DNA from: an uncultured archaeon
GTDB lineage: Archaea; Asgardarchaeota; Lokiarchaeia; Sigyniarchaeales; SOKP01
Length of the DNA: 64,000 nt
Assembly: GCA_964486045.1 (NCBI GenBank)
Contig: CAZALK010000022.1
Location: forward strand, 1-64,000
Direction of reading: 5' to 3'
Positions 1 through 64,000 of the stretch are shown here, in pieces. Both the position numbers and the translations under genes were made by a program. The notes beneath the pieces were generated by a model, which saw nothing but the letters and a program-made list of their open reading frames with translations, had not been told where the DNA came from and ran no database searches. How positions within the stretch are numbered: the first letter of the stretch is position 1; each line of letters begins with the position of its first letter.

Positions 1-56
<56 letters not shown>

Positions 57-461
57 GTTTCAATATATTATCTTTAAATGATCATTTGAAGAAATCAGGT
101 TAGATTGTTTTTTAATTATTATTTGAAAGAATCTTTTTTAAGTTCTTATATTTTCATTAAATGTATTCTCTATCAAGTGTCTTGTTTTATCCTAAAATAC
201 CTTTAAAATCTGCTGAAAAATTCTGGAAATTAATCCTCAATTTCTTGCTATATTCGGTTTAACTAATTATCGTTATAGCAGTTTCTGGGTTAGTGGGCAT
301 ATTTTTATATGTTAATAATATGCCTTTTTTAGTGCGACTTGAATTCCAAAACAACAACCGATGGATCAGTATTGTAGTTATTGCTCTTATTCTTGTTATT
401 GTAATCTCAACATTGGTATTATCTCGTGAGAGTTAACCAATTACTGCTTTAATTAGTTGAT

Positions 462-956
462 TTATATAGCGGCTTTCGGAATCAATAAAGTAAAATTGCT
501 TCCTTTTGAAAAATCCCCCTTTACTTTATCTTCAATCCAAATTTCACCTTTATAGGAATCAACCAAATTCTTAACTGAAAATAATCCAAATCCCATACTT
601 TTTCCGTTATCGTGGTGTGTATTCTTCAATTTAAAAATATTCTTTTTCTTTTCATCATCGATTCCAACCCCATTGTCTATAAATTCCATTTTCAAATACT
701 TCTTCTTTCGTTTACGTACTTCTGAAACTCTGACAGTAATTTTGATGACTTCATTTTTATTATGGACTACCGCATTGATTAGTAGATTTTCGAACACATC
801 TTGAAGGAGTGAATTCGCATTGACGTAATATTCAGTGAAAGAAGTATTAACACTAAAAGTTACCTTATCTTAAAGAGGAGTCTTTACAAAATTTAGTGCA
901 GCTCTCAATAAATTTTTACAACTATTCTTTTCATTCTTTTTATAAATAGCGTAAGG
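462..956 (-). pseudogene. truncated histidine kinase HATPase_c fragment
   Basis: N-box (VFENLLINAV), G1 (DNGVGI) and G2 (GFGL) motifs. The frame extends upstream (..YYVNANSLLQD) but meets TAA at about 870-872, and no HisKA/sensor domain is present. Confidence 0.7.
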
Positions 957-1121
957 TCATACTGCGAAGTAAATAAACTAAGCGAATAATCAAATTTGGT
1001 TTGTAGCTAATAATCCTTCTGTTTCACTTTGCCTTTTTTGTAGTAGTTAAATATAAGTAAAAGATTTTCACTTATAAAAGATAACTAATTATTATATTTA
1101 ATATTGAAAAAAGTGGTTTAT

Positions 1122-2843
1122 ATGATTAAATCCTTCGATAAAGATTTAGTTCAGGGAGTTTGCAACTCAAATGAATTTAAGGGATGGCTTCTTTCAAGAA
1201 GGTGGTTTGGGGATAAATCAACTCTCTCAAATTTAGAGTTTTCAATCTTAATTAATTATTTTGAATTAATTTCAGAAAGGATTTTACTAAATGTAATCGA
1301 AGTTAAAACATCTAATTATTCTAAGACTTACTTTCTTCCTTTAATATACTATGAGAAAATTGAAGAAATTTTAGAACCGGTTGAAAAAACTAGAGAAACG
1401 ATTATTAATCTTACTGAAAACACATTTAGTAAAAAACTTGTAATGACTGTTGACAAAAAACAGAAAATCTTCACATTAAACTTATTAGAAGCGGAGTTTT
1501 GCTTATTTTTTTGGAGAAAAATGTTATTTGATGCAAAAATTTCAGAACAGTTTCCGTCAATGGATATGGATCTAATCCTCTATTCTAAACAGTTTGAAAA
1601 TGAAAATGATATGAAGAAAGTGCAAAACTTAATTGAAGCGGGATTAAATCCAGAGAGATATGACCTTACTTTAAACCAACTTGGTAAGGGAAATACAACA
1701 AATATGTTATTTATGCTGAATATCGCTAATAAGCGTGCTCCCAGCCAACCACCTATTTCTTATGTTTTAAAATCTTATAAGGATTATTCAGTGAGTTTAG
1801 AACCTTCAATATTATTTATGTTGGTAAAAAATAACTTCCCAAATGCCCCAAAAATATATGGGACAATTAAAATTCGTGATAAAGACACAATTGGAATAAT
1901 TGAAGGTGTTCCTACTACTGGAAATTTAGGTGAAATATACTGGAATGAGCTAAATTCTATGATTAATAGCATTTTTAAGGATGTAAATAAAGATTATATG
2001 GAATTTAGCGAAAAATCAAATATCTCTAAGGTAATTAATGATAATTGTATTGAAACTTTAAAAATATCTTCAGAAATTGGAAACTACATTAAAAGTCTGC
2101 ATAAGTCATTGATTTTACCTGAAGAAGAGCATTATAGTTTAGAATCCGTGGGGAGTAAAGAGTATCTTAAAAATTATACAGAGACGTTGAATACCATGAT
2201 TTCGGAGTTATTAGGCTATATGACCCAGCAACCTGAAAGTGCTTTTTTTAATCTACCTAAGATTAGTTCAATTCTAATCGATATTAAAGATATAGTTGAA
2301 AAATTTCGTTCAGAATTCGAAGATGTAAATATTGATATTCAACCAGTACATCAAGATCTACATATGGAACAGATACTATATACCAAAGCTGATAGTAAAT
2401 ATAATTATTATTTTATCGATTTCGAAGGAGACCCGCAACTTTCTTTTGAAGAAAAAAAAAAGAAATTCCCAGTTGAAAAAGACTTAGCATCATTCTTAAG
2501 AGCTCTAAGTTATATAAAATTTAACACTATGCTTAACTTTATTGAGAAAAATATTATTCGAAAAGAGAAATATGAAGTACCAGAAGAAATACTTTACAAC
2601 CTGTACTTCAGGAGAGCTGCTAGACCGTTAAATAAAATTCTTGATATAGTCCTAAATATTCTAAATACTTGGGAGAAAAAATTAATGCGAAAAATACTAC
2701 AAAATCTGAAACTTAGTCATGTCTTAATAACATATTTCTATATTGAAAGGGCGCTACATGAATTAAATTATGAAATACTATTTCGACCTTATAAAATAAT
2801 TGTTCCTGTTTTAGGATTAAAGGAAATTGTAGAAAAGAAATAG
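1122..2843 (+). CDS. maltokinase-like protein (Mak/Pep2, APH-kinase fold)
   Basis: N-terminal WLLSRRWFGDK (Mak N-cap), HQDLHMEQIL, FIDFEGDP and KDLASFLRALSY match maltokinase motifs. ATG at 1122 is the likely start. Confidence 0.8.
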   Translation: MIKSFDKDLVQGVCNSNEFKGWLLSRRWFGDKSTLSNLEFSILINYFELISERILLNVIEVKTSNYSKTYFLPLIYYEKIEEILEPVEKTRETIINLTENTFSKKLVMTVDKKQKIFTLNLLEAEFCLFFWRKMLFDAKISEQFPSMDMDLILYSKQFENENDMKKVQNLIEAGLNPERYDLTLNQLGKGNTTNMLFMLNIANKRAPSQPPISYVLKSYKDYSVSLEPSILFMLVKNNFPNAPKIYGTIKIRDKDTIGIIEGVPTTGNLGEIYWNELNSMINSIFKDVNKDYMEFSEKSNISKVINDNCIETLKISSEIGNYIKSLHKSLILPEEEHYSLESVGSKEYLKNYTETLNTMISELLGYMTQQPESAFFNLPKISSILIDIKDIVEKFRSEFEDVNIDIQPVHQDLHMEQILYTKADSKYNYYFIDFEGDPQLSFEEKKKKFPVEKDLASFLRALSYIKFNTMLNFIEKNIIRKEKYEVPEEILYNLYFRRAARPLNKILDIVLNILNTWEKKLMRKILQNLKLSHVLITYFYIERALHELNYEILFRPYKIIVPVLGLKEIVEKK

Positions 2844-2898
2844 TTTTTTCTTCTTTATCTCAGTTAGACAGAAGCTTAAAAATTAGCTTATGCTATTT

Positions 2899-3555
2899 TT
2901 AGGTTTTTTCCTCAGGAATTTTTGCAAACCCATAAGAATAATAGGAGGAAATACGATCTAATGGACGAATCTCTCTATTATATTGCTGTGTCAAATTTTT
3001 ACTTCCCTTTAATTCATTTTCAGTATATCTTGGATTAAGTTCTTTATTTTTGAATATTCGCCATATAAAAGCTTCCACAAATTTTTTAGGTCCAAATTTT
3101 TTGGAAATGAGTAAAAAATTTTGATCATCAATATATTTTCTAAAAAAACCTAAGTTGTTACATAAATCTAATTTAAAATTTATATCTATCCGATTTTTGA
3201 TTAGTGCTATAGCGTTAATAAAGCGTGCAAATTTATCACCTAAAACTATTTGATCATCATCTGGTATTACCTCAACTAATTCTCGTAAATAACTTTTTAA
3301 TATTATCATGAAATCTTGATCATCTAGCGATTTGACAGATGTCCTTTGCTTAATCAAGTATTTTGATAATTCCAAGTAATTTCTAATTATATCTGCTTTT
3401 GAAATGCCTAAATCCCTTTTAATAGCTTCTAAATTATTATTTAATTCTTCATCAATTCTTACTGTTATTACTACTGTTGAATCACTCGTAGTTTTTGCTT
3501 TTTGGGATCTGGATTTTATTGATCTGCTAGATTTTTGTGATGGATTAGGACTCAT
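2899..3555 (-). CDS. ribbon-helix-helix (CopG-like) DNA-binding protein
   Basis: VITVRIDEEL...LGISKADIIRNYL RHH pattern. Confidence 0.7.
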   Translation of the reverse strand: MSPNPSQKSSRSIKSRSQKAKTTSDSTVVITVRIDEELNNNLEAIKRDLGISKADIIRNYLELSKYLIKQRTSVKSLDDQDFMIILKSYLRELVEVIPDDDQIVLGDKFARFINAIALIKNRIDINFKLDLCNNLGFFRKYIDDQNFLLISKKFGPKKFVEAFIWRIFKNKELNPRYTENELKGSKNLTQQYNREIRPLDRISSYYSYGFAKIPEEKT

Positions 3556-4373
3556 TTAATGAATCCTCATGAGATCTTGAATGTAATTATTGTAATATAT
3601 TAACATCTTATGTAATAAAAGTAACCCTGGTATTTTAATGATTGTTTTTTATGGTTTTTATGGAAAGCATTAATAATTGATTATAGGTTTTGATTAAGCT
3701 TATTTATAAAATCTTAATGATTTCTATTTTCAATAATAAAAATGAATATAAACTAAGGGAATAGTGCAAAATATTAAAAATTTTCCGAGAAATATAAGAT
3801 AAGGAAATTTAATATGAGAAAAGTGATTATTTTAAGTATTAAACTACAAGTTTAGACATTAACAACATTTAATTATTTCTTTTCTGCAAATTTTATTTCT
3901 TTAATTAAAAGGTTTTGAAAACAAACCAATAGACATGTTAAAGGCTAAATTAAAATTGATAGCAGAATTTGCACCTAATTTTTAAAGTTTTGATCAAAAA
4001 TTGTCATTTTTCATGACGTTTAACTTGAAACAATTTCTATCAAAATTTGGATTGAGTTTTGCTATTTTCATCTAAAAAAATCAAGAATAAAGCAAATACA
4101 GTAATTTTATTTTTGATTTGGATTTATACTACGATATTCTTTTATTAAATGATTGGTTAATTAATGCAATGCATTTTTGAAACAAAAACCGAAATTTTTT
4201 TTTTTTAATATCATATGTAACTTAAGTAACTAATGTATTTAATCCTATACAAATGAATACTGACAAAATTACCGAAATATCAAAATTTGCATTGGCAAAT
4301 ATTAAAAGTGTAAAACCACATAATCCTCTTGCATTCAAAAGCAAAAAATTTATTAAGGGTTGAATTAAAGGTC

Positions 4374-4697
4374 ATGGAAATTTCACAAACTGGAATATTG
4401 GAAGTTAATTTAGAAAATAAATCTGAATCTATCTCTGTGGAATCAGATGAACAGATTGAACTGATTGTTAAAGCGCTCTCCTCACGAACAAGGCGGAAAA
4501 TACTACAACACATCCAAGATGAACCGATGGATGTTTCAAATATTGCCTCTATTTTACATATGACAGAAGCTAATATATCCGCCCAGATTAAAAAGTTAGA
4601 TGCTGCTGGGTTAATTAACTGCACATATTCATCTGGAGATCATGGAGTTCGCAAAATAAGTAGTCTCAAATTCAACAGGTTAGTGATTAAATTCTAA
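4374..4697 (+). CDS. ArsR-family HTH transcriptional regulator
   Basis: KALSSRTRRKIL...MTEANISAQIKKL wHTH pattern. Likely ATG start at 4374. Confidence 0.8.
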   Translation: MEISQTGILEVNLENKSESISVESDEQIELIVKALSSRTRRKILQHIQDEPMDVSNIASILHMTEANISAQIKKLDAAGLINCTYSSGDHGVRKISSLKFNRLVIKF

Positions 4698-4931
4698 TTT
4701 TCCTAATTTTTACATAATAAATTTCTCTTAAAAGGAAGAAAAGGCTCCAATTTTAATAATTCAATTTCTTATGCCACGATATTCTATACTGATTTTTTAG
4801 GAAATTATTTGACGATGAGAGAGCTTATTACTTTAGAAAAATGTGGTGAAGTTAATCCCAGGTTAGCAATTAAATAAAAGGAAACGTTTGATCACTTTTT
4901 TAAAAATTTCTGAATAGATGAATGAAGATCA

Positions 4932-6152
4932 CTATTTCTTTCCTAATGCAATCTTCCCTGAATCGGGTTCTTTTCTTAATTTTATTAGTGAAATGATCCC
5001 AAAAATAGGGCCAAAAACTAAGAAAGCAAATCCAAAAGTCCAACCAATTAATTCAACAATGACAGGTAAGAGCCAAATTGAAACATTTGAAATAGCAAAG
5101 CCAATTGCAGTTTGAATTGCTAAAGATGTACCGATATATGCAGGATCTGATAATTCTGAAATCATAGCAGAATATTGAGGTGAATCAGGGACTACTGTAA
5201 GGCCCCATATGACGGCAATGACTATAGCTAAAATATAATTTTGTAAAAAGAATCCAATCATCAACGAACTAGTACCACTAACAGCTAACATAAAAATATT
5301 AAACTTCGTTCTACCAATTTTATCAGCAACTTTACCACCAATAATATTTCCTAATGCTCCGCTTACAAATACTACAAAAGTTCCTAATGAAAAATATAAA
5401 TTAACATCTATTCCTGGATTCGTTCGAGAATGAACTTCCTGTAAAAACTTAGGAATCCAAACCCAAAAAGCATATAACTCCCACATATGTCCAAAATAAG
5501 AATAATTTGCATACCTGACTGATTTCTTACTAAAAAGTTCTTTTATGTTTGAAATTTTAAATTTTGCGCCATTTATTAAATGTGGACCTTCTTTAATAAG
5601 TAAAAATATGAGGATAGAGCTAATTAAAGCTAGTAAGGAGGATAAACTTAATAATATACGCCAATTTGGCAACCCAGTAAGATTAAATATGAAAGGTAAG
5701 CCTGATCCTGCGGTTAAAGCACCTAATAAAATTCCAATTGCAAATCCACGATTTCTTTTATACCATGATGATATTAATTTCATCGAGGTTGGATAAACTC
5801 CTGCCAAGAAGAATCCTGTTATAAAACGGAAAGTGATAAAAATTGTGAAATTTGGAGAGAGGGCTGCAAGGAAGTTTCCTAATGCTGCTAATAATGCATT
5901 TAAACTAAAAAAAAGCGGTGTTTTAACTATATCAGGTAAATTAAAAAGTGAATAGATAAAACCACCTAGCACAAATCCAATAATTAAAATTATACTTAAT
6001 AACGCGAGATTAACCGAATTAAGATTCCATAGATTTATTAATTGAGGAGTGATTGCATTAGCAGAAAACCAAACAGTAACAGAAAATAATAGAGAAATTG
6101 AAATTATTGTTAAAATTAAAGGTTTAGATTTCCTAGTGAGCTTAATATTCAT
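4932..6152 (-). CDS. MFS transporter
   Basis: About 12 TM segments, motif A GKVADKIGR, RFITGFFLAGVYP, GHMWELY. Confidence 0.9.
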   Translation of the reverse strand: MNIKLTRKSKPLILTIISISLLFSVTVWFSANAITPQLINLWNLNSVNLALLSIILIIGFVLGGFIYSLFNLPDIVKTPLFFSLNALLAALGNFLAALSPNFTIFITFRFITGFFLAGVYPTSMKLISSWYKRNRGFAIGILLGALTAGSGLPFIFNLTGLPNWRILLSLSSLLALISSILIFLLIKEGPHLINGAKFKISNIKELFSKKSVRYANYSYFGHMWELYAFWVWIPKFLQEVHSRTNPGIDVNLYFSLGTFVVFVSGALGNIIGGKVADKIGRTKFNIFMLAVSGTSSLMIGFFLQNYILAIVIAVIWGLTVVPDSPQYSAMISELSDPAYIGTSLAIQTAIGFAISNVSIWLLPVIVELIGWTFGFAFLVFGPIFGIISLIKLRKEPDSGKIALGKK

Positions 6153-6361
6153 TTTACAATTAAATCTATTTCATTTTTTATCTTAAATTGTTCTTCCCTA
6201 AATTTAAATTGATCTCTAATAAATTCAAACTTATGATGTTTTTTAGATTATTTGGAGTAATTAAGGATGTTACTGAACATTACCCTTGTTTAAAATTGAT
6301 GAAAACTTGGTATACTCTTATATAAATAGGAAAACGCATTAATAACCTTATTAATGCAATT

Positions 6362-7948
6362 TTAATTAGAAATTTTTACGATTTTTTTAGTCTTCTTGTT
6401 TATAGAATTTACTTCATCTTGTCTATCGGTTTCCTTCGTTTGTTCTGTCATATATGGTTTCCCCGCCTTGGCAAGGTCCATAATTGCTTGCATTTCATCA
6501 GATATGACGTTTTTAGACATGCCGCTGGTACGAAGCATTTTCATTCCACTTGAAATCACTGTTCTTGCAAATTGAGGGATATTCTTGAACATCCAATTAT
6601 GATTGCCGAAGGGGTTAAGATATCTTTTTACCAGCATCCCAAGCCACCCTTTGCCCAGATAATAAGCAGAATACGCTTCTGCAACTAACCGGTAGAGTTC
6701 TATATTTGTTAATTGCTCAGTTCTCATCATTGGATGGAATAAATTATAATATTTCGGATCCCGGCTCGTAACCATACCCTTTTTCTCCATTTCATCATAG
6801 AAGTCAGTCCCTGGAAATGCTGTTATAGGTGTCATTTGAACAAACTCCATCTCTAGCGATTTAGCATATTGAATGTTTTGTCTTACCATGGTTTTAGTTT
6901 CTCCTGGGAACCCGATAATCATTCCTCCAAAAATCGAGATTCCACGATCATGGAGCATAGAAACTACTTTTCGAACCTTTTGGGGTGTTAAATTTTTCTT
7001 ATTCATTGCATCAAGACTTTGTTGATGTACAGATTCAATTCCTAGGAAAACTTGTCTCATACCTGCTTTATGCATTAGATCTATTAGCTCTGGATTTCGA
7101 TACAGGGTATCAACACGAGATTGACAGGAAAGAAATATTTTATTTGGAACTCCTGAATGTATTATTGTGTTAAGAATTTCCTTAGTTCGAGACACCTTGA
7201 TGGTAAAGTTGTCTTCACAGAAAAAGATAAAATCATTTTTCCAATCGATATCGTAAATCTCCCGCATTATTCGTTTTATCGATTTTGTTCTATAAGTTGT
7301 CCCTTTACGGCCCGAATTTCTCCACATTTTTATTATACAACAAAATTTACAATTATGCGGGCAACCACGTGAAGATTCAAGCTGAGCAACTCTTGCCCCT
7401 AAATATATGTATTTCTTATCATCTAAAAGATCTCGGCGAGGCATTGGAAAATTATCTAAATTAGGTTCTAACATCCGTTCTTTGTTATGTATAACTACAC
7501 CTTCCTTGTTTTTGTAGGAAAGTCCATCGATATTCTTTAAAGCCACTTGTTTGTTATTGCCGTCAATAAAATTTATTAATTCCAGGTATGTATGTTCACC
7601 CTCTCCTCGAATTATATAATCAACACCAGGATGATTAATTACATAGTCAGGGGCTAATGTTGGGTGATATCCTCCTATGATTGTAGTACATCCTGATTTT
7701 TTAGCCATTTGAGCAACTTCTATTGCAGAAGATATCTGAGGTGTCAGACTTGAAATAGCAACAACGTCAGATCGATTTAACTCTCTTTTAAATTGTTTTT
7801 CTCGATACTTATGCACTTTAAAATCAAACAATTTTGCATCATGTTCAGGAACCATTGCGGCTATAGTTATAAGACTAAGTGGAGGACCTTTAATTACAGC
7901 ATCAAGTCCGGATTCAATACGTGAAGGATTAACATATAATATTTTCAT
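6362..7948 (-). CDS. B12-binding domain radical SAM protein
   Basis: N-terminal cobalamin-binding domain (GGYHPT, GEGE), SRGCPHNCKFC. Confidence 0.9.
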   Translation of the reverse strand: MKILYVNPSRIESGLDAVIKGPPLSLITIAAMVPEHDAKLFDFKVHKYREKQFKRELNRSDVVAISSLTPQISSAIEVAQMAKKSGCTTIIGGYHPTLAPDYVINHPGVDYIIRGEGEHTYLELINFIDGNNKQVALKNIDGLSYKNKEGVVIHNKERMLEPNLDNFPMPRRDLLDDKKYIYLGARVAQLESSRGCPHNCKFCCIIKMWRNSGRKGTTYRTKSIKRIMREIYDIDWKNDFIFFCEDNFTIKVSRTKEILNTIIHSGVPNKIFLSCQSRVDTLYRNPELIDLMHKAGMRQVFLGIESVHQQSLDAMNKKNLTPQKVRKVVSMLHDRGISIFGGMIIGFPGETKTMVRQNIQYAKSLEMEFVQMTPITAFPGTDFYDEMEKKGMVTSRDPKYYNLFHPMMRTEQLTNIELYRLVAEAYSAYYLGKGWLGMLVKRYLNPFGNHNWMFKNIPQFARTVISSGMKMLRTSGMSKNVISDEMQAIMDLAKAGKPYMTEQTKETDRQDEVNSINKKTKKIVKISN

Positions 7949-8217
7949 TTTTCGTAGTACCCTAATTTCCTAAATATAAAGTGCCCATTCTTCACTATCT
8001 ACCTATTAAAGTTGAATTTTACTTATAGCTAAGAAGAAGCATAGAGAAATCAATAGTGTATTCTCAATATACTAAAATATTTATATTTTTAATGGCATAT
8101 AAACATTGTTGTTATTTCTCCATAGTAATAGAATAAGAGTAGAGTGCTTAAAACCGTATAATTTAAATTCGAATGAAATTTGGTATAGAAGTTATAAGAA
8201 AGATTGCAGCAAGCTAT

Positions 8218-9360
8218 TTATTGAGTTAAGTAAGAAATTAGTGTATTTTTGATCATTTCAAAATGCCCCAGGTGTGTTTTTGAAAGATCATCAAAAATCT
8301 CCTTAATGCCTAATTTTTTGATCCGTTCAGCTATTCTAAAATATGGAGAAGCTTTTAATTTTTTAACTAAAGGTTTGTTATCTTCAATATTTTCTAAGAG
8401 GAAATCAATCGGATCTAATTGATTAATATCGATTATTCCTTGAACAAGTGCCATTAGCATAGTATCGAACGTAATTCTCAGCACAACTTCGTGATCAAAG
8501 TCTTTTTTCAAAGGGAATAGATATGATTTAAGAATGGAAATTGATTCTTTGAATAATTTAATGGATTCTAGCCCAAGCTTCTTGATCTCCTCATTGTAGG
8601 ACTTGTCTCCAGAAGTTCTTAAACAAAATGCTGCAACTGCCTGATACTCAGCACTAAAATGAATGAACCTAGATTTGGCATTAAGCATTGTTTCTTTGGA
8701 TTCCTCTTCATCAATGATTTCTCCTAAATTATCAAGAGCGTTTTTAAAATGTTCAGCAATTTCACTAAATTTTTTAGCGGATGCTTCGAATTCCTTATTA
8801 GATAACAATTTGAAAGCCCTCTCCTCTTCTATTTCATAAAGCTTGTCAAATCCGTTAATTTTCATTACAGCCTTTAGAATTAAATTTTTCCCCACGTCTT
8901 TTTTTGTTGGGGAACGTTCAAAAACTTGACCCGCTTTTAATAGTAACATTGAACACAGATTAACAAACTCCTCAGGATCAACTTCATTTAGATAATCAGA
9001 AGCTTTCTGCCAACATTCCCCTGCAGTTTCCCAATCTCGCATTCTATATGAAATATTCCCCAATTGTATTAGTAATTTGGCAGAAACTTCATATAATTTT
9101 AACTCTTCGGTTTTCCTTATGATTGACTTCAATCTATAGGTCGCATGAATATTGGTCTTAAATTGTGCAATGGCTTGTGCAATTCTTACATAAAGCTCAT
9201 CAATTTTAATATAACTTCCGAGATCAAGATAAATTTGAGCTGCCCTTTCAAAAAATTGGATGGCTTCTTCTCCTTCATTTTTATCAACTAAATTCTCAGC
9301 TTTATCTATTAACTGTATTGCTTCAATTTCTTTGTCTTCTCTATCATAATTGTTGATCAT
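8218..9360 (-). CDS. TPR/alpha-SNAP-like helical repeat protein
   Basis: Repeats such as AIQFFERAAQIY, AGECWQKASDY and ASAKKFSEIAEHF. Confidence 0.6.
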   Translation of the reverse strand: MINNYDREDKEIEAIQLIDKAENLVDKNEGEEAIQFFERAAQIYLDLGSYIKIDELYVRIAQAIAQFKTNIHATYRLKSIIRKTEELKLYEVSAKLLIQLGNISYRMRDWETAGECWQKASDYLNEVDPEEFVNLCSMLLLKAGQVFERSPTKKDVGKNLILKAVMKINGFDKLYEIEEERAFKLLSNKEFEASAKKFSEIAEHFKNALDNLGEIIDEEESKETMLNAKSRFIHFSAEYQAVAAFCLRTSGDKSYNEEIKKLGLESIKLFKESISILKSYLFPLKKDFDHEVVLRITFDTMLMALVQGIIDINQLDPIDFLLENIEDNKPLVKKLKASPYFRIAERIKKLGIKEIFDDLSKTHLGHFEMIKNTLISYLTQ

Positions 9361-9523
9361 GGTTCCTTCCTAGACAGTTGAGAATTAAATTATATTTCCA
9401 ATTTGTATAGCCTTAATTAAAGTATTAAAACTTTAGTATTAATAGCTTTTCCTTAATTTATTGAAATATTCTTATACAATTCTGACATACTCTGGATAAA
9501 AAGTTAGAACTAGCATCAATGTA

Positions 9524-10411
9524 TTAAAACAGCTTTAAATTTCGACTTTTAACAATCTTTTTAAATTCAATAGCTTGATACGCAGAGGAAAACGATTCTT
9601 TTGCATCTTCAATGGCACCATAAAAAATAAAATTTGAAAGCCATGTCGCAATAAACATTATACTAGCTCTTCTATAACGTGTATGAAATTTAATATTTAA
9701 ACGTGGAGAAGAATATTGAAAAAGAAAAAGATTTGGAGCAGTGCCAACCGGGAGCTTTAATGCTGTACTGATTAATTGTTGGGTTTCTAACACATGGGCT
9801 AAGCTCTCCAAATTAATAATTCCTCCATCAACCCATATTTTTTCAATACCCAGATTTTTCAACCCATCCAAAATATTTACATTATTAGGTTGGTTCTTAG
9901 CTGTTATATACTCGAATCTTTGGGTAGAAGTCATGTTTTCTGAGCCTAAGATTAATACCACAGCCGATTTTATTTTATATTTTTTAAATACATCTATTTC
10001 TTGTTTATTTTTGAGATTTGAAATAGTATTGTAGATATACTGGTAAGGTTTAACTCCTTTTTCTTCGAGATATTCAATCCCAGCAACTCTTGATTCAAAA
10101 TTTCCACCCAAAACAAAAGGAGGTTCAAAATTATCAAGGTAAAACTCAAGATATTTTACCATTGCATCTGGGGTGGTTGCAGATATTTCCACTAAATTAG
10201 GTACCTTATATTTCTTTGATAATGTCATCTGGTTCTTAATGCGTTTTATAGCTTTTTGAACATCAAAAATCTCAGGATTTTTCCGATCTACTATTGTTTG
10301 ATTTTGATAAAACATTGTACCAATCAATAAAGGCTGTAAATCAAAATTTCCTCTTCCTAGTTTAATATCCCCATAAATATAATATTCAGCATCATCCATT
10401 TTTAGATCCAT
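9524..10411 (-). CDS. MtrH-like pterin methyltransferase homologue
   Basis: PLLIGTMFY, YIYNTIS, LKLPVGTAPN and FIFYGAIEDA match the MtrH/MtxH family. Confidence 0.7.
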   Translation of the reverse strand: MDLKMDDAEYYIYGDIKLGRGNFDLQPLLIGTMFYQNQTIVDRKNPEIFDVQKAIKRIKNQMTLSKKYKVPNLVEISATTPDAMVKYLEFYLDNFEPPFVLGGNFESRVAGIEYLEEKGVKPYQYIYNTISNLKNKQEIDVFKKYKIKSAVVLILGSENMTSTQRFEYITAKNQPNNVNILDGLKNLGIEKIWVDGGIINLESLAHVLETQQLISTALKLPVGTAPNLFLFQYSSPRLNIKFHTRYRRASIMFIATWLSNFIFYGAIEDAKESFSSAYQAIEFKKIVKSRNLKLF

Positions 10412-10626
10412 TCTTCTATATTATACTTAGATTAAGATTTAAAAATTATTTAATCTGCTTGATTTTTCAAGGGTGAAAATTTGTATCTTAGTTTTATCAA
10501 TATTCTGAATTAGGAAAATCTGATAGTTAATTTCCTCGTTGAATTTACTTTTTTAAATAGCAGTTAAATGTATGAAGACTATTATTTAGTTGAATTAATA
10601 AAATCTATTAAAATTCAAAGCAAAAA

Positions 10627-10875
10627 TTGATTGAAATGAGTGGTGAAGAAATATCACAGATTAATGTAGCGGCATATTATCTTGCTCAAAAAGGTTATAC
10701 TTTTGATAAATTATGCTGGGAGCTTGCCAGGAGACAATTAATTTTACAAAGAGATCCAAGACATGATAAAGAAGTTAGAATTAAAGAAAAAGCAGCAGAA
10801 TTATTTTTTTCGGGAGCAAGTTATGATATATTATGTTATTTGATTTCGGAAATAGATATCAAGGCGAAATCATGA
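10627..10875 (+). CDS. small hypothetical protein (internal AAY(F)...YDxLC repeat)
   Basis: 82-aa ORF with two similar halves (VAAYYLAQKGYTFDKLCW / KAAELFFSGASYDILCY). Confidence 0.6.
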   Translation: MIEMSGEEISQINVAAYYLAQKGYTFDKLCWELARRQLILQRDPRHDKEVRIKEKAAELFFSGASYDILCYLISEIDIKAKS

Positions 10876-11027
10876 AAAGGTTGAAGTAGATTAAATCAGA
10901 CAGTTTTAATCTTTGGTACTTCGAGAATGATTTAAATTTGGGTTCGTTAAATAATTAATTAAACTTTTTCTTAGGAAATTATAATGATTTTCATGTCTAA
11001 TCATATTTTTTTTGTGTCTTAATTAAA

Positions 11028-12233
11028 TTAAAAAAGATGCAATTTAACATCACATATTTTACAATGACCTTCCGGAAGTTTCTTAAAACAATCTTCATGG
11101 TAAAGAATATTACATTCAAGATTACCACATTGAACTGCTTTTTGCCCCTTCTCAAATATATATTCACAAACTGGGCAAGAATTAAAAAGGGTATCTTCTC
11201 CAAGATATGCTACATCTTCAATAAATTTGGCGGGGAAAATTTCAGGTTTTTTCGCTTGGTCTTCTTTAGTACTTCGTGAGAGAATCCGTAACTTCTGTAT
11301 TTGAGTAACTTCAGTCGGAATTTTTAACAGGTAGAAGCAGTGTGGGCATCTTGCGGTTCCTGACCTTTTTACAACATGATCTTTTTGAGAATCTGCCCAT
11401 GCTGCTAAACAATGTATATGAAATGGAGTAGTACAATTGGGACAGTAACGACCCGTCACATAGAAAGTTCCTTTTGTGTAAGGGTTTGCATCAGAAAAGC
11501 AGATTGAACATTTTTTATAATCACCTTCCCCTCTCATTTGTTTTACACGTAGTTCTTTCTCCTTTGATAGATCTTGAACCCTCAACAATTCGGCAGCGAT
11601 TTTCCTGAGAAATGCTGGATTTTCACTTATCTTCTCTTTACTTGAACCATATCTTTTATAATTATCATCTGCAATTTCAAGAGCAGATCTTGATAAACTC
11701 TCAGAATCATTAGTGTAAAAATATCTACCACCAGTTAAATCACTTAATCTTTTTAAGATGTTCGTTTGACCAATATCTCCTACTAAAAATGTGTCAATTT
11801 TTATGTTTAATCCTTGTGCGAGTCTTGCCATTTTTAAAGGATCAACCGATGTATTCATGATTTTTCCATCAGAGATTAAGAGAATTCTTGGAGGCTTCGC
11901 ACCTATTTTTCGTAACTCTGCAATGACGGTTTTTATTGCTAGTGCCAAACCATCACCTAATGCAGAATACCCTCCACATGTCAATGATTCCAATGCGTTG
12001 TTAAGATTAGTGATATAGCTTGATGTAGTAAAATCTATAACTTTTTCTGCAGTATTAGAAAATTTAATCACCGCAAATGTACTTAAACCATCAATACTAA
12101 ACCGTTTACTAATTAATTCTTTAACTGCATTTATGCAACTGATTAATCGATTCGGTCTGAAATCTTTCCTATACATCGATCTAGATGTGTCTAAACAAAC
12201 CACTATATTTTCAGGGACTCGTTGCTCAGTCAT
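11028..12233 (-). CDS. VWA domain protein with two C-terminal RING/Zn-finger domains
   Basis: MIDAS DTSRS plus SDG, followed by CSIC..CPNC..HIHC..CPHC and CPVC..CGNLEC..HEDC..CKIC. Confidence 0.85.
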   Translation of the reverse strand: MTEQRVPENIVVCLDTSRSMYRKDFRPNRLISCINAVKELISKRFSIDGLSTFAVIKFSNTAEKVIDFTTSSYITNLNNALESLTCGGYSALGDGLALAIKTVIAELRKIGAKPPRILLISDGKIMNTSVDPLKMARLAQGLNIKIDTFLVGDIGQTNILKRLSDLTGGRYFYTNDSESLSRSALEIADDNYKRYGSSKEKISENPAFLRKIAAELLRVQDLSKEKELRVKQMRGEGDYKKCSICFSDANPYTKGTFYVTGRYCPNCTTPFHIHCLAAWADSQKDHVVKRSGTARCPHCFYLLKIPTEVTQIQKLRILSRSTKEDQAKKPEIFPAKFIEDVAYLGEDTLFNSCPVCEYIFEKGQKAVQCGNLECNILYHEDCFKKLPEGHCKICDVKLHLF

Positions 12234-12427
12234 TTTATAATTGATATTCTAAGAATTTATTTATGAAAATTTAACTACTGTGCTTTACCAATTACTCAAT
12301 TTTTAAACAGTAACAAATTATTAGTCTTACAACTTTAATAATAATAATAAAATTTAATAGTATCTTATTTAACTATTAAAAGTAAGAAGAAAAGTAAAAA
12401 GATAAATTTAAACCAATCTGATGCGGA

Positions 12428-13636
12428 ATGTCAGATCATAATAGCAAAAGTGTTATATTAAAAGATTTTTTTAAAAGGAATGTTCTTATTAGTGAACTTG
12501 AGGATATTTTGAGGTTTAAACCAGAAGCCTTAATCGGAGTAGATAAAGTTAGTTCAGAACAATTAGTTGCTAATGGTATTAACTCGGTTGCAGATTTGGC
12601 AAATATGTCTGTTGCAAATCTTCCTGAAATAAGAGATATACTCCCCTCGATGTTTCAAAAATGGGTTAAAATTGCTCAAGTAATTCAAAAAAATGTTAAA
12701 GAACAACTTAAAAGACACAAAAAAATATTACTTACTGGACTTGATAATGGGGGTAAAACATCTATTCTTGCCGTACTTCAAGATAAATTCTCTATAATTA
12801 AATCTCTTTTACCAACAAGAGGGGTTAAAAGAGAAAAATTAGATTTCTTCGGATTCCCCATAATAAGCTGGGACCTTGGTGGTCAAGTCCAATACAGAGA
12901 GAAGCTTTATTTCAATAGACCCGAATTATTTTTCACCGAAGCAGATATAATGTTGTATGTTGTCGATTCACAAGATCCAGACAGATTCCCAGAATCAGCA
13001 AACTTTTTTAGAGAAGTGTTGAAGACATTAGCAGAATTAAAGGAAAATCCCGCTATTCTTATCGTTCTTAGTAAAAGCGATCAAGACATACGTAAATCAC
13101 TCCAATGGCAACAAAGCGTAACTTCGGTTAAGACCAAATTTAATAATATCGCTAAAGAATTCGACCAATTCAATATTGATTTTTGCGATACAACTATATT
13201 CCAAAGCTATTCCATAATGCAAATGTTTAGTTTGGCCTTAAAAAAAGTTTCTGATACTTCTGAGATAATAGAAAATATCTTGGAAGATTTCACATCTCAA
13301 ATAGAGGGAAAAGCTGCAAGCCTTGTATCTATGGATGGTTTGATATTTGGAAGTTATACTAATACTGATACAGATGAGATGTTAGTAAATAATACAGCTT
13401 TATTATTACAAACTCTCTCTAATTTTTACAACTCTGTAGGGTTGATACGTGAAAAATCAATAAGTCTTGAATTACCTCTGAATGGTTTTACAATATGTGG
13501 TGAAAAGCTATTTGAGTATTCTGATCTTCAAATCCCTGTATATCTATGGACTCTTGTTGAAAATCCAGAAAAGTTAGAAGGAAAATTAGATTATTTCAAG
13601 GAGCAATTACTACCGTTGATCAATTTATTCCTTTAA
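12428..13636 (+). CDS. Arf-like small GTPase with N-terminal HhH-like and C-terminal roadblock-like domains
   Basis: G1 GLDNGGKT, G2 PTRG, G3 WDLGGQ, G4 SKSD. C-terminal AASLVSMDGLIFGS resembles roadblock domains. Confidence 0.85.
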   Translation: MSDHNSKSVILKDFFKRNVLISELEDILRFKPEALIGVDKVSSEQLVANGINSVADLANMSVANLPEIRDILPSMFQKWVKIAQVIQKNVKEQLKRHKKILLTGLDNGGKTSILAVLQDKFSIIKSLLPTRGVKREKLDFFGFPIISWDLGGQVQYREKLYFNRPELFFTEADIMLYVVDSQDPDRFPESANFFREVLKTLAELKENPAILIVLSKSDQDIRKSLQWQQSVTSVKTKFNNIAKEFDQFNIDFCDTTIFQSYSIMQMFSLALKKVSDTSEIIENILEDFTSQIEGKAASLVSMDGLIFGSYTNTDTDEMLVNNTALLLQTLSNFYNSVGLIREKSISLELPLNGFTICGEKLFEYSDLQIPVYLWTLVENPEKLEGKLDYFKEQLLPLINLFL

Positions 13637-13690
13637 ATTCATTATTTGAAGAAAGTTAAATTTTTCTTTTCTCCTTATTTTAACAATTGA

Positions 13691-14341
13691 TTAATTTTTC
13701 AGCAGAACAAAGATATTTACTTTATTTCCTGAAATTAGTTCAATTTTTATATTACTTCCCTTAAGATAATCTTCGGGGTTAATAAGATCAATTTTGTATC
13801 CATATTTTTTATAATCTTCTTCAATCTGTTTCTTGGTCCATTCCATTACAAATATAATTCCTCGTGGTTTAAGAACCCTTATACATTCCTTAAGTGCAAG
13901 TTCTTTATTTTGGATATGTTGAAGAGAATCATACAAAAATATACCATCAAAAGAATCATCCTCAAAAGATAAATCTTGGGCATCGAGATATTGATATTTA
14001 ATCTTACTGAATACCCCCAGTGATTTTGCAGATTCTTTCCAATCTCCCCAAATCTTATATTCATGATTTTCATGATGTTGGTAATCATGTTGTGCCTGAG
14101 ACTCAACAAACATTTGCTTATGATCATCGTCCCTGTTGCCTTTATCAATATCCAATGCTGGTTCACCTGTAAGTACATCGAATCCATTTAAAGCTAGTAA
14201 GGTAGACATGGCACCAATGCCCGCACCAATGTCTAAAATTTTACTATCCTTTTCTAAATTAAGTTTCTTAATGTTTTCATCCAAAAATTCAGCACTTTCA
14301 GCGAATTCACCAAAAATTTGCTTAAATTTTTCTAAACTCAT
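13691..14341 (-). CDS. class I SAM-dependent methyltransferase
   Basis: ILDIGAGIG motif I, DAQDLSFEDDSFD, RVLKPRG. Confidence 0.9.
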   Translation of the reverse strand: MSLEKFKQIFGEFAESAEFLDENIKKLNLEKDSKILDIGAGIGAMSTLLALNGFDVLTGEPALDIDKGNRDDDHKQMFVESQAQHDYQHHENHEYKIWGDWKESAKSLGVFSKIKYQYLDAQDLSFEDDSFDGIFLYDSLQHIQNKELALKECIRVLKPRGIIFVMEWTKKQIEEDYKKYGYKIDLINPEDYLKGSNIKIELISGNKVNIFVLLKN

Positions 14342-14410
14342 TAATTTTCAACTCTTTCTTATAGAAATATTTGATCTTTGATTATTTTTTAATTTTACCT
14401 CAGAGAGAAA

Positions 14411-14632
14411 TCAGAGTTTATCTTGAGCAGCCAATAAATACTCATTGCATTTGTTTAACATTTCTATCGCTTTATCTAAATTTTGGGCTACTTCCCCTAA
14501 TCCTTTTTCTTTCGCTACATCTCTCCATTTTGCATAACTCTCTTGATGCGAAATATTATGAATAGCCCAATGCTCGCAATATTTTGATAACTTTAAAATA
14601 TATTTATCTTGCTTATCCAAACTTTCCCACAA
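14411..14632 (-). CDS. small His-rich helical protein (HWxxHNxxH), putative metal-binding
   Basis: EHWAIHNISHQESY motif. Confidence 0.6.
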   Translation of the reverse strand: MWESLDKQDKYILKLSKYCEHWAIHNISHQESYAKWRDVAKEKGLGEVAQNLDKAIEMLNKCNEYLLAAQDKL

Positions 14633-15011
14633 CCATAATTTTAATCAGATCCTATTTTGAGAGTTTTCTCTAATACATTAATTTTTGGTTTTTCTTTTTA
14701 ATTAAGTTTAAATAACCAGAGATTATTATTGAATTACCCACACTAAATCAGAGTTCAATCAAAATGCATGAAATAGAAGATTATAGTGTAGAATCAAAAG
14801 ATTGTATGAAAAATTTCACCTATAAATGTAAAAAAAAACTTCTTGAAGATCATTCAAACCTTATACCGAAGCAAAGTAAACTGAAATGTAGTTATATCGT
14901 TCTTAAGTTTCTGTATTTTTAAATTATAAATTTAAAAATTAAAAGTAATACAATGTATGTCTTTTATGACTTTAGTGATTAGCAAAGGAAAAGTGGAAAA
15001 ATTTTATTAAA

Positions 15012-16166
15012 ATGAATCGAGAAAATTTTCGTAAAAATTTAGAATCGGAATCTTTGTTAATTCCTCTTTTAGATGCATTTCCTTTTTACGCTTTTTTACT
15101 TGATGAAAACCATCGAGTATTATTTGCAAACAATAAATTATTAAATGATCTTAATCTGGAAGAGAAAGAAGTTATAGGAAATTTTTGTCATGGATTTATT
15201 CATAATACAATTCTCCCTGTCGATGTATGTCCATTAGAAGAATCTATTAAAACAGATAGACCTGTAGAAAAAAAATTTTTTGATAAAAATTTAAATAAAT
15301 GGATTCTATCAACAATATTTCCAATAATGAGGAAAGATGAAAAGGATAAAGCTCTTTTCCTCCATTTAATTCAGGAAGTCACTCAAATTTATGATACCGA
15401 AGAAACTACTTTGGAATATAAAGAAGATCTAAGAGAATTAACCTCTGCTAACAAGGAAATAATATTAAGAGTATCGCACGAGTTAAAAACTCCAATAGCG
15501 TCAATGGCACTTGCATTACAAATGATTTTAGATCACTATAAGGACCAGTTAAACAGCGATGTTGTTAATCTTATTGAAATAATACAAAGGGGAGAAAGAA
15601 GGTTAAAAAGCCTAATAGACAATGTTATAGATGTTTCAAAAGTAGAATTAGGAAAGATTAAATTATTCCCTTCACAAGAAAATCTAATAGATATTATTGA
15701 TGATTGTATAGAATTGATCAACCACATGGCTGATAAGCGCCAGATCTCAATAATTAAAAGCCTTCCTGATACTTTTTATCTTAATTTTGATAAGCTAAGA
15801 TTAGAACAAGTAATCCTGAATTTACTTTCGAATGCCATAAAATATACACCTCCTTCTGGGAAAATTTTTGTTACTTTAAATGAAAACGATGATTACGTTG
15901 ATCTCTCTATAGAAGATACAGGTATTGGATTAACAGGAGAAGAACAAGAACATATCTTTAGGAAATTTGGAAAGATTGATAGAGATAATCTTAAGCATAA
16001 CCTAATAAATGAAGGCACTGGTTTAGGCTTGTACATATCCAAAGAATTAGTTAAATTACATAATTTTAGTCTTAGTGTGAATTCTGAGGGTCGAAATAAA
16101 GGATCAACATTTACATTAAGGATGCAAAAAGATAAAATTAAGAAATTTTCAGAAAAAGTAGTCTGA
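15012..16166 (+). CDS. PAS-domain sensor histidine kinase
   Basis: PAS N-terminus, H-box SHELKTP, NLLSNAIKY, DTGIG, GTGLGL. Confidence 0.92.
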   Translation: MNRENFRKNLESESLLIPLLDAFPFYAFLLDENHRVLFANNKLLNDLNLEEKEVIGNFCHGFIHNTILPVDVCPLEESIKTDRPVEKKFFDKNLNKWILSTIFPIMRKDEKDKALFLHLIQEVTQIYDTEETTLEYKEDLRELTSANKEIILRVSHELKTPIASMALALQMILDHYKDQLNSDVVNLIEIIQRGERRLKSLIDNVIDVSKVELGKIKLFPSQENLIDIIDDCIELINHMADKRQISIIKSLPDTFYLNFDKLRLEQVILNLLSNAIKYTPPSGKIFVTLNENDDYVDLSIEDTGIGLTGEEQEHIFRKFGKIDRDNLKHNLINEGTGLGLYISKELVKLHNFSLSVNSEGRNKGSTFTLRMQKDKIKKFSEKVV

Positions 16167-16168
16167 CG

Positions 16169-16879
16169 CTAAATGAATCGAATAATTTTTAGGTAGTTGC
16201 GAAAAATATTTTTCCCTCTTTCAATATAGGCTTTCTTAATTTGGTTAAAGTCTGTTAATAATTGATTTGAATCGATATCCTTAAGTTCAGCCGCATTAGA
16301 TATCCATTCCAATAACATCTCATCTGTTAATTCAAAATGAAATTGAAAACCATAATTATATTTTCCTCCTTTAATTATTTGATTCTTACAAAATTCCCCA
16401 GTTCCTAAAAGGTTGATTCTTTCATTTAATTCAACAGTCTCTCCATGTAATTGAAATACTATAAAATTATCTTGAACGTTATTAAAAATAGGATCCGATT
16501 TTCCACCATCCGTTAATTTAATTTTGAACCATTTCTCATTAAATTTAAATCCAATTTCTTCTGTTGGATTTTTATAAATGTCCCCATCATAGGCTTTAAC
16601 TAAAAGTTGTAACCCAAGACAAACTCCAAACACATGAATATTCTCCTTTAATGCGAGTTTGATGAAATCCAATTCTCTTAAAATCTTTTCTGATTTGTCG
16701 TTTGCACTATCTGGACCTCCTAGAATAATTATTAGGTTATAAATTTCTATTTCGGGAAATTCTGTCCGCTGTGAGATATCGATAACGTCAAAGTTTATTT
16801 CATATTGGTTTAATATTTCAGAAATTAATCCTGGATTCTCGTGTACTATGTTTTTAATTATTAGGACATTTTTTTTCAT
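16169..16879 (-). CDS. type 1 glutamine amidotransferase
   Basis: LGGP, GVCLGLQ, QFHFE catalytic triad. Confidence 0.9.
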   Translation of the reverse strand: MKKNVLIIKNIVHENPGLISEILNQYEINFDVIDISQRTEFPEIEIYNLIIILGGPDSANDKSEKILRELDFIKLALKENIHVFGVCLGLQLLVKAYDGDIYKNPTEEIGFKFNEKWFKIKLTDGGKSDPIFNNVQDNFIVFQLHGETVELNERINLLGTGEFCKNQIIKGGKYNYGFQFHFELTDEMLLEWISNAAELKDIDSNQLLTDFNQIKKAYIERGKNIFRNYLKIIRFI

Positions 16880-17134
16880 GTAGTTTCTTAAAATTAAACC
16901 ATTTAAAATTTTTTTTCTTTTATCGTATAAATTATCTATAATTTTACCTTGGATCTAAGCACAGTTTTCACGTTCTTACAATTAATCCTAAAACTTTGGG
17001 ATTTTTGTGTTATCTAAATACATGGGTTCTCAATTATGTTTTTTATTAAATATAATCTAAAAAGTTAAAATATTAATATTCATCTTGGATTTTAATCAAA
17101 TTAAAATTTAATAATTAAGAGAGATGAAAAGATT

Positions 17135-17662
17135 ATGAAAAATCGAATAAATATTGAAGTTTTTAAGGAAACAATCGAAAAAGGTAAACAGGACAGGTCT
17201 AGCTATTTAAAAACTTTAGCAATTGAAGGTACATGGAGATTGGATGCTGATAGTGGTCCACAATTTGAAACGAAATTAAAAACAGAAAATGCGGGTGAAG
17301 TTCTTGTTCAGTCAGATGAAACTATTATTTTAGGTGGTGGCGGAACAGCCCCGAATCCTGTCCAATATTGTATTGGAGGATTATTAGCATGTTATTCTGC
17401 CACTTATGTGAAACTTGTTTCAATGGAAGACATTACGCTAAAAAGCTTTAAAATTAGAGGTACAGCGGACATGGATTTATCAGCAGCCTTAGGACTTACT
17501 GAGAATCCCCCTATAAGTAATTTAAAGATTGAATTAGAGATAGAAAGTGAGGAATCACTAGAAAAACTCATAGAAATTAATGAATTAGCTAAAAAACGGT
17601 GTCCTGCTTATTATTGCCTTACTCATGGGATTATCCCCCAAATTGATATAAAACAAAATTAA
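17135..17662 (+). CDS. OsmC family protein
   Basis: LGGGGTAPNPVQYCIGGLLAC ... RCP. Confidence 0.85.
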   Translation: MKNRINIEVFKETIEKGKQDRSSYLKTLAIEGTWRLDADSGPQFETKLKTENAGEVLVQSDETIILGGGGTAPNPVQYCIGGLLACYSATYVKLVSMEDITLKSFKIRGTADMDLSAALGLTENPPISNLKIELEIESEESLEKLIEINELAKKRCPAYYCLTHGIIPQIDIKQN

Positions 17663-17750
17663 TGCTTGAAGAAAGGCAAAAGATATGACAAGAATCTAAA
17701 ATGGAATATATGTTGATGAATTAATCTAAAACAAGACGAAATGAAGAAGC

Positions 17751-18998
17751 ATGGGATTTAATATTTTATTAGTGAACCCAAATAGATTTAAGGATCCTCC
17801 TGTGATTCCCATTGGTTTGGAATATGTTGCGGATGCACTCGAGAAAGCTAATCATCATGTAGATATATTAGACTTATGTTTCTCTGAATCTCCAGAAGAT
17901 GAATTAACAAGTATACTATTTGAAAATTCATACAACCTCGTAGGTTTTTCAATCCGGAATATTGACTCATTAGATTATTTTAACAACGAGTATTTTTTAC
18001 CCTCTATTAAACAATTAGTCCAATGCGTTAAAAAATCCAATATCCCTGTTATTCCAGGTGGTTCAGGATTTTCTGCTATGCCTTATGAAATATTAGACTT
18101 TCTTGATGCTGATTATGGGATTACTGGTCCAGGAGAAATTATATTCCCGCGTTTTTTAAAATTACTACAATCCCAAAAACTAACTCAGAACATTTATAAT
18201 GGTTGGGAGTATGGATCTGATAGTGAATTAATTCATTTGCGGGGTCACAAATTCAATTATACTAAATATTCAGCCGTAAATGAAATTATTGGTTTTGAAA
18301 CTCAAAAAGGTTGTGTAAATCAATGTCCGTTTTGTATTAAGGCGGGTACTCAAACATGGTACAAAAAAATTCCCAATATTATAAAAGAATTAAGATATCT
18401 AGTAGACCAGGGTTATACGCACTTTCGATGTTGTGATAGTGAGTTTAACTCTGATTTAGACTTCTCGATTGAGTTTTGTAGGGCATTAATTAATGCGAAT
18501 CTTCACTTGAAATGGTACCTATTTATGAAGCCTCGCCCTTATAACGAAGAGTTATTTAGACTACTTCATGAAACCAACGCCTATAATGTATCTCTTAATA
18601 TTGTAAGTGACAAAAGAATTCAAGAATTAAATGATTATACTCTCAATAATATAGAGGAAATTATTGAATATTGCGAAAAATACAAGATAGAATTATCTTT
18701 TAATTTGTTTGTTGGATATCCGAATGAATCGCTTGATTCTATTAAAAACATGATCAATTTTTTTAAAACTCATCGTCCTACAGAAGTAACTATTGACTCT
18801 TTTTATCGAGTATATGGCTATACCGTATTAGCAGACTTAATTAAAAGTGATGCTTCCTTACAAAGATCTTTGATAAAACCTTATTCAGAAGGATTAGGTT
18901 TTTTAGAACCAGTTTTTTATAATTCCATTAATGTGGATGTGCAAAGAAAATTAATTTCTGATGATAAATTGTTTAATATTGCTTGGCTTGATTCATAA
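17751..18998 (+). CDS. B12-binding domain radical SAM protein
   Basis: SIRNID, GGSGFS, GPGE, GCVNQCPFC. Confidence 0.85.
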   Translation: MGFNILLVNPNRFKDPPVIPIGLEYVADALEKANHHVDILDLCFSESPEDELTSILFENSYNLVGFSIRNIDSLDYFNNEYFLPSIKQLVQCVKKSNIPVIPGGSGFSAMPYEILDFLDADYGITGPGEIIFPRFLKLLQSQKLTQNIYNGWEYGSDSELIHLRGHKFNYTKYSAVNEIIGFETQKGCVNQCPFCIKAGTQTWYKKIPNIIKELRYLVDQGYTHFRCCDSEFNSDLDFSIEFCRALINANLHLKWYLFMKPRPYNEELFRLLHETNAYNVSLNIVSDKRIQELNDYTLNNIEEIIEYCEKYKIELSFNLFVGYPNESLDSIKNMINFFKTHRPTEVTIDSFYRVYGYTVLADLIKSDASLQRSLIKPYSEGLGFLEPVFYNSINVDVQRKLISDDKLFNIAWLDS

Positions 18999-19080
18999 GT
19001 TGATTATTAACTAAGTTAATCAACGTAAGAATAGGATTTAAAAAATAGAAGAAAAATAAATTTGAGATGATTAAAAAGAT

Positions 19081-20079
19081 ATGATAGGTCAAATTGAAAG
19101 TGGTAATATAAAAATAAGAATCCTTGCAAATAATTCAACAAGTATAACATTACAAACCGACAAGAAATTCCAAGGTAAGGTTATTCAACCTCAATTCGAT
19201 GCTGTTAGGACAGTTGGTGAACATGGTTTAGGAATGAGTATAACCGTACTTGATAATGAGAAATCTCATCTTTTTTTGTTTGATACTGGGAGCATAAAAC
19301 AGTCAATTGTAGGCAATATTGAAGCATTGGGTGTAAAATATGATGAAATAGAAAAAATTATATTAAGTCATGGGCACTTTGATCATTTTGGTGGTCTTAC
19401 AGCAATAATTCCTAAATTGAATGAAGGGTCAAAGATTTATTTAAATAGTGCCTGTTTTGATCAATATCATCTCATATCTAGTACGATCGGTGAAAAGATA
19501 CCGATTGATGAATTAGGACCTAACTTAGAACGGTTAGTAAAAGAGGGAAAGATTAAACATAGAAAATTAGAATTGCTTGATAGAAATATTATATATAATC
19601 TTGCTAATCAGAATAACGTAGAAATTATCGAGACCTCAGAACCAATGAAATTATACGAAGGAATGATTATCAGCGGGGAAATTGAAATAGTTGATAAGGA
19701 TGAGGTGTCTCAGGATTTTTATTCAGAAAAAAGCCCTAAAAAATTTGAAGAACATAGCTTTAGAGACGAGATTTCATTATATATCAACATTAAAAATAAA
19801 GGATTAGTTATATTGACGGGTTGTGGCCATGTTGGGATAATTAATACGATAAAACATGCCCAAAAGATTACAGGAATTGACGCGGTGTATGCCATTATCG
19901 GGGGCTTTCATAAAGAGAACCAGAGCTTAGAAGCGATTAAATCAGCATATGGATTTATAGAACGTTTAGAACCTAAAATAACTTGTGGAGTACACTGTAC
20001 TGGTTTTGAATTTAACAGATTTATGCGTAACCATGCTTCACATACTTTGGGTGTTGTAGGAACAGAATTTCGATTATGA
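19081..20079 (+). CDS. MBL-fold metallo-hydrolase
   Basis: EHGL, FDTG, SHGHFDHFGG, TGCGH, GGFH, HCTG. Confidence 0.9.
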   Translation: MIGQIESGNIKIRILANNSTSITLQTDKKFQGKVIQPQFDAVRTVGEHGLGMSITVLDNEKSHLFLFDTGSIKQSIVGNIEALGVKYDEIEKIILSHGHFDHFGGLTAIIPKLNEGSKIYLNSACFDQYHLISSTIGEKIPIDELGPNLERLVKEGKIKHRKLELLDRNIIYNLANQNNVEIIETSEPMKLYEGMIISGEIEIVDKDEVSQDFYSEKSPKKFEEHSFRDEISLYINIKNKGLVILTGCGHVGIINTIKHAQKITGIDAVYAIIGGFHKENQSLEAIKSAYGFIERLEPKITCGVHCTGFEFNRFMRNHASHTLGVVGTEFRL

Positions 20080-20129
20080 AATTGCACCAGAAAAACGAAG
20101 AGATAATATAAAATACAAGATATTTTGAT

Positions 20130-22493
20130 TCATCCGTTTCCAGTTGATATCAAATAGAAGTGGCCATAGAAGTTAGCAAGCGAATCATCGCGTATAATAA
20201 TCATAAATATCTTGTCATCATTCCAATTTTCACACGTTCGTTGCAATGTCCACAGAATTCCACCCTCCCAGGTTATTGCCCATGCATCTTTTGCCGGCGG
20301 GAATATCATTCCAACACAATTTCCATCGATGGTCCATTTCTTGAGCGTATTGATGCCGGTTGACCAAAAATAGCCATCAGCCCAAACTATAGAATTGCCT
20401 AGCGACCAGGTTTTAGCATTGATTTCACCTACCAGATTCCCGGTTTTATTGATTTTATAGAGCGTTTTGCGATCCCTGCTTATCAAATACAGGAATTGAC
20501 CATCAGTTGTCATGCCCATGGTTCCACCCTTATTCTTGTAAGGTATATCGAAGGATGCATAAATTTCGATTGCGTTTGAGACATTAATCTTGAATTTAAA
20601 GATTTTAAGAAGAGAAAAATCGTTCACCCAAAAGAACTCACCGTCGTATGTCAAGCCCCTCGGGTTCATGAGGTAGTCATTTTTGTAGAAAGTCTTGCTT
20701 TGGGTAATTGGATTTAATTTAACCAAATCTATATACTTTCCCAAACCTGCGGCCCCAATCTTGAATCGCCATAGAGATCCATTTATATATTCCAATGTCC
20801 AGCCAAATGATAAATCTTTCCCAATTCGAGTTTCAACCTCTCTCGTTAGATCAACCTCATCGTAGATATACTGGTATTGATCTGCAGTGCTTCCTGGTAT
20901 ATATGGTAAAACATGTTTCTTTGGATTGGGAAAAAGTAAAAGCGGTACCCATCCCGGGTTGAGCATGATTTCTTGAAATGTAGCATTGACCGTACTTCCG
21001 AAAGACCAGGGATCAATGTGGGGATAATTGGAAAATGAATTGTTTATAATCGATATAATAGAATCTCCGCTTCCAGTCAATGCATAATGCATGTAGTCAG
21101 TAAAATAATTGTCTATGATGGACACATTACTTTTTTCGATGTGGATAGAAAAGAAACCACCCAAGAAGATATTGGATTGGATTGTTACGTCGTAATTAAA
21201 CTGTTCTAACGCAATGTCATGGTAGGAGTTATTATATAACAGGTTCCATCCATAGAACGGACTGGATCTTTCAGAATACAAGCCCTCGGAATTGCACCAC
21301 CTGATGATAGAATAGCTGACGTTCACTTTGGAATCAAATTGAACGATTCCTAGTTCACCGAATTCAACGATGACGTATCTAAACACGCTGGTATTCGTGT
21401 TTCGGCATGTAATACTTCCCCAATCTCCATTTATTGGATTTTGTGCATCGGACGTGAACCATATTTGTGCTTGTGATGTTCCTATTGCATTCACAGTTCC
21501 ACCGCTCACGATCAAGTAAACCTTGACGGGATACTTGTAGCCCCGATAATGTTTGAATTTCATGACGGTCTCAGGTTCTATTGTGAGCGTTACACCCTTG
21601 GGGACAACAACCGTTCCTACAACATGAATCTCTCCCGTCCAAATTGTGTTCTGCGAAAGCTGGCCTTGGACAGTTTGAACATTGCCTTGACCAATGGAAA
21701 TACTGTCTTGAAAGGAGGGAACATTGTCTGATGTCATATCAGGCTTAATAAAGAATGGGAAAATCAGCCCGGATAAGCTGATGATTAATGTCAACACAAA
21801 TATAGTTGAATTTTTTCTTGCGGATATGACTTTTACCCCCGACTGTTCATTTCTGAGTTTTCTCGATAAGAAATATGCAACTAAAACGATCGAACAGACT
21901 AAAATTCCGATAGACAGACCGGGTATTTTTTGTGCGTCTTGTCCACCACCATTAGGCTCTAAAGACCATTCGACACGGTCGAAGAATGCATTTTCTATAA
22001 CCCGGTTGAGTTTTCCTGTATGGTCGTAATACAACGAAGTGTTTCTTGCTTCCGTTTCAGCATAGAGAAAAAAACCATCGGGGTAAGTAGTAACGGTGAA
22101 CAAATCATACCTGTCCCAAACATCGAATTTATCACCAGATTTCAACGTCACAGGAATCCACAAAATGGTGTTAAATATTTTTCCGTTTTCAGGATTCCAT
22201 TCAATTGTACTGTTTATCTCTAAATACGTGGTTTTTATGACTATAGATTCGCTCCTGTTGTATTCAGTCTGTAGTTGTAACCATGAATCATTGTGTGGGA
22301 GAACTGTAAATTTCACAGTTCCGGAATATTTATTCTCGAGCTCAACTCCATTCACGTAAAAATACCAATTATCTCCAGAACCAGGCATGTATTGAGCAGA
22401 TATGGCCAAGTTAGCATGTGTAAGGGGCAATCCAATTATTGCACAAATAAAAATGAAAAACAAGATTTGATAGGATTTCAAAGTACTAACCAT
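20130..22493 (-). CDS. membrane-anchored surface protein with parallel beta-helix and beta-propeller domains
   Basis: Signal peptide, internal IPG-TM-basic segment and second TM, VVVPKGVTLTIEP beta-helix start, PRGLTYDGEFFWV-type propeller repeats. Confidence 0.7.
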   Translation of the reverse strand: MVSTLKSYQILFFIFICAIIGLPLTHANLAISAQYMPGSGDNWYFYVNGVELENKYSGTVKFTVLPHNDSWLQLQTEYNRSESIVIKTTYLEINSTIEWNPENGKIFNTILWIPVTLKSGDKFDVWDRYDLFTVTTYPDGFFLYAETEARNTSLYYDHTGKLNRVIENAFFDRVEWSLEPNGGGQDAQKIPGLSIGILVCSIVLVAYFLSRKLRNEQSGVKVISARKNSTIFVLTLIISLSGLIFPFFIKPDMTSDNVPSFQDSISIGQGNVQTVQGQLSQNTIWTGEIHVVGTVVVPKGVTLTIEPETVMKFKHYRGYKYPVKVYLIVSGGTVNAIGTSQAQIWFTSDAQNPINGDWGSITCRNTNTSVFRYVIVEFGELGIVQFDSKVNVSYSIIRWCNSEGLYSERSSPFYGWNLLYNNSYHDIALEQFNYDVTIQSNIFLGGFFSIHIEKSNVSIIDNYFTDYMHYALTGSGDSIISIINNSFSNYPHIDPWSFGSTVNATFQEIMLNPGWVPLLLFPNPKKHVLPYIPGSTADQYQYIYDEVDLTREVETRIGKDLSFGWTLEYINGSLWRFKIGAAGLGKYIDLVKLNPITQSKTFYKNDYLMNPRGLTYDGEFFWVNDFSLLKIFKFKINVSNAIEIYASFDIPYKNKGGTMGMTTDGQFLYLISRDRKTLYKINKTGNLVGEINAKTWSLGNSIVWADGYFWSTGINTLKKWTIDGNCVGMIFPPAKDAWAITWEGGILWTLQRTCENWNDDKIFMIIIRDDSLANFYGHFYLISTGNG

Positions 22494-22709
22494 TTCCTTA
22501 CTCGGGGTAAATTTTAAAAATTTGACAGAAGTTTTAATTTTTAATTTTTAATTTTATTTAAAAGTTCTCTAGTGTGTGATACAGTTGGGCATTAAAAAAA
22601 AATTCTCATGATGTCTGACTTTAGATAAATCGATTGAATTTTGCTTCGCTAGGCATATAAGAATGGATTTTTTAAATAAAAGAGAGAAAGAAAAAAAATT
22701 ATTTCGTGT

Positions 22710-25120
22710 TTAAGTTCTACACATTCTTTTAAGTAAAGTTGGATCCACTATTTCTTTCGGTTTCCAACCTCTTTCTTTGAGGTATTCCTGTATTTCAGTT
22801 TTCATGTTAATAGGAATGTCTGCTTCAAGGCGAATGAATTTATCTAAATCGTTTGGAAACTGAACTCCTTTATATTTCCGTTCTAAATCAACCCAGTGGG
22901 ATAGTTTTATCATACGGCCTTTTGAATTGTCGGCAGGACGTATCACGAGTTTTGCCACTAAGCAGATGGCTTGTTCAATACTTTCAGCAGGAGTTAAAAG
23001 ATGCTCTGGTCCGGGACCTACAATGTGACCTTCGGTTCCATCTCGGGCATTGTAGACTTTCCATGTACTTTCATCATCCGCGCGACTAAGATACATACGA
23101 CGATACTCGGCACCATGTGGACCAATTACTGCTGGGATACCTAATCCGTTAGCCATACTTGCTATACTAGCTGCCTTTTGAGAATATGCGCCCCAAGCCA
23201 CACCTACTGCACCAAGACGATTCAAAATATAGTCTGCGATTTCTTCAAAATTGCCTCGTAGTGGTCTTCTCGCAAATATATTAGCAACTTTAATTGCTGC
23301 ACCCGTTATCCACGCGTCGGCGACACAGCTTCCAACGTTAACCAAGCCTCCACGATCGAAATCACCTGGAAATCTTTCATACAGAGTTTTACCTTCATCG
23401 TCCTTTACTAGACCTATGTCCATAGCCGCGCAACCGGAGACGCAAACTATATAATTTCGGATTAAAAATTCTTCTGCCATAGTATAGAGTTCTCGAATAC
23501 TGTGTGCATAATTTGAACATCCAATCAATGCAATAATGCCAGGGATCTCCCCAAGTACGATAGGGGCACCTACATTTCGAATTTCTGTGTCTAGAATAGG
23601 TCCGCGTCCCGATCTACATTTGTATCTTTCAGTTTTAATGTATTCACTTGATGCATACATAATTAAGGTTAAAGGAGAGACGTCTTTCATACAATCAGCC
23701 TCACATCTTCCACACGCTAAACACTCATCAAAAAGACTCGAGAGTAGAGTAAAATCCCCATCTTTTGCCAGACCTACAGCTTCAACAAGGGGTAAATCGT
23801 TTGGACAGTTTCTCTGACAATTACCACAACCATTACATCTCATTGCCATCTCTATAGAACCTTTCTCATCAGGAACACCACTTTTAGCATTTCTAATCGG
23901 TTTAATTTTTACAGCTGTTTCGGCGGCAACGGCTCCTGCTTTTGTTGGATTTAAAATTAAAACTCCATCTAACCTTCCACTTACTAAATCATCTACGATT
24001 TCATCAACTGGATCACCAGTTCTATCAGGTAGTCCAGCCATAACTTTTTCGTTAGTAGTGATATAAGGAGCACCAACTTTCTTAGCCTCGTCGTAAGTTT
24101 GCAACACTACACACTGTTCATCGACCATCACAACGTCAGCTAAACCAGAACGAATATATGTTAATTGTCTTGAAAATGAACCAATGATTTTTGCTCCATC
24201 GTAATACCTCGTTAAATCGTGAGCAGTGCAGCATATAGCTCCTACATCAAGCTTCTCATCTAAACCTTTCTCTCGTATATAATCAACTAATTCTACACCG
24301 GGTGCAACATTATGTCCAATCATCAAAATTGTTGCCTTGTTTTCAGTATCCATGGTACCCATACCGAGTTCTACAATTGGAGTGTCTGGTTCACCAACAG
24401 GCATCCCATATGCTGCGATTTGAATTGCATCCGAAACTTCCATTCCTATCGCGTCACATAAACCAGCTAAAAAACTTTTAGCTTCATAATCTATATGCGA
24501 ACTTTCTTGTCCGGTGTGACCTGCTGCTAAGAGTTGCGTGATCTGGTAGTTTACTCAGCAAGCGCGAATATCTTGCCAAAGTGTACCCAGTCCATCGCAG
24601 TCTCCAGATCATCCAGACTTTCCGGCTTAATTCCAACGATCAAGCGTGTTAATGGCATCTCTACTGCAATATTATTTCCAAAATTCAATGGAACGTTACC
24701 GTATTTCTCTCGAAGCCAGTGTAGTAAATGGTCGCCGTGCGCGCTGTTTCGAACTAGATTTTTAAACAAAACCTAGTGACACGCAGCGCCTATACAACAA
24801 GCAATCTCTACTATACGTGCATTTTGCGTTTCCATATTGATACCACAAGCCCCTGTTCTACCCTTAGATAAATTGCATTTACCGTATGTGCAAAGACAAC
24901 ACATATCGCAAATCGGCATATATGTTGGTTTGTACCTATCCATGAGTGTGAAAAACCAGTTCCGCAGCGTTGGTATTCCTGGGCGAGGAGTTGGACCCAT
25001 TGGTTCCCATTCAGTCTCATCACCATAAGAAATCCTGCCAGTCGTTAGCTCAAAGCCTTTAATCGTACCCAGCGGTCCCTTGTACTCATCTATTTTTATT
25101 TTTGCGCCTGTCTTTTCCAT
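22710..25120 (-). CDS. cdhA: CO dehydrogenase/acetyl-CoA synthase complex alpha subunit, interrupted by two short introns; join(24778..25120,24581..24747,22710..24548), 782 aa
   Basis: Three ORF pieces are colinear parts of CdhA (CDMCCLCTYGKC..GACG; ACH|SAHGDHLL; HTGQE; GHN; CCTAHD; DEQC; two ferredoxin CxxCxxC motifs; GSC). Removing 30+32 nt gives one uninterrupted frame. Confidence 0.93.
24549..24580 (-). other. 32-nt putative BHB-type mRNA intron 2 of cdhA
   Basis: Insert tttggcaagatattcgcgcttgctgagtaaac contains a stop and shifts the frame. Stem UUGGCAAG/CUUGCUGA. Excision gives DWVH|YQITQLL. Confidence 0.75.
24748..24777 (-). other. 30-nt putative BHB-type mRNA intron 1 of cdhA
   Basis: Insert actaggttttgtttaaaaatctagttcgaa has an in-frame UAG. 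BHB fold GCGCUG-CGUG-[UCA]-stem...UUCG-[AAA]-CAGCGC. Excision gives GAACHSAHGDH. Confidence 0.85.
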
Positions 25121-25274
25121 ATTTTTAATTCACATTTATTTTGTTTTTTCTTTGTTCTTTTATTATAAATTTATAATTGAAATTTTAATTCTTATGTAGT
25201 ATAATTAATCCCTAAAAATAAAAGCTATTGATTATGGTTTAAAACGATTACTCGCGATTTGGTTATAGAGATTT

Positions 25275-25292
25275 AGTGTGAAAATTCACACT
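25275..25292. promoter_or_regulatory. perfect inverted repeat in the divergent intergenic region upstream of cdhA (candidate operator)
   Basis: AGTGTGAA-aa-TTCACACT. Confidence 0.4.
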
Positions 25293-25390
25293 GCTAATAA
25301 GTTATATTTAATTTTTTTAGTGGGAAGGATTTTTTAAGCAAAACTAAAACTCAAAATTTAAATGGGAGTATTAAATTATACATAAATTTT

Positions 25391-25951
25391 ATGATTGAAG
25401 AAATATTGATTAAATCCCTAAAAAATAAGGATCTTTTTCTAAATCAAAATAATTTTCTCAGGATCATCATTAAAAACATGTTCCGCCATGATATGTTCCC
25501 AACCTTCAGCATCAAGCCAAATTATGCTTTTGTATTTAAAAAAAAGGAAAACAATGATTTTGAATCAGGGCTTAAAAGAGTTAAAGGTTTTAAAAACATA
25601 AAAGAAATAATTTGTGATGATGAATGGCAATTAGGGGTTCCAACGGTATTACCATCAATGTTTCCGGGATCTAATATGTATGAAATCCTTCCACATGTTT
25701 ATTTAACAGATATAAATGGAAAAAGATTATTGGGTAGATTTACTTTAAAAGATGGTCAACTGGTTGATAATAAACGATTATGGTGGCAGAATAATGAAAT
25801 GCTAGAGAAAAATTTTCTTTTTCGAGATGATAACAAAAAATATGGAATCGAGACTTGTTTTTTTATTACTACCCGTTTCGGATACACCAACAGGATTATG
25901 CAATTTATTGTTCACTTTGAATCCTATGAATTAAAAATGGGATTAATTTGA
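25391..25951 (+). CDS. hypothetical protein
   Basis: 186-aa ORF, no recognised motif. Confidence 0.55.
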   Translation: MIEEILIKSLKNKDLFLNQNNFLRIIIKNMFRHDMFPTFSIKPNYAFVFKKKENNDFESGLKRVKGFKNIKEIICDDEWQLGVPTVLPSMFPGSNMYEILPHVYLTDINGKRLLGRFTLKDGQLVDNKRLWWQNNEMLEKNFLFRDDNKKYGIETCFFITTRFGYTNRIMQFIVHFESYELKMGLI

Positions 25952-26163
25952 TTTTGCTTATAAGATGTCTCAATTTTAAAGATACAAATCTAAATTCTTG
26001 AATACCTTATTGATGATTCCTTAAATGTTATCTTACAATAATTGATACTCCGAAATCTCATTCAATCCTATTATCATAAGAAACTTTTAACGATCTTTCG
26101 ATTACATAATCCTAAAACAAATCAGGAGTAAGTTATATATTCTCTTATGCTTATTTTATTGGG

Positions 26164-26397
26164 GTGTTAACGTATTTATATCTTGTATTTTATGCGATTT
26201 TCTTTCCAAACCTTTCAGAGGGAATACAGGATATACTTAGTCCATTTAGTAGTAAAATAATATCATTGTTTATATTAGTAAATGTTATTGCAATTTTTTG
26301 TGTTTTTGTTACATTCCTTATATATTTAAATATTCTAATAATTAAAGATATAAAAAAAAAAGTCTTTATTTATTTAAGAAATGAAGAAAAAAATTGA
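26164..26397 (+). CDS. small hypothetical membrane protein, possibly a gene fragment
   Basis: Hydrophobic 77-aa ORF with GTG start. Confidence 0.35.
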   Translation: MLTYLYLVFYAIFFPNLSEGIQDILSPFSSKIISLFILVNVIAIFCVFVTFLIYLNILIIKDIKKKVFIYLRNEEKN

Positions 26398-26528
26398 TTT
26401 AACTGTTTTTGTTGGTATTACGTTATTTCTATTTGGATTATTCTCTGCTTTATATGGAATTATCACCGTAATTATTAAGTTTTATCAGAAAGATAGAAAA
26501 ATAAACCAGAAATTCGTAAAATAAATTT

Positions 26529-27113
26529 TTATATTCTTTTTAACCTTGAATAGATACTAAATTGTAATCCATTCATTATTAATACAGAGATACCAATAGT
26601 ATATAAGACAAAACCAGAAGAATAACCAGATTTAATATAAATTAAAATGGCTAAATAAAATAATAGTTCAAATTTTACATTGAAAATGAGAATTATTCCC
26701 GGGATAATAAACAAAATTTGAGTTACTTCAATCAGATAACGAATCTGTAGTTTTTGTTTTATAGAAATCTTAAGAAAGAGGAGACATAATCCAATTAGAT
26801 AAGCGTAATACAAATAAATAATGAATATACCGTCTAAGTTAACAGCTTCTATAAAATAAAGGTATTGAAAATGATTTACACCGAATAAGTGGTAATACCA
26901 AGGAATAGAAAAAGAAATTACTAAAAGTATAATTCCAATTAATTCTGTGACAATAGAAAATAAAACATGCTTTTTGGGAATAAAAGACCTAAAATTCATT
27001 CCATTCTTCCAATTAGTTGTTCGATCAACCGGTTTAATAAATGTTATTAAACCAATAAGATCAAGTAATAACCAACCGAGGAAAAGATGTACTAGATCAA
27101 GTGTGTCACTCAT
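26529..27113 (-). CDS. hypothetical multi-pass membrane protein
   Basis: About 5 TM segments. Confidence 0.6.
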   Translation of the reverse strand: MSDTLDLVHLFLGWLLLDLIGLITFIKPVDRTTNWKNGMNFRSFIPKKHVLFSIVTELIGIILLVISFSIPWYYHLFGVNHFQYLYFIEAVNLDGIFIIYLYYAYLIGLCLLFLKISIKQKLQIRYLIEVTQILFIIPGIILIFNVKFELLFYLAILIYIKSGYSSGFVLYTIGISVLIMNGLQFSIYSRLKRI

Positions 27114-27394
27114 AATTATAAAATTTCCTAATTCTTATTTACAATTCTGTATAAAGATTAAGCAGATCTAATTTATAATAACTATGATCTACAAATTTTT
27201 TCAATAAAGAAAAGGAATTAAATGACCTTCAAAAAGTAGGACCAGAACGAATTCTAACATTGGAACAGCTTCCTAATAACGGGGGAGGGGGAACTGAAAT
27301 CGTATGATAAGCAAAAAGCAAATACGTTTCAAAATTCTACCTACTTCATTACTTTTACCTAATTCATTATCTTCAAGACTTTATTATCAAAAAG

Positions 27395-27811
27395 TTAAAG
27401 ATTAAAGTTAGCGATTATAGCTTCTGGAATTAAGATAGAGTATAAGATAATACTCTCTAGGATCATTTCTATAATGGTGATTATGAGAATAATGACTATG
27501 GATTCCTGCATTTTTTGTCTAAAAACAAGATTAAAAATCTTCACTCCAAGAAAGATGCTTATAAAAAACGATAAGATTACCAAAATAATCGAATAAATAA
27601 AATAAAGGCTAAATTCATTCAAAAAAGCCAGATCAAGATAAAAGGTTATAATTAATACAAAGATGAATATTAGAGTTCTCCAACCAAGAATAAAAAGGAG
27701 AGAGGTTCTAAATCGAGGGTTCCACCCTTTTTTTCTCTCATACCATCTGATAAGTATTATCCCTATTATTATGATAATAATATAACGCAAGAGTTCAGTG
27801 ATTATGTTCAT
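27395..27811 (-). CDS. hypothetical membrane protein
   Basis: About 4 TM segments. Confidence 0.6.
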   Translation of the reverse strand: MNIITELLRYIIIIIIGIILIRWYERKKGWNPRFRTSLLFILGWRTLIFIFVLIITFYLDLAFLNEFSLYFIYSIILVILSFFISIFLGVKIFNLVFRQKMQESIVIILIITIIEMILESIILYSILIPEAIIANFNL

Positions 27812-27858
27812 TTTATTCTTACCTTTTCTCTTCCATCAAAACCGGATGATGGTTCCTA

Positions 27859-29349
27859 TTAATCTACTTTTTCTATTTTTTGTGATTTAGAGTCCTTAAT
27901 TGAAGGAAGTGTTTTTATTATAGTATAAATATTAACAATAATCGCTAGGAATATAAAAATGATAATAAAGGGAAAGCTAAATAGTGTATATGATTCAAAT
28001 AGGTCAATGTTCGAGTAAAATATTTGAGCACTCATATTCATGGATATTAGCTCAATAAGATAAAAAACAACTAATGCACTACTAGCAGAAAGTAAGATAA
28101 CTGAATTTATTTTGTCTAAACGAAATTTAAACCACTTAGTCTTAAATTCCCCAGAATTATTAATATTTTCTAGAGCCTTCTCAAAACGGTGGTTTTTTAA
28201 TATTTTTCCAATTGGATAATAGGAAAAAAGGATAATCGGAATAAAAAAAATATGAAATAAATTATTAAGAAATGAGAAGTAAAACAGATCTCCAAACATA
28301 AAAATATTAGTCAGATAAAAATGAGTAAAAAAAACAACACAAATAAGAGCTGAGGAGAGTAAGATTGTAGCTCTATGAGGGGTTAATTTTATCCGAAACC
28401 ATGAGAACTCATCAAAAGTTTTCCTATCTTTATGATTTCTTTCTTTAAGAAAAAAACTAGAAATCATAAGAACTAAAGATACACTAACATATAGCACTGT
28501 TCTAATAAAATCATTATTTTGATATGCATTAGGAGGAGTATATGATATCCCTAAAAGATTCGATACATCTTTATTGAATATAGCAAGGTGGGAAAAGATC
28601 CTTGCTGAGAAGATTATGAATACAAAAAATGAACCAATAAAAATAAGGAGAGCATAATTCTTTGTAACTTTTGTTGAAGGAGTTATAGGTTTACCTCTTC
28701 GAGTTATAAAGAGACTGTATAGACACACTATCAAAAATATTGATTGTATTATAAGAGGAACATTGTTTGATAATAATAAATGCCCTGTCCATTGATATGG
28801 ACCGATTTGAATCTCACTAATAGATGACAAGAGCCCAAACATGGAGAAAGGATATATAAAATGTTCCAAAAGGAGTTGTATCATGAAGATTAATCCTGCG
28901 AAGGATACACAGAAAATAAATAAGGATTGACCGTGAGAAATTTTTAACCCAAACCAATTTACAACTCTCTTTTGTGAAATAATTTTCCGTTTAGGTCTAT
29001 TTTCACTTGTTCTATTTTTTAGAATTCTTCTAAAACCATAGAGACTCAAGGAAATAAATATGATATTGACAACTATTCGTATAATGATTGGTATAGAATT
29101 ATAGAATAGATAGTCTTCATGATAGACTCCTGGATTTTCTAAATAACGTGGGACTGTAGAGAATATAAATTGAAATAAATTGAGGAAAATATCTCCAACT
29201 AAAAGGAATGAGACCATAAAGATACCCATAACAGATAAAACTAGGAACAAACTGACCTGCGAACGACTTAGTTCAAATTTAAACAATGTTAATTGAGAAC
29301 TGCTTATAATCGGTTTATTTTTTTCATCATCTTCTATATTTATCACCAT
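27859..29349 (-). CDS. hypothetical polytopic membrane protein with internal repeats
   Basis: Recurrent (W/L)FxF/IKL motif before TM pairs (LFKFEL, WFGLKI, WFRIKL, WFKFRL). Confidence 0.65.
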   Translation of the reverse strand: MVINIEDDEKNKPIISSSQLTLFKFELSRSQVSLFLVLSVMGIFMVSFLLVGDIFLNLFQFIFSTVPRYLENPGVYHEDYLFYNSIPIIIRIVVNIIFISLSLYGFRRILKNRTSENRPKRKIISQKRVVNWFGLKISHGQSLFIFCVSFAGLIFMIQLLLEHFIYPFSMFGLLSSISEIQIGPYQWTGHLLLSNNVPLIIQSIFLIVCLYSLFITRRGKPITPSTKVTKNYALLIFIGSFFVFIIFSARIFSHLAIFNKDVSNLLGISYTPPNAYQNNDFIRTVLYVSVSLVLMISSFFLKERNHKDRKTFDEFSWFRIKLTPHRATILLSSALICVVFFTHFYLTNIFMFGDLFYFSFLNNLFHIFFIPIILFSYYPIGKILKNHRFEKALENINNSGEFKTKWFKFRLDKINSVILLSASSALVVFYLIELISMNMSAQIFYSNIDLFESYTLFSFPFIIIFIFLAIIVNIYTIIKTLPSIKDSKSQKIEKVD

Positions 29350-29362
29350 TTATTTTATAATC

Positions 29363-30679
29363 TTAACTTATCAACATATTTTTTCTAAATTGAGTAGAAA
29401 GGTTTCTTTGTTCTTTTTTATATTTGAGAAATAAAGATATTACACTGCTTAGTAGCATGATACCTATCATCAAAAATATGACAAAAAGGTTATATCCGGG
29501 GATAATTAACATAGGGGCAGTAATGATATCTCGATCAAATAAATAAATCCTGTGCCTCCCTCCTACTACAATATATTTACCATCTGAAGAAATTTCTAAA
29601 CCAGAATCATAATTTGCATTAGTATATCCATCCAATCTATACCTCCATATTGGTGTTGAACTAGATTTATTAAATAAATAAATCCAATAATTACGGGTTA
29701 GGGCAACTATATAATCCCCGTTAGATGAGATAGCAACTGAGGTAATTTCTGATTTTGTTGAATATGTCCATTTGGGTATTGAATTATTTCGATTAAATAA
29801 ATATACTTTTGTATCACGATAGTCACCACCAGCGACAATATAACTTCCATCTTGAGAAATTTTGATGGAACTTACGTGATCAGGTGCATTGTTGGTCCAT
29901 AATGGAATTGAGCTGTTTTTCCTAAAAACATACACTTTATCGCCCCCCGAAGCTATATAATTTCCGTCAGCGGATATGGATAGGGAAGTGCTCATATCTC
30001 CTGATAGAGTGAAGGTCCATTCAGGTGAATTGTTAGATGTATTAAAAAAATAGAGCTTTGCTGCATTATCAGTTGCCGCCATAAAACTTCCATTTGAGGA
30101 AATCGCAACTCGAATTGTTAATCCCGTTGTGGAATACCCCTTAATAGGAATGGATTCCGTAGCGTTAAAAAAAAAAGCTTTACGATGGTCACCACTTGCG
30201 GCAGCAATATAATCATCATTATCAGAAATCGCAATATCATAAACCCACCCGTTGGTAGAATAAGCCCATTCAGGTGTGGGGGTTGAATTATTAAACAAGT
30301 AAACGGTTCTTTCGACGTAACCTCCCCCTGCTACAATATAAGAACCATTTCCAGAAATTGCTAAAGAATAAAAACTATTTGAAATTGAATAATTCCATAA
30401 GGGAATCTTGGTTGTAGAGTTTGAATTATCAAATAAAAACAATGTTCCATTTGCCTTTATTGAAATATCATATACTAAATTCTCGCTTGTAGCGGTAATA
30501 TAGCTACCATCTGAAGAAATAGCAACCGCGGAAATGTATCGATTTCCTGATGAATATGACCATACCGGAGTTGTAGAAGGATTAGAATAAGTTAATGCAG
30601 AACCTTCAATAATAAGAAAAGGATTCCCAAATATAATAATGGTAAAAAATAAAATGAGAATAAGTCTTTTTGTATTCAT
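29363..30679 (-). CDS. secreted WD40/PQQ-like beta-propeller with C-terminal IPGY sorting signal
   Basis: Repeats PxWxY...VAISSDGSYI. C-terminus IPGYN, TM, basic tail. Confidence 0.85.
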   Translation of the reverse strand: MNTKRLILILFFTIIIFGNPFLIIEGSALTYSNPSTTPVWSYSSGNRYISAVAISSDGSYITATSENLVYDISIKANGTLFLFDNSNSTTKIPLWNYSISNSFYSLAISGNGSYIVAGGGYVERTVYLFNNSTPTPEWAYSTNGWVYDIAISDNDDYIAAASGDHRKAFFFNATESIPIKGYSTTGLTIRVAISSNGSFMAATDNAAKLYFFNTSNNSPEWTFTLSGDMSTSLSISADGNYIASGGDKVYVFRKNSSIPLWTNNAPDHVSSIKISQDGSYIVAGGDYRDTKVYLFNRNNSIPKWTYSTKSEITSVAISSNGDYIVALTRNYWIYLFNKSSSTPIWRYRLDGYTNANYDSGLEISSDGKYIVVGGRHRIYLFDRDIITAPMLIIPGYNLFVIFLMIGIMLLSSVISLFLKYKKEQRNLSTQFRKNMLIS

Positions 30680-30926
30680 CTTTAGTATTTAATTACCTAC
30701 CGTTATTAAATGTATTTTTAAGTGTTAAATTTCAGTTAAAACTTTGATAATCCTAAATAGTTTAGTTAGTTTATAAAGATTCAGCACTAAACCTTGTTAT
30801 GTAATACAAGAACTATGTAATATTAAACATAAATCATGTATAATCAAAATATATAGAATAAATCACAAAAATTCAGTATATCAATAGAAGATTTTAATAA
30901 TTTTTATTCCATGATTTATATTTAAG

Positions 30927-31388
30927 ATGAATTCAATTGATGATTTTATTGAGAAATATCGCTTAGATCGTTTTGACGAAGCCTTAGAGCTTAAAAGTCG
31001 TGATAAAATCAGTTTTTATAATGAATTAGAGGCTTTAATGACTACTATTTGCAGAATTTTTGATAAACTAACAACTGTGTTTTCTCTAAGAGGAGGGCAA
31101 GTATTAATGAGTTTAGCAAAGTTACAAGCTTCTGAGGAAATTATATCTAAGACTGATATAATGAAATGTTTAAATATAGATAGACACGAAAAATTAATCC
31201 ATGCTTTTGATTTTTTGTTAGAGCAAAACTATATTGAAATCAAGAAAAAAACAAGTAAGTTTCATATGGTTAAATTGAATGAAAAAGATAATCCCGATTT
31301 TGAGTTATTTCGGGAAATTATTCAAAAGTTTTGGACATCCCCAGAGGAAGAAAAAAATAAAACAAAAGTGTGGGGTGATAAAAAGTGA
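30927..31388 (+). CDS. putative winged-helix DNA-binding protein
   Basis: ISKTDIMKCLNI...LIHAFDFLLEQNYIEI wHTH-like pattern. Confidence 0.5.
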   Translation: MNSIDDFIEKYRLDRFDEALELKSRDKISFYNELEALMTTICRIFDKLTTVFSLRGGQVLMSLAKLQASEEIISKTDIMKCLNIDRHEKLIHAFDFLLEQNYIEIKKKTSKFHMVKLNEKDNPDFELFREIIQKFWTSPEEEKNKTKVWGDKK

Positions 31389-32245
31389 AAGATTTAAATG
31401 ACACACACGGCGAATTAAACCTTGAGAGCAATGATCTGGGTCCAAACTTTTTTGCGATTATCAAAACTGAATATTTAAAGAATCTACTTAAGGTATATCT
31501 TCTAATAATTACACTTATTGGTTTATATATGATATACCAATTATTTATGATACCTTATGAGCAAGGTTCTGGAAAATATTTATCTGATCAAATTGTTTTT
31601 TGGTTTCTTTTCTTAATCTTTTTATTCATCCACTTCTTCTTATTATCCTACAACAGGTTTTCTCCAACATTGGTTAATTTTCTTAAGGAAGAATTGCATC
31701 ACTTAGGTTTTGAATTGCGAAGAAAGTACAAAACAAGACTAAATTTTTATTTGTTTAATAGTTTCTCTCTTATCTTCTTTATTGTAATGAATATTGGGAT
31801 TTCATATTCTCTAGATTATGTGATTATTTCTCTCAATATTAGATTACTGCTAATCTATATTTTTTCAAGTATTAGTATCCCAATCCTATTAGGAGTATTA
31901 CATGATAAATTTATTATCAAATTAAAATCCCCTTACTTCGTGCAATTTGATCTACAATGTAAACTAATAAAGCGGAGAGAAGTGGAGTCACAAATGATAA
32001 GAATTTTTATGATTTCCGATAAATTATGTTTAAAATCAAATGATTCAGGATTCAAAATCCATAAAGAGATATCAGAAAAAAGATGGCTTCCCAGAAAGGG
32101 AAGATTTACTCGTTCAACATATAATATAAAAAAATATTTGTATTTCTATGAATACTCAACTCCAATTAATTTTAAAGAGCATTTCTTAAATATTGTATCA
32201 GCTTTGAGAGAATGGGATACATCAATAAAAACTCATAAAAATTGA
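31385..32245 (+). CDS. hypothetical membrane protein
   Basis: 4 TM segments. Start overlaps the previous stop (GTGA). Confidence 0.6.
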   Translation: MKDLNDTHGELNLESNDLGPNFFAIIKTEYLKNLLKVYLLIITLIGLYMIYQLFMIPYEQGSGKYLSDQIVFWFLFLIFLFIHFFLLSYNRFSPTLVNFLKEELHHLGFELRRKYKTRLNFYLFNSFSLIFFIVMNIGISYSLDYVIISLNIRLLLIYIFSSISIPILLGVLHDKFIIKLKSPYFVQFDLQCKLIKRREVESQMIRIFMISDKLCLKSNDSGFKIHKEISEKRWLPRKGRFTRSTYNIKKYLYFYEYSTPINFKEHFLNIVSALREWDTSIKTHKN

Positions 32246-32272
32246 TATAAAAGCAATTTATTCCAAAAAAAG

Positions 32273-32989
32273 GTGAGAGTGAAAATCAAAAAAAAACTTA
32301 TAATTACCATCATAATAATCTTTCTAACAGGTACAATCACCCCCATGTCGTTATTTATTAATAATTCCTTAATTCTATCGAGAATCTACTATAAGATAAA
32401 TTATGGGGCAAACGTTCAAAATTTTGAGAGTATAATCGAAAAAAGTGAATTATTTGAATATGAAAGGTACGTTAAATATTACGCTTATAGGAAAGGTGAT
32501 GTTCAAAATTTAAGCAGATCGGATTATCACCATTATATTGACAGAGAATACATAGAATCTTTAAAGTTGAAGATTGAAGCAGATAAACAGAAATTTCATC
32601 TATTTCCAGCTTATCAACGTAATTTTGTTTATTCAGTAGAAGTTACTAATGAATCTTTGATATACCTGAACTACAACAATAAGGCAGTTATTAGAGCAGA
32701 GTACGCAGACCGCACAGAGATATTTAGGGCTAGCATGGCATTTTGGGAACCTAATTCCCCACATTGGACGGGGGTGTGGTATTTAAATTTTACACAAATC
32801 CCTTCTACTCCTAATTATAACGCTACGATTATATTAAGTAATATTTTTCTAGTGAAACTGAATCTAAAATATAATCAAGTTATTGGACTTGGGTCATCTT
32901 CATATTTAACAATTGAGCAAAGCTTATTTTTTAATTCTGATTTCCAAGTTATTTTTGTGACTATCGACGCAGCTGAAGCAGTTCAATAA
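32273..32989 (+). CDS. hypothetical N-terminally anchored protein
   Basis: Basic N-terminus followed by a hydrophobic stretch. Confidence 0.55.
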   Translation: MRVKIKKKLIITIIIIFLTGTITPMSLFINNSLILSRIYYKINYGANVQNFESIIEKSELFEYERYVKYYAYRKGDVQNLSRSDYHHYIDREYIESLKLKIEADKQKFHLFPAYQRNFVYSVEVTNESLIYLNYNNKAVIRAEYADRTEIFRASMAFWEPNSPHWTGVWYLNFTQIPSTPNYNATIILSNIFLVKLNLKYNQVIGLGSSSYLTIEQSLFFNSDFQVIFVTIDAAEAVQ

Positions 32990-33298
32990 GATTAAAACTC
33001 GATGTCGATGATTTAATAGAAATAGATATCTAAATTCAGAGTCTGATTTCAATGAAAATTCCTTTGAAAAAATCAAATTTAAATTTTTTTCTTTAATCAT
33101 TCACAAAACTCGTAACTCTTACAATATTTATGAATATTACAAATGGTATAATTAAAGCAAATGGACAAGAAAATTGAATTTCAAATAGTTCGTAAAATAT
33201 AAGAAAAAAAATTCACTTTAAGTAAATTATAAATGAAGAGATTTCTATCATTATTTAGGGCCTAAACAATAAAAAGAGTTTTTTTTAAAATTTATAGA

Positions 33299-33886
33299 GT
33301 GTTAAAAATTAAAAGCAAAATTAAAAGTTTTTTTTGGATATTGCCATTAATTGGGGGACTTCTAACACTCAGAGCAATTTTTACTCCAGCAGCTTATTAT
33401 TTTGAGAGTAGTGGGCACTTAATTTTTTGGATGTGGGGTTGGTATGATAGATTAGGTATATGGGATTATGGCATGGCAAAGGGATTAATTACTGATCCAT
33501 TAATCCTTAATATTGGAACTATATGTACTGTATTAATAATAGTTGGTGCATCTATCTTCATCGTTAACAGCATTTCAGCGGCTTTTATATTTAAGAAAGG
33601 TAATAGGTTTACCAAAATTGTATTATGGGTATGGTTTTTATGTGGAATATTATTTATTATAGCACCAATCTTTTGGATGACAATGGTACAAATTTTTCCA
33701 CCATTTTCACCAATTCCTGTTGGTAGTGACCCTCCTCTTAATTTCTGGCACGTCTTTTTTCCAGCCTGGGCAGTTATAGCCCCAATTATAACTGGTGCTT
33801 TATCTTGTGGTACTGTTATTCTATATAAAATAATATTGATTAAATCATATAAGAACGCAAATAGAAATAAAATAAAAAAATTTTAA
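33299..33886 (+). CDS. hypothetical 4-TM membrane protein
   Basis: Four hydrophobic segments, TPAAY..WMWG. Confidence 0.6.
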   Translation: MLKIKSKIKSFFWILPLIGGLLTLRAIFTPAAYYFESSGHLIFWMWGWYDRLGIWDYGMAKGLITDPLILNIGTICTVLIIVGASIFIVNSISAAFIFKKGNRFTKIVLWVWFLCGILFIIAPIFWMTMVQIFPPFSPIPVGSDPPLNFWHVFFPAWAVIAPIITGALSCGTVILYKIILIKSYKNANRNKIKKF

Positions 33887-33913
33887 TCTCCTATTAAAAT
33901 GAAATTTTAAACA

Positions 33914-34090
33914 AAGAATAGTATAAAACTCTTTGAAAAATTGGATTTTCAAATTGGTATCGCTTATAGTTTGCAAACGATAGGGGAAATAAGTTATTAC
34001 AAAGGAGATCTTAATAGTGCATTAGAATTGATTAAGAAATCTCTATCTACAGAGAGAATTGCCGATATCACTAAAGTTCAAGAGCAATAG
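33914..34090 (+). pseudogene. TPR-repeat gene remnant
   Basis: Start-less frame KNSIKLFEKLDFQIGIAYSLQTIGEISYYKGDLNSALELIKKSL resembles a TPR repeat. Confidence 0.55.
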
Positions 34091-34224
34091 GTGTTGCTGC
34101 TGGAAGTAAAGTTATTAAAAGTTATAATTTCAAGAAAAAAATGATTATAAAACCTCAATTAGACTAATCCCAATTTAAGATATTATAATTCATTTTTTTT
34201 GGTAAAATCGTAAGAAACCTTTTC

Positions 34225-35118
34225 CTATGCAAGCTGTTTACTAGCATTTTCAAAGAATCTTTTCTTCTTCAATCTCTCATTATACTCATATATAATGATA
34301 CGCATTATTCCATATAATATAACTATAATTCCGACAATTGTCAGGAATATCGTCCAATAAATTGCACCCGATTTAGATTTTAATATGTTAATATTTGAGA
34401 GGAGATATATAGTAAAAAATAAACCTCCAGCGGTAAAAATTGAACCTAAAATCAATAAAAATAGTCCTTTCATTCTAGGATTGCTTATTAGGGAATAAAT
34501 ACCAACAAAAATAACCAATAATCCAAGAACACCTAACCCTAACATTAGGAATTCATTGCCAAATATATAAAATCTCACATTTAATATCAAGGAGATGTAC
34601 CATATAATAGGGATACTTAGCATGATTAAACCTGAAATAACTAGAACCGATCCACTTCTATTTTTCTTTTCTCTCATATGTTTTAAATTATTTTTTCTTA
34701 GTCCTAATTCCAATTCTACAAGACTGGTAATACCACCAATAAATAAGAGCAATTCTGGGAGAGAGATGTAAAATATTTCAATTAAAACTTCAAAAAACTC
34801 TGCAAGAGTAAGAGATTTAGCGCCTCCAAGTTGAATTAACAAAAATAGAGGTAAACTAAATCCTACAAAAAAACACATAATACGCCCAACTCTTACCGAT
34901 TTTATTTGCCTATTTTTACCTATTTGCCAACTTTTGTCTATGAATCCTAAAAGTGCGCCAACTATTGCACCTCCATTAGGGAATAGAAAAAAATAAAAGA
35001 ATAGAACAGATTCCACATCCCAGTTCCACAGAGAATAATACCATCGAGCAAAGAAATACATTAAAATAAAGAATAAGATACCACCAATCATACTAATGCT
35101 CAAGCCTATCTTTGACAA
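34225..35118 (-). CDS. membrane protein; N-half paralogous to 35325..35771
   Basis: SKIGLSISMIGGILFFILMY...GGAIVGALLGFID shared with the neighbour. Likely TTG start at 35118. Confidence 0.65.
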   Translation of the reverse strand: MSKIGLSISMIGGILFFILMYFFARWYYSLWNWDVESVLFFYFFLFPNGGAIVGALLGFIDKSWQIGKNRQIKSVRVGRIMCFFVGFSLPLFLLIQLGGAKSLTLAEFFEVLIEIFYISLPELLLFIGGITSLVELELGLRKNNLKHMREKKNRSGSVLVISGLIMLSIPIIWYISLILNVRFYIFGNEFLMLGLGVLGLLVIFVGIYSLISNPRMKGLFLLILGSIFTAGGLFFTIYLLSNINILKSKSGAIYWTIFLTIVGIIVILYGIMRIIIYEYNERLKKKRFFENASKQLA

Positions 35119-36110
35119 TTTACACCCTTTTAAGTATGTTTTACACAAAATTTTCTCACTAATAGTGGAAAACTATGTATTTTGCCTATAATAGATAAGG
35201 AAAATTTTCTTTAAATTTCTTATCGTGTTTTAATTCAGAGTATTTTATATAAAATGTATAGTAAAACAATTGAAAGCAAGAAGAACAGTTGAATTACTTT
35301 TACTTTATAATTTTCTTAAAGTGCCTATTCTTGAGCAAATTTATTTTTTCTTAGTTCTAATTGCCATTCTATAATACTGGTAATACCACCAATAAACAAT
35401 ATCAACATAGGGATAGTGTGATAAAATCCATCAAGAAACGATTCAAAAAAACTAATAAGAAAAATAGATGGATTTGCTAAAAAATAATATAAAATCAATA
35501 GAGGATAAATGATTCCTACTAAAAAACACATAATACTCCCGACTTTCACCAATCTCATTTGCCAATTTTTACCTATTTGCCAAATGTTGTCTATAAATCC
35601 TAAAAGTGCCCCAACTATTGCACCACCATATATGAATATAAAAAAAAGAAAACCTAGAAGACCTTTCATACCATATATCCATAAAAGATAATATTGTCTA
35701 GCATAAATATACATTAAAATAAAGTATAAAATACCACCAATCATGCTTACACTCAAGCCTATTTTTGACAATTTACACCCTCATAAGTATATTTCATACA
35801 AAATTTTCTTACTAATAGTAGAAAACTATATATTTTGCCTATAATAGATAAGGAAAATTTTCTTTAAATTTCTTATCGTGTTTTAATTCAGAGTATTTTA
35901 TATAAAATGTATAGTAAAACAATTGAAAGCAAGAAGAACAGTTGAATTACTTTTACTTTATAATTTTCTTAAAGTGCCTATTCTTGAGCAAATTTATTTT
36001 TTCTTAGTTCCAATCCCCATTCTATCATACCGCTAATACTTCCAATAAATAATATCGATATAGGGATAGTCATATAAAATACATCAAGAAACGATTCAAA
36101 AAAACCGATA
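35080..36110. repeat. tandem duplication, period 653 bp, with a 3'-end remnant of a third gene copy at about 35978-36110
   Basis: 35161-35357 is nearly identical to 35814-36010. The third copy retains the same stop codon region. Confidence 0.85.
35325..35771 (-). CDS. 4-TM membrane protein, tandem paralogue
   Basis: High similarity to the N-half of 34225..35118. Confidence 0.65.
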   Translation of the reverse strand: MSKIGLSVSMIGGILYFILMYIYARQYYLLWIYGMKGLLGFLFFIFIYGGAIVGALLGFIDNIWQIGKNWQMRLVKVGSIMCFLVGIIYPLLILYYFLANPSIFLISFFESFLDGFYHTIPMLILFIGGITSIIEWQLELRKNKFAQE

Positions 36111-36289
36111 AAAAAAGTAACGACAAATGTAAACAGACCTTGGGAAGATATGTAAAAAGATTGGGATTTATTAAGAACTCAATTCGAGGATAATTTTTGA
36201 AAAGACTTGATTTCCATTTTCCAGATGACATTTTAAACCATCAGGAAACATGTGTCACGAAATCTATTATTTTGTTCTATCTTTTGTTT

Positions 36290-36583
36290 CTAAGTTATCG
36301 CAGAATCATCAAATTCTTTTGTAATTAAAAAATATCGGTTACTGTAAAAGATCAGAGCTAAACCTCCTAAAATACCTAATATTGTGCTCCATCCATACTG
36401 TTGAACCCATAGGGAAAAGTAATTTAATGGACTTAATTCAAAAGACTCCATTCCTTGGGGGATAGAAATAAATCTATAAACCAAATTATAGGTTAGGTAA
36501 ATCGTTATAATACTAACAAATAAGAAAAAAGATCCAATTATAACTAAAATTACTCCTTTACCTTTTTTCCTAAAAAAAAGCAC
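36290..36583 (-). CDS. small 2-TM hypothetical protein
   Basis: Two hydrophobic segments. Confidence 0.5.
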   Translation of the reverse strand: MLFFRKKGKGVILVIIGSFFLFVSIITIYLTYNLVYRFISIPQGMESFELSPLNYFSLWVQQYGWSTILGILGGLALIFYSNRYFLITKEFDDSAIT

Positions 36584-36636
36584 TCTCCTGTTTTTTACTT
36601 TATTGTAGATTATGTATTAGGATCAAAAAGAGTTAT

Positions 36637-36900
36637 TTAATATTTACTCTCAAGATTATTGCAAACTGGATTTTTGTCTTTTGGGAGTGTACACTTGTTA
36701 CACATACAATCTAACTTCCCCTTCATCTGGTTTGTCCCTGTTTGGGACTTTGGGTAGTGAACGTCACCCTTAACTTTTCCAAAGTTTGGTTTATTAAAGA
36801 CTCTGAATTTACCTTTCCAAACATAATATTTTGTCTCACCTCCAGAAAACATAAAACTCTTATATTTGGTAGATCGTCTTTTCATTTTACAATATGACAT
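36637..36900 (-). CDS. small basic Cys-containing hypothetical protein
   Basis: 87-aa ORF with ATG start, CMCNKC. Confidence 0.4.
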   Translation of the reverse strand: MSYCKMKRRSTKYKSFMFSGGETKYYVWKGKFRVFNKPNFGKVKGDVHYPKSQTGTNQMKGKLDCMCNKCTLPKDKNPVCNNLESKY

Positions 36901-37318
36901 TCAAGTAAAAACATTTAAATACAAATTTTGACTAGAAATAATTTATAATCCAGTTCTATGCAAAAAAACGATATTAAACTTCTAGACCATAATATTATAA
37001 TATTATAATATTAGGCCTAAGAACATCTTATATGAAGAGGGCGAATATGGGACAAAAGAAGGTAGAGAATAAGGAAAACCACATATTTGCTACGGTTTTT
37101 CTTCGTTCTAGAGCTGAGAATATCCCCTTGGGGAAGGATGGAAAAATAATGAGAGAATCAAATGATATATGACCTCCCCCTGAATAATTTTTTATGGTCC
37201 TGCTTCACTTTCTATGGGAAAATACACAAGCATAACTTGGAAATCAGAATTAAAAATCTTAAGGTTAGTGATAATCATTTAAATTAAACATGATTCTATT
37301 ATTATTAAAGGATTCCTT

Positions 37319-38008
37319 ATGAAGAAAACTCATTATATCGTTATAGTGATATTTGGAATTTTAATTTCTCAGTCGATAATGCTTGTTGAAGGTTCTACCG
37401 AATGGAGTGCATCCATTTCTACTTCACCTTATCATTGGAAATCTACTTTAAACAAATTTTCAGACGCTGATTTATATCCTGATGGGGAATTAGTTGGCGG
37501 GATTAATAGTCCAGGAGGGGATATTCAAATATTGTTGAGGTCAATTCCCAGTAATAACTTCAATTTTTTTGAAGGTGACAGATTAGATTTTTTAATCGGT
37601 CTTGAAGGAGACGTGGCAATTGATGTCAGTAAATCTAATAGTGATTATCATCTTCTAATTTTACCAATTAACGTCAATGGAACCAATTTTTTCGAACTTT
37701 TATTTGAACAAACAGAACTACTGCAGAATCTTACTCATTCTATTTATATAAATTCAAGTATAGTTAACGATATTGCAACTCTTAATTTTAAATTTAATAA
37801 CACTCTCGATGTAAGATATGAATGGGACATCACGACTGGGCTGTTAACGAGAAAATCAGTTATTTCTCCGTCTGGACCTAAGTTAATTATGGTTCCAGGT
37901 ATAGGGCGTAGATTTATGGCTATTCCATCTTATTCTCTCTTAATAATATATCTCTCAACTATTATCGGAATTCTAATTATTGGAAAAAAAACACATTCAA
38001 ATGTCTAG
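37319..38008 (+). CDS. secreted protein with C-terminal IPSY sorting-like signal
   Basis: Signal peptide, YEWDITTGLL, IPSYS-TM-KK. Confidence 0.65.
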   Translation: MKKTHYIVIVIFGILISQSIMLVEGSTEWSASISTSPYHWKSTLNKFSDADLYPDGELVGGINSPGGDIQILLRSIPSNNFNFFEGDRLDFLIGLEGDVAIDVSKSNSDYHLLILPINVNGTNFFELLFEQTELLQNLTHSIYINSSIVNDIATLNFKFNNTLDVRYEWDITTGLLTRKSVISPSGPKLIMVPGIGRRFMAIPSYSLLIIYLSTIIGILIIGKKTHSNV

Positions 38009-38168
38009 TAATACCAATTTTAGCTTAAATTACTTCTTAATCACCTCGGAGTTTCCAGGATTGGCAGATATATTAAACTCCATTTACGCTTCAGATTCCG
38101 AACACTTCAGTATTACCTTTGATATCGGTAATTTTAATAAATAATAGCAATTATTCAAATATTTTATC

Positions 38169-38339
38169 CTATGCTAGAGAATGCGCTAAAGATTCAGTTT
38201 TTCCGCAATCTACGCACGCTTTGGGTAGAGATTTGAAAGCCATGCCACATTTAGGGCATTTGCATAAAGAATTAATGAAGAAGAGGGTTAAGTTGAGACC
38301 TCTTTTTCTACAAGATCCTGTGAGTATGTAAAGAAGCAC
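38169..38339 (-). CDS. possible small zinc-ribbon protein or remnant (56 aa, below the ORF-track cutoff)
   Basis: CPKCGMAFKSLPKACVDCG. Confidence 0.3.
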   Translation of the reverse strand: MLLYILTGSCRKRGLNLTLFFINSLCKCPKCGMAFKSLPKACVDCGKTESLAHSLA

Positions 38340-38538
38340 GCGGGAGATATCATCTTACTTATATTTATCGTGTTAGCAATTTCGGGGTTAGTGAGCATTG
38401 ATATTATCTGGGGAGGGTTAGTCAATTATATCTCCTAATTTAGTACAGGGAGCAAAAAAGGCAGAAAGTAATTGCGACAACTCATAAAAAGAAAAAAAAT
38501 AATTGGAGAGTGAGATTTTTTATATTTAATACCTTAAT

Positions 38539-38817
38539 TTAACCATCAAATTCGTGTTGTAAGATATAACGTTCAGCTGGACCCGTAATTCCTGATGCTT
38601 TCATTTGTTCTTGAGTCCCAGAAGATTCCATGAATGCTTTGAATTTTGTCGGATCATCAACTTCCATTAAAACCCATGCTTCATTTCGATTCCCCATGGT
38701 AGTAAACACACGCCAACCTTTAGCACTTGCTCCCTTTCTTCCTTCTGCGTTTTTATTGAACACATTTTTCCATTCATCATAATCCTTATAATTTACTTTT
38801 ATTAATGAAAACGGCAT
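38539..38817 (-). CDS. small dimeric alpha-beta barrel (cyclase/ABM-like) protein
   Basis: KDYDEWKNVF...MKASGITG pattern. Confidence 0.65.
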   Translation of the reverse strand: MPFSLIKVNYKDYDEWKNVFNKNAEGRKGASAKGWRVFTTMGNRNEAWVLMEVDDPTKFKAFMESSGTQEQMKASGITGPAERYILQHEFDG

Positions 38818-38966
38818 AAGATATGACCTAATTTTTTTTAATTAATTGATGTTGTTCGAACAGATGATATTTTTATATTTAAATTTCTCTATGATAAAAT
38901 AAAAAGGTGAAAGAATTAGGTATTTCAAATGCGGAATCCTCTAGATTTAGAGAAAACACTTTAAAA

Positions 38967-39242
38967 TTATTTTATTTCAGATTTTGAAATCTTCTTTAGA
39001 ATTCGATTAAAATTAAAAGCAGAAGCAAGTAAAACATATTGCTTCTTACTTTTTACTTCTTCGATTTTATTACTCTCAATAAAATCCTGAATATCCTTTA
39101 ACAAAACTTCAAATAATTCATGTAATTTCCTGTTTTCTAATTCACTCAAAAACATTATCGAATTAACCGATTCATTTCCTCCAAATATCTCTTGAATTAT
39201 CTGAGCTACTGTGGTGAATTTACATAAGATAGCATTTAATTA
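38967..39242 (-). pseudogene. 3' fragment of a helical protein gene
   Basis: The frame is open about 29 codons upstream of the ATG at 39155 without a start codon. Confidence 0.35.
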
Positions 39243-39431
39243 AGTTCATAAGAGAGAGAACTAGTGCTACTCATAAATTTGATAAAAATGCGAAGAACTG
39301 TATAATTTCTCGGCTACATATTTTTTTTTACACAAATGTGATCATTTTTATGTAAAAACAAAAATTTATATGTAAATCAGTTTATTAATTATAAAATTAG
39401 TTTTATTTTACTAAAAATGGTGTAAAAAAGT

Positions 39432-40181
39432 ATGGATCAGGATCTTATGTTATTTGGATTTAAAATTGTTTTCGCTGTAATCCAATGGATTATAGCATTA
39501 GCTTTAATATTCAGAGTTAAAAAAACTAAATTAAATAATTTATATCTCTTAGCATTTACCCTTTTTCTAGAAGGTATTGGTACTATGTTTTTATCAGGAT
39601 CACTTACTATATTATTGATAGCTTTTATTACGCTCGATATTGCCGTTTGGAGTCATTTAATCTTTATCAAATTAACTTTTTATAAAGATAGGAAAAGCCC
39701 CATTTCGATATTATTAGCGTTAACTATACCAGTTACAATTGTACACTGGATTTTATCAGGAATATATGACATTGGATTGAATACAAGTTTTCTTTTATTC
39801 TTTGTAGCGAGATTATTATACTCTATACTCACGTATATTTCATATGGTTGGATGGCTTATTCATTAATAAAATCGTACTTGAAAATTAGAAATAATAAAA
39901 TGTTGGAACCATGGGTAAAAGCAAGATATCTTTTAGTAATAACTTATGTTTTAGGAAAATTATTGATTGGAATATTACTACCTATATCTCCCAAGGACCA
40001 GTTAGCTTTAGACTGGAGCTTAATGGCTATGGCTTTTGTAAGCTTAATCATTTTAGTTTCACAATTTTTAGCATGGGTAATGCCAGAAGGCTTGAGAAAA
40101 TGGTTGAACCGAAATTTTACTGTTCAAGTAGAAGAAATTTTTTCTGAAGAAGAATTATTGAAGAGTTTGGAGGGTGAATAA
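39432..40181 (+). CDS. 7-TM membrane protein
   Basis: Seven TM segments, FIKLTFY, EPWVKARY, WVMPEGLRKWLNR. Confidence 0.7.
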   Translation: MDQDLMLFGFKIVFAVIQWIIALALIFRVKKTKLNNLYLLAFTLFLEGIGTMFLSGSLTILLIAFITLDIAVWSHLIFIKLTFYKDRKSPISILLALTIPVTIVHWILSGIYDIGLNTSFLLFFVARLLYSILTYISYGWMAYSLIKSYLKIRNNKMLEPWVKARYLLVITYVLGKLLIGILLPISPKDQLALDWSLMAMAFVSLIILVSQFLAWVMPEGLRKWLNRNFTVQVEEIFSEEELLKSLEGE

Positions 40182-40184
40182 CAA

Positions 40185-40448
40185 TTGAATGCTATCAGTA
40201 TTTTTGGGCAAATATTGTCAGAAAAAATTAATTTAAAATTAATGCTTAGTAAGGGAGTCATTAGAATTGCATTTGTGGAAGCAAATTTAGATCCTAATAC
40301 ATCTAAATATGGGCATTACAAAAAAGTTTTTGAAGAATATTTGAAAGAAAGGCTTGAACGGATTGGTATTGAAAACACTGCTGATATCGTTGAATATATG
40401 ATTTCTGAACTTGTAAGGAATCAAGCTGTTTTTACTATGGGATCTTAA
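40185..40448 (+). CDS. small soluble partner of the 7-TM protein
   Basis: Starts 3 nt after the upstream stop. KGVIRIAF, LKERLERIGI. Confidence 0.65.
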   Translation: MNAISIFGQILSEKINLKLMLSKGVIRIAFVEANLDPNTSKYGHYKKVFEEYLKERLERIGIENTADIVEYMISELVRNQAVFTMGS

Positions 40449-40695
40449 TTTATTCAGTATCTACAATTTTTTTTTTTTTAATTGTGTCAAATCCATCATT
40501 GGCGCATATAGATTAATGATTTCGGTGTAATTCATATATTTATTGTCAAATAAAATTGTAACATCTCAGGTACGTGTAACAATCGCAGCTACATATCGTG
40601 TAATGGTATTACATTATTATACTGGTCATCATGAATAATTTTGAATTTCATATGCAAATCTAGGATTGAAGGTCAGGTTTATGTTTTGAATCCCT

Positions 40696-41427
40696 TTATT
40701 TTCTTAACTTGGGAATCAACCTACCAGTCTTCTCCATATATTCTTCGTAGTCTTTCCCAAAGATTTTCTTCATATACTCTTCCTCACATTGCACTTCTTT
40801 TGTTACAAATGTAAACTTTCCTTCTCGATCACATTCTTCAATAGAGTGTGTAGAGATGGTAAAAGCCATAAAGTAGAAAAGGGATAATAAGTTCAGGGTT
40901 ATGAGGAGAAATCCTACGGGTATGAGGATAAAAGAGAGGTATAGAGGATGCCTTATATATGCATATAAACCAGTCGTTATCATCCTCCTCTCCTCGGTTG
41001 CTTTAGAATAGACTTCTTTGGTGACAGTTTTTCCCGCTATTAAGTATAAAATAAAACCAAAAAATATTATGATTAGGCCCATTATCTGTATGATTAGACC
41101 CATTATCTGTAGATAGATATTAATGGGATTAAAAAATGACAAGTACGGAGAATATAAGATTCCCATTCTGAGTATCAAACCATCTATAATGAACAATAAA
41201 GGGATAATTATGCTGATAGGTTCCTGAATTAAGCCCCAAATCTTAGGTGCCATCTTCACCTTCCGCTTTTCAGATTGTTTCGCTTCAAGCTCTTTCTTCC
41301 TAGCTTCAGTCAAAAACTTTTTTCCCCCCCAGTATCCCCATATGATATTATAGGTTAATATATGACATATTAAAATAACTAAAATAAGTACAGCCAACAA
41401 TTTCATCGGTATCATAAGCGATGTCAT
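40696..41427 (-). CDS. isoprenylcysteine carboxyl methyltransferase (ICMT/PEMT) family protein
   Basis: ITTGLYAYIRHPLY, EEEYM..FGKDYEEY...GRLIP. Confidence 0.85.
   Translation of the reverse strand: MTSLMIPMKLLAVLILVILICHILTYNIIWGYWGGKKFLTEARKKELEAKQSEKRKVKMAPKIWGLIQEPISIIIPLLFIIDGLILRMGILYSPYLSFFNPINIYLQIMGLIIQIMGLIIIFFGFILYLIAGKTVTKEVYSKATEERRMITTGLYAYIRHPLYLSFILIPVGFLLITLNLLSLFYFMAFTISTHSIEECDREGKFTFVTKEVQCEEEYMKKIFGKDYEEYMEKTGRLIPKLRK
41068..41109. repeat. 21-bp intragenic tandem duplication (QIMGLII x2)
   Basis: tatgattaggcccattatctg / tatgattagacccattatctg. Confidence 0.85.
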
Positions 41428-41547
41428 TGGATCACCTTACACCTAGTCAGCTTATTCTTCTTGAGGATTTTTCATTTTTTAAACTTGGGAAGCAACAAAG
41501 TTAGTTCTTTGGTTTTCAAAAAGAAAAAATCGAAGCTTCATCCATAC

Positions 41548-42141
41548 TTAAAGATTCGAGAGAAATCCAGAAACAGATTCCCCAGAATCTTCATCAACTA
41601 ACCTATCATCTACTTGTTCTCCGATAAAGTCAAACTTATAAGTGCATATTTCCTCGTCAAGCAGAACGCACCCAATTTCCTCCCCACTAACATCTAATTG
41701 TAAAACTTCAAATAAACCATTAAATATCCCTAGGTATAGTAAGCAAAGGTTTTTACTCATTACATTGTCACTTTCCTCACAAGCAAGAGAATCTTTGATT
41801 TCAATTATCATATGGTCTTTTTTAAACGTACCCTTCAGTTGTCCAAATCCCATGAGTTCTATTGCTTCAAGGGAACCCAATAGTACATCTTTTTTAGTTG
41901 ACATGGTTTCACCAGTCCAATCTTTGCTGTAGAAGAATTTTTCCATAAAACCTCTTCCCACTGTTTTACCCACCCAAATGAGTATATCATCTGCGTTGGT
42001 ACCCGCGAATTCTGAGAATTCAATCAAATCTATAGGTCGTAACATCAATAATTTTAAATCCTTCTTGCGATCACCAAAAAACAGCTGCCCCTTTTTCTCA
42101 TCGATATTTATTTGTAATTCTTTCTTCAATCTCTTTTCCAT
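41548..42141 (-). CDS. V4R-domain protein
   Basis: VGKTVG, MGFG, LCLLYLGIFNG, EIGC......C..KF. Confidence 0.75.
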   Translation of the reverse strand: MEKRLKKELQINIDEKKGQLFFGDRKKDLKLLMLRPIDLIEFSEFAGTNADDILIWVGKTVGRGFMEKFFYSKDWTGETMSTKKDVLLGSLEAIELMGFGQLKGTFKKDHMIIEIKDSLACEESDNVMSKNLCLLYLGIFNGLFEVLQLDVSGEEIGCVLLDEEICTYKFDFIGEQVDDRLVDEDSGESVSGFLSNL

Positions 42142-42314
42142 AATATCTCCCTAATCCTATAGTTCCATAAACTAAATAATTCTCGAAGAAGATGTTAGTT
42201 CTTATAATAGAAATTTAATCGGCTAGATATTTAAATTTAATTCTTGAATAGTACAAAGTAAAAATTTATTAAAATAGACGGTAATAGTTTGATATTCAAT
42301 CCACCCTATTGCTT

Positions 42315-43346
42315 TCACGTGGTCAATAAATCAAAGATCGTGTGAATTGTTGCTTCAATATTAAAATTAGTTTTCACTGAGGTAAAAATGAACTTCCACC
42401 TTCTATTTTTGATTTTATCAAATTCAAAGTGTGAGACAATTTCTTCTTCTAAATTCTGAAGTTGAGAATTATCCTTCTCATTTAGTTTAACAACTAAATC
42501 AATCTTATTTCCCATTATCAATAATGGTGTACCATTCAATTCAGAATTGTTCAATATTTTCCAAAGCTCTCTCTTAGATTCTTCAAATCTTCGTTGGTTT
42601 GCAATATCTAACATATAAACAATAATATTGGAATCTTGAAGACCTATGAGCCACTTCCTCCGAAATAGTTGCTGTCCAGGCATATCCCAGACGGCTAATA
42701 ACCCGCTTTCTGATTGAATATATTGTATATCAAATTTTCTTGTTGGTGTGAAAAAATTATCAGTAAATTCACCCGTTTTTAATCTTCGTACAAAACTTGA
42801 TTTTCCAACTTCGTCTATGCCAAATAGAAAAACCTTAAAAAAGGAATCTCTCTGAAAGTGATATTCAATTTCTGAGGGTTTTTCCACAACCTCATCACCA
42901 AATCTTCGAATATCAATAAATATTGAGATTAGAAAATTATCAATTTCGGTATCATCTTCGATGAAATAACCCGAACTACCATTTAACAATTCAGTAAGTA
43001 ACTCTTCAAATATTTCTTTATAGTCATAAGGATTATCTTCATCATCAAAGATTAAGCCAATAATAATGCTTTTATCAATTGATGAAGTGAATATATTGAG
43101 ATCATTAATGTATTGAGCAACAGGTTTATCAATGGTGTAATTGTTTGAATTTTTACACTGTATAGTGCTAGTATTTGACGAGGATTCGTTAATCTCAGCA
43201 GGATGTCCTTGATCATGACCTTTTATAATGTTATTTACGAGGATTTTATCATTAATATTAATTATTTCATTTGGATAACAATAAATATTATGATTTTCTA
43301 AATCTTGAAATTTCTTGCCCTTTAATAAAAAAATGTTATATAACAA
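42315..43346 (-). CDS. Arf-like small GTPase with N-terminal longin-like domain
   Basis: G1 GIDEVGKSS, G3 WDMPGQ, G4 NKID, G5 TSVK. N-terminal IIIGLIFDDEDNPY. Confidence 0.85.
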   Translation of the reverse strand: MLYNIFLLKGKKFQDLENHNIYCYPNEIININDKILVNNIIKGHDQGHPAEINESSSNTSTIQCKNSNNYTIDKPVAQYINDLNIFTSSIDKSIIIGLIFDDEDNPYDYKEIFEELLTELLNGSSGYFIEDDTEIDNFLISIFIDIRRFGDEVVEKPSEIEYHFQRDSFFKVFLFGIDEVGKSSFVRRLKTGEFTDNFFTPTRKFDIQYIQSESGLLAVWDMPGQQLFRRKWLIGLQDSNIIVYMLDIANQRRFEESKRELWKILNNSELNGTPLLIMGNKIDLVVKLNEKDNSQLQNLEEEIVSHFEFDKIKNRRWKFIFTSVKTNFNIEATIHTIFDLLTT

Positions 43347-43522
43347 TTAAATTTCCGAAATTCTTAATTCCTATAAGTTTGAAAATAAAATTTACTTAAA
43401 AAAAGTTTGTAATCTTGCCACTTTTATATACTTTAAAGTTTTCGGTTTAATTAATTAAAGACAACTATTTTATTGTTATTTATAAATAACCTATGATGAA
43501 TATCTAAAAAAAAGGAATAATA

Positions 43523-44956
43523 TTAATCAATTTTTTCTTCCTCAAGTTCACCTGAAGAGTCATCTATTGGTTCGAGTGTAGGTTTTTCATCTGAAACTTT
43601 GTCAGCTTCTCCCTTCTGTTCTTCTTTTGGTTCAGAAGTTGGTTGTTGGCTTGATTCTGGTTCCGACCCTTCAGTTACTAGTGTTTCACAAACAGGACAG
43701 CGACTCCATCCCGGTCTTAAAGCATAGCCACATTTTGTACATTCACCCATTTTTTTATCGGGCTCCCATTCAGGTATATCCAAACCACCTTGTCGTTTTC
43801 GAGACAATTCTTGTAGATCATCCTCACTCCAAACTTCCATACCTTCTGGTAAACTTGTTCCGCGCTCAGCAGAAAATTTATTTAATTCATCTTCCGTCCA
43901 TTCAGGCATACTTGGTTGAGATTGCATTCTTTTTTGTGCCTCAGAGGCTAGATCCTCAGCTGACCAAACTTTAAGTTCTTGACCACCTGTAGTTCTTACT
44001 GCTCCGGGATGTTGAGCTACTGCTTGTGTTTGAGCTAATGGTTGAGGAGAAGGAACGTTACAACTTTCAGCAGAAAATCTTAAAAGAGCTTCAAAACACC
44101 TTGTGAATTGATTTGGGTCTTTTCCTTCATCTACAGTTATCAATAAAGTAGTTTTATCCGCCGTCTGAGGAATAGCAATACTGTACACGGCAATATCTGA
44201 AGAAAGACGACCTGATTCGATACTGGATGCGACTTTCTCCATTGAATTTAGTAATTCATCATCTTTCATTAAAAAATCACAAATTGGATCACCATGTCTT
44301 TGATACCCTTCATGATATTTTGCAAGGTGATTCCTAATCGTTCTGGAATCGAACGAATTAATTATGGCACTTATGTAAGAATAAATTTGAGATTTCGGAC
44401 CTTTATCAGTTTCATCAAGTTTATAATCTCCTAAATCTACAGCACCCATCACTGGGGCAAATAATGGTTTTTCCCCACTCATTTTTCCAAAGATTGTAGG
44501 TCTTGAAATAACACATTTTATTTCTCCATAATAGGCAATTGCATTATCTAAAAGCTCAGCTTTCTTATCGAAAACGATACGGGGAACTGATCGAAATAAT
44601 ACATCAACCCAAGGCATCTCTTTTACAGGAATTATTGCTACACATGTCTTTTCAACTAATTCTCGTAGTTTTTTTACGTATGACTTCAATTCTTTCTTAA
44701 TACTTTCATACTGCTCGTTTTCTAGTTCTTCTTCTGCTCGTTTTTCAAGTTCTTTGAATTTTTCCTCATTTGCTTTTAAATTTCCCCCAAAAGATTTTAA
44801 GCCCCCAATAATATTATCTTTCAGAATAGCAGTTGCATCATCAATCATTTTTTTCTGAAAATTTGTGAGTTCTTGTTCTTCACTAGACACTAAGTATTCA
44901 GCTGGATTAAATTCCAACTTATCCGAAAATATATTAAAAAGTTTTTGTTCTGACAA
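43523..44956 (-). CDS. hypothetical protein with WxxEDL repeats and C-terminal zinc ribbon
   Basis: WSAEDL/WTEDEL/WSEDDL, CTKC..CPVC, acidic tail. Confidence 0.7.
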   Translation of the reverse strand: MSEQKLFNIFSDKLEFNPAEYLVSSEEQELTNFQKKMIDDATAILKDNIIGGLKSFGGNLKANEEKFKELEKRAEEELENEQYESIKKELKSYVKKLRELVEKTCVAIIPVKEMPWVDVLFRSVPRIVFDKKAELLDNAIAYYGEIKCVISRPTIFGKMSGEKPLFAPVMGAVDLGDYKLDETDKGPKSQIYSYISAIINSFDSRTIRNHLAKYHEGYQRHGDPICDFLMKDDELLNSMEKVASSIESGRLSSDIAVYSIAIPQTADKTTLLITVDEGKDPNQFTRCFEALLRFSAESCNVPSPQPLAQTQAVAQHPGAVRTTGGQELKVWSAEDLASEAQKRMQSQPSMPEWTEDELNKFSAERGTSLPEGMEVWSEDDLQELSRKRQGGLDIPEWEPDKKMGECTKCGYALRPGWSRCPVCETLVTEGSEPESSQQPTSEPKEEQKGEADKVSDEKPTLEPIDDSSGELEEEKID

Positions 44957-45708
44957 TTTCTTTCCCTTTTAATCGTTAATAATTTCGATTAATTGATATT
45001 TATAATTATAATATATTATTTCTTTAAAAATACAATTATGAAAATATCAACTAACTTAGAGAACAAACAAGAAAAGGATATAACAGTATGTTTTATTTCA
45101 ACCATAATCCGAACTAAGGAAAGTGTATATTTTAGACAAATTAGAATCTTTTAAAAATATCTATATTTTAATTTCAAAGATTTCATCAATATTATAAGTT
45201 TAGATAAGGAATATTAAAATCCGATTATAAAATTATTGAAGAAAAACCAGTTAATAATTAAAGTAGAATTAAGTGAAAATAATGATCAAAAATCATAATT
45301 ATGTCTGATCCTAATCAATTTTTAATTAGATGACTACTTATTTGAATTAAAAATTTGTTTAAGATTATTTAAATGATTAAAAATTTTTTATTTTTTTATG
45401 GATTTTTTTTAGATTCGTTGTTTAAAGAATAACATAATACTATTTTTTTTTAACCATCTTTTATAATAAAATAAACCCTAAAAATATCGTTAAACTTGAG
45501 GATTTCAGCAACATTTAAAAAATTAACGTATTAATAAACATTTTGGTATTGGAAAAACATGACAAATTAGTCTTTCTTTAATATATTAATCCGATAAAAA
45601 AAAATGTTTATATATTATCATATCATAAAAGATCATGTAAAAAAACTTGTGGTTAAAGGCGATTGTTTTAAAAAAATCTTTAGACACGATGCCGTTTTTT
45701 ATCTTTGA

Positions 45709-46014
45709 ATGAGGAGAAATGATGTGAAGATAGTTACTGTTAACATTCCAGAATCTTATCTCGATAGTATTGAGAGGTTAATTGGTGAGAATGGATTATA
45801 CCCATCTAGATCTGAACTTATACGTTGCGCGGTTCGTGAATTCTTAATAAAAGAGTTAAGAAATGCGAATGAAATGATTAAGTATAAAGAAATAGAAGTA
45901 GAGGAACTCGATGATAAGAACTTTGTTCGGGTACCAATTGAAAAAATGGATGAAAATAATGAACCTGTTCGAGAGTTCAAAACATATAAAATAGTTAAGA
46001 GACTTGAGTATTAA
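45709..46014 (+). CDS. ribbon-helix-helix transcriptional regulator
   Basis: IVTVNIPESYL...YPSRSELIRCAVREFL. Confidence 0.85.
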   Translation: MRRNDVKIVTVNIPESYLDSIERLIGENGLYPSRSELIRCAVREFLIKELRNANEMIKYKEIEVEELDDKNFVRVPIEKMDENNEPVREFKTYKIVKRLEY

Positions 46015-46250
46015 AAATTCCAATGCATTTTAAGGTTAGAATAGGACCAATCTTTCCTTATTTTCTTTTTTTATTTTTATTTACCACCTTTGTAATTTTG
46101 TACTTTATGTAATTAGATATTTCAGTAAGAAATAAATAAGATAGGAGTATTAAATTCTAAGGTAATATATAGTTTGAAACAAAATATGAGGTAATTTTCA
46201 TTTCTGGTATTAGGAAAGATTCTAAGAAAGAAGAATTCACAACAAAGTTT

Positions 46251-47483
46251 ATGGAATGGGGAATCATTAATAGAGAAAACTGGGAAGATAAAACTACATT
46301 TGATTTACCGATTAAGCGATGGGATCCTCTTTCAACAGTAAGGATTACTTCCGAAGATTTTGGCTCTCGAAAAGGGCGAGCAAGATATTATGGTCATTAT
46401 TCCTACATATCCCCAATACGGGGAACAAGACCAAAAGGATTTAAGACAAAGGAAGAAGAAAAAAAATTCTTTGACTGTTCTAAAAAAGTGTTGAAAAAGC
46501 ATCGAGACGTATTTTCCTCAGTTACAGAGGGAAAGCAAGTTTACAATGGATTTGGAAAGTCAATAGGTGATGGATTTACAATAATTACTAACCAAGATGA
46601 GATAAGGCGAGATAATCCTTTTTTGGAAAAACCTCACCGAATCGAAAAAATACCAGATACAACGAAAGCCATCACTCTCATTAATAGATATCCTTCTATG
46701 GCTAGAGTTGTTGATGCAAAAGTAGAGCAAGATATAAAAGATAATCTACCTCCTCAATTAAAGCTTTCCAGGGGTATCAACTTAGTTACTACCTCAAGGC
46801 ATTTCTATCCTTCCTTATGTTTTGATTTAATTCCCACTGATGTTTTAACTGGAATTTTTCTTTCTATGAAGGCCGCAATACTTTACTCTATAGAAGAAGC
46901 AATTAACAGAGATTATTATGATATCCCATGTATGTCATTTTTTAACATTGGAAAAAAAGCTGGTGGTTCTCAACCAAGAATTCATAGCCAAACTTATATT
47001 GATTTAAATATGGATGGGCACGGAAGTCGTTTAGAAGGATACTTAGAAGCGTTTAAGGAAATGGGAGACGATTGCCATATCTGTCAAACTACCCATGGAA
47101 ACACTGATCGTATTATATTAAAAACTGAATTCTGGACATTTTACAATACAGGAAGCCCAGTGAGAAATTATCATATCAGGTTTCATCCAACTGAACATAT
47201 TAGGAGGTTTTCTCAATTGAAAATAAACCAAATTAAAGATCTTGCTGTTGCTTTAAAAATCATTTTCCAAGCATTAGATGATATAAAAATAGACAGTAAT
47301 CGTAATATCTTGTTCAATTGTTGTCCTTATGGATACGATGCTGGCTTCCATATGTTTGCAGATATTATTCCTCACGAAATTATTGGAGGTGCTGAAATGG
47401 CAGACGATATGCGAGTGGCTAGGAAATTACCACACAAGGCTGCTAGTGAAATTAGAAAGTCGTTAGAAAAATACCTTAATTAG
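46251..47483 (+). CDS. GalT/HIT-superfamily nucleotidyltransferase or phosphorylase
   Basis: SPIRGTRP, NRYP, FNIGKKAGGSQPRIHSQ (GalT HxHxQ variant), CHIC, GGAE. Confidence 0.7.
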   Translation: MEWGIINRENWEDKTTFDLPIKRWDPLSTVRITSEDFGSRKGRARYYGHYSYISPIRGTRPKGFKTKEEEKKFFDCSKKVLKKHRDVFSSVTEGKQVYNGFGKSIGDGFTIITNQDEIRRDNPFLEKPHRIEKIPDTTKAITLINRYPSMARVVDAKVEQDIKDNLPPQLKLSRGINLVTTSRHFYPSLCFDLIPTDVLTGIFLSMKAAILYSIEEAINRDYYDIPCMSFFNIGKKAGGSQPRIHSQTYIDLNMDGHGSRLEGYLEAFKEMGDDCHICQTTHGNTDRIILKTEFWTFYNTGSPVRNYHIRFHPTEHIRRFSQLKINQIKDLAVALKIIFQALDDIKIDSNRNILFNCCPYGYDAGFHMFADIIPHEIIGGAEMADDMRVARKLPHKAASEIRKSLEKYLN

Positions 47484-47642
47484 AGAGGACACTCCAATAA
47501 CTTTGAAGTAGAATAAAAACCTACAACTGTTAGTTTAAGGCTTACTACTCCCCTTTTTAATAAGTTTTAAATTCCAATGAAAATTACATTTAAATCTACT
47601 AAATTTTATATATTAAATGAATATTTTTTTGTGAGTTTCATT

Positions 47643-48791
47643 TTGAGAGAATGGTCTGCGATTATCCTTGCAGGTGGTAAAGGTAAACGTTTAATGCCTT
47701 TGACCTCTTTAATTCCAAAACCACTAGTTAAGGTAACTAATGTGCCTATGATAGATTATGCGATTGCACATTTAATATATGCAGATATTAAACATATAGT
47801 AGTTGCTTTAGCTTATAAGGGAGAATTGTTAGAAGAATACTTAAAAAAAACCTGGACTCGGGATAAATTAGGTGATATAGAACTGGAATGCGAAGTTCAA
47901 GATAGTCGAGGAACAGCGGATGCATACAGAATGTTAACGGATTATGTAGATTCTGACAATGTAGTGGTATCAATGGGGGATTTAGTCACCAATCTTCCAA
48001 TGAAAGATTTTATGAAATTTCATTCAGAAAAAGAAGGTCTAGCTACAATTTCAATGAAAACTGTTGAAAGTCATATTTCTCAATATGGTGTAGTTTTATT
48101 AGATAAAAATCGAAAAATTTATCTCTTCTTAGAAAAACCTGCACCGATGGAATTATATGTAAGCAGTATGTCCCAGAGGGCAGACCTATTCCTCCATACT
48201 AATATAATAAATACAGGGATCTATTGTTTTAAGAAAGAAATCTCAAATATTCTTCATAGTACTGCTCTAATGGATTTTGGGGGTGAAGTATTTCCATATC
48301 TTCTTGAAAATAGATATGATCTGTATGGGTATGTAAAAAATTACTATTGGATGGATGCCGGAAATTCTACTACATATTTATGGGCAAATTGGGATTTACT
48401 TCGAAAATATGCATGGCCAATTTCTCCTAATGGCGTGGAGTACGACGGGATATACGTGATGGGAGTGATTAATTCTGGTCAAAATATTATCATTGATAAA
48501 CCAACGTGTTTTGGAGAACTTGTTCAATTAGATAATAGAGTACGAATAGGGGAGCTCTCTTCAATTGGAAGCAAAGTTTTAATAGGAGAGGATACCATGA
48601 TTGAAAAGAGTGTTGTATGGAATAATGTAAAAATTGGAGCAGGTTGTATTATAACAAACAGTATAATATGTAATGATTGTGAAATAGGTGATAATGTAGT
48701 TTTAGAAAAAGCTACAGTTGCTCCAAATTGTAAAATTAGCAGCAATTCTCAAATTAGAAACCGAGCATTAGAATTAGGCTTAACCATTTAA
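47643..48791 (+). CDS. sugar-1-phosphate nucleotidyltransferase (GlgC/ManC-like) with left-handed beta-helix
   Basis: ILAGGKGKRLMPLT..IPKPL, GTADA, FLEKP, DFG, YWMDAG, hexapeptide repeats. Likely TTG start at 47643. Confidence 0.88.
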   Translation: MREWSAIILAGGKGKRLMPLTSLIPKPLVKVTNVPMIDYAIAHLIYADIKHIVVALAYKGELLEEYLKKTWTRDKLGDIELECEVQDSRGTADAYRMLTDYVDSDNVVVSMGDLVTNLPMKDFMKFHSEKEGLATISMKTVESHISQYGVVLLDKNRKIYLFLEKPAPMELYVSSMSQRADLFLHTNIINTGIYCFKKEISNILHSTALMDFGGEVFPYLLENRYDLYGYVKNYYWMDAGNSTTYLWANWDLLRKYAWPISPNGVEYDGIYVMGVINSGQNIIIDKPTCFGELVQLDNRVRIGELSSIGSKVLIGEDTMIEKSVVWNNVKIGAGCIITNSIICNDCEIGDNVVLEKATVAPNCKISSNSQIRNRALELGLTI

Positions 48792-48899
48792 TATTACTCA
48801 ACATGTTAAGGCTCCCAATTACCATTAAATGATAAATTTATATTTTTAAAAGTAATAATTATTATTATTGTTTTTATAACTAACATCCTTGATTAAGAG

Positions 48900-49310
48900 A
48901 TGACGTACTGTACTAATTGTGGAAGTGAAATCGAAGATTCCTGGAATGCTTGCCCTAACTGTGGAAAGGTTTTAAGAGAAACAAAAGCCCCTCAACAACA
49001 GGCAGCACCTCGGATTCAACCACCACCACCACAACCATATCAACGAAGTTATTCTTCGGGTGGGGGAAATATATATGGCACAGTTGCCTTAGTTTGCGGT
49101 CTAATTGGTTTGTTTGGTGTTGTTCTTTATTTCGGTATTGTCTTAGGAATAGTTGCAATAGCATTGGGAGGCATAGGATTAAGTAGAGATAATAATAATG
49201 CTATGGCGATTATAGGTTTAATTTTAGGAATAATAGACTTTGTATGCTGTATAGCTTTCTATTTCCTGATCTTTTCATTGTTATCATTGTTTTCGTTTGT
49301 ATTTTGGTAA
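48900..49310 (+). CDS. zinc-ribbon/DUF4190-like membrane protein
   Basis: CTNCG..CPNCG, Pro/Gln linker, two TM segments. Confidence 0.75.
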   Translation: MTYCTNCGSEIEDSWNACPNCGKVLRETKAPQQQAAPRIQPPPPQPYQRSYSSGGGNIYGTVALVCGLIGLFGVVLYFGIVLGIVAIALGGIGLSRDNNNAMAIIGLILGIIDFVCCIAFYFLIFSLLSLFSFVFW

Positions 49311-49393
49311 CAAATCTGGTACCAATATTAACCAAATTGTCTTTGACATTTTCGGTAGAATGTTAAAACTATTAAAATTGGTTTGAACTAAAA

Positions 49394-50083
49394 ATGAAAC
49401 AATTAAAATCTAGTCAAAATACAGAAAATAAAGGAGATCCTAGTTCATTAGATAGTACTAAACAAAAATATGGAAAGATTAAGAAGCTTCTTTTAAATAT
49501 TAAAAGTTTTCTCCCATTTTTTTTTAGTCATCACCCAGAGTGTGAAAAATTTAAAGAGCACACAATAAATGTTGGTAAAATTAAATTATGTATAGGATGC
49601 TTTATTGGCTATCCAACGGCAATTGGTGCACTTTTTCTTATTAGAATCTTAAATTTGTATCTCCTGTTCAGTACACAACCTTTTTTTTTCTTAAGTGTTG
49701 TTTTATTAGGAACTTTTTTCTTAAGCCCTTTAAAATTAACAGAAAATAAAAAAATTAAGATAATTCAGAAATTCTTGATAGGAATTGGGGCGGCTATGTT
49801 ATTTAATTGGATAATGGAACGACCTTACTCATTTAAAGTAAATATAAGAACAGCATTTATTGTTTTTTATATTTTATTAGTGATATTAAATTTACACCAT
49901 GTTTACGGCATTTTAAGCTCTTGTTATATGTGTAAAACACCGTTTAGCTGGGGTAGGTGTGCTGGTTTTAGTAATATAAGAGCTAAGATGGAAAAAAATG
50001 GTTTAAATAATTTTCTCTTAAAGTTCGAAAATTTCTCGAGTAAATTATTAGAAAAGAGAGATAAGAGAAATAGTAGACATTAA
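49394..50083 (+). CDS. membrane protein with conserved His/Cys motifs
   Basis: SHHPEC..HT..LCIGC, 4 TM segments, CYMC..C. Confidence 0.6.
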   Translation: MKQLKSSQNTENKGDPSSLDSTKQKYGKIKKLLLNIKSFLPFFFSHHPECEKFKEHTINVGKIKLCIGCFIGYPTAIGALFLIRILNLYLLFSTQPFFFLSVVLLGTFFLSPLKLTENKKIKIIQKFLIGIGAAMLFNWIMERPYSFKVNIRTAFIVFYILLVILNLHHVYGILSSCYMCKTPFSWGRCAGFSNIRAKMEKNGLNNFLLKFENFSSKLLEKRDKRNSRH

Positions 50084-50188
50084 ATTATTTTTATACTCTG
50101 TTGAGACTATATTGGTCTAGATGAATATTTTACGAAAATGTAGTTGAAAGAAACTAAAATTATAATTGATGTCTATTATTTCATAATT

Positions 50189-51784
50189 ATGACTCTTGGA
50201 TATCTCGGATTAATCCTCCATGGGCATATTCCTTGGTGTAAAAAGTCGGGAGTTTGGCCAGCAGGAGAAGAATGGCTCATGGAAGCAATGAATGAGACAT
50301 ATATTCCAATGTTAAATGTTTTAAGGGAATTTAAAGAAAGAGGAGTAAAAACAGCACTAACAATAAGTATTACTCCTATTTTGGCTGAACAGTTAGCAGA
50401 TGATTATATGAAACAAAGATTTTCAGAATACATGGAAAATTTAATTTCAAGGGCAAAAAAAGATATTACAAGATTCGAAAACCATCTTGAAAGGAAAATT
50501 ATAGCAGAATTTCATTTAAGAAATTTTGAGTATGTCTTAGAATCGTTTTATCATAATTACTATAGAGACATATTAGGAAGTTTCAAATGGTTACAAGATG
50601 AAGAAATTATTGAAATAATAACATGTGGGGCCACACACGGATTTTTACCACTTTTTGAGAGCGATTCTGGAATTTTTTCTCAAATTCAAATGGCGGTAGA
50701 CACTCATAAAAAATATTTCAACAAAGAACCAAAAGGAATTTGGCTTCCGGAATGCGCTTATCGCCCAAAAGACTACAGAGATGATAAATTTCGAGAAAGT
50801 ATTGAGTACTGGTTGAATAATTCTAACCTTGAATATTTTTTTGTTGATTCTCATGGAATTATTGACGCCGAGATTATTCAACACAGAAATGAAATTGGTT
50901 TGAATACAAATTTTGGTTATAAATTACAGAATGAAATTTCGGTTTTTGGGAGAAATATAACTATTAGTAAACAAGTTTGGGATGCTAAAATTGGTTACCC
51001 AGGGAATGAGTTTTACAGAGAATTTCATAATAAAGATCACGAGTCTGGGTTACATTATAATCGAATTACAAACAAATTACTACCACAGAATGAGAAAGAA
51101 TTATATAACATAAAAAATGCAGATAAAACAGTTGATTCTGATGCTTATCATTTTATCACACTAGTATCAAATGAGCTAAAGCAGGAATCTGAATCGTTTG
51201 TAGACAAGGGAATTGTAGTTTGCGCCTTTGATTTCGAATTGTTTGGGCATTGGTGGTTAGAGGGTGTAGATTGGTTAAAAAGAATTATAGAAATTATATC
51301 TACCGATAGTACTGTTGAATTAATCTCGATATCTGATTATATCTCTCAATATAAGGATAATTTCTCAATAATTAAAATGAGAGAAAGTAGTTGGGGAGAA
51401 GGAGGTGATTTTAGGGTATGGAAAAACCCTGATCATGATTGGTTATGGTCATATATAAATGGCTCAATAAAGGATTTTGAAGAAGTTTTAGAAAATAATC
51501 CAATTCCTGATGAGTTACAATTAAGGATCCTGAAACAAACCGCTAGAGAATTATTGTTAATGGAGGGAAGTGATTGGCCTTTCCTTATGTATACAGAACA
51601 AGCGAAAGAGTACGCTAATAAAAGGTTTCATCATCATCATCAAAGGTTTCTTAAATTATTATGGGCAGCGAAAAATTTCAATGACGAAAATAGAATTAAC
51701 AGAGGAGAATTGAACGAGATTGAGTCCATTGATTCCTGCTTTCAAGATATAGATATCAACTATTTTAGAAAAAGAAAGTTGTAA
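50189..51784 (+). CDS. GH57 1,4-alpha-glucan branching enzyme (DUF1957 type), intron-less paralogue
   Basis: LHGHIPW, ETYIP, ATHG, WLPECAY, FDFELFGHWW, SSWG, ARELLLMEGSDW. ATG at 50189. Confidence 0.9.
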   Translation: MTLGYLGLILHGHIPWCKKSGVWPAGEEWLMEAMNETYIPMLNVLREFKERGVKTALTISITPILAEQLADDYMKQRFSEYMENLISRAKKDITRFENHLERKIIAEFHLRNFEYVLESFYHNYYRDILGSFKWLQDEEIIEIITCGATHGFLPLFESDSGIFSQIQMAVDTHKKYFNKEPKGIWLPECAYRPKDYRDDKFRESIEYWLNNSNLEYFFVDSHGIIDAEIIQHRNEIGLNTNFGYKLQNEISVFGRNITISKQVWDAKIGYPGNEFYREFHNKDHESGLHYNRITNKLLPQNEKELYNIKNADKTVDSDAYHFITLVSNELKQESESFVDKGIVVCAFDFELFGHWWLEGVDWLKRIIEIISTDSTVELISISDYISQYKDNFSIIKMRESSWGEGGDFRVWKNPDHDWLWSYINGSIKDFEEVLENNPIPDELQLRILKQTARELLLMEGSDWPFLMYTEQAKEYANKRFHHHHQRFLKLLWAAKNFNDENRINRGELNEIESIDSCFQDIDINYFRKRKL

Positions 51785-51787
51785 TTT

Positions 51788-52309
51788 TTATTTAATTACC
51801 AGAACATCACAAGGAGCGTCTTTCATCACACTTTCCGCTACAGAACCTAAAAATATTTGACTTAGCTTAGAATGTATCCCTTTAATACCTACAACTACTA
51901 GATCGAATTTCTCACTTTCTACAACTCTTTGAATATAATCTTCAGGATAGTCTTCTGTAACCAAACTAGTTTCGGTAGGTATTTGTAATTCTTCAAAAAT
52001 GGCTTTTTTGTCAGCTAATATACTCACGCCTATGTCTTCAATCTCAGATTCGCTTAATCGTTTTATGTTAGGAATATCTTCTTCCTTTATTAACACAGGA
52101 CGTGCGGTGGATGTCCCATCAAAGTAAGCATCAGAAGCATATGGTACAGTCCATCCATGAGAAGGAGGAGAAACTTTCTCTAGCATATGCTTAACAGAAT
52201 GGAATATATGAATCTGACTACCCCATTTCTTATAGAATCCAATTATAATTGCAGAACCGCGATTTAGATGTTCAGATCCGTCTGTAGCTAGTAAAATTTT
52301 CTTATACAT
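51788..52309 (-). CDS. universal stress protein
   Basis: KKILLATDGS...DLVVVG..G......LGSVAE...APCDVLVIK. Confidence 0.9.
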   Translation of the reverse strand: MYKKILLATDGSEHLNRGSAIIIGFYKKWGSQIHIFHSVKHMLEKVSPPSHGWTVPYASDAYFDGTSTARPVLIKEEDIPNIKRLSESEIEDIGVSILADKKAIFEELQIPTETSLVTEDYPEDYIQRVVESEKFDLVVVGIKGIHSKLSQIFLGSVAESVMKDAPCDVLVIK

Positions 52310-52516
52310 ATCAATACTCTCAATGTAATTTTAGTTTTTAAATTTATTTTCTTTAATTTATAATTATATATGCAGATTTTGATATTTTGGGTATTATAGT
52401 TAATCTAAAAAGTCAGTTTTTAATAATAAATTATTTATAATTATTTATAATCACCTTTATGTATTATTCTTGGTTTTTAATACAATAATTATTGGAATTA
52501 TTGAGATGATAAACCT

Positions 52517-52912
52517 ATTTTTGACAAAATTTTAATTGGAATAGATGAGTCCGAAGAATCTTTGAGAGCCGCAAAACGAGTCATAGAAATTCAAAAGGAT
52601 TCAGAAGGTGAAATAGTTGCGTTTCACTCAATTTTGCATCGTAATTCAGATTCTGACATTGATGATCATAAGAAACAGGTTTTTGATGAGATTAACAAAT
52701 TATTTGAGGAAGCTAATCTTTTAATTGAAACCAGACTAATTCTTGATCAAAAGCCAGAAGATTACATCATAGAAATTGTGGAAAAAGAGAAGATTAATCT
52801 AGTAGTTCTTGGTTATAGTGGAAAACACGGAATTTTAAAGCGTAGATTATTAGGTTCTATCCCAACAGAAGTAATGAATAACGTTTTATGTGATGTGTTA
52901 ATTGTAAAATAA
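52517..52912 (+). CDS. universal stress protein (start unresolved)
   Basis: The frame extends upstream of the TTG at 52562 as (I)FDKILIGIDESEES. C-terminal LGSIP...CDVLIVK. Confidence 0.8.
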   Translation: MFDKILIGIDESEESLRAAKRVIEIQKDSEGEIVAFHSILHRNSDSDIDDHKKQVFDEINKLFEEANLLIETRLILDQKPEDYIIEIVEKEKINLVVLGYSGKHGILKRRLLGSIPTEVMNNVLCDVLIVK

Positions 52913-53175
52913 CTCATTTTGATTTCTAAACATATAAGAATTCCATATTATTTATTAAATTTCTAGAAAAAAGAATAAGCTTATTATCTGTAAGAAATTT
53001 ATCACTTTCTTCAAGAACTCCAAGAAGGTGCCACCCCGCATCATAGTGTGGCATATATATCAAGATAATTTTGATTTAGAGGCACATCTTATTTTTTTTA
53101 TACACAAAATGCATTTTGCTTTTATTAAAATTTAATAGCAATTTCATTTTTGTTTGAAGTAAAAAAGTTTGTTAT

Positions 53176-54447
53176 ATGATTTTGAATTTAAAAAAAAATT
53201 TTGTAAATCCAGTAACATTCGTAATTTTATTTTTTCTACTCACAGTTGTAGTGGGAGATTCCCGGACAAACACTATAGATTCATCAAAGTCTCCTTTGGG
53301 TATTAAAGACGCTGGATTTGGTTCCAACGCGAATTGGCATACTGATTCTTCCCAGATAACTCCTGAGGTGGATGTCACATATACTTACGAATATAAAACA
53401 ACAATAGATCCTACCCATGAGGCGGATCTCCTTCAAACAATGACTCTCAACTACAAAGATGGGACAGGATCATCGGTCGGTTTTCAAAATGTTTTACAAT
53501 TTTTTGCAGGGGGCTTAGACGTCACAAATGAACTAGTCTTAGATTGGGATAAATTACGATACATAGAACCTACTCTACTTACTACAACCACTATCAATAA
53601 TGAAAATGTACAGTCCAGAAGTAAATTTAACGGATTTGATATCGTAAAAGGAAGTTCCCAAGATATAAAGATGGCTCAATCATACTCAGATGCTAATGAT
53701 TGGAATTATGTGATAAATGATACAATCTACTTAGGCAAAATCGAATTTGCTAATCGAACTACTACGATAGGAGATGTGATCTTGAGTACGCGTAACTATA
53801 CGCATAATAGTTTAGAATTGAAAGAAAGTATAGCAGATTTTAATGTCACTATCGATGCTACTATTGGAAATAGTACAACTATATATAATATTACAGCTAT
53901 ACTTAACGTACATGTTGTACACAATATAACTTATACAGATTATAAATACGGTGTTGTAATAGACTGGGATGCTTATAAAGATTTTCCAACAAATATTCCC
54001 ATCAATACAGGAGATCAATTCTTCTTAGTTGCACAAGATCGGCTGAATGTTGGTCCAGGAACTTGGCAAATTGGGACTTTTGATATCAATAATGCAAATG
54101 ATACGGCGATTTTTAATTATCAAGGAACAGAATATGCAAGGCAATTTCTCACAACAGAATATTCAATCAATGGAACTACACCACTTCAAGATACTAACAG
54201 AATCTATTATGCACTGAGTGCTCATTCCGAGTTATATGGTGATTTCTCAAGAGTTTTTGTTTGCTTCGATGGCTTTAAGTACAACCAAAGCACTGGCTTA
54301 ACTTTTGATCCCCGAGTACTGCTACCCATCAGTGCCGTAGTGTCTGATTCTTCAATTATAGGTATTCCTGTATTTGTGTTAATAAGTGTAGGAGCAGTTG
54401 TTGTAGTCATAATTATAAAAAGGTTCAGAAGAAACTTGCCAGATTAA
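53176..54447 (+). CDS. secreted, C-terminally anchored surface glycoprotein
   Basis: Signal peptide, many N-x-S/T sequons, FDP, TM and RFRR tail. Confidence 0.7.
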   Translation: MILNLKKNFVNPVTFVILFFLLTVVVGDSRTNTIDSSKSPLGIKDAGFGSNANWHTDSSQITPEVDVTYTYEYKTTIDPTHEADLLQTMTLNYKDGTGSSVGFQNVLQFFAGGLDVTNELVLDWDKLRYIEPTLLTTTTINNENVQSRSKFNGFDIVKGSSQDIKMAQSYSDANDWNYVINDTIYLGKIEFANRTTTIGDVILSTRNYTHNSLELKESIADFNVTIDATIGNSTTIYNITAILNVHVVHNITYTDYKYGVVIDWDAYKDFPTNIPINTGDQFFLVAQDRLNVGPGTWQIGTFDINNANDTAIFNYQGTEYARQFLTTEYSINGTTPLQDTNRIYYALSAHSELYGDFSRVFVCFDGFKYNQSTGLTFDPRVLLPISAVVSDSSIIGIPVFVLISVGAVVVVIIIKRFRRNLPD

Positions 54448-54520
54448 ATCTAAATTTAATAATCTTAATTCTTTTTTATTTATTTGTCGTAATGATATGC
54501 AATTGATATTTTGGAATTGA

Positions 54521-54775
54521 TTAGAATAAATTAGGGTATAACTCTTCAATTTCTTCTTTAATTTTATCAAGTAAATTGAGCAACACTATATTATCATATT
54601 CATGTCTATTTTCTAAAAAATAGTCCAGAATTCTATTCGCAGTGTCTACATCCATTTTAGTATACTTTTCTAGTCTAGCTTGAAATAATATTTCAAATTC
54701 TTCCTTCAACCATTCCAATTCTATAATTAAATTTTCTTCTAAAATTTCATGATACTTTAGGCTAACGTTCATCAA
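54521..54775 (-). CDS. small acidic helical hypothetical protein
   Basis: 84-aa ORF preceded by GAGGT. Confidence 0.6.
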   Translation of the reverse strand: MMNVSLKYHEILEENLIIELEWLKEEFEILFQARLEKYTKMDVDTANRILDYFLENRHEYDNIVLLNLLDKIKEEIEELYPNLF

Positions 54776-55074
54776 AATACCTCAACTCTTAAATGTCTAA
54801 ATTAGGTTCCTTTTACCTTAAGATAAAGGTATTGAGATAACTATTTATAATTTTTATAGACCAATTTTTAAATGTTCTTCTAAAAGTCTTGAAATATTTT
54901 TTTATGCTTAAAATAAGAAGGTAAAGAAATTACGACTAAATAATTGTTATTTAGGATAATTATAATTAAATAAAAAGAGTAAGTAAGGAATTTGAATCTG
55001 AAGGAATAACATTTTAATTATATAGATTCTAAATAAATTTGTAAACCTTATAACAAAATCTAAAGGGAGAAAAG

Positions 55075-55866
55075 ATGATATATCAAATCTTTGGTGAATT
55101 TGACATTATTTTAATTGGTATATTGATTTTTGTTGGTGTTGTTTTTTTTATCCTACTCATAACACTTTTAAGAGGATTTAAAACGGTAAAAGAATATAAT
55201 CGTTTGATAATTTTTCGCTTCGGAAGATACAAAAGAACTATTGGTCCAGGAATAGTATATGTGCTACCATTGATTGAAACGTCGGTTGTTACTGATTTAC
55301 GTATAAAAACTCTAGATATTGCTAAACAGGATGTTATAACTAAAGATAATATTCCGGTGACTGTTGATACAAGCGTATTTTATAAAGTAGTAAATCCAGA
55401 ATTTGCTGTAACTAAAATTGAAAATCTCATGAGAGCAGTATTCAACTATGTTCAAGGAGCTTTAAGAGATGTTATTGGTAGTATGGCTTTGGACACTATC
55501 TTAACACAGAGAGAAAAAATTTCACAAGAAATCCGAAAGGTTGTTGATGAAGAAACTCGAGAATGGGGCATACAAATTAGTCAAATTAAAATACAACAAA
55601 TCGAATTACCAGAATCTATGAAACGCGCAATGGCAGTAGAGGCTGAAAAAGAACGTGAGAAGCGTGCTACAATTATTGCATCAGAAGGTGAACTTGAATC
55701 AGCTAAAAATTTGTCAAAAGCAGCAGAAATCCTGGCTAATAACCCAACCGCAATCCAATTAAGAACGTTACAGACAATTTTAGATATTTCTCATGAACCT
55801 TCTCAAAAAATAGTAATTTTTATGCCAACTGAAATCGGGAGTTTACTTAAAAAATTTATAGATTAA
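55075..55866 (+). CDS. SPFH/band 7 (stomatin-like) protein
   Basis: FRFGR..GPG, QDVITKDN, LRDVIG, AEKEREKRATII.SEGE, QLRTLQT. Confidence 0.92.
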   Translation: MIYQIFGEFDIILIGILIFVGVVFFILLITLLRGFKTVKEYNRLIIFRFGRYKRTIGPGIVYVLPLIETSVVTDLRIKTLDIAKQDVITKDNIPVTVDTSVFYKVVNPEFAVTKIENLMRAVFNYVQGALRDVIGSMALDTILTQREKISQEIRKVVDEETREWGIQISQIKIQQIELPESMKRAMAVEAEKEREKRATIIASEGELESAKNLSKAAEILANNPTAIQLRTLQTILDISHEPSQKIVIFMPTEIGSLLKKFID

Positions 55867-56063
55867 TTAAATATCTAATTTTTTTTTATTAGTCATGAGA
55901 ATAAAGAATTTTCTCTAACCTTATTTTTTAGCAAAAAGTTTAAGGTCTAAAGCTTCAAATATGTGATTAGGGAATTTTGAATTGGAATGTATCCTACTTC
56001 ATTAAAATAGAGTTAAAAAAAGAAATTAGAAAAAAAAGAGATTTAGTTATTAAAAAATATACG

Positions 56064-56711
56064 CTATTGAGCTACATACTCAATCGTTAATTGATTATAA
56101 TGAGGACTAAGATGAGGACTAAAATAATCATCCCAATCAGTATATCCATTAATTTCTATATAATTTGTGCCATTACTATATACAAACGCAGATGAATCAA
56201 CATGATGGTAATATTCGTTAAATGTGGCTCCTGTCTGTAAACGATCAAGAACAAATTCGGTTGCACCGTCTTTCAAAATACTGGTCTTATAAAGGAAACT
56301 GGCATTAATGTTCTTCAATAACACAGAAAGGTGAATTCGATACCAACCAGATTTTAATAATGTAATACGAGTATTGTTGTTTGAAACTGCAATATAGTTA
56401 GTATTATTTAAACTGTTACCCCTATATTCGTAAAGCCAATTATTAGTTAAATTGTAAGGTTCATAATCTTGATTGTCGTAAAGTGCATTCCATTTACCTA
56501 CAACAGTAGTCCTTGTAAAATTATTAAACTCGTCCGTCAAAAAATTTAACTCGTCTGTCAAATTATTCAAATCATCAATCAAGTCATCAAGCTCTGCTTT
56601 AAGATCTGAATTGCTAGTATTTTGCCCGTTCCACACTATAAATGTAAACCCTATTGACCCAGCAGCAAGGATCAGTCCAATTATCCCTAAAACAGCACCA
56701 CTACGTCCCAT
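56064..56711 (-). CDS. membrane-anchored coiled-coil protein with C-terminal beta-sandwich (C1q/TNF-like) domain
   Basis: TM segment, heptad repeats LNNLTDE/LNFLTDE/FNNFT, ITLLKSGWYRIHL. Confidence 0.55.
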   Translation of the reverse strand: MGRSGAVLGIIGLILAAGSIGFTFIVWNGQNTSNSDLKAELDDLIDDLNNLTDELNFLTDEFNNFTRTTVVGKWNALYDNQDYEPYNLTNNWLYEYRGNSLNNTNYIAVSNNNTRITLLKSGWYRIHLSVLLKNINASFLYKTSILKDGATEFVLDRLQTGATFNEYYHHVDSSAFVYSNGTNYIEINGYTDWDDYFSPHLSPHYNQLTIEYVAQ

Positions 56712-57081
56712 TATCTATCACTTTCATTTTTTTATTAATTTAGTTCCAATCAAATTAAAGAACAATTCTTTTTTCAAATAATAAACTTTATTACTATTAA
56801 GTAAAAATCATTTTAGTTCGAATCTCAGAAATTAAATATTTTAGTAATAGGATGCTATAAGCTGAAGAACGGCTCTTTCATCATAAAGTAATCTTAGTAG
56901 AGTGTCCTAACTGTTTATGAGAATGACATAAAAAGAGTAGTATTTTTTAAGGTTGATTCTCTTCTAAATTGTTCAGTATAAGAAATACATTCAGTTCAAT
57001 ATTTTTTTATCCTGAAAAATCTCTTGGAAAACAAAAAAAAGGCGTGAGATATTGATTGAAGATTAAAGTCATTTTCTGATT

Positions 57082-58827
57082 TTACTTTTTTGCAAACGGT
57101 TCAAGATCTATAGCTTCAAATATATCATCATTAGCTTCTATAGAACCAAGGAAGTGCCATTCACCTTCGTCGACATTCTGACCATTCGCATAAGTATTCG
57201 CCATGTTATAAAGTCTATTGAAATTCTCATAATGTAATGCAACCCGATTTTCAGCGTAATCTCTTGCTGACCAAGTTGTTATTAAAAATTGCCAATCACT
57301 GCTCTCTAATAATAACAGTTCTCGAGCCATCTGCTTAAGAATTTTAATGAGGTTAGGATTATTAGAATTTTTATACTTAGCTATAATATCTTCGCTTTTA
57401 GATTCACATTCATAAATTCGCTCCCACGTCCAGGTCGTCCACTCATTAAGCCAGACCCAGTGAGAGCTTGCTTGACCCCAAGAGCCTTCAATCACACTTA
57501 CTACTTTATTGGGTGGGTTTTCTTCGAGATAAAGTCTAGTATTAGTTAATTCTATCTCAGGGTCATCTTCCATCCATCGTAAAACGCGTGCAATCCACCA
57601 ATTTCCTTCAAACCACCAGTGTCCAAAGAGTTCTGCATCATAGGGTGCCACAATTATACCATTTTTCCCAAACTTATTCTTATATTCTCTTAAAATGTCT
57701 TTAGCTAAATTAATATAGTGACTGGCATTTTCATCCAATTTTCCAGGAATATCATCTGGCCAATATAGCATCTTCTTTCCCAAATCAAGCTTAGGGCTGG
57801 TAACACGCCAATATTTGAGTCCTCCAGGATAATGCTTCTTGTGGAAATCTAAGTACTCTGCACAACCCGGATATCCATGTTCCCCGCTCCATACTACGAT
57901 TCCGGTCTTGTCATCTCTCGTGAAAAAACCGACTGGGGCTCCTGTTGATGGATCTGTAGAGATGAGATACGGTTCATACTGGGATTTTTCAAAAGAGGTT
58001 GGAATTTCTTCGTATTGAGATTCAAATTGCTTCCAGAGTTCAGCCAATAATGGAAACCTAGCAGCATAAACTCCTTGTGATTTTCCTCCCAATAATAAAG
58101 CTGTATCAATGAAGAAATACTTTAAACCGTTTTTAGCAAGAAAATATTCGATCCCAGGACGTTCGTATTCTTCGTCTGTTATTGGATTTTTCCACTTGTA
58201 TCCTGGACGGTAAGCACATTCTGGTAACCATGCACCAGTAGGAGCCCTTCCAAAATGCCGTTTATAACTATCAACAGCAGTTTTGAATTGAGCATCTATT
58301 GAAGTTTCTTTAGAAAGAAGCGGAGTATATCCGTGTGTTGCACCACATGTTATTATATCTAAAAGACCCTTATCTTGCAAATCCTTAAACGCACCTACAA
58401 TATCCCTATTGTATCTACGGATAAAGTTATCCTTCACCCTCGAATAGAACTCTTGCCACCATTTAGTTAACTTGATTCTTCCATCCTCGTATTTATTTTC
58501 AGTAAAATCCTCAAAATCAAATACTGCTGCATTATATTTTTCATCTAGATATCCAATAAACGCATCAACAAATCGAGGGTTTCGCAACATTTCACAAAGG
58601 ACTGGTGTAAGGCCAACAGTGAGTTTTGGATGATATCCATCATCAATTAGTTTATATAACTCCATCAATAGAGGAATATAGGTTTCAGCAGCGGCCTCAT
58701 TTATCCAATCCACTTTAGATAATATGATAAATTCATATTATTTTCCATGAGGCCAAACACCATGACCTATAACCCAAGGTAAATGGGCGTGCAAGACTAG
58801 ATTAAATGAACCTAAAATTTCAGTCAT
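57082..58827 (-). CDS. GH57 1,4-alpha-glucan branching enzyme interrupted by a 30-nt intron; join(58743..58827,57082..58712), 571 aa
   Basis: Exon 1 MTEILGSFNLVLHAHLPWVIGHGVWPHG lies upstream of an in-frame TAA. The rest has ETYIP, ATHG, WLPECAY, YDAELFGHWW and ESSDW. Confidence 0.9.
58713..58742 (-). other. 30-nt putative BHB-type mRNA intron of the GH57 gene
   Basis: Insert aataatatgaatttatcatattatctaaag has an in-frame UAA and a perfect 9-bp stem AUAAUAUGA/UCAUAUUAU. Excision gives WPHGMDW. Confidence 0.8.
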
Positions 58828-58925
58828 TATTTTTTTTCCTATTTTTTTAAATTTGTAAAAATGAAGACAGTTATTCCTTTTTAATTTTTCATAACTTAAA
58901 TATTAAAAAGCATCAATATATTTTC

Positions 58926-59015
58926 AAAAATCGTTAAAGTTATATATTGTAGTTTTGGTGGCTTTAATATTCGAAATTTAATTGAAATTTCAAAAAGTAG
59001 GTTTAAATGGTTCAG
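58926..59015 (+). repeat. diverged copy of the PGM promoter and first three codons (other copy 59751..59852)
   Basis: aaaaatcgttaa.gttatatattg.agttttggt.gct...tgaaatttca.aaaagtaggtttaaatggttcag is present in both copies. Confidence 0.8.
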
Positions 59016-59177
59016 TCCTTCTATTTTGCGAGAAAATGCGAGCTTCTTGATTTCTTCAAGTATAGTGGGATGCACCATGTAGTCTAAAAAGATGGTGTGA
59101 ATATAATAAAACCTGGTGTTAAAGATTAATAAATAATAAAAATTAAAAAATTCTTATTCCACTATTCTAGCATTTCA

Positions 59178-59621
59178 TTATCCTATCTTTTTAATTATTG
59201 CCATCGATGTGTCATGAAGCATTTTAGAAACATTAGAAAGCATTTGCATTGTTTGTTGTTGTTTTTGCAATATATTTTGCATATCAATATTTCCCATTTG
59301 AGCATCATCACCCGCACTTTGAAGATCCTCCTCAAGTTGTTCTATATACCTGTTTAATGCAATAAATTTCAAAAGATCAACTTCCCCTACTTCTAAATGA
59401 GGAAAGTGCTTTATTCCTTCTTTTTCTAGCGCCTCATTGAAATTAATAGCGTTTAAATTAGGAGTTTCTTTTAATGATTTCACAATTTCATCACATTTAG
59501 TTCTTCCCGCTGAAGAGATTGATTGATCAAATTTTTTATATAATTTTTTCATGGGAGAACTAGTAAGATTTAATTTCCTTATCTTTCTTCTATAGAAATT
59601 TATATTTTTTTTATTTTTCAT
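59178..59621 (-). CDS. hypothetical protein with a T3SS filament/needle-like C-terminal helix
   Basis: C-terminus GDDAQMGNIDMQNILQKQQQTMQMLSNVSKMLHDTSMAIIKKIG. Confidence 0.55.
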   Translation of the reverse strand: MKNKKNINFYRRKIRKLNLTSSPMKKLYKKFDQSISSAGRTKCDEIVKSLKETPNLNAINFNEALEKEGIKHFPHLEVGEVDLLKFIALNRYIEQLEEDLQSAGDDAQMGNIDMQNILQKQQQTMQMLSNVSKMLHDTSMAIIKKIG

Positions 59622-59843
59622 CTTTCTTTCAATTTAAATTAATTAGTTAATCTATTATTAAACGTATTAAACATCTAGTATAAACCTTTAGTATTATTTT
59701 TTATAAATTCTAATCATAACAAAAATATTAAAAAACATCTATAAATTTATAAAAATCGTTAAGGTTATATATTGAAGTTTTGGTAGCTAGAATATAAAAT
59801 TTCCAATCAAAAATTAAATGAAATTTCAGAAAAGTAGGTTTAA

Positions 59844-61232
59844 ATGGTTCAGCTTCCAATCACCAATCTAAATGAATTGAAAAAAAATGGCAGAATTATA
59901 GGAAAGGCTAATTACATCTTTACTCCTGAGATAGCAAGCTCTATAGGGTCTATTCATGGGAGTTTATTTACCCAAAATGAGTCAATCGTTATGGGCAGAG
60001 ATTATCATAATGATAGTCTTATGCTGAAGAGAGCGTATACCTCTGGGTTGATGTCTACTGGAATAGATCTTCTAAACTTATCAGATTGCACCTTCCCTTT
60101 ATTACAATTTACAATTAGGCGATTTGGAGCTAGTGGTGGAGTTTATATTTCAGGAGGGCATTTATACAGTGAAGATGTTGGAATTAGGTTTTTAGATGCT
60201 GGTGGAATTGAATTACCTCAATCAGAAATCCAACGAATAATTGATTCTTATAATACTTATCCGGAACATGTACGAAGGGTTGATCCTAATGAAATTGGGC
60301 AAATTACAGCGATTCCACAAACAGAAGACATCTACATTAAATCTTTGCAGCAATTTGTTGATAAGAAAAAAATAAAAGAAGCAAATCTAAAAATTGTAGT
60401 AGACTGCTCCTACGGACCTACAGGAAAAATTACACCTCTCCTTATAAACGAAATTGGTGTTGAAGTCATCGCTCTCAATACTCATTATCGAGAAAGGTCG
60501 GTTAGTCCAGTACCAAGTATTAATACTATAAGAAATACAGCAGATATTGTTAAAGCATCAAATAGTCACCTTGGTGTATGTTTTGACGTAGATGGCTCAA
60601 GATTATTAGTAATTGATGAAAATGGGTTAGAAATAAGTTTTGAAGAATTATTAATGCTGTTTGTCACCTTTGATAAAAGAATTCAAAATTCTAGGGCAAA
60701 TACCATTATAACAACACCGTCTATATCTCCGGTTGCGAGAGAATTTATTGAAAATAGTGGATTTCCGACTAAACAAGTTGAAAATTATCCTGGAGAGATT
60801 TCTAGGCAAATTAGAGAAGAGAGGGCTTGTTTTGCAGCAGCAGATACATTGAAGTTTTGTTTTCCAGAATTTGCTCCCTTTTCGGATGGTAATTTCATTC
60901 TACTTAAGATTCTTGAAATAATGACAACTCAAAAGGACCTATTGAGCTCATTAACTAGAGGATTTCCTAAAGGTATAAAAATAAATAAAACAGTTCCAAT
61001 AACTTCTGAAGTAATAGATAATATCCATAATCGATTACGGGAAGTTGTCGAAGAGAATGGGTTTAAATATCACGATATAATAAATGAATTGAAGGTCGTC
61101 AATGATGATGGATACGTTTTAATTAAAGTAGCATTACATAGAAATGCCATACTTCTCTCTGCAGAATCTGAAGACAAAAATAAAGCACAAAAAATGATTG
61201 ATGATTTAGAGAAAATTATATCCGAACTCTAA
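59844..61232 (+). CDS. phosphoglucomutase/phosphomannomutase-fold protein with degenerate active site
   Basis: GRD, KIVVDC, FDVDGSRL, DG motifs. The phospho-Ser motif TASHNP is replaced by ISGGHL. Confidence 0.8.
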   Translation: MVQLPITNLNELKKNGRIIGKANYIFTPEIASSIGSIHGSLFTQNESIVMGRDYHNDSLMLKRAYTSGLMSTGIDLLNLSDCTFPLLQFTIRRFGASGGVYISGGHLYSEDVGIRFLDAGGIELPQSEIQRIIDSYNTYPEHVRRVDPNEIGQITAIPQTEDIYIKSLQQFVDKKKIKEANLKIVVDCSYGPTGKITPLLINEIGVEVIALNTHYRERSVSPVPSINTIRNTADIVKASNSHLGVCFDVDGSRLLVIDENGLEISFEELLMLFVTFDKRIQNSRANTIITTPSISPVAREFIENSGFPTKQVENYPGEISRQIREERACFAAADTLKFCFPEFAPFSDGNFILLKILEIMTTQKDLLSSLTRGFPKGIKINKTVPITSEVIDNIHNRLREVVEENGFKYHDIINELKVVNDDGYVLIKVALHRNAILLSAESEDKNKAQKMIDDLEKIISEL

Positions 61233-61296
61233 TTCCCACATTGATTTTTATAGTATTAATTTAGTGTATATCTTGAATATTCTTAAAATTATTCAA

Positions 61297-61342
61297 AAAT
61301 TAACCAAAAAGATTCAAATTAACCAAAAAGATTCAAATTACC
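61297..61342. repeat. 19-bp tandem repeat, about 2.4 copies
   Basis: aaattaaccaaaaagattc x2 plus a partial copy. Confidence 0.8.
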
Positions 61343-61370
61343 CATATCTATATTTTTGTGAACCTAATAA

Positions 61371-63623
61371 ATGGCTAAAAAAAAATCAAAAATTCAAAGA
61401 GACTTATTTGGAAATCCTCTAGAGGATAATGATTACATGAATGGAGGTTCCTCAATTGAAGAAAAAATTGATCCTTTAGAAGAATTTGATCATGATTTCT
61501 GGGAAAAAAAGGTCAATCAATTTAAAACTTCTGGAGATAAAAAGCGAGAGCTTGAAGTATATAATATATTTATTGAGAACTCGGGATTTACTTCTCCTTA
61601 TTTATTAAGAAAAGGAACTTTATTAGTGGACATGGGGAGATTTAATGACGCCTTTGAAACGTTAAAAAGTCTCTACGGATGTGAGAGTCACGACACCATT
61701 GTGGCACCGGCACAACTACAGATGGCACGAGCATCAGCGATTCAAGGAAAGAAAGATGATATGCTAAATTACTTGAAAGAAGCATTTAGAACTACGATAT
61801 TCTTTGAAGGAATTGGAACTTATTATGGTAAAAGAAAATTAATTCGAGATATTACCCAAATAACCGAATTTGACAAGTATCGAGATACAAAACTATTTCA
61901 AGGAACCTTAACTTTTGAGTGGGAACGCGAAGATGAGATAGAACTTGAAAGCAAGATAAATCATTATTTAAAAGAAAAGAATATTGATCCAAATCAGGTG
62001 GATCCGGTTCGTTTAAGGCTTCTGGAATATCTGTGTGAATATACTGAAAAGGAGGTCTATCTTGACTTTAATCTAAAACTTAACTGGTTGGTGAATACTT
62101 CTAATTCTATAGTTATTGTCCATGATAAAATGCTAGACTATCGAAATAAATTTGGGATCCATTATTCTTGGGTTCATTATGCCACATTTAACTTTTCTGA
62201 TGAAAAATTAAAGTGTATCCAACCTTTAGATAGCTCTCATGAGGCTCGTATTATCAATGACGTAGAATATGATAAGAATGATGTTGAATTAGCCTTGAAA
62301 ATTATCGACGATTCTGTAGATGTTGATATCTTAAACACTCTCGTTATTAGAGGGATAGCGAGTTCTTTCTCCCGTTCTTTAGGAGAAGAAACTTACAGGT
62401 TTCGTGCTAAAAGACGGAGTTATGAGTATGCCGTCATAGTTTTCCCCTCTTCATCCAAGAGTGAGGAGAACATTACCAACTTTTTCAATGCATGTGGTAG
62501 TCAAGAGTTGCTCGAGGTGGAAAAAGTTATAGGAAAAAATTATCCTACACAATACCTCAAAAAATCTTTTAAAGAGCAATCAGATATTTCTCTGCATCAA
62601 GAAATCAACCCACTTAAAGCTAGCGTGAAGATCCTTCTCAATAACATCAAAAGTGAAATCGAAGAAATAAAGGATAATCATAAACGGTTAGATAATCTAC
62701 TGGGATATGCCCATACATACTTTCCCCATCTTTTAGAAGAAGATGCAATTCTTTTTTCTGACTCTGTGATTGAGATCGTGACTACCATGTTTAGAGAGGC
62801 GACCAGTTCTGAAATCAATGAATTGATTACTTTTTCAGGAAATGTTCTCTATTCTTTATTAAAATCTATTGTAGTTGGGTTCCATAACTCCGTCTATCAA
62901 TCTATGGGATATATCTATAATCAAGTGAATGACAAGATTACGGAGATTGATAATGAGTGTACCAGATTATTTATTCTCATCTATTTCGATAGATATGGAG
63001 TAGGCGACCCGAAAATTTTACATCCTATACTAGTAACTCAATTTATTAAAGCGGAGGTACCAATAATAAAGTCTTTATTGGAATATAACTATGTTAGGTG
63101 GTTAGAGAAGGCAGAACGGGCAGAGATCATTGATTATATTCAACTCAATAAATTACGTGAACATGCGATTGTCGAACTAAAGAGATGGGTCAACCGGGTT
63201 CCTTCTAGAGGGACTATTATGTTGTATGAATTACTCTACGCATTTAGTAAATATAAAGAACAAACAGCAAAAACCGTCTTAAATAAGGAATTAGAAGATA
63301 ATGTAACAAAATTTAATGGAAAAATCCTAAGACAGTTGATAAAAAATAAATATTTCTCTTATATGGAGCCTGAACAAGTACATAGATTCAGTATGAAATT
63401 AGATTTTAAACAAATTTTCACAGAATTGAATTTTATCCAAGGAATGCATCTTGTGGAACGATTATCTAAAATGGGATATAAAAACGCTCACGATACAATT
63501 AAAGTCCAAGCGTTAAGATTAGCACTCAATAACAATGTAAATATCACTACAAAAACATTTAAAAAATATGTGAGTGATAATGAATTGGCAAGGGCGCTTA
63601 AATCACGAGATCCTAACATTTAG
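61371..63623 (+). CDS. large hypothetical protein with N-terminal TPR-like helices
   Basis: KGTLLVDMGRFNDAFETL, QMARASAIQGKKDDMLNYLKEA. Confidence 0.6.
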   Translation: MAKKKSKIQRDLFGNPLEDNDYMNGGSSIEEKIDPLEEFDHDFWEKKVNQFKTSGDKKRELEVYNIFIENSGFTSPYLLRKGTLLVDMGRFNDAFETLKSLYGCESHDTIVAPAQLQMARASAIQGKKDDMLNYLKEAFRTTIFFEGIGTYYGKRKLIRDITQITEFDKYRDTKLFQGTLTFEWEREDEIELESKINHYLKEKNIDPNQVDPVRLRLLEYLCEYTEKEVYLDFNLKLNWLVNTSNSIVIVHDKMLDYRNKFGIHYSWVHYATFNFSDEKLKCIQPLDSSHEARIINDVEYDKNDVELALKIIDDSVDVDILNTLVIRGIASSFSRSLGEETYRFRAKRRSYEYAVIVFPSSSKSEENITNFFNACGSQELLEVEKVIGKNYPTQYLKKSFKEQSDISLHQEINPLKASVKILLNNIKSEIEEIKDNHKRLDNLLGYAHTYFPHLLEEDAILFSDSVIEIVTTMFREATSSEINELITFSGNVLYSLLKSIVVGFHNSVYQSMGYIYNQVNDKITEIDNECTRLFILIYFDRYGVGDPKILHPILVTQFIKAEVPIIKSLLEYNYVRWLEKAERAEIIDYIQLNKLREHAIVELKRWVNRVPSRGTIMLYELLYAFSKYKEQTAKTVLNKELEDNVTKFNGKILRQLIKNKYFSYMEPEQVHRFSMKLDFKQIFTELNFIQGMHLVERLSKMGYKNAHDTIKVQALRLALNNNVNITTKTFKKYVSDNELARALKSRDPNI

Positions 63624-63717
63624 TCTTGACCGAATATTTAAATGAGTTTTTGAAAACTACAACGAGTTTAAATAAGAATTCCTTTAAAGTGTCTTATAAT
63701 GAGGGTTTTTATCAAGG

Positions 63718-63993
63718 ATGTTATTGTCGGGAGGAATAAATATGGCGGATAATAGAGTTGTCGTCTTAACTGGGGAGTATATCGAACCACATACTATTCC
63801 TGCTCATTGGATACCTCGTATAACCCGTAACTATTATAAAAGTATATTCAAAAAACCATGTGTCTTGAAAACTGAACATGGAACCTTTCTTCTTAATCCT
63901 TGGCATCTGGAAAAAAAAGTTCCCCTTGAACAGTTCCCTCCAAAGATAACTCTAGCGGGAATTGTCAGTCTGGTGGCATGGCATCCGTTCTGA
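63718..63993 (+). CDS. small hypothetical protein
   Basis: GGAGG precedes the ATG at 63742. Confidence 0.5.
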   Translation: MLLSGGINMADNRVVVLTGEYIEPHTIPAHWIPRITRNYYKSIFKKPCVLKTEHGTFLLNPWHLEKKVPLEQFPPKITLAGIVSLVAWHPF

Positions 63994-64000
63994 AACCTAC

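What the first reader, a model, noticed from the sequence alone, without database searches (positions are those of the whole stretch)
22710..58827. Candidate tRNA-type (bulge-helix-bulge) introns in protein-coding genes of a probable Asgard archaeon
Seen: three unrelated 30-32 nt insertions interrupt two otherwise intact conserved genes (cdhA at 24748-24777 and 24549-24580; GH57 at 58713-58742). All three contain an in-frame stop, form an internal hairpin and sit near the 5' end. All fit one geometry: 4-nt central helix (3 of 4 pairs), 3-nt bulge, intron stem-loop, central helix partner, bulge. Cutting after the second nt of each bulge restores frame and a conserved motif in every case. Established: archaeal EndA cuts BHB motifs this way and RtcB ligates. 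The well-known archaeal mRNA example is the crenarchaeal cbf5 intron. Inference: three cases in 64 kb suggest a genome-wide class of small non-spliceosomal mRNA introns that gate expression of carbon metabolism enzymes. Standard annotation would call these genes split or pseudogenes. The arrangement is conceptually reminiscent of HAC1/XBP1 endonuclease-ligase splicing. An alternative is ribosomal bypassing (CAC..AAC, CAC..AAC and AAA..AAA codon pairs flank the inserts).
Basis: partly seen in the sequence, partly recalled or inferred. Interest (0 to 1): 0.97.

Follow-up and report, generated by a model that had tools for sequence, protein, structure and literature searches.

The report
tRNA-type mini-introns splitting Lokiarchaeal protein genes
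Two otherwise intact genes of this Lokiarchaeon (an Asgard archaeon) are interrupted by three 30-32-base inserts shaped like archaeal tRNA introns, and the same kind of insert breaks at least 15 further genes in the genome, some of them essential, so routine mRNA splicing by the tRNA-splicing enzymes is the likely explanation, although no RNA data exist yet.

Summary
Removing them gives a 782-aa CdhA with no internal stop, 89% identical to an uninterrupted ortholog with one gap column, and a 571-aa GH57 enzyme. They are not artefacts or decay. Most same-genus genomes lack them to the base. Intron 2 is shared with the closest relative. The GH57 intron recurs in two other species 12 nt upstream, and its exon-pairing segment has changed to match. 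cdhA is single-copy with dN/dS 0.04-0.09.

A structure-blind comparison with a complete relative found a sharp 30-nt class of stop-bearing inserts in at least 17 genes, including RNA polymerase A', EF-2 and uS10. At cut sites fixed by homology, the 4-bp central helix is fully paired in 11 of 16 (3 of 96 in controls). EF-2 carries such an insert in at least 25 of 150 related genomes.

The genome encodes a catalytic plus a non-catalytic EndA subunit and RtcB. Ribosomal bypassing, pyrrolysine decoding and pseudogenes fit poorly. Splicing itself is inferred, because no RNA run holds this DNA. Gating of carbon metabolism is unsupported.

This scan noted single cases on other DNA, and I found no publication on Asgard coding-sequence introns.

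The parts
22710..25120 (-). cdhA (CODH/ACS alpha subunit), single copy. Three exons: 25120-24778, 24747-24581 and 24548-22710. The spliced product is 782 aa.
   Evidence: The spliced product has 694 of 781 residues identical to the G006 ortholog with 1 gap column. dN/dS is 0.04-0.09.
24748..24777 (-). cdhA intron 1, 30 nt, with an in-frame TAG. It splits the motif AACH|SAHGDH.
   Evidence: Found only in G000 among about 100 Lokiarchaeal cdhA loci.
24741..24789 (-). BHB fold of intron 1. Outer exon-exon helix 24789-24784 / 24746-24741 (6 bp). Central helix 24783-24780 / 24753-24750 (CGUG/UUCG, 3 pairs plus U-U). Bulges 24779-24777 and 24749-24747. Intron hairpin 24776-24754 (9 bp, loop GUUUA).
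   Evidence: Read from the sequence. RNAfold gives the outer helix and the hairpin with an internal loop where the central helix lies.
24549..24580 (-). cdhA intron 2, 32 nt, shifts the frame. It splits WVH|YQITQ.
   Evidence: Shared with the closest relative G022 (L006/L139), with an A-to-G change that keeps the central pair.
24543..24590 (-). Relaxed BHB fold of intron 2. Central helix 24586-24583 / 24554-24551 (GUAC/GUAA, 3 pairs plus G-A). 5' bulge 24582-24580. Hairpin 24579-24555 (8 bp, 9-nt loop). 3' bulge 24550-24548, or 4 nt to 24547 if the outer helix CUGG/CCAG (24590-24587 / 24546-24543) forms.
57082..58827 (-). GH57 glucan branching enzyme-like gene. Exon 1 is 58827-58743 and exon 2 is 58712-57082. 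The spliced product is 571 aa.
   Evidence: After splicing, the N-terminus is colinear with the uninterrupted in-window paralog at 50189.
58713..58742 (-). GH57 intron, 30 nt, with an in-frame TAA. It splits WPHG|MDW, and ligation creates the Met codon.
58712..58748 (-). BHB fold of the GH57 intron. Central helix 58748-58745 / 58718-58715 (AUGG/CUAA, 3 pairs plus A-A). Bulges 58744-58742 and 58714-58712. Hairpin 58741-58719 (9 bp, loop AUUUA). The outer helix has only about 2 bp.
   Evidence: In G014 the same hairpin sits 12 nt upstream with ACGG/CCGA.

Best explanation
The three inserts are archaeal bulge-helix-bulge (BHB) introns in pre-mRNA. In the transcript, four exon nucleotides just upstream of the insert pair with four nucleotides near the intron's 3' end, and a 3-nt bulge follows each of the two strands. 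An intron hairpin (typically 9 bp with a 5-nt loop) closes one side, and an exon-exon helix of variable strength closes the other. The heterotetrameric splicing endonuclease (catalytic alpha encoded on contig C7, His-less beta on C10) would cut after the second nucleotide of each bulge, and RtcB would join the exons. This restores the frame and the conserved motif. Unspliced mRNA ends at a stop in or just after the intron. The same mechanism would serve a genome-wide set of mostly 30-nt introns, which are gained, lost and sometimes relocated within this Lokiarchaeal family. Shown here: the anatomy, exact frame restoration, presence/absence in relatives, compensatory changes, purifying selection on the exons, and the enzyme genes. 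Inferred: the cleavage and the ligation themselves.
For: 1. Excision at the BHB-defined sites gives full-length, stop-free CdhA (782 aa, 89% identical to the ortholog, 1 gap column) and GH57.
2. Relatives lack the inserts to the base. cdhA is single-copy and under dN/dS 0.04-0.09, including against G022, which shares intron 2.
3. Compensatory change in the central helix. G000 and G014 carry an identical 23-nt GH57 hairpin at sites 12 nt apart, with exon AUGG/intron CUAA in one and ACGG/CCGA in the other. At cdhA codon 78, different species have exon GCCG with intron CGGU or CGGA, and exon UGCC with intron GGUA. The hairpin arms also covary (UAUACAC/GUGUAUG against UAUGCAC/GUGCAUA).
4. A structure-blind census against 2.8 Mb of the complete relative G006. 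Stop- or frameshift-bearing inserts peak sharply at 30 nt: 22 raw hits at 30, 3 at 31 and 2 at 32. Open inserts are spread over 15-105 nt.
5. At cut sites fixed by homology, the central helix is 4/4 in 11 and 3/4 in 5 of 16 introns. Offset controls give 3 and 9 of 96.
6. Hosts include RpoA' (GHFGH|IELARP), EF-2 (AH|IDHGKT) and uS10.
7. The N-terminal EF-2 region carries a +30-nt stop-bearing insert in an otherwise open frame of about 760 aa in at least 25 of 150 genomes of the order.
8. EndA alpha has the Tyr/His/Lys triad, and a loop lysine aligns with Lys44 of Aeropyrum pernix EndA. The second paralog lacks the His. RtcB is present. Asgard EndA is reported as the (alpha-beta)2 type with the broad-specificity L1 loop (PMC5829648).
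9. tRNA genes of this genome are heavily interrupted, so the machinery is in constant use.
Against: There is no RNA-level evidence. No RNA run holds the stretch, so neither spliced junctions nor circular introns have been seen.

All three window introns have one mismatch in the 4-bp central helix. Intron 2 needs a 4-nt 3' bulge if its outer helix forms, and the GH57 outer helix has about 2 bp. RNAfold does not form the central helix on its own and predicts an internal loop there.

The genome is a MAG with 7.8% estimated contamination. The cdhA copy of the closest relative (G022) carries a foreign-looking 279-nt segment, so that ortholog may be damaged or misassembled.

Confidence: 0.85

Rival explanations
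1. Programmed translational bypassing of the T4 gene 60 type: the ribosome takes off at the codon before the insert and lands after it, and the mRNA is not cut.
For: cdhA intron 1 has a stop directly after a possible take-off codon and a hairpin. The protein produced would be identical to the spliced one.
Against: Take-off and landing codons differ for two of the three window inserts (CAC/AAC twice). Across 16 homology-fixed introns, only 2 allow identical codons and 3 have no codon-boundary solution at all. A stop directly after take-off occurs only once. Bypassing does not explain the complementarity between the exon segment and the intron 3' end, nor its compensatory changes. It also does not explain the fixed 4-3-hairpin-4-3 geometry.
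Confidence: 0.04
2. The genes are pseudogenes, or carry scars of a small mobile DNA element, and are not expressed as full-length proteins.
For: In-frame stops and a frameshift are present. Standard annotation would call the genes broken. G022's cdhA looks further disrupted.
Against: cdhA is single-copy with dN/dS 0.04-0.09 and has no other lesion in 782 codons. The same insert type interrupts RpoA', EF-2 and uS10, and EF-2 in at least 25 genomes whose frames are otherwise open. Each insert is the only defect in its gene. No multi-copy element exists: the GH57 hairpin is unique in the genome.
Confidence: 0.04
3. The introns are real and removed from RNA, but by another route than EndA/RtcB, such as a dedicated nuclease, self-cleavage or another ligase.
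For: The central helices of the three window introns are imperfect, and the enzyme-substrate link has not been tested. The near-constant 30-nt size and the strong preference for A at the first bulge position (20 of 21 at the 3' bulge) are not requirements I know of for EndA.
Against: The geometry and the cut register (after the second bulge nucleotide) are exactly those of EndA substrates. A broad-specificity-type EndA and RtcB are present. No Rfam ribozyme or intron family matches the window, and 30 nt is too small for known self-splicing introns.
Confidence: 0.05
4. Sequencing or assembly artefact, or stop-codon recoding (for example UAG read as pyrrolysine) so that the inserts are translated.
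For: The genome is a MAG. Insert 1 holds only a TAG, and aragorn labels two interrupted tRNAs as 'Pyl'.
Against: Homologous inserts occur in independently assembled genomes (G022, G014, G017, G002, G016) and in contigs of other metagenomes. No PylS scores above the family cut-off. The other inserts hold TAA or TGA or shift the frame. The inserted residues would break invariant motifs.
Confidence: 0.01

Closest known systems
cbf5 pre-mRNA intron of Crenarchaeota (Desulfurococcales, Sulfolobales; Watanabe 2002; Yokobori 2009, PMC2738675)
   Same: A BHB intron inside a protein-coding sequence, cut by the tRNA splicing endonuclease, with lineage-specific gain and loss. Annotation pipelines miss it.
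   Different: That is one gene with one site. A 2020 paper still called it the only coding-sequence case (PMC7714728). Here at least 19 introns occur in one genome, up to two per gene and about six sites per gene family. They have a near-uniform 30-nt size, hit core essential genes, and lie in Asgard archaea (Lokiarchaeia).
BHB intron in the 5' UTR of HVO_1309 mRNA, Haloferax volvanii (PMC7714728)
   Same: An mRNA substrate of archaeal EndA, verified in vivo and in vitro. Its removal matters for expression.
   Different: It lies in the untranslated leader, so no reading frame depends on it, and it is a single case.
Non-canonical tRNA introns of Asgard archaea and Thermoproteales (PMC11291895; bioRxiv 10.64898/2026.10.13.758758; PMC5829648)
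   Same: The same motif, the same presumed enzymes and the same pattern of repeated gains at many positions. This genome's tRNA genes are also heavily interrupted.
   Different: The hosts are mRNAs, not tRNAs. The exon half of the motif must be supplied by coding sequence. The mRNA introns are much more uniform in length.
HAC1/XBP1 unconventional mRNA splicing (Ire1 plus tRNA ligase/RtcB)
   Same: Splicing of an mRNA by an endonuclease plus a tRNA-type ligase, with hairpin-defined cut sites. Splicing changes the reading frame.
   Different: A different endonuclease (Ire1) and a different motif. It is a regulated stress switch in one mRNA. There is no sign here of regulation, and many housekeeping genes are involved.
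Phage T4 gene 60 translational bypass
   Same: A short stop-bearing, hairpin-forming gap inside a coding sequence that is absent from the protein.
   Different: It needs matching take-off and landing codons, and no RNA is cut. That feature was tested here and not met.

Membership tests
Archaeal BHB (hBHBh') intron | [quoted passage not shown] | tested here: met
   All three window introns have the 4-3-hairpin-4-3 layout with 3 of 4 central pairs, which is the relaxed form. Among 16 homology-fixed introns of the genome, 11 have 4/4 and 5 have 3/4, against 3 and 9 of 96 offset controls.
Archaeal BHB (hBHBh') intron | Cuts at symmetric positions in the bulges give a functional ligated product | tested here: met
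   Cutting after the second bulge nucleotide restores frame and motif in all three. CdhA becomes 782 aa with 1 gap column against the ortholog, and GH57 becomes colinear with 22 relatives and with the paralog.
Archaeal BHB (hBHBh') intron | Flanking helices: an exon-exon outer helix and an intron inner helix | tested here: inconclusive
   The inner hairpin is strong in all three (8-9 bp). The outer helix has 6 bp for intron 1, 4 bp with a 4-nt bulge for intron 2, and about 2 bp for GH57. Relaxed forms are reported to be cut only by (alpha-beta)2 and epsilon2 EndA (PMC5829648).
Archaeal BHB (hBHBh') intron | Structure maintained by compensatory substitutions | tested here: met
   The central helix covaries between G000 and G014 GH57 (U-A to C-G, G-U to G-C) and at cdhA codon 78. 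The stem arms covary among L004, L008 and L006. The numbers are small, and relatives are not independent.
Archaeal BHB (hBHBh') intron | Host encodes a splicing endonuclease able to cut relaxed motifs, and an RtcB ligase | tested here: met
   There are two PF01974 paralogs. One has the catalytic Tyr/His/Lys and the loop Lys aligned to A. pernix K44, and the other lacks the His. RtcB scores 557 bits.
Archaeal BHB (hBHBh') intron | Excision and exon ligation seen in RNA (spliced junction, circular intron) | not testable with these tools
   No RNA run holds the stretch. Only contigs of DNA runs could be laid.
Translational bypass element (gene 60 type) | Identical or synonymous take-off and landing codons at codon boundaries | tested here: not met
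   The pairs are CAC/AAC for both cdhA inserts. Across the genome, 2 of 16 allow a match and 3 of 16 have no codon-boundary solution.
Self-splicing group I/II intron or other Rfam family | Match to a curated ribozyme or intron model, with a size of hundreds of nucleotides | tested here: not met
   No Rfam match at gathering threshold in the window. The inserts are 30-32 nt.
Pyrrolysine (UAG) recoding | PylS present, and the insert is readable as protein | tested here: not met
   No PylS above the cut-off (best 25.5 bits against 178 needed). The other inserts hold TAA or shift the frame.

The most novel reading that the evidence does not exclude
A whole family of Lokiarchaeia carries a dynamic population of about 30-nt endonuclease-spliced introns in protein-coding genes, several tens per genome, including RNA polymerase, EF-2 and ribosomal protein genes. 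These introns are gained, lost and relocated. The identical intron occurs at two sites 12 nt apart in GH57, and cdhA has a hotspot with unrelated introns at one codon. If so, obligatory mRNA splicing, and hence some separation of transcription from translation, already operates in close archaeal relatives of eukaryotes. The introns may spread by reverse splicing into exon sites that can supply the 4-nt pairing partner.
Probability: 0.4. Interest if true: 0.95.

Novelty: new variant of a known kind. Interest (0 to 1): 0.88.

Why it matters
Archaeal mRNA splicing has been treated as a curiosity, with one coding gene (cbf5) and one leader known.

If these introns are spliced, an Asgard lineage depends on mRNA splicing for RNA polymerase, translation factors, ribosomal proteins and its central carbon-fixation enzyme.

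- Gene calling changes. These genes are now annotated as split, truncated or pseudogenes, which distorts metabolic reconstructions and completeness estimates for Lokiarchaeia.
- It raises a testable question: how does an organism with coupled transcription and translation avoid translating unspliced mRNA?
- It offers a natural system for intron gain, loss and sliding, with dozens of young introns and many intron-free sister alleles.
- It bears on long-standing ideas about where mRNA introns, and the need to separate splicing from translation, came from.

Tried and rejected
- **RNA evidence.** No RNA holder is listed for the cdhA stretch. Only contigs of DNA runs could be laid, and the likely source run gave a single contig outside the inserts. 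Neither expression nor raw-read presence could be shown.
- **Structure-only genome scans**. In this 31% GC genome, hairpins of 6-7 bp with GU pairs occur about every 10 nt, and gene-gene junctions mimic joinable ORFs. Only the strictest filter showed an excess: 13 hits at the 30-nt class against about 3 in frame-shifted controls. I dropped this route for the homology-anchored census.
- **Genome-wide total.** The census covers only ORFs with a match in 2.8 of 3.34 Mb of G006 (2,988 of 7,607 ORFs of 80 aa or more, shadow ORFs included). It also misses introns shared by both genomes. Any extrapolation, roughly 40 or more, is rough.
- **Sequence allowance.** The last 0.54 Mb of G006 and the EF-2 loci of other genomes could not be fetched.
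- **Multi-copy element.** The GH57 hairpin has no close copy elsewhere in G000 or G006.
- **Rfam.** No hits in the window.
- **Literature.** Seven full-text searches found no report of BHB introns in Asgard coding sequences. Tocchini-Valentini 2011 (PMC3064391) is not held.
- **G006 GH57 protein comparison.** My script picked the wrong ORF, so GH57 colinearity rests on the DNA alignment and the paralog.


Full report
**The observation**

The window is contig C22 of a 5.18-Mb, 31% GC, 45-contig MAG. Its CdhA groups with Promethearchaeota (Lokiarchaeia) MAGs.

cdhA lies on the minus strand from ATG 25120 to the stop at 22710. It is broken into three ORF pieces. GH57 runs from ATG 58827 to 57082, and the mechanical ORF list starts it only at GTG 58713.

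- 24777-24748, 30 nt, with an in-frame TAG.
- 24580-24549, 32 nt, with a frameshift and a TAA.
- 58742-58713, 30 nt, with an in-frame TAA.

Splicing them out in silico gives a 782-aa CdhA with only its terminal stop. It is identical to the uninterrupted ortholog of genome G006 at 694 of 781 positions, with one gap column. GH57 becomes 571 aa.

Pfam finds one Prismane/CODH domain spread over the cdhA pieces: profile positions 2-44 end exactly at the end of exon 1, and positions 176-483 lie in exon 3. The GH57 domain begins at profile position 20 in the truncated ORF. The spliced GH57 N-terminus aligns without gaps from the conserved Trp onward with the uninterrupted paralog at 50189.

**The fold**

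All three follow one layout: a 4-nt exon segment, a 3-nt bulge, an intron hairpin, a 4-nt partner, and a 3-nt bulge.

| Intron | Central helix | Hairpin | Outer helix |
|---|---|---|---|
| cdhA 1 | CGUG/UUCG, one U-U | 9 bp, loop GUUUA | 6 bp, GCGCUG/CAGCGC |
| cdhA 2 | GUAC/GUAA, one G-A | 8 bp, 9-nt loop | CUGG/CCAG if the 3' bulge is 4 nt |
| GH57 | AUGG/CUAA, one A-A | 9 bp, loop AUUUA | about 2 bp |

RNAfold recovers the outer helix and the hairpin but leaves the central helix as an internal loop. On energy alone, therefore, the motif is relaxed rather than textbook.

**Not artefact, not decay**

I aligned the cdhA 5' region from 20 same-genus genomes. Eighteen lack both inserts to the base (619 nt against 681 nt). 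Intron 2 is shared with the closest relative G022, with an A-to-G exon change that keeps the central pair as G-U. Intron 1 is unique to G000.

In GH57, 22 of 25 relatives lack any insert.

cdhA is single-copy. Its third exon has dN/dS of 0.04-0.09 against three orthologs, including the one that shares intron 2. The gene has therefore stayed under purifying selection with the intron in place.

No PylS is encoded, and no Rfam family matches the window.

**Compensatory change and movement**

G014 and G017 carry a 30-nt GH57 intron 12 nt upstream of ours, at GHG|VW instead of PHG|MDW.
- The G014 hairpin is identical to ours over all 23 nt, although the exons are only about 72% identical.
- Its exon-pairing segment differs in just the way needed: exon ACGG with intron CCGA, against exon AUGG with intron CUAA.
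- The G017 copy has both-arm changes in the stem.

Across about 84 Lokiarchaeal cdhA loci, tblastn with the uninterrupted protein finds inserts near codons 52, 57, 78, 85, 124 and 186. All lie in the first quarter of a 789-codon frame.

At codon 78, unrelated 30-nt and 34-nt introns occur in different species:
- Exon GCCG pairs with intron CGGU, CGGA or CGAC.
- Exon UGCC pairs with intron GGUA.
- The stem arms covary, for example UAUACAC/GUGUAUG against UAUGCAC/GUGCAUA.

Contigs of two other metagenomes show a further 34-nt insertion in the Cys-Cys-Leu-Cys segment.

**A genome-wide class**

Structure-only scans were too noisy in this AT-rich genome. I therefore fetched 2.8 Mb of the complete same-genus genome G006 (CP070831.1) and compared all ORFs both ways by tblastn. 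Each insert's boundaries were fixed by protein similarity alone.

Inserts that keep the frame open are spread over 15-105 nt. Inserts with a stop or frameshift peak sharply: 22 raw hits at 30 nt, 3 at 31 and 2 at 32.

After de-duplication, G000 has at least 17 credible cases:
- RpoA' (GHFGH|IELARP)
- EF-2 (AH|IDHGKT)
- uS10
- an fwdA-like gene
- a thymidine/AMP phosphorylase-like gene
- two AIR-synthase-like genes
- a MoxR-like ATPase
- three small GTPases
- a zinc-finger protein
- several others, plus the two cdhA introns

With GH57, whose G006 ortholog lies in the unfetched part, the count is at least 18-19. G006 itself has only about five.

At the homology-fixed sites, the central helix is 4/4 in 11 of 16 and 3/4 in the other 5. 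Controls shifted by 6-12 nt give 3 and 9 of 96. Random genomic sites reach a stem of 8 bp or more plus 3 or more central pairs in 1.6% of cases, even with 14 nt of slack either way.

The typical intron is a 9-bp stem with a 5-nt loop. The first nucleotide of the 3' bulge is A in 20 of 21, and that of the 5' bulge in 15 of 21. Mean relative position in the gene is 0.34, which is a modest 5' bias.

**Breadth**

I searched 150 genomes of the order with the N-terminal 287 aa of G006 EF-2. At least 25 genomes, all in family f1 (16 of 53 in the genus), have a match 30 nt longer. These matches hold one to three stops, yet the read-through frame is about 760 aa. One genome has +60 nt. None of 20 genomes in the other three families shows this. 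I could not inspect those inserts. Related genomes are also not independent, so these counts are descriptive only.

**Machinery**

Two tRNA_int_endo paralogs and one RtcB are encoded.
- The C7 protein is closest to the catalytic subunit of the Aeropyrum pernix heterotetramer (3P1Z chain B, E 1e-33). It keeps the Tyr, His and Lys, and a loop lysine aligns with K44.
- The C10 protein has Ser in place of the catalytic His.

This fits the (alpha-beta)2 type with the L1 loop reported for Asgard archaea, the type that cuts relaxed motifs (PMC5829648). tRNA genes of the genome are heavily interrupted, as reported for other Asgard lineages (PMC11291895; bioRxiv 10.64898/2026.10.13.758758).

**Rivals**

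Bypassing would need matching take-off and landing codons. The cdhA inserts have CAC/AAC. Genome-wide, only 2 of 16 allow a match and 3 of 16 split a codon. Pseudogenes, split proteins, recoding and artefact are each contradicted by the evidence above. An unknown nuclease cannot be excluded without biochemistry.

**What is known, and novelty**

A 2020 paper states that the crenarchaeal cbf5 intron is the only BHB intron reported in an archaeal mRNA besides the Haloferax HVO_1309 leader described there (PMC7714728; PMC2738675). Seven full-text searches found nothing on Asgard coding-sequence introns.

Earlier notes of this scan list single cases in other genomes, and many unchecked candidates in this genome. 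I re-derived several of the latter independently.

The mechanism is a known kind. The density, the uniform size, the essential hosts, the turnover and the lineage are new.

**Verdict**

Splicing itself has not yet been shown at the RNA level.

Noticed in passing
window 58713-58742; L036 (G014) and L042 (G017) GH57 loci: The same 23-nt intron hairpin (identical in G000 and G014) sits at two sites 12 nt apart, each after a CAYGGA repeat. The exons are only about 72% identical. This suggests intron sliding or re-insertion rather than simple vertical descent.
   Followed up: partly
L006 / L139 (G022 cdhA locus), about 100-380 nt into the gene: The closest relative's cdhA has a GC-rich 279-nt segment replacing about 34 codons. 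The segment reads like the start of a bacterial HU/IHF-type protein. It may be a chimeric assembly or a disrupted gene.
   Followed up: no
window 24893-24897 (cdhA CCLC segment), contigs of runs X3 and X4: Relatives in two other metagenomes carry a 34-nt hairpin-forming insertion here. This adds another intron position in cdhA. All cdhA intron sites seen lie in the first 190 of about 789 codons.
   Followed up: partly
G000 C13:91976-92866 and 24 other genomes: The N-terminal EF-2 region carries a +30-nt stop-bearing insert in at least 25 of 150 genomes of the order, all in one family. G018 has +60 nt, which would be two inserts. The sequences could not be fetched.
   Followed up: partly
G000 C17:96895, C1:29542, C1:354338: Three small GTPase paralogs each carry a 30-nt intron. 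Two of these lie within two codons of each other, just before the P-loop (FK|II and FKIT|V). EF-2 is also cut just before its P-loop.
   Followed up: no
21 introns of G000 and G006: The first nucleotide of the 3' bulge is A in 20 of 21 introns, and that of the 5' bulge in 15 of 21. Hairpin loops are often RNUUA pentaloops. This may be an extra recognition feature or just base composition.
   Followed up: no
G006 337485 and 691068: Two paralogous genes of the complete relative carry the same 30-nt intron at the same site, so the intron was copied along with a gene duplication.
   Followed up: no
window 50189-51775 (+): A second GH57 paralog, 34% identical to the interrupted one, has no intron. 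It serves as an in-window control for the spliced N-terminus.
   Followed up: yes
G000 C1:527548-527653 and other tRNA genes: Many tRNA genes carry non-canonical introns. One is a roughly 30-nt insert in the variable/T-arm region of a tRNA-Lys(UUU) that aragorn mislabels as a stop suppressor. Two 'tRNA-Pyl' calls are probably interrupted tRNAs as well.
   Followed up: partly

What the first reader, a model, noticed from the sequence alone, without database searches (positions are those of the whole stretch)
24741..24790. cdhA intron 1: near-canonical BHB splitting the conserved C-H-x-x-H-x-x-H segment
The minus strand reads GCGCUG CGUG UC^A CUAGGUUUU guuua AAAAUCUAG UUCG AA^A CAGCGC. This gives a 6-bp exon-exon helix, a 4-nt central helix with one U-U mismatch, two 3-nt bulges and a 9-bp intron stem. 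Ligation gives GCG UGU CAC AGC GCG CAC (ACHSAH), matching the CdhA ACHxAHGxHLL motif. The flanking exon codons (GGC GCT GCG / AGC GCG) are unusually GC-rich for this genome, as expected if silent sites are selected to hold the helix.
Basis: partly seen in the sequence, partly recalled or inferred. Interest (0 to 1): 0.9.

Follow-up and report, generated by a model that had tools for sequence, protein, structure and literature searches.

The report
tRNA-type intron inside archaeal cdhA gene
The only CO-dehydrogenase (cdhA) gene of this Loki-type Asgard archaeon is interrupted by a 30-base insert shaped like a tRNA intron, so its messenger RNA very probably has to be cut and re-joined by the tRNA-splicing enzymes, which papers describe inside a coding region for only one archaeal gene (cbf5).

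Summary
Window 24748-24777 (minus strand) is a 30-nt in-frame insert beginning A-C-UAG. It is missing, as an exact 10-codon gap (ACH|SAHG), from solved CdhA structures and from 145 distinct orthologues.

A motif this good at L=30 occurs 4 times in 10.4 million genome positions.

- Congeners carry 29-34-nt inserts at five other cdhA sites.
- At the junctions set by alignment, all 16 instances fit the "cut after bulge nucleotide 2" geometry. Shifted and mirrored registers do not.
- The stems covary.
- Exons of species that share an intron have dN/dS of 0.03-0.13.
- The genome encodes two EndA paralogues and RtcB, but no PylS or PylB.
- Its single RNA polymerase A' gene and a GH57 gene carry the same kind of insert.

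My genome-wide scans gave no reliable count. This scan has reported similar introns in other Asgard genomes and elsewhere in this genome. I found no paper describing them.

The parts
24778..25120 (-). cdhA exon 1 (343 nt, Met1 to the first base of His115)
   Evidence: ORF and translation. It aligns to CdhA 8riu residues 19-109.
24748..24777 (-). cdhA intron 1: 30-nt BHB-type insert with TAG at its second codon, a 9-bp stem and a 5-nt loop
   Evidence: Exact 10-residue gap against PDB CdhA. Absent from 145 distinct orthologues. Geometry c3/in9/out6 occurs only at this register. It is a unique sequence in the genome.
24741..24789 (-). Full hBHBh' motif (exon helix, central helix, two bulges, intron stem)
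   Evidence: Read from the sequence, folded and tested for geometry.
24581..24747 (-). cdhA exon 2 (167 nt, ..SAHGDHLL..DWVH)
   Evidence: Translation. It aligns to 8riu residues 110-164.
24549..24580 (-). cdhA intron 2: 32-nt frameshifting insert with a relaxed BHB (central helix 3/4 with a G-A mismatch, 8-bp stem, one extra A before the exon helix)
   Evidence: PDB alignments stop at residue 164 and resume at 165 in another frame. Coordinates, geometry. Relative G022 has the same insert at the same site. A different hairpin occupies the same site in metagenome locus L185.
22710..24548 (-). cdhA exon 3 (612 codons plus stop)
   Evidence: Aligns to 8riu residues 165-759 with E = 5e-204. Joining the three exons gives one open frame of 782 aa.

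Best explanation
The 30 nt at 24748-24777 are a bulge-helix-bulge (BHB) intron in the cdhA pre-mRNA.

Proposed mechanism (inferred, not observed): the transcript folds so that exon bases GCGCUG/CAGCGC and CGUG/UUCG, together with the 9-bp intron stem, present two 3-nt bulges on opposite strands, 4 positions apart. The archaeal splicing endonuclease EndA (here two paralogues, apparently an alpha-beta pair) cuts after the second nucleotide of each bulge (UC^A and AA^A). RtcB then joins the exons to give ..GCG UGU CAC AGC GCG.. (ACHSAH), which restores the conserved Cys/His segment. A second, 32-nt intron 167 nt downstream is removed in the same way.

Unspliced mRNA would stop at the TAG right after His115.

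Shown here: the fold, the exact gap, the enzymes in the genome, and conservation and covariation of sister introns. Inferred: cleavage and ligation in the cell.
For: (1) The gap is exact: 10 residues missing in PDB CdhA, and no insert here in 145 distinct orthologues from 54 genus genomes, 73 genome contigs and 77 metagenome contigs.

(2) BHB geometry appears only at the register set by alignment (c3, inner 9, outer 6). Shifts of +/-1 to 4 nt and the mirror geometry fail. A motif this good occurs about 4e-7 per position.

(3) The same rule fits a canonical 37/38 intron in a tRNA-Ser(GGA) gene of this genome.

(4) All 16 insert instances checked at alignment-defined junctions (8 families, cdhA sites aa44, 70, 77, 115, 170 across the genus) give 3-4 of 4 central pairs at the cut rule. 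All restore the conserved peptides. Further hairpins in three metagenome and genome-contig loci (L071, L124, L185) and a sixth site (aa73, L190), whose cuts were set by alignment or by a motif search, fit the same rule.

(5) Stems covary: C-G to U-A and A-U to G-C in the aa77 family, A-U to G-C in the aa70 family. At aa70 five unrelated hairpins keep the same tail, which pairs with exon UGCC.

(6) Species that share an intron have intact spliced frames of 781-782 aa and dN/dS of 0.03-0.13 at dS up to 3.6.

(7) G000 has one cdhA only, and its spliced frame is 782 aa.

(8) EndA is present as two paralogues. One has the Y/H/K catalytic residues; the other lacks the His. RtcB is present once.

(9) The single RNA polymerase A' gene has a 30-nt insert with TAA between GHFGH and IELA, an exact 10-residue gap against 2waq. 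A GH57 gene in this window has the same.

(10) Contigs from another study's metagenomes carry a diverged copy of intron 1. There C2-G24 has become U-A, G6-U20 has become A-U, and central G-U has become G-C.
Against: No RNA evidence: I saw no spliced junction and no excised circle.

The central helix has a U-U mismatch and a G-U pair, and the minimum-energy fold prefers a 10th stem pair to the central helix.

In the environmental variant, one exon change (G to U at 24782) would break a central pair. Only about half of that contig's differences were listed, so its helix cannot be fully judged.

Among assembled genomes, intron 1 occurs only in G000, so it has no direct covariation of its own.

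My genome-wide searches for BHB motifs that rescue reading frames showed no excess over shifted or mirrored controls unless the stem was >=8-9 bp (15 vs 7; 8 vs 1). The size of the system in this genome is therefore not established.
Confidence: 0.86

Rival explanations
1. cdhA of this genome is a pseudogene. The 30-nt and 32-nt inserts are inactivating insertions that merely happen to be hairpins.
For: The gene has two disruptions. Among assembled genomes intron 1 is found only in G000. There is no RNA evidence.
Against: Apart from the two inserts the frame is intact over 782 codons. It is the only cdhA/Prismane-family gene in a 99%-complete genome. Both inserts obey the BHB cut rule to the base. 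Inserts of the same kind persist across species under dN/dS of 0.03-0.13. The single-copy RNA polymerase A' gene has one too. An independent environmental lineage keeps intron 1 with a compensatory pair change.
Confidence: 0.07
2. The ribosome skips the insert during translation (programmed bypassing, as in phage T4 gene 60 or the yeast mitochondrial byp elements). It would take off at CAC, just before the TAG and hairpin, and land downstream.
For: A stop codon directly follows the take-off codon, a hairpin starts there, and xAC occurs at both borders (CAC...AAC) in introns 1 and 2.
Against: Take-off and landing codons do not match (CAC vs AAC). In relative G022 they are CAU vs AAA at the intron 2 site, and the other cdhA sites show no matching codons. 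Bypassing does not predict a 4-bp helix between two 3-nt bulges at every junction.
Confidence: 0.03
3. The TAG is read as an amino acid (pyrrolysine or another recoding) and the protein carries 10 extra residues.
For: The insert is in frame and TAG is its only stop.
Against: No PylS or PylB scores above the family cut-offs. None of 145 orthologues has extra residues here. The insert splits a conserved Cys/His segment. Intron 2 shifts the frame, and the GH57 and RNA polymerase inserts carry TAA.
Confidence: 0.01
4. The insert is an assembly or sequencing artefact.
For: The genome is a metagenome-assembled genome with 7.8% estimated contamination.
Against: The source-sample contig covers the site at word depth 233 without variants, and contigs from a different study carry a diverged copy of the same insert at the same place.
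Confidence: 0.01

Closest known systems
BHB intron in the cbf5 pre-mRNA of Crenarchaeota (Watanabe 2002; Yokobori 2009, PMC2738675; called the only coding-region case in PMC7714728)
   Same: A short intron inside a protein-coding frame, with bulge-helix-bulge geometry. It is presumed to be cut by EndA and joined by the tRNA ligase, and it is present or absent among related species.
   Different: The host is a Promethearchaeia (Loki-type Asgard) lineage and the gene is a metabolic enzyme (CODH/ACS alpha subunit). There are two introns in one gene and six sites across one genus. Splicing was shown experimentally for cbf5 but not here.
[quoted passage not shown]
   Same: The same motif and cut rule, which I confirmed on a tRNA-Ser(GGA) gene of this genome. 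There are two EndA paralogues, as in most Asgard genomes of that study. Gains are repeated and lineage-specific.
   Different: [quoted passage not shown] That preprint does not treat protein-coding genes.
BHB intron in the 5' UTR of Haloferax volcanii HVO_1309 (PMC7714728)
   Same: An mRNA that is an EndA substrate.
   Different: That intron lies in the untranslated leader and does not interrupt a reading frame.

Membership tests
Archaeal BHB (EndA-type) intron | [quoted passage not shown] | tested here: met
   The bulges are UCA and AAA. The central helix CGUG/UUCG has 3 of 4 pairs (C-G, G-C, G-U) and one U-U mismatch, so it is near-canonical.
Archaeal BHB (EndA-type) intron | Flanking helices h (exon-exon) and h' (intron) | tested here: met
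   6-bp exon helix and 9-bp intron stem.
Archaeal BHB (EndA-type) intron | Cuts at symmetric positions in the bulges give the correct mature sequence | tested here: met
   Cutting after bulge nucleotide 2 removes exactly the 30 nt that are absent from orthologues. The same rule reproduces a 37/38 tRNA-Ser intron of this genome.
Archaeal BHB (EndA-type) intron | Host encodes the splicing endonuclease and the RtcB ligase | tested here: met
   PF01974 matches twice (102 and 67 bits) and PF01139 once (557 bits).
Archaeal BHB (EndA-type) intron | Spliced RNA and excised (often circular) intron exist in the cell | not testable with these tools
   No RNA run holds this DNA.
Pyrrolysine-recoded TAG | PylS, PylB and the rest of the pyl system are present | tested here: not met
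   The best matches score 25.5 and 28 bits, against cut-offs of 178 and 348.
Programmed translational bypass (gene 60 / byp type) | Matching take-off and landing codons flank the skipped stretch | tested here: not met
   CAC vs AAC here; CAU vs AAA at the intron 2 site of G022.
Group I / group II self-splicing intron | Ribozyme core recognisable by Rfam models | tested here: not met
   No Rfam family matches anywhere in the window, and 30 nt is too short for a ribozyme core.
Multi-copy mobile insertion (MITE-like) | Further copies of the element elsewhere in the genome | tested here: not met
   blastn-short finds only the element itself. Other hits are 12-17 nt AT-rich words.

The most novel reading that the evidence does not exclude
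Promethearchaeia of this genus run a routine layer of mRNA splicing with the tRNA endonuclease. Short BHB introns are gained, replaced and lost within a genus, and they sit in ordinary and essential genes (cdhA, RNA polymerase A', GH57). They cluster near 5' ends and carry stop codons that silence unspliced transcripts. If so, close relatives of the eukaryotic ancestor already had to finish splicing before translation, which bears on how transcription and translation became separated.
Probability: 0.45. Interest if true: 0.85.

Novelty: new member of a known kind. Interest (0 to 1): 0.7.

Why it matters
Papers describe an endonuclease-spliced intron inside an archaeal coding region for one gene only (cbf5, Crenarchaeota). 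Here the sole gene for the catalytic CO-dehydrogenase subunit of the Wood-Ljungdahl pathway, central to the presumed metabolism of Loki-type Asgard archaea, can be read only after two such introns are removed. Related species show a turnover of similar introns at six sites.

This has three consequences.
- It gives a concrete, testable case of protein-gene splicing in the archaeal lineage closest to eukaryotes.
- Gene callers split or truncate these genes. The ORF list here shows cdhA as pieces of 115, 72 and 577 aa, so metabolic reconstructions may wrongly score such genes as broken or missing.
- The presence/absence series across one genus is good material for asking how BHB introns arise.

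Tried and rejected
RNA evidence: no RNA holder was listed for the cdhA stretch. Only DNA contigs could be laid.

Genome-wide census in G000:
- A BHB geometry scan combined with reading-frame rescue gave 448 hits. Controls gave 418 (mirror geometry) and 394-468 (shifted cuts).
- Stricter helices gave 20 vs 13-20.
- A codon-usage filter gave 187 vs 188-214.
- Closely spaced genes on the same strand swamp the signal, so I give no intron count.
- Only the in-frame subset with long stems showed an excess: 15 vs 7 at stems >=8 bp and 8 vs 1 at >=9 bp.
- The top 20 of 374 in-frame interrupted ORF pairs were mostly ordinary neighbouring genes.

tRNA control: ARAGORN calls for this genome's tRNA introns were mostly unreliable, so only one clean canonical control (tRNA-Ser GGA) was used.

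G022: its cdhA copy lies next to an N run and a foreign GC-rich stretch, so I used it only for the intron 2 site.

Window searches: ARAGORN and Rfam found nothing in the window.

Literature: three further searches found no paper on BHB introns in Asgard protein-coding genes.

Full report
WHAT IS THERE

On the minus strand of the window, an archaeal cdhA gene (alpha subunit of CO dehydrogenase/acetyl-CoA synthase) runs from 25120 to 22710. The ORF list shows it in three pieces of 115, 72 and 577 aa. Read straight through, the first two pieces are in the same frame and are separated by a TAG.

phmmer against solved CdhA chains aligns the read-through product with an exact 10-residue gap..IGAACH----------SAHG.. 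(8riu and 9c0q). The 30 nt at 24748-24777 are therefore extra.

A second break lies 167 nt downstream. The PDB alignment of the upstream frame ends at 8riu residue 164 (DWVH), and the alignment of the 577-aa frame starts at residue 165 (YQITQ). That leaves 32 extra nt at 24549-24580.

Removing both inserts gives one open frame of 782 aa.

THE FOLD

It consists of:
- exon helix GCGCUG/CAGCGC;
- central helix CGUG/UUCG, giving C-G, G-C, U-U and G-U;
- bulges UC^A and AA^A;
- a 9-bp stem with loop GUUUA.

RNAfold gives -20.7 kcal/mol, z = -2.9 against shuffles. Its minimum-energy structure adds a 10th A-U pair to the stem instead of forming the central helix.

I coded the BHB geometry as follows. 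On the 5' strand: outer helix, 4-nt central strand, 3-nt bulge, inner helix. The 3' strand is arranged likewise. The cut falls after the second nucleotide of each bulge. I checked this geometry on a canonical 37/38 intron of a tRNA-Ser(GGA) gene of the same genome, which it reproduces.

For intron 1, only the register given by the protein alignment satisfies the geometry (central 3/4, inner 9, outer 6). Shifts of 1 to 4 nt and the mirror-image geometry do not. Motifs this good at L=30 occur 4 times in 10.4 million strand positions, and two of the four are this intron and the PurM-like insert on C5 listed below. The intron sequence is unique in the genome, so it is not a multi-copy element.

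WHO HAS IT

The genome (5.18 Mb, 45 contigs, 99% complete) belongs to a genus of Promethearchaeota/Promethearchaeia (Loki-type Asgard) known from marine-sediment MAGs.

Intron 1 is rare.
- Of 54 genomes of the genus, 49 have cdhA, and only G000 has an insert at codon 115.
- None of 73 further genome contigs has it.
- None of 77 metagenome contigs that cover the site has it.

The insert is nevertheless real. The contig of the probable source sample covers it at word depth 233. Contigs from a different study's metagenomes carry a diverged copy at the same place. In that copy:
- stem pair C2-G24 has become U-A;
- G6-U20 has become A-U;
- U7-A19 has become U-G;
- the central G-U has become G-C;
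- one silent exon change (24782) would break another central pair.

Only about half of that contig's differences were listed, so this evidence is partial. Other contigs in the same runs lack intron 1 or intron 2 (loose ends reading CH|SAHGDHLL and DWVH|YQITQ). The introns are therefore polymorphic among close relatives.

SISTER INTRONS

Twelve loci from GTDB genomes of the genus, plus several genome-contig and metagenome loci, carry 29-34-nt inserts at other places in the first 170 codons of cdhA: aa44, aa70, aa73, aa77 and aa170.

I fixed each junction by alignment to intron-less orthologues and then asked whether the BHB rule holds there. In all 16 instances (8 families) the central helix has 3 or 4 of 4 pairs at the exact register, and the intron stem usually starts right after the bulge. 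Shifted and mirrored registers fail. Outer exon helices are often weak, which is a relaxed, HBh'-like form.

Stems covary.
- In the aa77 family, C-G changes to U-A and A-U changes to G-C or G-U.
- In the aa70 family, A-U changes to G-C.
- At aa70, five unrelated hairpins share the same junction and the same 3' tail GG(C/U)(A/G), which pairs with exon UGCC.

Conceptual splicing restores YMPICDMC and DMCCLCT(F/Y) in every case.

Species that share an intron have full-length spliced frames and dN/dS of 0.03-0.13 at dS of 0.2-3.6. These genes therefore stayed under strong purifying selection while carrying the inserts.

Intron 2 of G000 recurs in relative G022 with changes that keep the fold. Another hairpin occupies the same site in metagenome locus L185.

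MACHINERY AND OTHER GENES

G000 encodes two EndA paralogues of about 200 aa. One has the Tyr/His/Lys catalytic residues and the other lacks the His. This fits the two-subunit enzyme type that is known for broad substrate range (PMC5829648 abstract). RtcB is present once. PylS and PylB are not found above their cut-offs.

The same kind of 30-nt insert with a stop codon interrupts other genes of this genome.
- The single RNA polymerase A' gene, between GHFGH and IELA, with an exact 10-residue gap against 2waq.
- A GH57 gene in this window at 58713-58742, with an exact 10-residue gap against 3n8t.
- A PurM-like gene on C5.

An essential single-copy gene cannot be a pseudogene, so the cell must have a way to remove such inserts.

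RIVALS

- Pseudogene. This is made unlikely by the intact frame, the single copy, the exact geometry, and the persistence of sister introns under selection.
- Translational bypassing. The flanking codons do not match (CAC/AAC here, CAU/AAA in G022), and bypassing does not predict the bulge-helix-bulge geometry.
- TAG recoding. This fails because there is no Pyl system, no orthologue with extra residues, and the second intron is frameshifting.
- Assembly artefact. This is excluded.

LIMITS

There is no RNA evidence.

My attempts at a genome-wide count failed. BHB-plus-frame-rescue scans gave as many hits in shifted and mirrored controls as in the real geometry. Only long-stem in-frame cases were enriched (8 vs 1). 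I can therefore vouch for five inserts in four genes of this genome, but not for the "dense system" that first-stage notes suggest.

G000's GGC, GCG and AGC are minority codons among orthologues, yet 8% of intron-less orthologues could already form the full exon helix.

COMPARISON WITH WHAT IS KNOWN

The closest published case is the cbf5 pre-mRNA intron of Crenarchaeota. A 2020 paper still calls it the only BHB intron in an archaeal mRNA besides the 5'-UTR case it reports itself (PMC7714728).

A 2026 preprint documents heavy and repeated intron gain in Asgard tRNA genes, with two EndA paralogues in most genomes, but it does not treat protein genes. My searches found no paper on BHB introns in Asgard coding genes.

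This scan has reported the same phenomenon in other Asgard genomes and elsewhere in this genome. One of those reports states that the introns were missing from RNA-derived contigs in another genus. I did not test that claim.

VERDICT

This is a new member of a known kind of element (a BHB intron in an mRNA), in a new lineage and gene, with an unusually informative series of presence and absence across one genus.

Noticed in passing
window 58713-58742 (-): A GH57 glycoside hydrolase gene carries a 30-nt in-frame insert with TAA. There is an exact 10-residue gap against PDB 3n8t (WPHG|..|DWINEA), and the splice creates an AUG codon across the junction. The ORF list starts this gene too late, at GTG 58713.
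   Followed up: yes
window 24549-24580 (-): cdhA intron 2 is 32 nt long and shifts the frame. Its BHB is relaxed (G-A mismatch in the central helix, one extra A before the exon helix). G022 shares it, and L185 has another hairpin at the same site.
   Followed up: yes
G000 C13:44101-44130 (L207:702-731): The single-copy RNA polymerase A' gene is interrupted by a 30-nt insert ending in TAA between GHFGH and IELARP. The central helix GGAC/GUCU has 4 of 4 pairs and the stem is 9 bp.
   Followed up: yes
cdhA loci L027, L031-L036, L041-L043, L071, L124, L185, L190: All cdhA inserts in the genus lie in the first 170 of 782 codons. Site aa70 holds five unrelated hairpins with one conserved tail. Either the site is re-used or hairpins turn over quickly. 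The 5' bias is unexplained.
   Followed up: partly
cdhA i1, GH57, RNAP A', L124, L185, L190: Every in-frame (30-nt) insert I saw contains a stop codon, which would truncate protein made from unspliced mRNA. In-frame inserts without stops would have escaped my scans, so this may be a detection bias.
   Followed up: no
G000 C1, minus strand, about plus-strand position 370630: A class II aldolase-like gene has a single in-frame TAA where Tyr is expected (HTHSP*ATMLS), with no extra bases. It may be a point pseudogene or a sequencing error.
   Followed up: no
G000 whole genome: ARAGORN finds only 31 tRNA genes in a 99%-complete genome, and 20 of them have odd intron calls, including false tRNA-Pyl and tRNA-Stop calls. 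The tRNA genes appear to be heavily interrupted at non-canonical positions.
   Followed up: partly
L047 (NZ_DRFI01000012.1): The closest database relative of this cdhA (96% aa identity) sits on a 2.6-kb contig filed under a Maribacter sp. MAG. This is almost certainly a mis-binned Asgard contig.
   Followed up: no

What the first reader, a model, noticed from the sequence alone, without database searches (positions are those of the whole stretch)
24535..24600. cdhA intron 2: 32-nt frameshifting insert with relaxed BHB/BHL fold
The minus strand reads CUGG GUAC AC^U UUGGCAAG auauucgcg CUUGCUGA GUAA AC^UA CCAG. The intron stem has 8 bp, the central helix has one G-A mismatch and the 3' bulge is 4 nt. 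The exon helix extends as UGCG/CGCA. Removal gives AMDWVHYQITQLLAAGHTGQE, colinear with the CdhA consensus and in frame with the 577-aa ORF. Since 32 is not a multiple of 3, stop-codon readthrough cannot explain it. The relaxed motif predicts a broad-specificity splicing endonuclease. The middle exon is only 167 nt.
Basis: partly seen in the sequence, partly recalled or inferred. Interest (0 to 1): 0.85.

Follow-up and report, generated by a model that had tools for sequence, protein, structure and literature searches.

The report
Second tRNA-type intron in Asgard cdhA
The only carbon-monoxide dehydrogenase (cdhA) gene of this Loki-type Asgard archaeon is broken by a 32-base, frame-shifting insert shaped like a tRNA intron (one of two in the gene), so its messenger RNA very probably has to be cut and re-joined by the tRNA-splicing enzymes, which papers describe inside a coding region for only one other archaeal gene (cbf5).

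Summary
Observation confirmed. A 32-nt insert (24580-24549, minus strand) shifts the frame of the genome's single cdhA. Removing it and a 30-nt insert upstream gives a 782-aa CdhA that keeps all 404 near-invariant residues. Three assemblies of the sample, including a Logan one, carry it. Two other sequences (G022, a JGI contig) share the intron. They fix the cut to the bulge-helix-bulge register, and 6 of 7 differences fall in unpaired positions. Relatives carry 29-34-nt BHB inserts at five more cdhA sites, with compensatory changes. A motif-free census found 12 frame-breaking 29-32-nt inserts in 11 genes of this genome, all BHB-like; the single uL11 gene is split too. The genome encodes two EndA paralogues, one with a Crenarchaea-type loop lysine, and RtcB. 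Best reading (0.88): an EndA/RtcB-spliced mRNA intron with a relaxed motif. Splicing is inferred, as no RNA data were available, and the central helix is not in the minimum-energy fold. Papers found describe this only for cbf5. This scan has already noted the same kind on other Asgard DNA and followed up intron 1 of this gene.

The parts
24549..24580 (-). Intron 2 (the finding): 32 nt, frameshifting, between His170 and Tyr171 codons
   Evidence: shared with G022 and L197
24572..24579 (-). 5' arm of the 8-bp intron stem (pairs with 24562-24555)
   Evidence: pair probabilities 0.43-1.0; invariant in 3 carriers
24555..24562 (-). 3' arm of the intron stem
24583..24586 (-). Exon side of the central helix (GUAC), followed by the 3-nt bulge 24582-24580 with the 5' cut after its second base
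   Evidence: sequence; A-U becomes G-U in G022
24551..24554 (-). Intron side of the central helix (GUAA, G-A mismatch); holds the UAA that ends the frame if only intron 1 is removed; followed by the 4-nt bulge 24550-24547 with the 3' cut after its second base
24587..24599 (-). 5' arm of the exon helix (11 pairs with 24546-24535)
   Evidence: the two genome carriers rank first and second of 67 cdhA sequences for this duplex
24535..24546 (-). 3' arm of the exon helix
24748..24777 (-). Intron 1: 30 nt, in-frame UAG, near-canonical BHB splitting the His115 codon
   Evidence: also in four metagenome contigs at 78-89% protein identity
24778..25120 (-). cdhA exon 1 (N-terminal Cys motif)
   Evidence: TIGR00314 positions 5-107
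24581..24747 (-). cdhA exon 2 (167 nt)
   Evidence: TIGR00314 positions 109-162
22710..24548 (-). cdhA exon 3; contains the 577-aa ORF that gene callers report from 24443
   Evidence: TIGR00314 positions 199-761

Best explanation
The 32-nt insert is an archaeal endonuclease-type (BHB/BHL) intron in a protein-coding pre-mRNA. The cdhA transcript folds locally: an 11-pair exon helix and an 8-bp intron hairpin hold a 7 x 8-nt junction that can adopt a relaxed bulge-helix-bulge shape. A heteromeric (alpha-beta)2 tRNA-splicing endonuclease with a Crenarchaea-type loop lysine cuts after the second base of each bulge (24581/24580 and 24549/24548), and RtcB joins the exons. Both introns must go for the 782-aa CdhA to be made; otherwise translation stops at 115 aa, or at 179 aa if only intron 1 is removed. 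SHOWN: the insert, frame restoration, fold, register, conservation pattern, purifying selection on the exons, presence of the enzyme genes. INFERRED: transcription, cleavage by this EndA, its subunit architecture, ligation by RtcB. The intron is one of a genome-wide class of about 30-nt inserts of this shape.
For: Spliced product is gap-free against intact orthologues and 95% identical to a 782-aa intronless protein. It keeps 404 of 404 near-invariant columns, with 70 synonymous vs 14 non-synonymous codon changes on the G000 branch and dN/dS about 0.07-0.10 over exon 3 against close relatives. cdhA is single copy and cdhB, C, D, E matches are unbroken. The insert is in the Logan and ENA assemblies. 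In three carriers, 6 of 22 unpaired but 1 of 44 paired positions vary, and that change keeps the pair (Fisher p = 0.004, kin not independent). In G022 only the BHB register gives His-Tyr. Five further cdhA sites in relatives hold 29-34-nt BHB inserts; at nt 228, five pairs change on both sides, with 0 of 500 shuffles reaching the covariation score. Census: 12 clean frame-breaking inserts, all 29-32 nt, all with at least 3 of 4 central pairs; 0 of 10 open in-frame inserts pass. uL11 is single copy and split by a 28-nt BHB insert. EndA alpha has Tyr/His/Lys and the loop Lys, the paralogue lacks the His, RtcB is intact. The loop Lys is what allows BHL cleavage (PMC3241643).
Against: No RNA evidence was found. 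The motif is not strict (G-A mismatch, 4-nt bulge), and the central helix has pair probability near 0 in the isolated fold. Intron 2 itself shows no two-sided compensatory change, with only 3 sequences. The G022 copy is damaged or mis-assembled at codons about 70-125, so its support is weaker. Invariance could reflect recent lateral transfer rather than selection.
Confidence: 0.88

Rival explanations
1. cdhA is a pseudogene broken by two small hairpin insertions that are never removed.
For: Most relatives lack the inserts; the G022 copy has other lesions; the central helix is weak.
Against: Single copy with intact partners; no other lesion; all 404 near-invariant residues kept; synonymous changes dominate. 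The same shape and size recur at seven cdhA sites and in 11 other genes including single-copy uL11.
Confidence: 0.04
2. The insert is removed or skipped by another route: a different nuclease/ligase, or ribosomal bypassing of 32 nt as in T4 gene 60.
For: A hairpin follows the take-off codon, and an ACU repeat flanks the insert in G000. The motif is relaxed.
Against: Bypassing needs matched take-off and landing codons and an adjacent stop (own knowledge): here CAC/AAC, in G022 CAT/AAA, with the stop nine codons later. The repeat is absent in G022. All inserts share the cut-after-second-bulge-base register typical of EndA.
Confidence: 0.05
3. CdhA is made as separate pieces, with the 577-aa ORF translated on its own from 24443.
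For: Gene callers report 115-aa and 577-aa products.
Against: Residues 171-205 lie upstream of that ATG yet are conserved in frame, and exon 2 has no start of its own in conserved position. The 577-aa piece lacks the N-terminal Cys motif that binds Fe-S clusters in known CODH structures (own knowledge). Orthologues are single 781-783-aa chains.
Confidence: 0.02
4. Assembly or sequencing artefact.
For: MAG with 7.8% contamination.
Against: Identical in a Logan assembly and an ENA assembly; near-identical insert in two other data sets.
Confidence: 0.01

Closest known systems
cbf5 pre-mRNA intron of Desulfurococcales and Sulfolobales (Watanabe 2002; Yoshinari 2006; Yokobori 2009, PMC2738675)
   Same: Short intron in a coding sequence, often with an unconventional BHB motif, cut between bulge bases 2 and 3 by a hetero-oligomeric EndA; missed or read as a frameshift by annotation.
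   Different: Different gene and phylum. Two introns in one mRNA and seven intron sites in one gene family, patchily distributed, against one ancestral site in cbf5. Part of a class spread over many genes. Splicing is shown for cbf5 and only inferred here.
BHB intron in the 5' UTR of Haloferax volcanii HVO_1309 (PMC7714728)
   Same: An mRNA processed by the tRNA-splicing endonuclease.
   Different: That one lies outside the coding sequence; here removal is needed to restore the reading frame.
Non-canonical tRNA introns of Asgard archaea (PMC11291895; bioRxiv 10.64898/2026.10.13.758758)
   Same: Short, repeatedly gained introns at BHB-forming sites, some relaxed; two EndA paralogues in 44 of 60 genomes.
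   Different: Those papers treat tRNA genes only; text searches showed no mRNA introns in them.

Membership tests
Archaeal endonuclease-type (BHB/BHL) pre-mRNA intron | Removal restores a conserved reading frame | tested here: met
   782 aa, gap-free against orthologues, 404/404 near-invariant residues
Archaeal endonuclease-type (BHB/BHL) pre-mRNA intron | Strict hBHBh': 4-bp central helix between two 3-nt bulges | tested here: not met
   3 pairs plus G-A; 3' bulge 4 nt; central helix not in the minimum-energy fold
Archaeal endonuclease-type (BHB/BHL) pre-mRNA intron | Relaxed BHB/BHL geometry with exon and intron outer helices | tested here: met
   11-pair exon helix, 8-bp stem, 100% of cells paired in 3 carriers vs 24-43% when slid
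Archaeal endonuclease-type (BHB/BHL) pre-mRNA intron | Both junctions fall after the second base of the bulges | tested here: met
   One of four equivalent placements in G000; the only placement giving His-Tyr in G022
Archaeal endonuclease-type (BHB/BHL) pre-mRNA intron | Host encodes a broad-specificity heteromeric EndA | tested here: met
   By sequence only: two paralogues; catalytic one best matches Aeropyrum alpha, with loop K59/R61; the second lacks the catalytic His
Archaeal endonuclease-type (BHB/BHL) pre-mRNA intron | Host encodes an RNA ligase (RtcB) | tested here: met
   One unbroken PF01139 match
Archaeal endonuclease-type (BHB/BHL) pre-mRNA intron | Spliced RNA in vivo and cleavage by EndA | not testable with these tools
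   No RNA-derived contig found
cbf5 intron (orthologous element) | Sits in the catalytic Asp codon of cbf5 | tested here: not met
   Host gene is cdhA, TIGR00314
Group I / group II self-splicing introns | Ribozyme core of hundreds of bases | tested here: not met
   32 nt; no Rfam match at E up to 1
Ribosomal bypassing (T4 gene 60 type) | Matched take-off and landing codons with an adjacent stop | tested here: not met
   CAC/AAC in G000, CAT/AAA in G022; stop nine codons downstream

The most novel reading that the evidence does not exclude
Lokiarchaeia run routine, spliceosome-free mRNA splicing: tens of protein genes per genome, some with several introns, carry about 30-nt EndA-type micro-introns that are gained and lost site by site and move between lineages on short tracts of homologous DNA together with their flanking codons.
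Probability: 0.6. Interest if true: 0.9.

Novelty: new variant of a known kind. Interest (0 to 1): 0.78.

Why it matters
Papers found in eight searches describe endonuclease splicing inside an archaeal coding sequence for cbf5 only. A two-intron mRNA for the central Wood-Ljungdahl enzyme, in a genome with many such genes, would mean that the closest archaeal relatives of eukaryotes already cope with interrupted protein genes using the ancestor of TSEN and RtcB. This bears on how mRNA introns first became tolerable and on non-spliceosomal mRNA splicing in eukaryotes. In practice, gene callers split or truncate these genes (115 + 577 aa here), so metabolic reconstructions and marker sets for Asgard MAGs are affected. 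The 66-nt RNA and two small proteins make a direct in vitro test possible without a culture.

Tried and rejected
Ab initio genome scan for BHB inserts: the first version timed out; the second gave about 427 clusters but as many under shifted controls, so it was discarded and gives no intron count. A loose pattern search of 161 class genomes returned chance matches. Search for RNA-derived, spliced copies: metagenome scan, homolog searches, cluster look-ups and 12 contig look-ups found none. Two leads failed: P0133 comes from a contig that carries introns, and P0158 comes from an allele with different flanking codons, not a half-spliced transcript. The intron-2 pattern in GTDB found only G022 plus seven bacterial matches taken as chance; the 12 introns have no second copy in the genome, so no evidence of an intragenomic mobile family. 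The split EF-2 was not used as an essential-gene argument because an intact EF-2 paralogue exists. The flank-tract test was not significant for the nt-209 intron. Maximum-likelihood tree did not finish; FastTree was used. The sigma-70 promoter scan was uninformative.

Full report
What is there. The minus strand from 25120 to 22710 holds three pieces that match consecutive parts of TIGR00314 cdhA. Two inserts separate them: 30 nt at 24777-24748 with an in-frame UAG, and 32 nt at 24580-24549, the finding. Removing both gives 782 aa; removing only the first gives 179 aa, and removing none or only the second gives 115 aa. The host is inferred to be a Lokiarchaeia (Promethearchaeota) archaeon from the names and sources of its nearest homologues; the tools did not name the genome, and some homologue labels name other Asgard groups.

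Not an artefact, not chance. A Logan assembly (SRR8799001) and an ENA assembly carry both inserts unchanged. Shuffling the insert inside its exons reached the observed motif score in 0.04% of trials; random genome windows pass in 0.15-1.3%. One honest weakness: folding gives the exon helix and the intron stem but leaves the junction as an open 6 x 7 loop; the BHL form is 2.8 kcal/mol higher and its three central pairs have probability near zero in free RNA. The motif is relaxed, not strict.

The gene looks alive. It is the only Prismane-family gene in the genome, and matches for cdhB, cdhC, cdhD and cdhE have no stops. The spliced protein aligns without a gap to intact orthologues, is 95% identical to an intronless 782-aa protein and keeps all 404 near-invariant columns; branch-specific codon changes are 70 synonymous to 14 non-synonymous.

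Other carriers fix the cut. Among 123 family genomes with a match only G022 is also split at this site, and a JGI contig (L197) is a third carrier. In G022 the ACU repeat is absent, and only the placement after the second base of each bulge gives His-Tyr. Across the three, all 22 pairs are kept; six of seven differences are at unpaired positions and the seventh turns A-U into G-U. There is no two-sided change, and G022's cdhA is damaged or chimeric further upstream, so this is support, not proof. Intron 1 recurs in four contigs at 78-89% protein identity, where a changed first base again fixes the BHB register.

A recurring class. Twelve of 50 genus genomes with cdhA are split near the 5' end. 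The inserts map to seven sites (after nt 130, 208, 209, 216, 228, 343, 510), all 29-34 nt, all in the first 170 of 782 codons, all BHB-shaped, also in other genera. At nt 228 five sequences give 96.5% paired cells and five pairs changed on both sides, above all 500 shuffles for covariation (related sequences inflate this). A motif-free census, using 1.6 Mb of a relative as reference (about 291,000 aligned residues), found 12 clean frame-breaking inserts in 11 genes of this genome: all 29-32 nt, all with at least three central pairs, eleven with at least six of eight stem pairs, six passing the strict test whose chance rate is 1.3%. None of ten open in-frame inserts passed. Hosts include an EF-2 paralogue, a Ras-like GTPase, a roadblock protein and an AAA ATPase. 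The single uL11 gene is split by a 28-nt frameshifting insert of the same shape (lead from note e1-5505162). The relative has two such inserts of its own in the same span. The census covers roughly a fifth of the coding capacity and misses introns shared with the reference, so several tens per genome is an extrapolation.

The machinery. Two EndA genes are present. The C7 protein best matches Aeropyrum and Sulfolobus catalytic subunits, has the Tyr, His and Lys of the active site, and has Lys59/Arg61 aligned to Lys44/Arg46 of the Crenarchaea-specific loop. That lysine is needed for correct BHL cleavage (PMC3241643). The C10 protein lacks the His, as expected of a structural subunit. RtcB is intact. 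Many tRNA genes carry introns. The (alpha-beta)2 architecture and activity are inferred.

How the introns spread (inference). Presence is patchy on the CdhA tree, with sisters differing. Carriers share synonymous bases next to the intron that their intronless sisters lack: at nt 510, p about 0.002; at nt 208-228, p 1e-5 to 1e-7; not at nt 209. L197 is 98% identical to this protein yet has introns 209 + 510 rather than 343 + 510. This fits exchange of short DNA tracts between lineages, or selection on flanking codons for the exon helix; the data do not separate the two.

Comparison with what is known. It works like the crenarchaeal cbf5 intron (PMC2738675), called the only other example besides a Haloferax 5' UTR intron in 2020 (PMC7714728). 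It is not that element and does not meet the strict BHB definition; it meets the relaxed one by sequence. Eight paper searches found no report of such introns in Asgard coding sequences; recent Asgard intron papers cover tRNA and group II introns. The library lacks most subscription journals. This scan has already noted the same kind in this and other Asgard genomes and followed up intron 1; those notes are leads, not evidence.

Verdict. Real feature; endonuclease-spliced mRNA intron, confidence 0.88; new variant of a known kind; interest 0.78. What this finding adds is a frameshifting, relaxed-motif intron that excludes readthrough, in a two-intron mRNA of a core metabolic enzyme. RNA-level proof is missing.

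Noticed in passing
G000 C5:238662-238689: Single-copy uL11 gene split by a 28-nt frameshifting BHB insert; removal restores GPTGINIKDVV.
   Followed up: partly
G000 C13:92018-92047: 30-nt BHB insert with a stop inside the P-loop of one of two EF-2 paralogues; the C10 copy is intact.
   Followed up: partly
G000 C1:354340, C1:759271, C2:135224, C3:187694, C7:186752, C17:113110, C20:4176, C21:17229, C23:7094: Nine more 29-32-nt frame-breaking BHB inserts: Ras-like GTPase, AIR-synthase family, molybdopterin oxidoreductase, AAA ATPase, glycosyl-transferase family 3, acyltransferase, amidohydrolase, small zinc finger, roadblock.
   Followed up: partly
12 census introns: Introns lie toward the 5' end of genes (mean relative position 0.28, KS p = 0.027); the first base of the 3' bulge is A in all 12.
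   Followed up: partly
cdhA codons 1-170 across the genus: Synonymous divergence between close relatives is much higher in the intron-bearing 5' part than in codons 225-400, suggesting frequent exchange of this segment.
   Followed up: partly
L084:770-1200 (G022): cdhA carries Cys-motif substitutions, an assembly gap and unrelated DNA at codons about 85-125: damaged gene or chimeric contig.
   Followed up: no
G006, first 1.6 Mb: Two 30-nt BHB inserts absent from G000, in genes whose motifs look like undecaprenyl diphosphate synthase (DG|NRRWA) and CinA (GGL|GPT); names from memory.
   Followed up: no
window 22710-25120: cdhA stands alone; cdhB, C, D and E lie on other contigs (C14, C8, C1/C5).
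   Followed up: partly
G000 C15:137829-137921: A tRNA-Sec gene is predicted by ARAGORN.
   Followed up: no
window 20130-22493 (minus): 787-aa membrane-anchored protein with a weak beta-helix hit, directly downstream of cdhA.
   Followed up: no

What the first reader, a model, noticed from the sequence alone, without database searches (positions are those of the whole stretch)
58690..58827. GH57 intron with an in-window intron-less control paralogue
The ORF track starts this gene at GTG 58713 and loses the conserved GH57 region 1 (HxH). The true exon 1 starts at ATG 58827. Fold: AUGG AA^A AUAAUAUGA auuua UCAUAUUAU CUAA AG^U. Ligation creates a new AUG codon across the junction, giving LHAHLPWVIGHGVWPHGMDWINEA. 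This aligns without gaps to the paralogue at 50189, LHGHIPWCKKSGVWPAGEEWLMEA. The outer exon helix is weak. The models predict different peptides: splicing HGMDW, AAA-to-AAA bypass HGKVDW, codon-boundary excision HGVDW.
Basis: partly seen in the sequence, partly recalled or inferred. Interest (0 to 1): 0.88.

Follow-up and report, generated by a model that had tools for sequence, protein, structure and literature searches.

The report
Spliced mini-intron in Asgard GH57 gene
A 30-base insert with a stop codon interrupts a glycogen-branching-type (GH57) enzyme gene of an Asgard archaeon; comparison with about 50 related genomes indicates it is very probably a tRNA-type intron cut out of the messenger RNA, a kind of intron that the papers I could search report inside the coding sequence of only one archaeal gene.

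Summary
The GH57 gene (minus strand, ATG 58827 to stop 57082) is broken only by a 30-nt insert, 58713-58742, which carries an in-frame TAA. Removing exactly these bases gives ...WPHGMDWINEA, the sequence found uninterrupted in most orthologues from the same genus.

A homologous 30-nt insert sits 15 nt upstream in the same gene in five congeners and one species of another genus. All carrier genes are otherwise intact and under strong purifying selection (dN/dS 0.03-0.07). The hairpin and the exon-intron helix show compensatory changes.

The host is a Promethearchaeota (Asgard) archaeon with two EndA-family genes and RtcB. Its single-copy RNA polymerase A' gene carries an insert of the same 1+9+5+9+4+2 build, so this cell must remove such inserts from mRNA.

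The best reading (about 0.8) is a relaxed bulge-helix-bulge mRNA intron.

Weak points:
- No RNA data were available.
- The central helix has 3 of 4 pairs.
- A competing 28-nt register would shift the frame.

First-stage notes of this scan list many similar inserts in this genome. Follow-up reports describe similar inserts in DPANN and Bathyarchaeia genomes. In the papers I could search, only cbf5 is reported with such an intron in its coding sequence.

The parts
58743..58827 (-). Exon 1 of the GH57 gene (ATG 58827; 28 codons plus 1 base). It encodes MTEILGSFNLVLHAHLPWVIGHGVWPHG, which includes GH57 conserved region 1 (HxH).
   Evidence: The same N-terminus and start are seen in orthologues. 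Pfam GH57 starts at profile position 2 only when this exon is included.
58713..58742 (-). 30-nt intron: 1 bulge nt + 9-bp stem + 5-nt loop + 9-bp stem + 4-nt helix strand + 2 bulge nt.
   Evidence: The boundaries are fixed by the uninterrupted orthologues. Relatives' contigs break at 58712 and 58743.
58738..58740 (-). In-frame TAA inside the intron. It ends the unspliced reading frame.
58745..58748 (-). Exon strand of the central helix (AUGG).
   Evidence: It pairs U-A, G.U and G-C with CUAA (58715-58718); the outermost position is A.A.
58742..58744 (-). 5' bulge AAA. The predicted cut is after 58743.
   Evidence: The cut rule (after the second bulge nucleotide) was verified on the RNA polymerase A' insert of the same genome.
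58719..58741 (-). Intron hairpin: stem 58733-58741 with 58719-58727, loop 58728-58732.
   Evidence: 9 of 9 pairs in this genome. In six homologues 90.7% of cells pair, and two pairs change on both sides.
58715..58718 (-). Intron strand of the central helix (CUAA).
   Evidence: Its third base covaries with the exon: A opposite U here and in L169, G opposite C in five site-2 carriers.
58712..58714 (-). 3' bulge AGU. The predicted cut is after 58713.
57082..58712 (-). Exon 2 (2 bases plus 542 codons and the stop). It covers the rest of the GH57 domain and the branching-enzyme C-terminal domain.
   Evidence: The spliced product is 571 aa, like the orthologues.
50189..51784 (+). Intron-less GH57 paralogue (34-41% identical over the matched parts). 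It serves as an in-window control for region 1.

Best explanation
The 30 bases at 58713-58742 are an archaeal bulge-helix-bulge (BHB) type intron inside a protein-coding mRNA.

Inferred mechanism: the transcript folds so that exon AUGG pairs with intron CUAA next to a 9-bp intron hairpin. This leaves an A-rich 3-nt bulge on each strand. The two-subunit splicing endonuclease (EndA alpha/beta) cuts after the second nucleotide of each bulge. RtcB joins ...CAUGGAA to UGGAUUGG..., which creates an AUG codon and a 571-aa GH57 enzyme with an intact region 1. The 30-nt intron is presumably released as a circle.

Shown here: the exact boundaries, the homologous inserts in relatives, selection on the carrier genes, base-pair covariation, the presence of the enzymes, and the need for such removal in an essential gene of the same genome.

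Inferred only: the cleavage and ligation themselves.

The intron belongs to a class of uniform 30-nt introns in this genome. Its patchy, two-site distribution suggests repeated gain, loss or transposition.
For: 1. Exact junction. Removal restores HGMDW as in most of the genus. Relatives' contigs break at 58712 and 58743.

2. Homologous inserts. A 30-nt insert 60-93% identical to this one lies 15 nt upstream (after GHG) in five congeners. A diverged one lies at that site in another genus. Every carrier gives a complete 571-aa frame after removal.

3. Carrier genes are functional.
- dN/dS is 0.03-0.07, as for all pairs in the genus, and synonymous sites are saturated.
- In the conserved core of exon 1, nine variable codons are synonymous-only among the site-2 carriers.
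- The insert's own 'peptide' is not conserved.

4. Structure.
- 80.8% of cells pair, against 26-54% when the partners are slid.
- Three pairs change on both sides.
- One of these is an exon-intron pair: C-G in five carriers and U-A here. The U-A state recurs in L169.

5. Exon flank. The site-2 carriers all have GGY CAC GGA before the intron. Among intron-less genes CAC occurs in 4 of 39 and GGA in 11 of 39.

6. Machinery.
- The 16S is archaeal and the relatives are Promethearchaeota.
- There are two EndA-family genes and RtcB.
- Asgard EndA is described as (alpha-beta)2 type with the L1 loop. That type is said to cut relaxed BHB forms (PMC5829648).

7. Same architecture elsewhere in the genome.
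- Inserts of the same build and cut rule interrupt the single-copy RNA polymerase A' gene (GGAC/GUCU helix, 4/4 pairs).
- The 24 intron-less congeners examined read CMGHFGHIELARPV there.
- The motif scan also found such inserts at EF-2, a small GTPase, a thiolase-like gene and cdhA.
Against: - No RNA evidence. No RNA run holds this sequence, so excision is inferred.
- The motif is not a canonical BHB. The central helix has 3 of 4 pairs in G000 and 2-3 of 4 in the relatives. The outermost position never pairs. The outer exon helix is about 2 bp.
- A one-base slip gives a 28-nt register with a 4/4 central helix. It is 0.8 kcal/mol better in G000, G014 and L169, and it would shift the frame. The productive register is better by 2.0 kcal/mol in the other four carriers.
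- The whole-region fold is not unusual (z = -1.44).
- The site-1 position is unique to this genome, so covariation at this exact site rests on one sequence. A recent, poorly spliced insertion cannot be excluded.
Confidence: 0.8

Rival explanations
1. The insert is a recent disruptive insertion that is not removed, or is removed only in the frameshifting 28-nt register. In this genome the gene then yields only a truncated protein that lacks region 1, and it is on its way to being a pseudogene.
For: Site 1 is found only in G000. Its nearest relatives G013, G020 and G022 have no insert. The 28-nt register has the better central helix here. A second GH57 paralogue exists in the window.
Against: There is no other lesion in 571 codons, and the terminal branch is of ordinary length. 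dN/dS is as low as elsewhere. The intron's helix strand differs from the G014 copy in the way that matches this exon (U-A in place of C-G). Six other species keep a homologous insert in an intact, constrained gene. The same genome tolerates such an insert in the single-copy RNA polymerase A' gene.
Confidence: 0.1
2. Translational bypass of the T4 gene 60 kind. The ribosome takes off at AAA before the TAA, skips the hairpin and lands on the downstream AAA, giving HGKVDW.
For: In G000 an AAA codon is followed by TAA and a hairpin, and a second in-frame AAA lies 27 nt on. G014 has GAA...GAA, and G017, G074 and G087 have GGA...GGA in comparable places.
Against: The matching codon pair differs between homologues, and G095 has none in frame. 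In G000 and G014 the products would be one residue longer than every orthologue in a highly conserved motif. The RNA polymerase A' insert of this genome has no matching take-off and landing codons but a perfect BHB. The second RNA polymerase A' insert in G095 shifts the reading frame, so its length is not a multiple of three. To my knowledge bypassing is unknown in archaea.
Confidence: 0.04
3. The splice is in frame but at neighbouring bonds. For example, 30 nt is removed one base earlier, giving HGVDW.
For: The A-run lets the 5' bulge slip. Val is a conservative change.
Against: Val is not seen at this position in any orthologue: 35 Met and 4 Thr among intron-less genes. Cuts one base earlier are not symmetric about either helix register.
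Confidence: 0.03
4. The cause is a stop-codon read-through or altered genetic code, a palindromic transposon remnant (MITE), or an assembly artefact.
For: The insert is in frame and palindromic. Three site-2 carriers have ACGGAA on both sides, which resembles a target duplication.
Against: - Read-through: the insert 'peptide' is unconstrained, and it would add 10 residues inside region 1. Under the standard code the window has the usual dense long ORFs.
- MITE: no second copy with 3 or fewer mismatches turned up in G000 apart from chance AT-rich intergenic hits. Across 135 genomes of the family, the only other genic hits were GH57 genes. The flanks in G000 are not a duplication.
- Artefact: the insert is present in two runs, and homologues occur in MAGs with accession series from different submissions.
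Confidence: 0.03

Closest known systems
BHB intron in the cbf5 (pseudouridine synthase) pre-mRNA of Crenarchaeota (Watanabe 2002; Yoshinari 2006; Yokobori 2009, PMC2738675)
   Same: Both are short introns inside an archaeal protein-coding sequence with a bulge-helix-bulge-type fold. Both hosts have a two-subunit splicing endonuclease. Both show lineage-specific presence and absence.
   Different: The gene is different (a GH57 carbohydrate enzyme) and so is the phylum (Asgard). Here the build is a fixed 30 nt, the central helix is relaxed, and there are two insertion sites 15 nt apart within one genus. This intron is one of many in the same genome. cbf5 splicing was shown experimentally; this one was not.
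tRNA introns of Asgard archaea and their (alpha-beta)2 EndA (PMC5829648; preprint 10.64898/2026.10.13.758758)
   Same: The presumed enzyme and motif are the same. The preprint reports heavily interrupted tRNA genes, repeated gains, and two EndA paralogues in most genomes. Many tRNA genes of this genome are about 30 nt longer than a mature tRNA.
   Different: The substrate here is an mRNA, and the exon junction must keep a reading frame. In my term look-up, that preprint showed no 'mRNA' and one unrelated use of 'protein-coding'.
BHB intron in the 5' UTR of HVO_1309 in Haloferax volcanii (PMC7714728)
   Same: An mRNA is processed by the splicing endonuclease. The excised intron was recovered as a circle.
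   Different: That intron is 46 nt and lies in an untranslated leader, not in the coding sequence. The host has a different EndA type.
Translational bypass of T4 gene 60
   Same: Both have a stop codon directly after a possible take-off codon, a hairpin, and a matching codon downstream.
   Different: Codon matching is not conserved among the homologues, and the products would have the wrong length. The host is an archaeon.

Membership tests
Archaeal BHB intron (EndA/RtcB-spliced) | The host is an archaeon that encodes the splicing endonuclease and the RtcB ligase. | tested here: met
   The archaeal SSU model scores 1457.6 bits. There are two PF01974 genes over cut-off and one PF01139 gene.
Archaeal BHB intron (EndA/RtcB-spliced) | [quoted passage not shown] | tested here: not met
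   In the productive register the central helix has 3 of 4 pairs (A.A outermost) and the outer helix has about 2 bp. A 4/4 helix exists only in a 28-nt register that shifts the frame.
Archaeal BHB intron (EndA/RtcB-spliced) | A relaxed form (HBh' type: central helix, one well-formed bulge and an inner helix), as accepted by (alpha-beta)2 enzymes with the L1 loop. | tested here: met
   The 5' bulge AAA lies between a 3-bp helix and a 9-bp stem. The enzyme's specificity is taken from PMC5829648 and was not tested here.
Archaeal BHB intron (EndA/RtcB-spliced) | Cuts after the second nucleotide of each bulge give a precise junction equal to the intron-less gene. | tested here: met
   Joining 58743 to 58712 gives HGMDW as in the orthologues. 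The same rule gives the exact junction in RNA polymerase A'.
Archaeal BHB intron (EndA/RtcB-spliced) | The structure is kept by compensatory changes in homologues. | tested here: met
   Three pairs change on both sides. 80.8% of cells pair, against 26-54% in slid controls, with six sequences only. A seventh sequence has a diverged 8-bp stem.
Archaeal BHB intron (EndA/RtcB-spliced) | The intron is absent from mature RNA, and a circular intron or ligated exons can be observed. | not testable with these tools
   No RNA run was listed for this sequence.
Programmed translational bypass (gene 60 type) | Matched take-off and landing codons are conserved among homologues, and the product has the right length. 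| tested here: not met
   The codon pairs differ (AAA, GAA, GGA) and G095 has none. The products in G000 and G014 would be one residue too long.
MITE / palindromic transposon remnant | Dispersed repeated copies and target-site duplication. | tested here: not met
   No second copy turned up in G000 at 3 or fewer mismatches, apart from chance AT-rich intergenic hits. Across 135 genomes, the only other genic hits were GH57 genes. The flanks ATGGAA and CTAAAG are not a duplication.
Glycoside hydrolase family 57, branching-enzyme type | A GH57 catalytic domain that includes region 1, plus the branching-enzyme C-terminal domain. | tested here: met
   PF03065 matches from profile position 2, and PF09210 matches, on the read-through translation. 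Enzyme activity was not tested.

The most novel reading that the evidence does not exclude
The GH57 intron is one visible member of a population of uniform 30-nt BHB introns. These interrupt many protein-coding genes of this Promethearchaeota (Asgard) genus, including essential ones such as RNA polymerase A' and EF-2. They are gained, lost and moved between nearby sites that share a short exon motif (CAYGGAR).

If so, the closest prokaryotic relatives of eukaryotes would routinely splice mRNAs with the tRNA-splicing machinery, and the introns would behave as mobile elements.
Probability: 0.45. Interest if true: 0.92.

Novelty: new member of a known kind. Interest (0 to 1): 0.8.

Why it matters
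- Rarity in print. A 2020 paper states that cbf5 of Crenarchaeota is the only reported archaeal mRNA with a BHB intron besides the Haloferax 5' UTR case it describes (PMC7714728). I found no paper on such introns in Asgard mRNAs.
- A second gene family, and a genome-wide pattern. A GH57 case in an Asgard archaeon adds another gene family. Together with the RNA polymerase A' and EF-2 inserts of the same genome, it points to routine mRNA splicing by the tRNA-splicing enzymes in the lineage nearest to eukaryotes.
- Annotation errors. Gene callers truncate such genes. Here the catalytic region 1 is lost from the predicted protein, so metabolic reconstructions of Asgard MAGs may be systematically wrong.
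- A system for studying intron movement. One genus has two insertion sites 15 nt apart. Intron copies are far more alike (60-93%) than the saturated synonymous sites (34-51%). This offers a rare chance to study how BHB introns spread.

Tried and rejected
- RNA evidence: no RNA holder was listed for the gene. Only DNA contigs could be laid.
- Whole-region MFE fold: z = -1.44, not informative. It prefers a three-way junction with a long-range exon helix (GGCCUCAU/AUGAGGCC). The same complementarity occurs in an intron-less orthologue (L007), so it is not specific to the intron.
- Genome-wide census by BHB geometry plus ORF logic: too noisy. Observed counts were only 1.3-1.7 times expectation for every length tried, because adjacent genes and AT-rich intergenic hairpins pass the filter. 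It was used only to pick out motif-splitting cases by eye.
- Search for other copies of the intron core: none were found outside GH57 genes. The other hits are AT-rich intergenic chance matches.
- 16S against the plasmid collection: it gave only distant haloarchaeal hits and did not help.
- ARAGORN intron lengths: unreliable for these heavily interrupted tRNA genes.
- The truncated G006 orthologue is due to an N or gap, not another intron.
- One Pfam call failed on wrong coordinates for the EndA loci.

Full report
**What is there**

On the minus strand, a frame opens at ATG 58827 and encodes MTEILGSFNLVLHAHLPWVIGHGVWPHGK. It then meets TAA at 58738-58740. The same frame continues as YEFIILSKVDWINEA... 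to the stop at 57082. The ORF lister starts the gene at GTG 58713.

That 543-aa ORF matches Pfam GH57 only from profile position 20, plus the branching-enzyme C-terminal domain. When the TAA is read through, the GH57 match starts at profile position 2 and spans the insert. So exon 1 carries the missing region 1.

**Who carries it**

The genome is 5.18 Mb in 45 contigs with 31% G+C. Its 16S scores 1457.6 bits on the archaeal model. The closest GH57 orthologues come from MAGs labelled Promethearchaeota or Promethearchaeia, that is, Asgard archaea.

The genome has two EndA-family genes and one RtcB. [quoted passage not shown] That type is said to cut relaxed BHB forms (PMC5829648).

**The boundaries are exact**

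I fetched the orthologue from about 50 genomes of the same genus. Most are uninterrupted. Among complete orthologues, 35 of the 39 without an insert have ATG at the junction codon and four have Thr codons.

Only joining 58743 to 58712 reproduces ...CATGGAATGGATTGG.... Contigs of relatives in two other metagenomes stop matching the window exactly at 58712 and 58743, and they continue with the other exon. Contigs of two runs carry the insert, but these are the likely source samples.

**The same insert elsewhere**

Five congeners (G014, G017, G074, G087, G095) carry a homologous 30-nt insert 15 nt upstream, after GHG. One species of another genus (L169, isolate LW60_4) has a diverged one at that same site. 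After removal, all six carrier genes in the genus give complete 571-aa frames.

Carriers are scattered in the gene tree, and most sit next to an intron-less relative (I did not tabulate support values).

- Synonymous sites are saturated: 4-fold sites are 34-51% identical.
- The introns are 60-93% identical.
- The G000 and G014 copies share 27 of 30 bases, although they sit at different sites.

**The carrier genes are alive**

Pairwise dN/dS is 0.03-0.07 for carriers, as for all pairs in the genus. Among the site-2 carriers, the conserved core of exon 1 shows nine codons that vary only synonymously. Two more make replacements (S/A, L/I) that intron-less genes also show. The ten codons of the insert are not conserved as a peptide. 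Exon 1 is therefore translated in frame with exon 2. The stop-bearing insert must be removed or skipped.

**Structure**

I counted pairs on an alignment of the six inserts from the genus.

- The proposed pairs form in 80.8% of cells, against 26-54% when the partners are slid.
- Three pairs change on both sides. Two are in the hairpin: A-U/G-C with a G.U intermediate, and U-A/C-G.
- The third is between exon and intron: C-G in the five site-2 carriers and U-A in G000.
- The U-A state recurs independently in L169.

The site-2 carriers all have GGY CAC GGA before the intron. Among intron-less genes CAC occurs in 4 of 39 and GGA in 11 of 39. This fits selection for pairing, or co-transfer of the flanks with the intron.

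**Weak points of the motif**

- The central helix has 3 of 4 pairs here and 2-3 of 4 in relatives. The outermost position never pairs.
- The outer helix is marginal.
- A one-base slip in the A-run gives a 28-nt register with a 4/4 helix, and this would shift the frame.
- That register is 0.8 kcal/mol better in G000, G014 and L169. The productive register is better by 2.0 kcal/mol in the other four.
- Only the 30-nt register is common to all carriers and matches the build seen elsewhere in the genome.

**The cell must remove such inserts**

First-stage notes of this scan listed many 28-32-nt inserts in this genome. I tested that lead. My own motif scan was too noisy for a census. It did recover inserts of the identical build (1+9+5+9+4+2 nt) that split conserved motifs:

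- RNA polymerase A' (C13:44101-44130; helix GGAC/GUCU, 4/4 pairs)
- EF-2 (AH|IDHGKTT)
- a small GTPase just before its P-loop
- a thiolase-like gene
- cdhA, in this window at 24748-24777

RNA polymerase A' is single-copy in G000. The 24 intron-less congeners examined read CMGHFGHIELARPV without interruption. G000, G017 and G095 carry an insert at that site, with a compensatory exon-intron change between G000 and G017 (A-U to G-C). G080 and G081 carry one at another site. G095 has a second insert that shifts the frame, and G091 has a longer insert near the same place. The Rpb1 domain 1 match spans the G000 insert.

In RNA polymerase A' the known junction confirms the rule 'cut after the second bulge nucleotide'. 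An essential single-copy gene cannot be a pseudogene, so this organism removes such inserts at the RNA level.

**Rivals**

Bypassing fails because the take-off and landing codons are not conserved, and the products would be one residue too long. Read-through, MITE and artefact readings fail on the tests listed under rival explanations. The main remaining doubt is that the G000 copy, unique at site 1, is recent and poorly or wrongly spliced.

**Known relatives and novelty**

A 2020 paper states that cbf5 is the only reported archaeal mRNA with a BHB intron, apart from the Haloferax 5' UTR intron it describes (PMC7714728; PMC2738675). A 2026 preprint covers Asgard tRNA introns; my term look-up in it found no mention of mRNA. 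Six literature searches found no report of BHB introns in Asgard protein-coding genes. The library lacks many subscription journals.

This scan has flagged similar mRNA mini-introns before, in this genome and in DPANN and Bathyarchaeia genomes. Those are unchecked AI notes, except where I tested them here.

**Verdict**

This is a new member of a known but very rarely documented kind. Confidence is 0.8 pending RNA evidence.

Noticed in passing
G000 C13:44101-44130 (locus L079:402-431) and loci L086, L091, L099, L101, L112: The single-copy RNA polymerase A' gene carries a 30-nt insert ending in an in-frame TAA, with a perfect 4-bp central helix. Congeners carry inserts at this site and at least one other site in the N-terminal region. 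G095 has two close together, and the second shifts the frame. G091 has a longer insert near the second G095 position.
   Followed up: yes
window 24748-24777, minus strand: A 30-nt insert of the same build (9-bp stem, 5-nt loop) splits a cdhA-like frame (...IACCIGAAC|HSAHGDH...).
   Followed up: partly
G000 C13:92018-92047; C17:96895-96924 (minus); C3:186175-186204; C7:186723-186752 (minus); C1:759271-759300; C5:195271-195300; C11:28707-28737: Further 30-31-nt inserts with a 4/4 central helix split conserved motifs. They lie in EF-2 (AH|IDHGKTT), a small GTPase just before its P-loop, a thiolase-like gene, a TGGVPG-motif enzyme, two AIR-synthase-like genes and a mevalonate-kinase-like gene.
   Followed up: partly
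whole genome G000; locus L001:1326-1427: ARAGORN finds only 31 tRNA genes in a 99%-complete genome, and many calls are odd. About ten of the genes are 101-106 nt long, roughly 30 nt more than a mature tRNA. This fits heavily interrupted tRNA genes with introns of the same size class.
   Followed up: no
GH57 orthologues, site 2 (loci L013, L014, L055, L060, L070): In G017, G074 and G087 the intron is flanked by the same six bases, ACGGAA, on both sides. This may reflect the two-fold symmetry of the motif (self-complementary CG core plus A-rich bulges), or it may be a trace of the insertion mechanism.
   Followed up: partly
window 58697-58704 with 58747-58754, minus strand: An 8-bp perfect complement (GGCCUCAU with AUGAGGCC) links exon 1 to exon 2 across the intron. 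The same complementarity is present in the intron-less orthologue L007, so it may be chance.
   Followed up: partly
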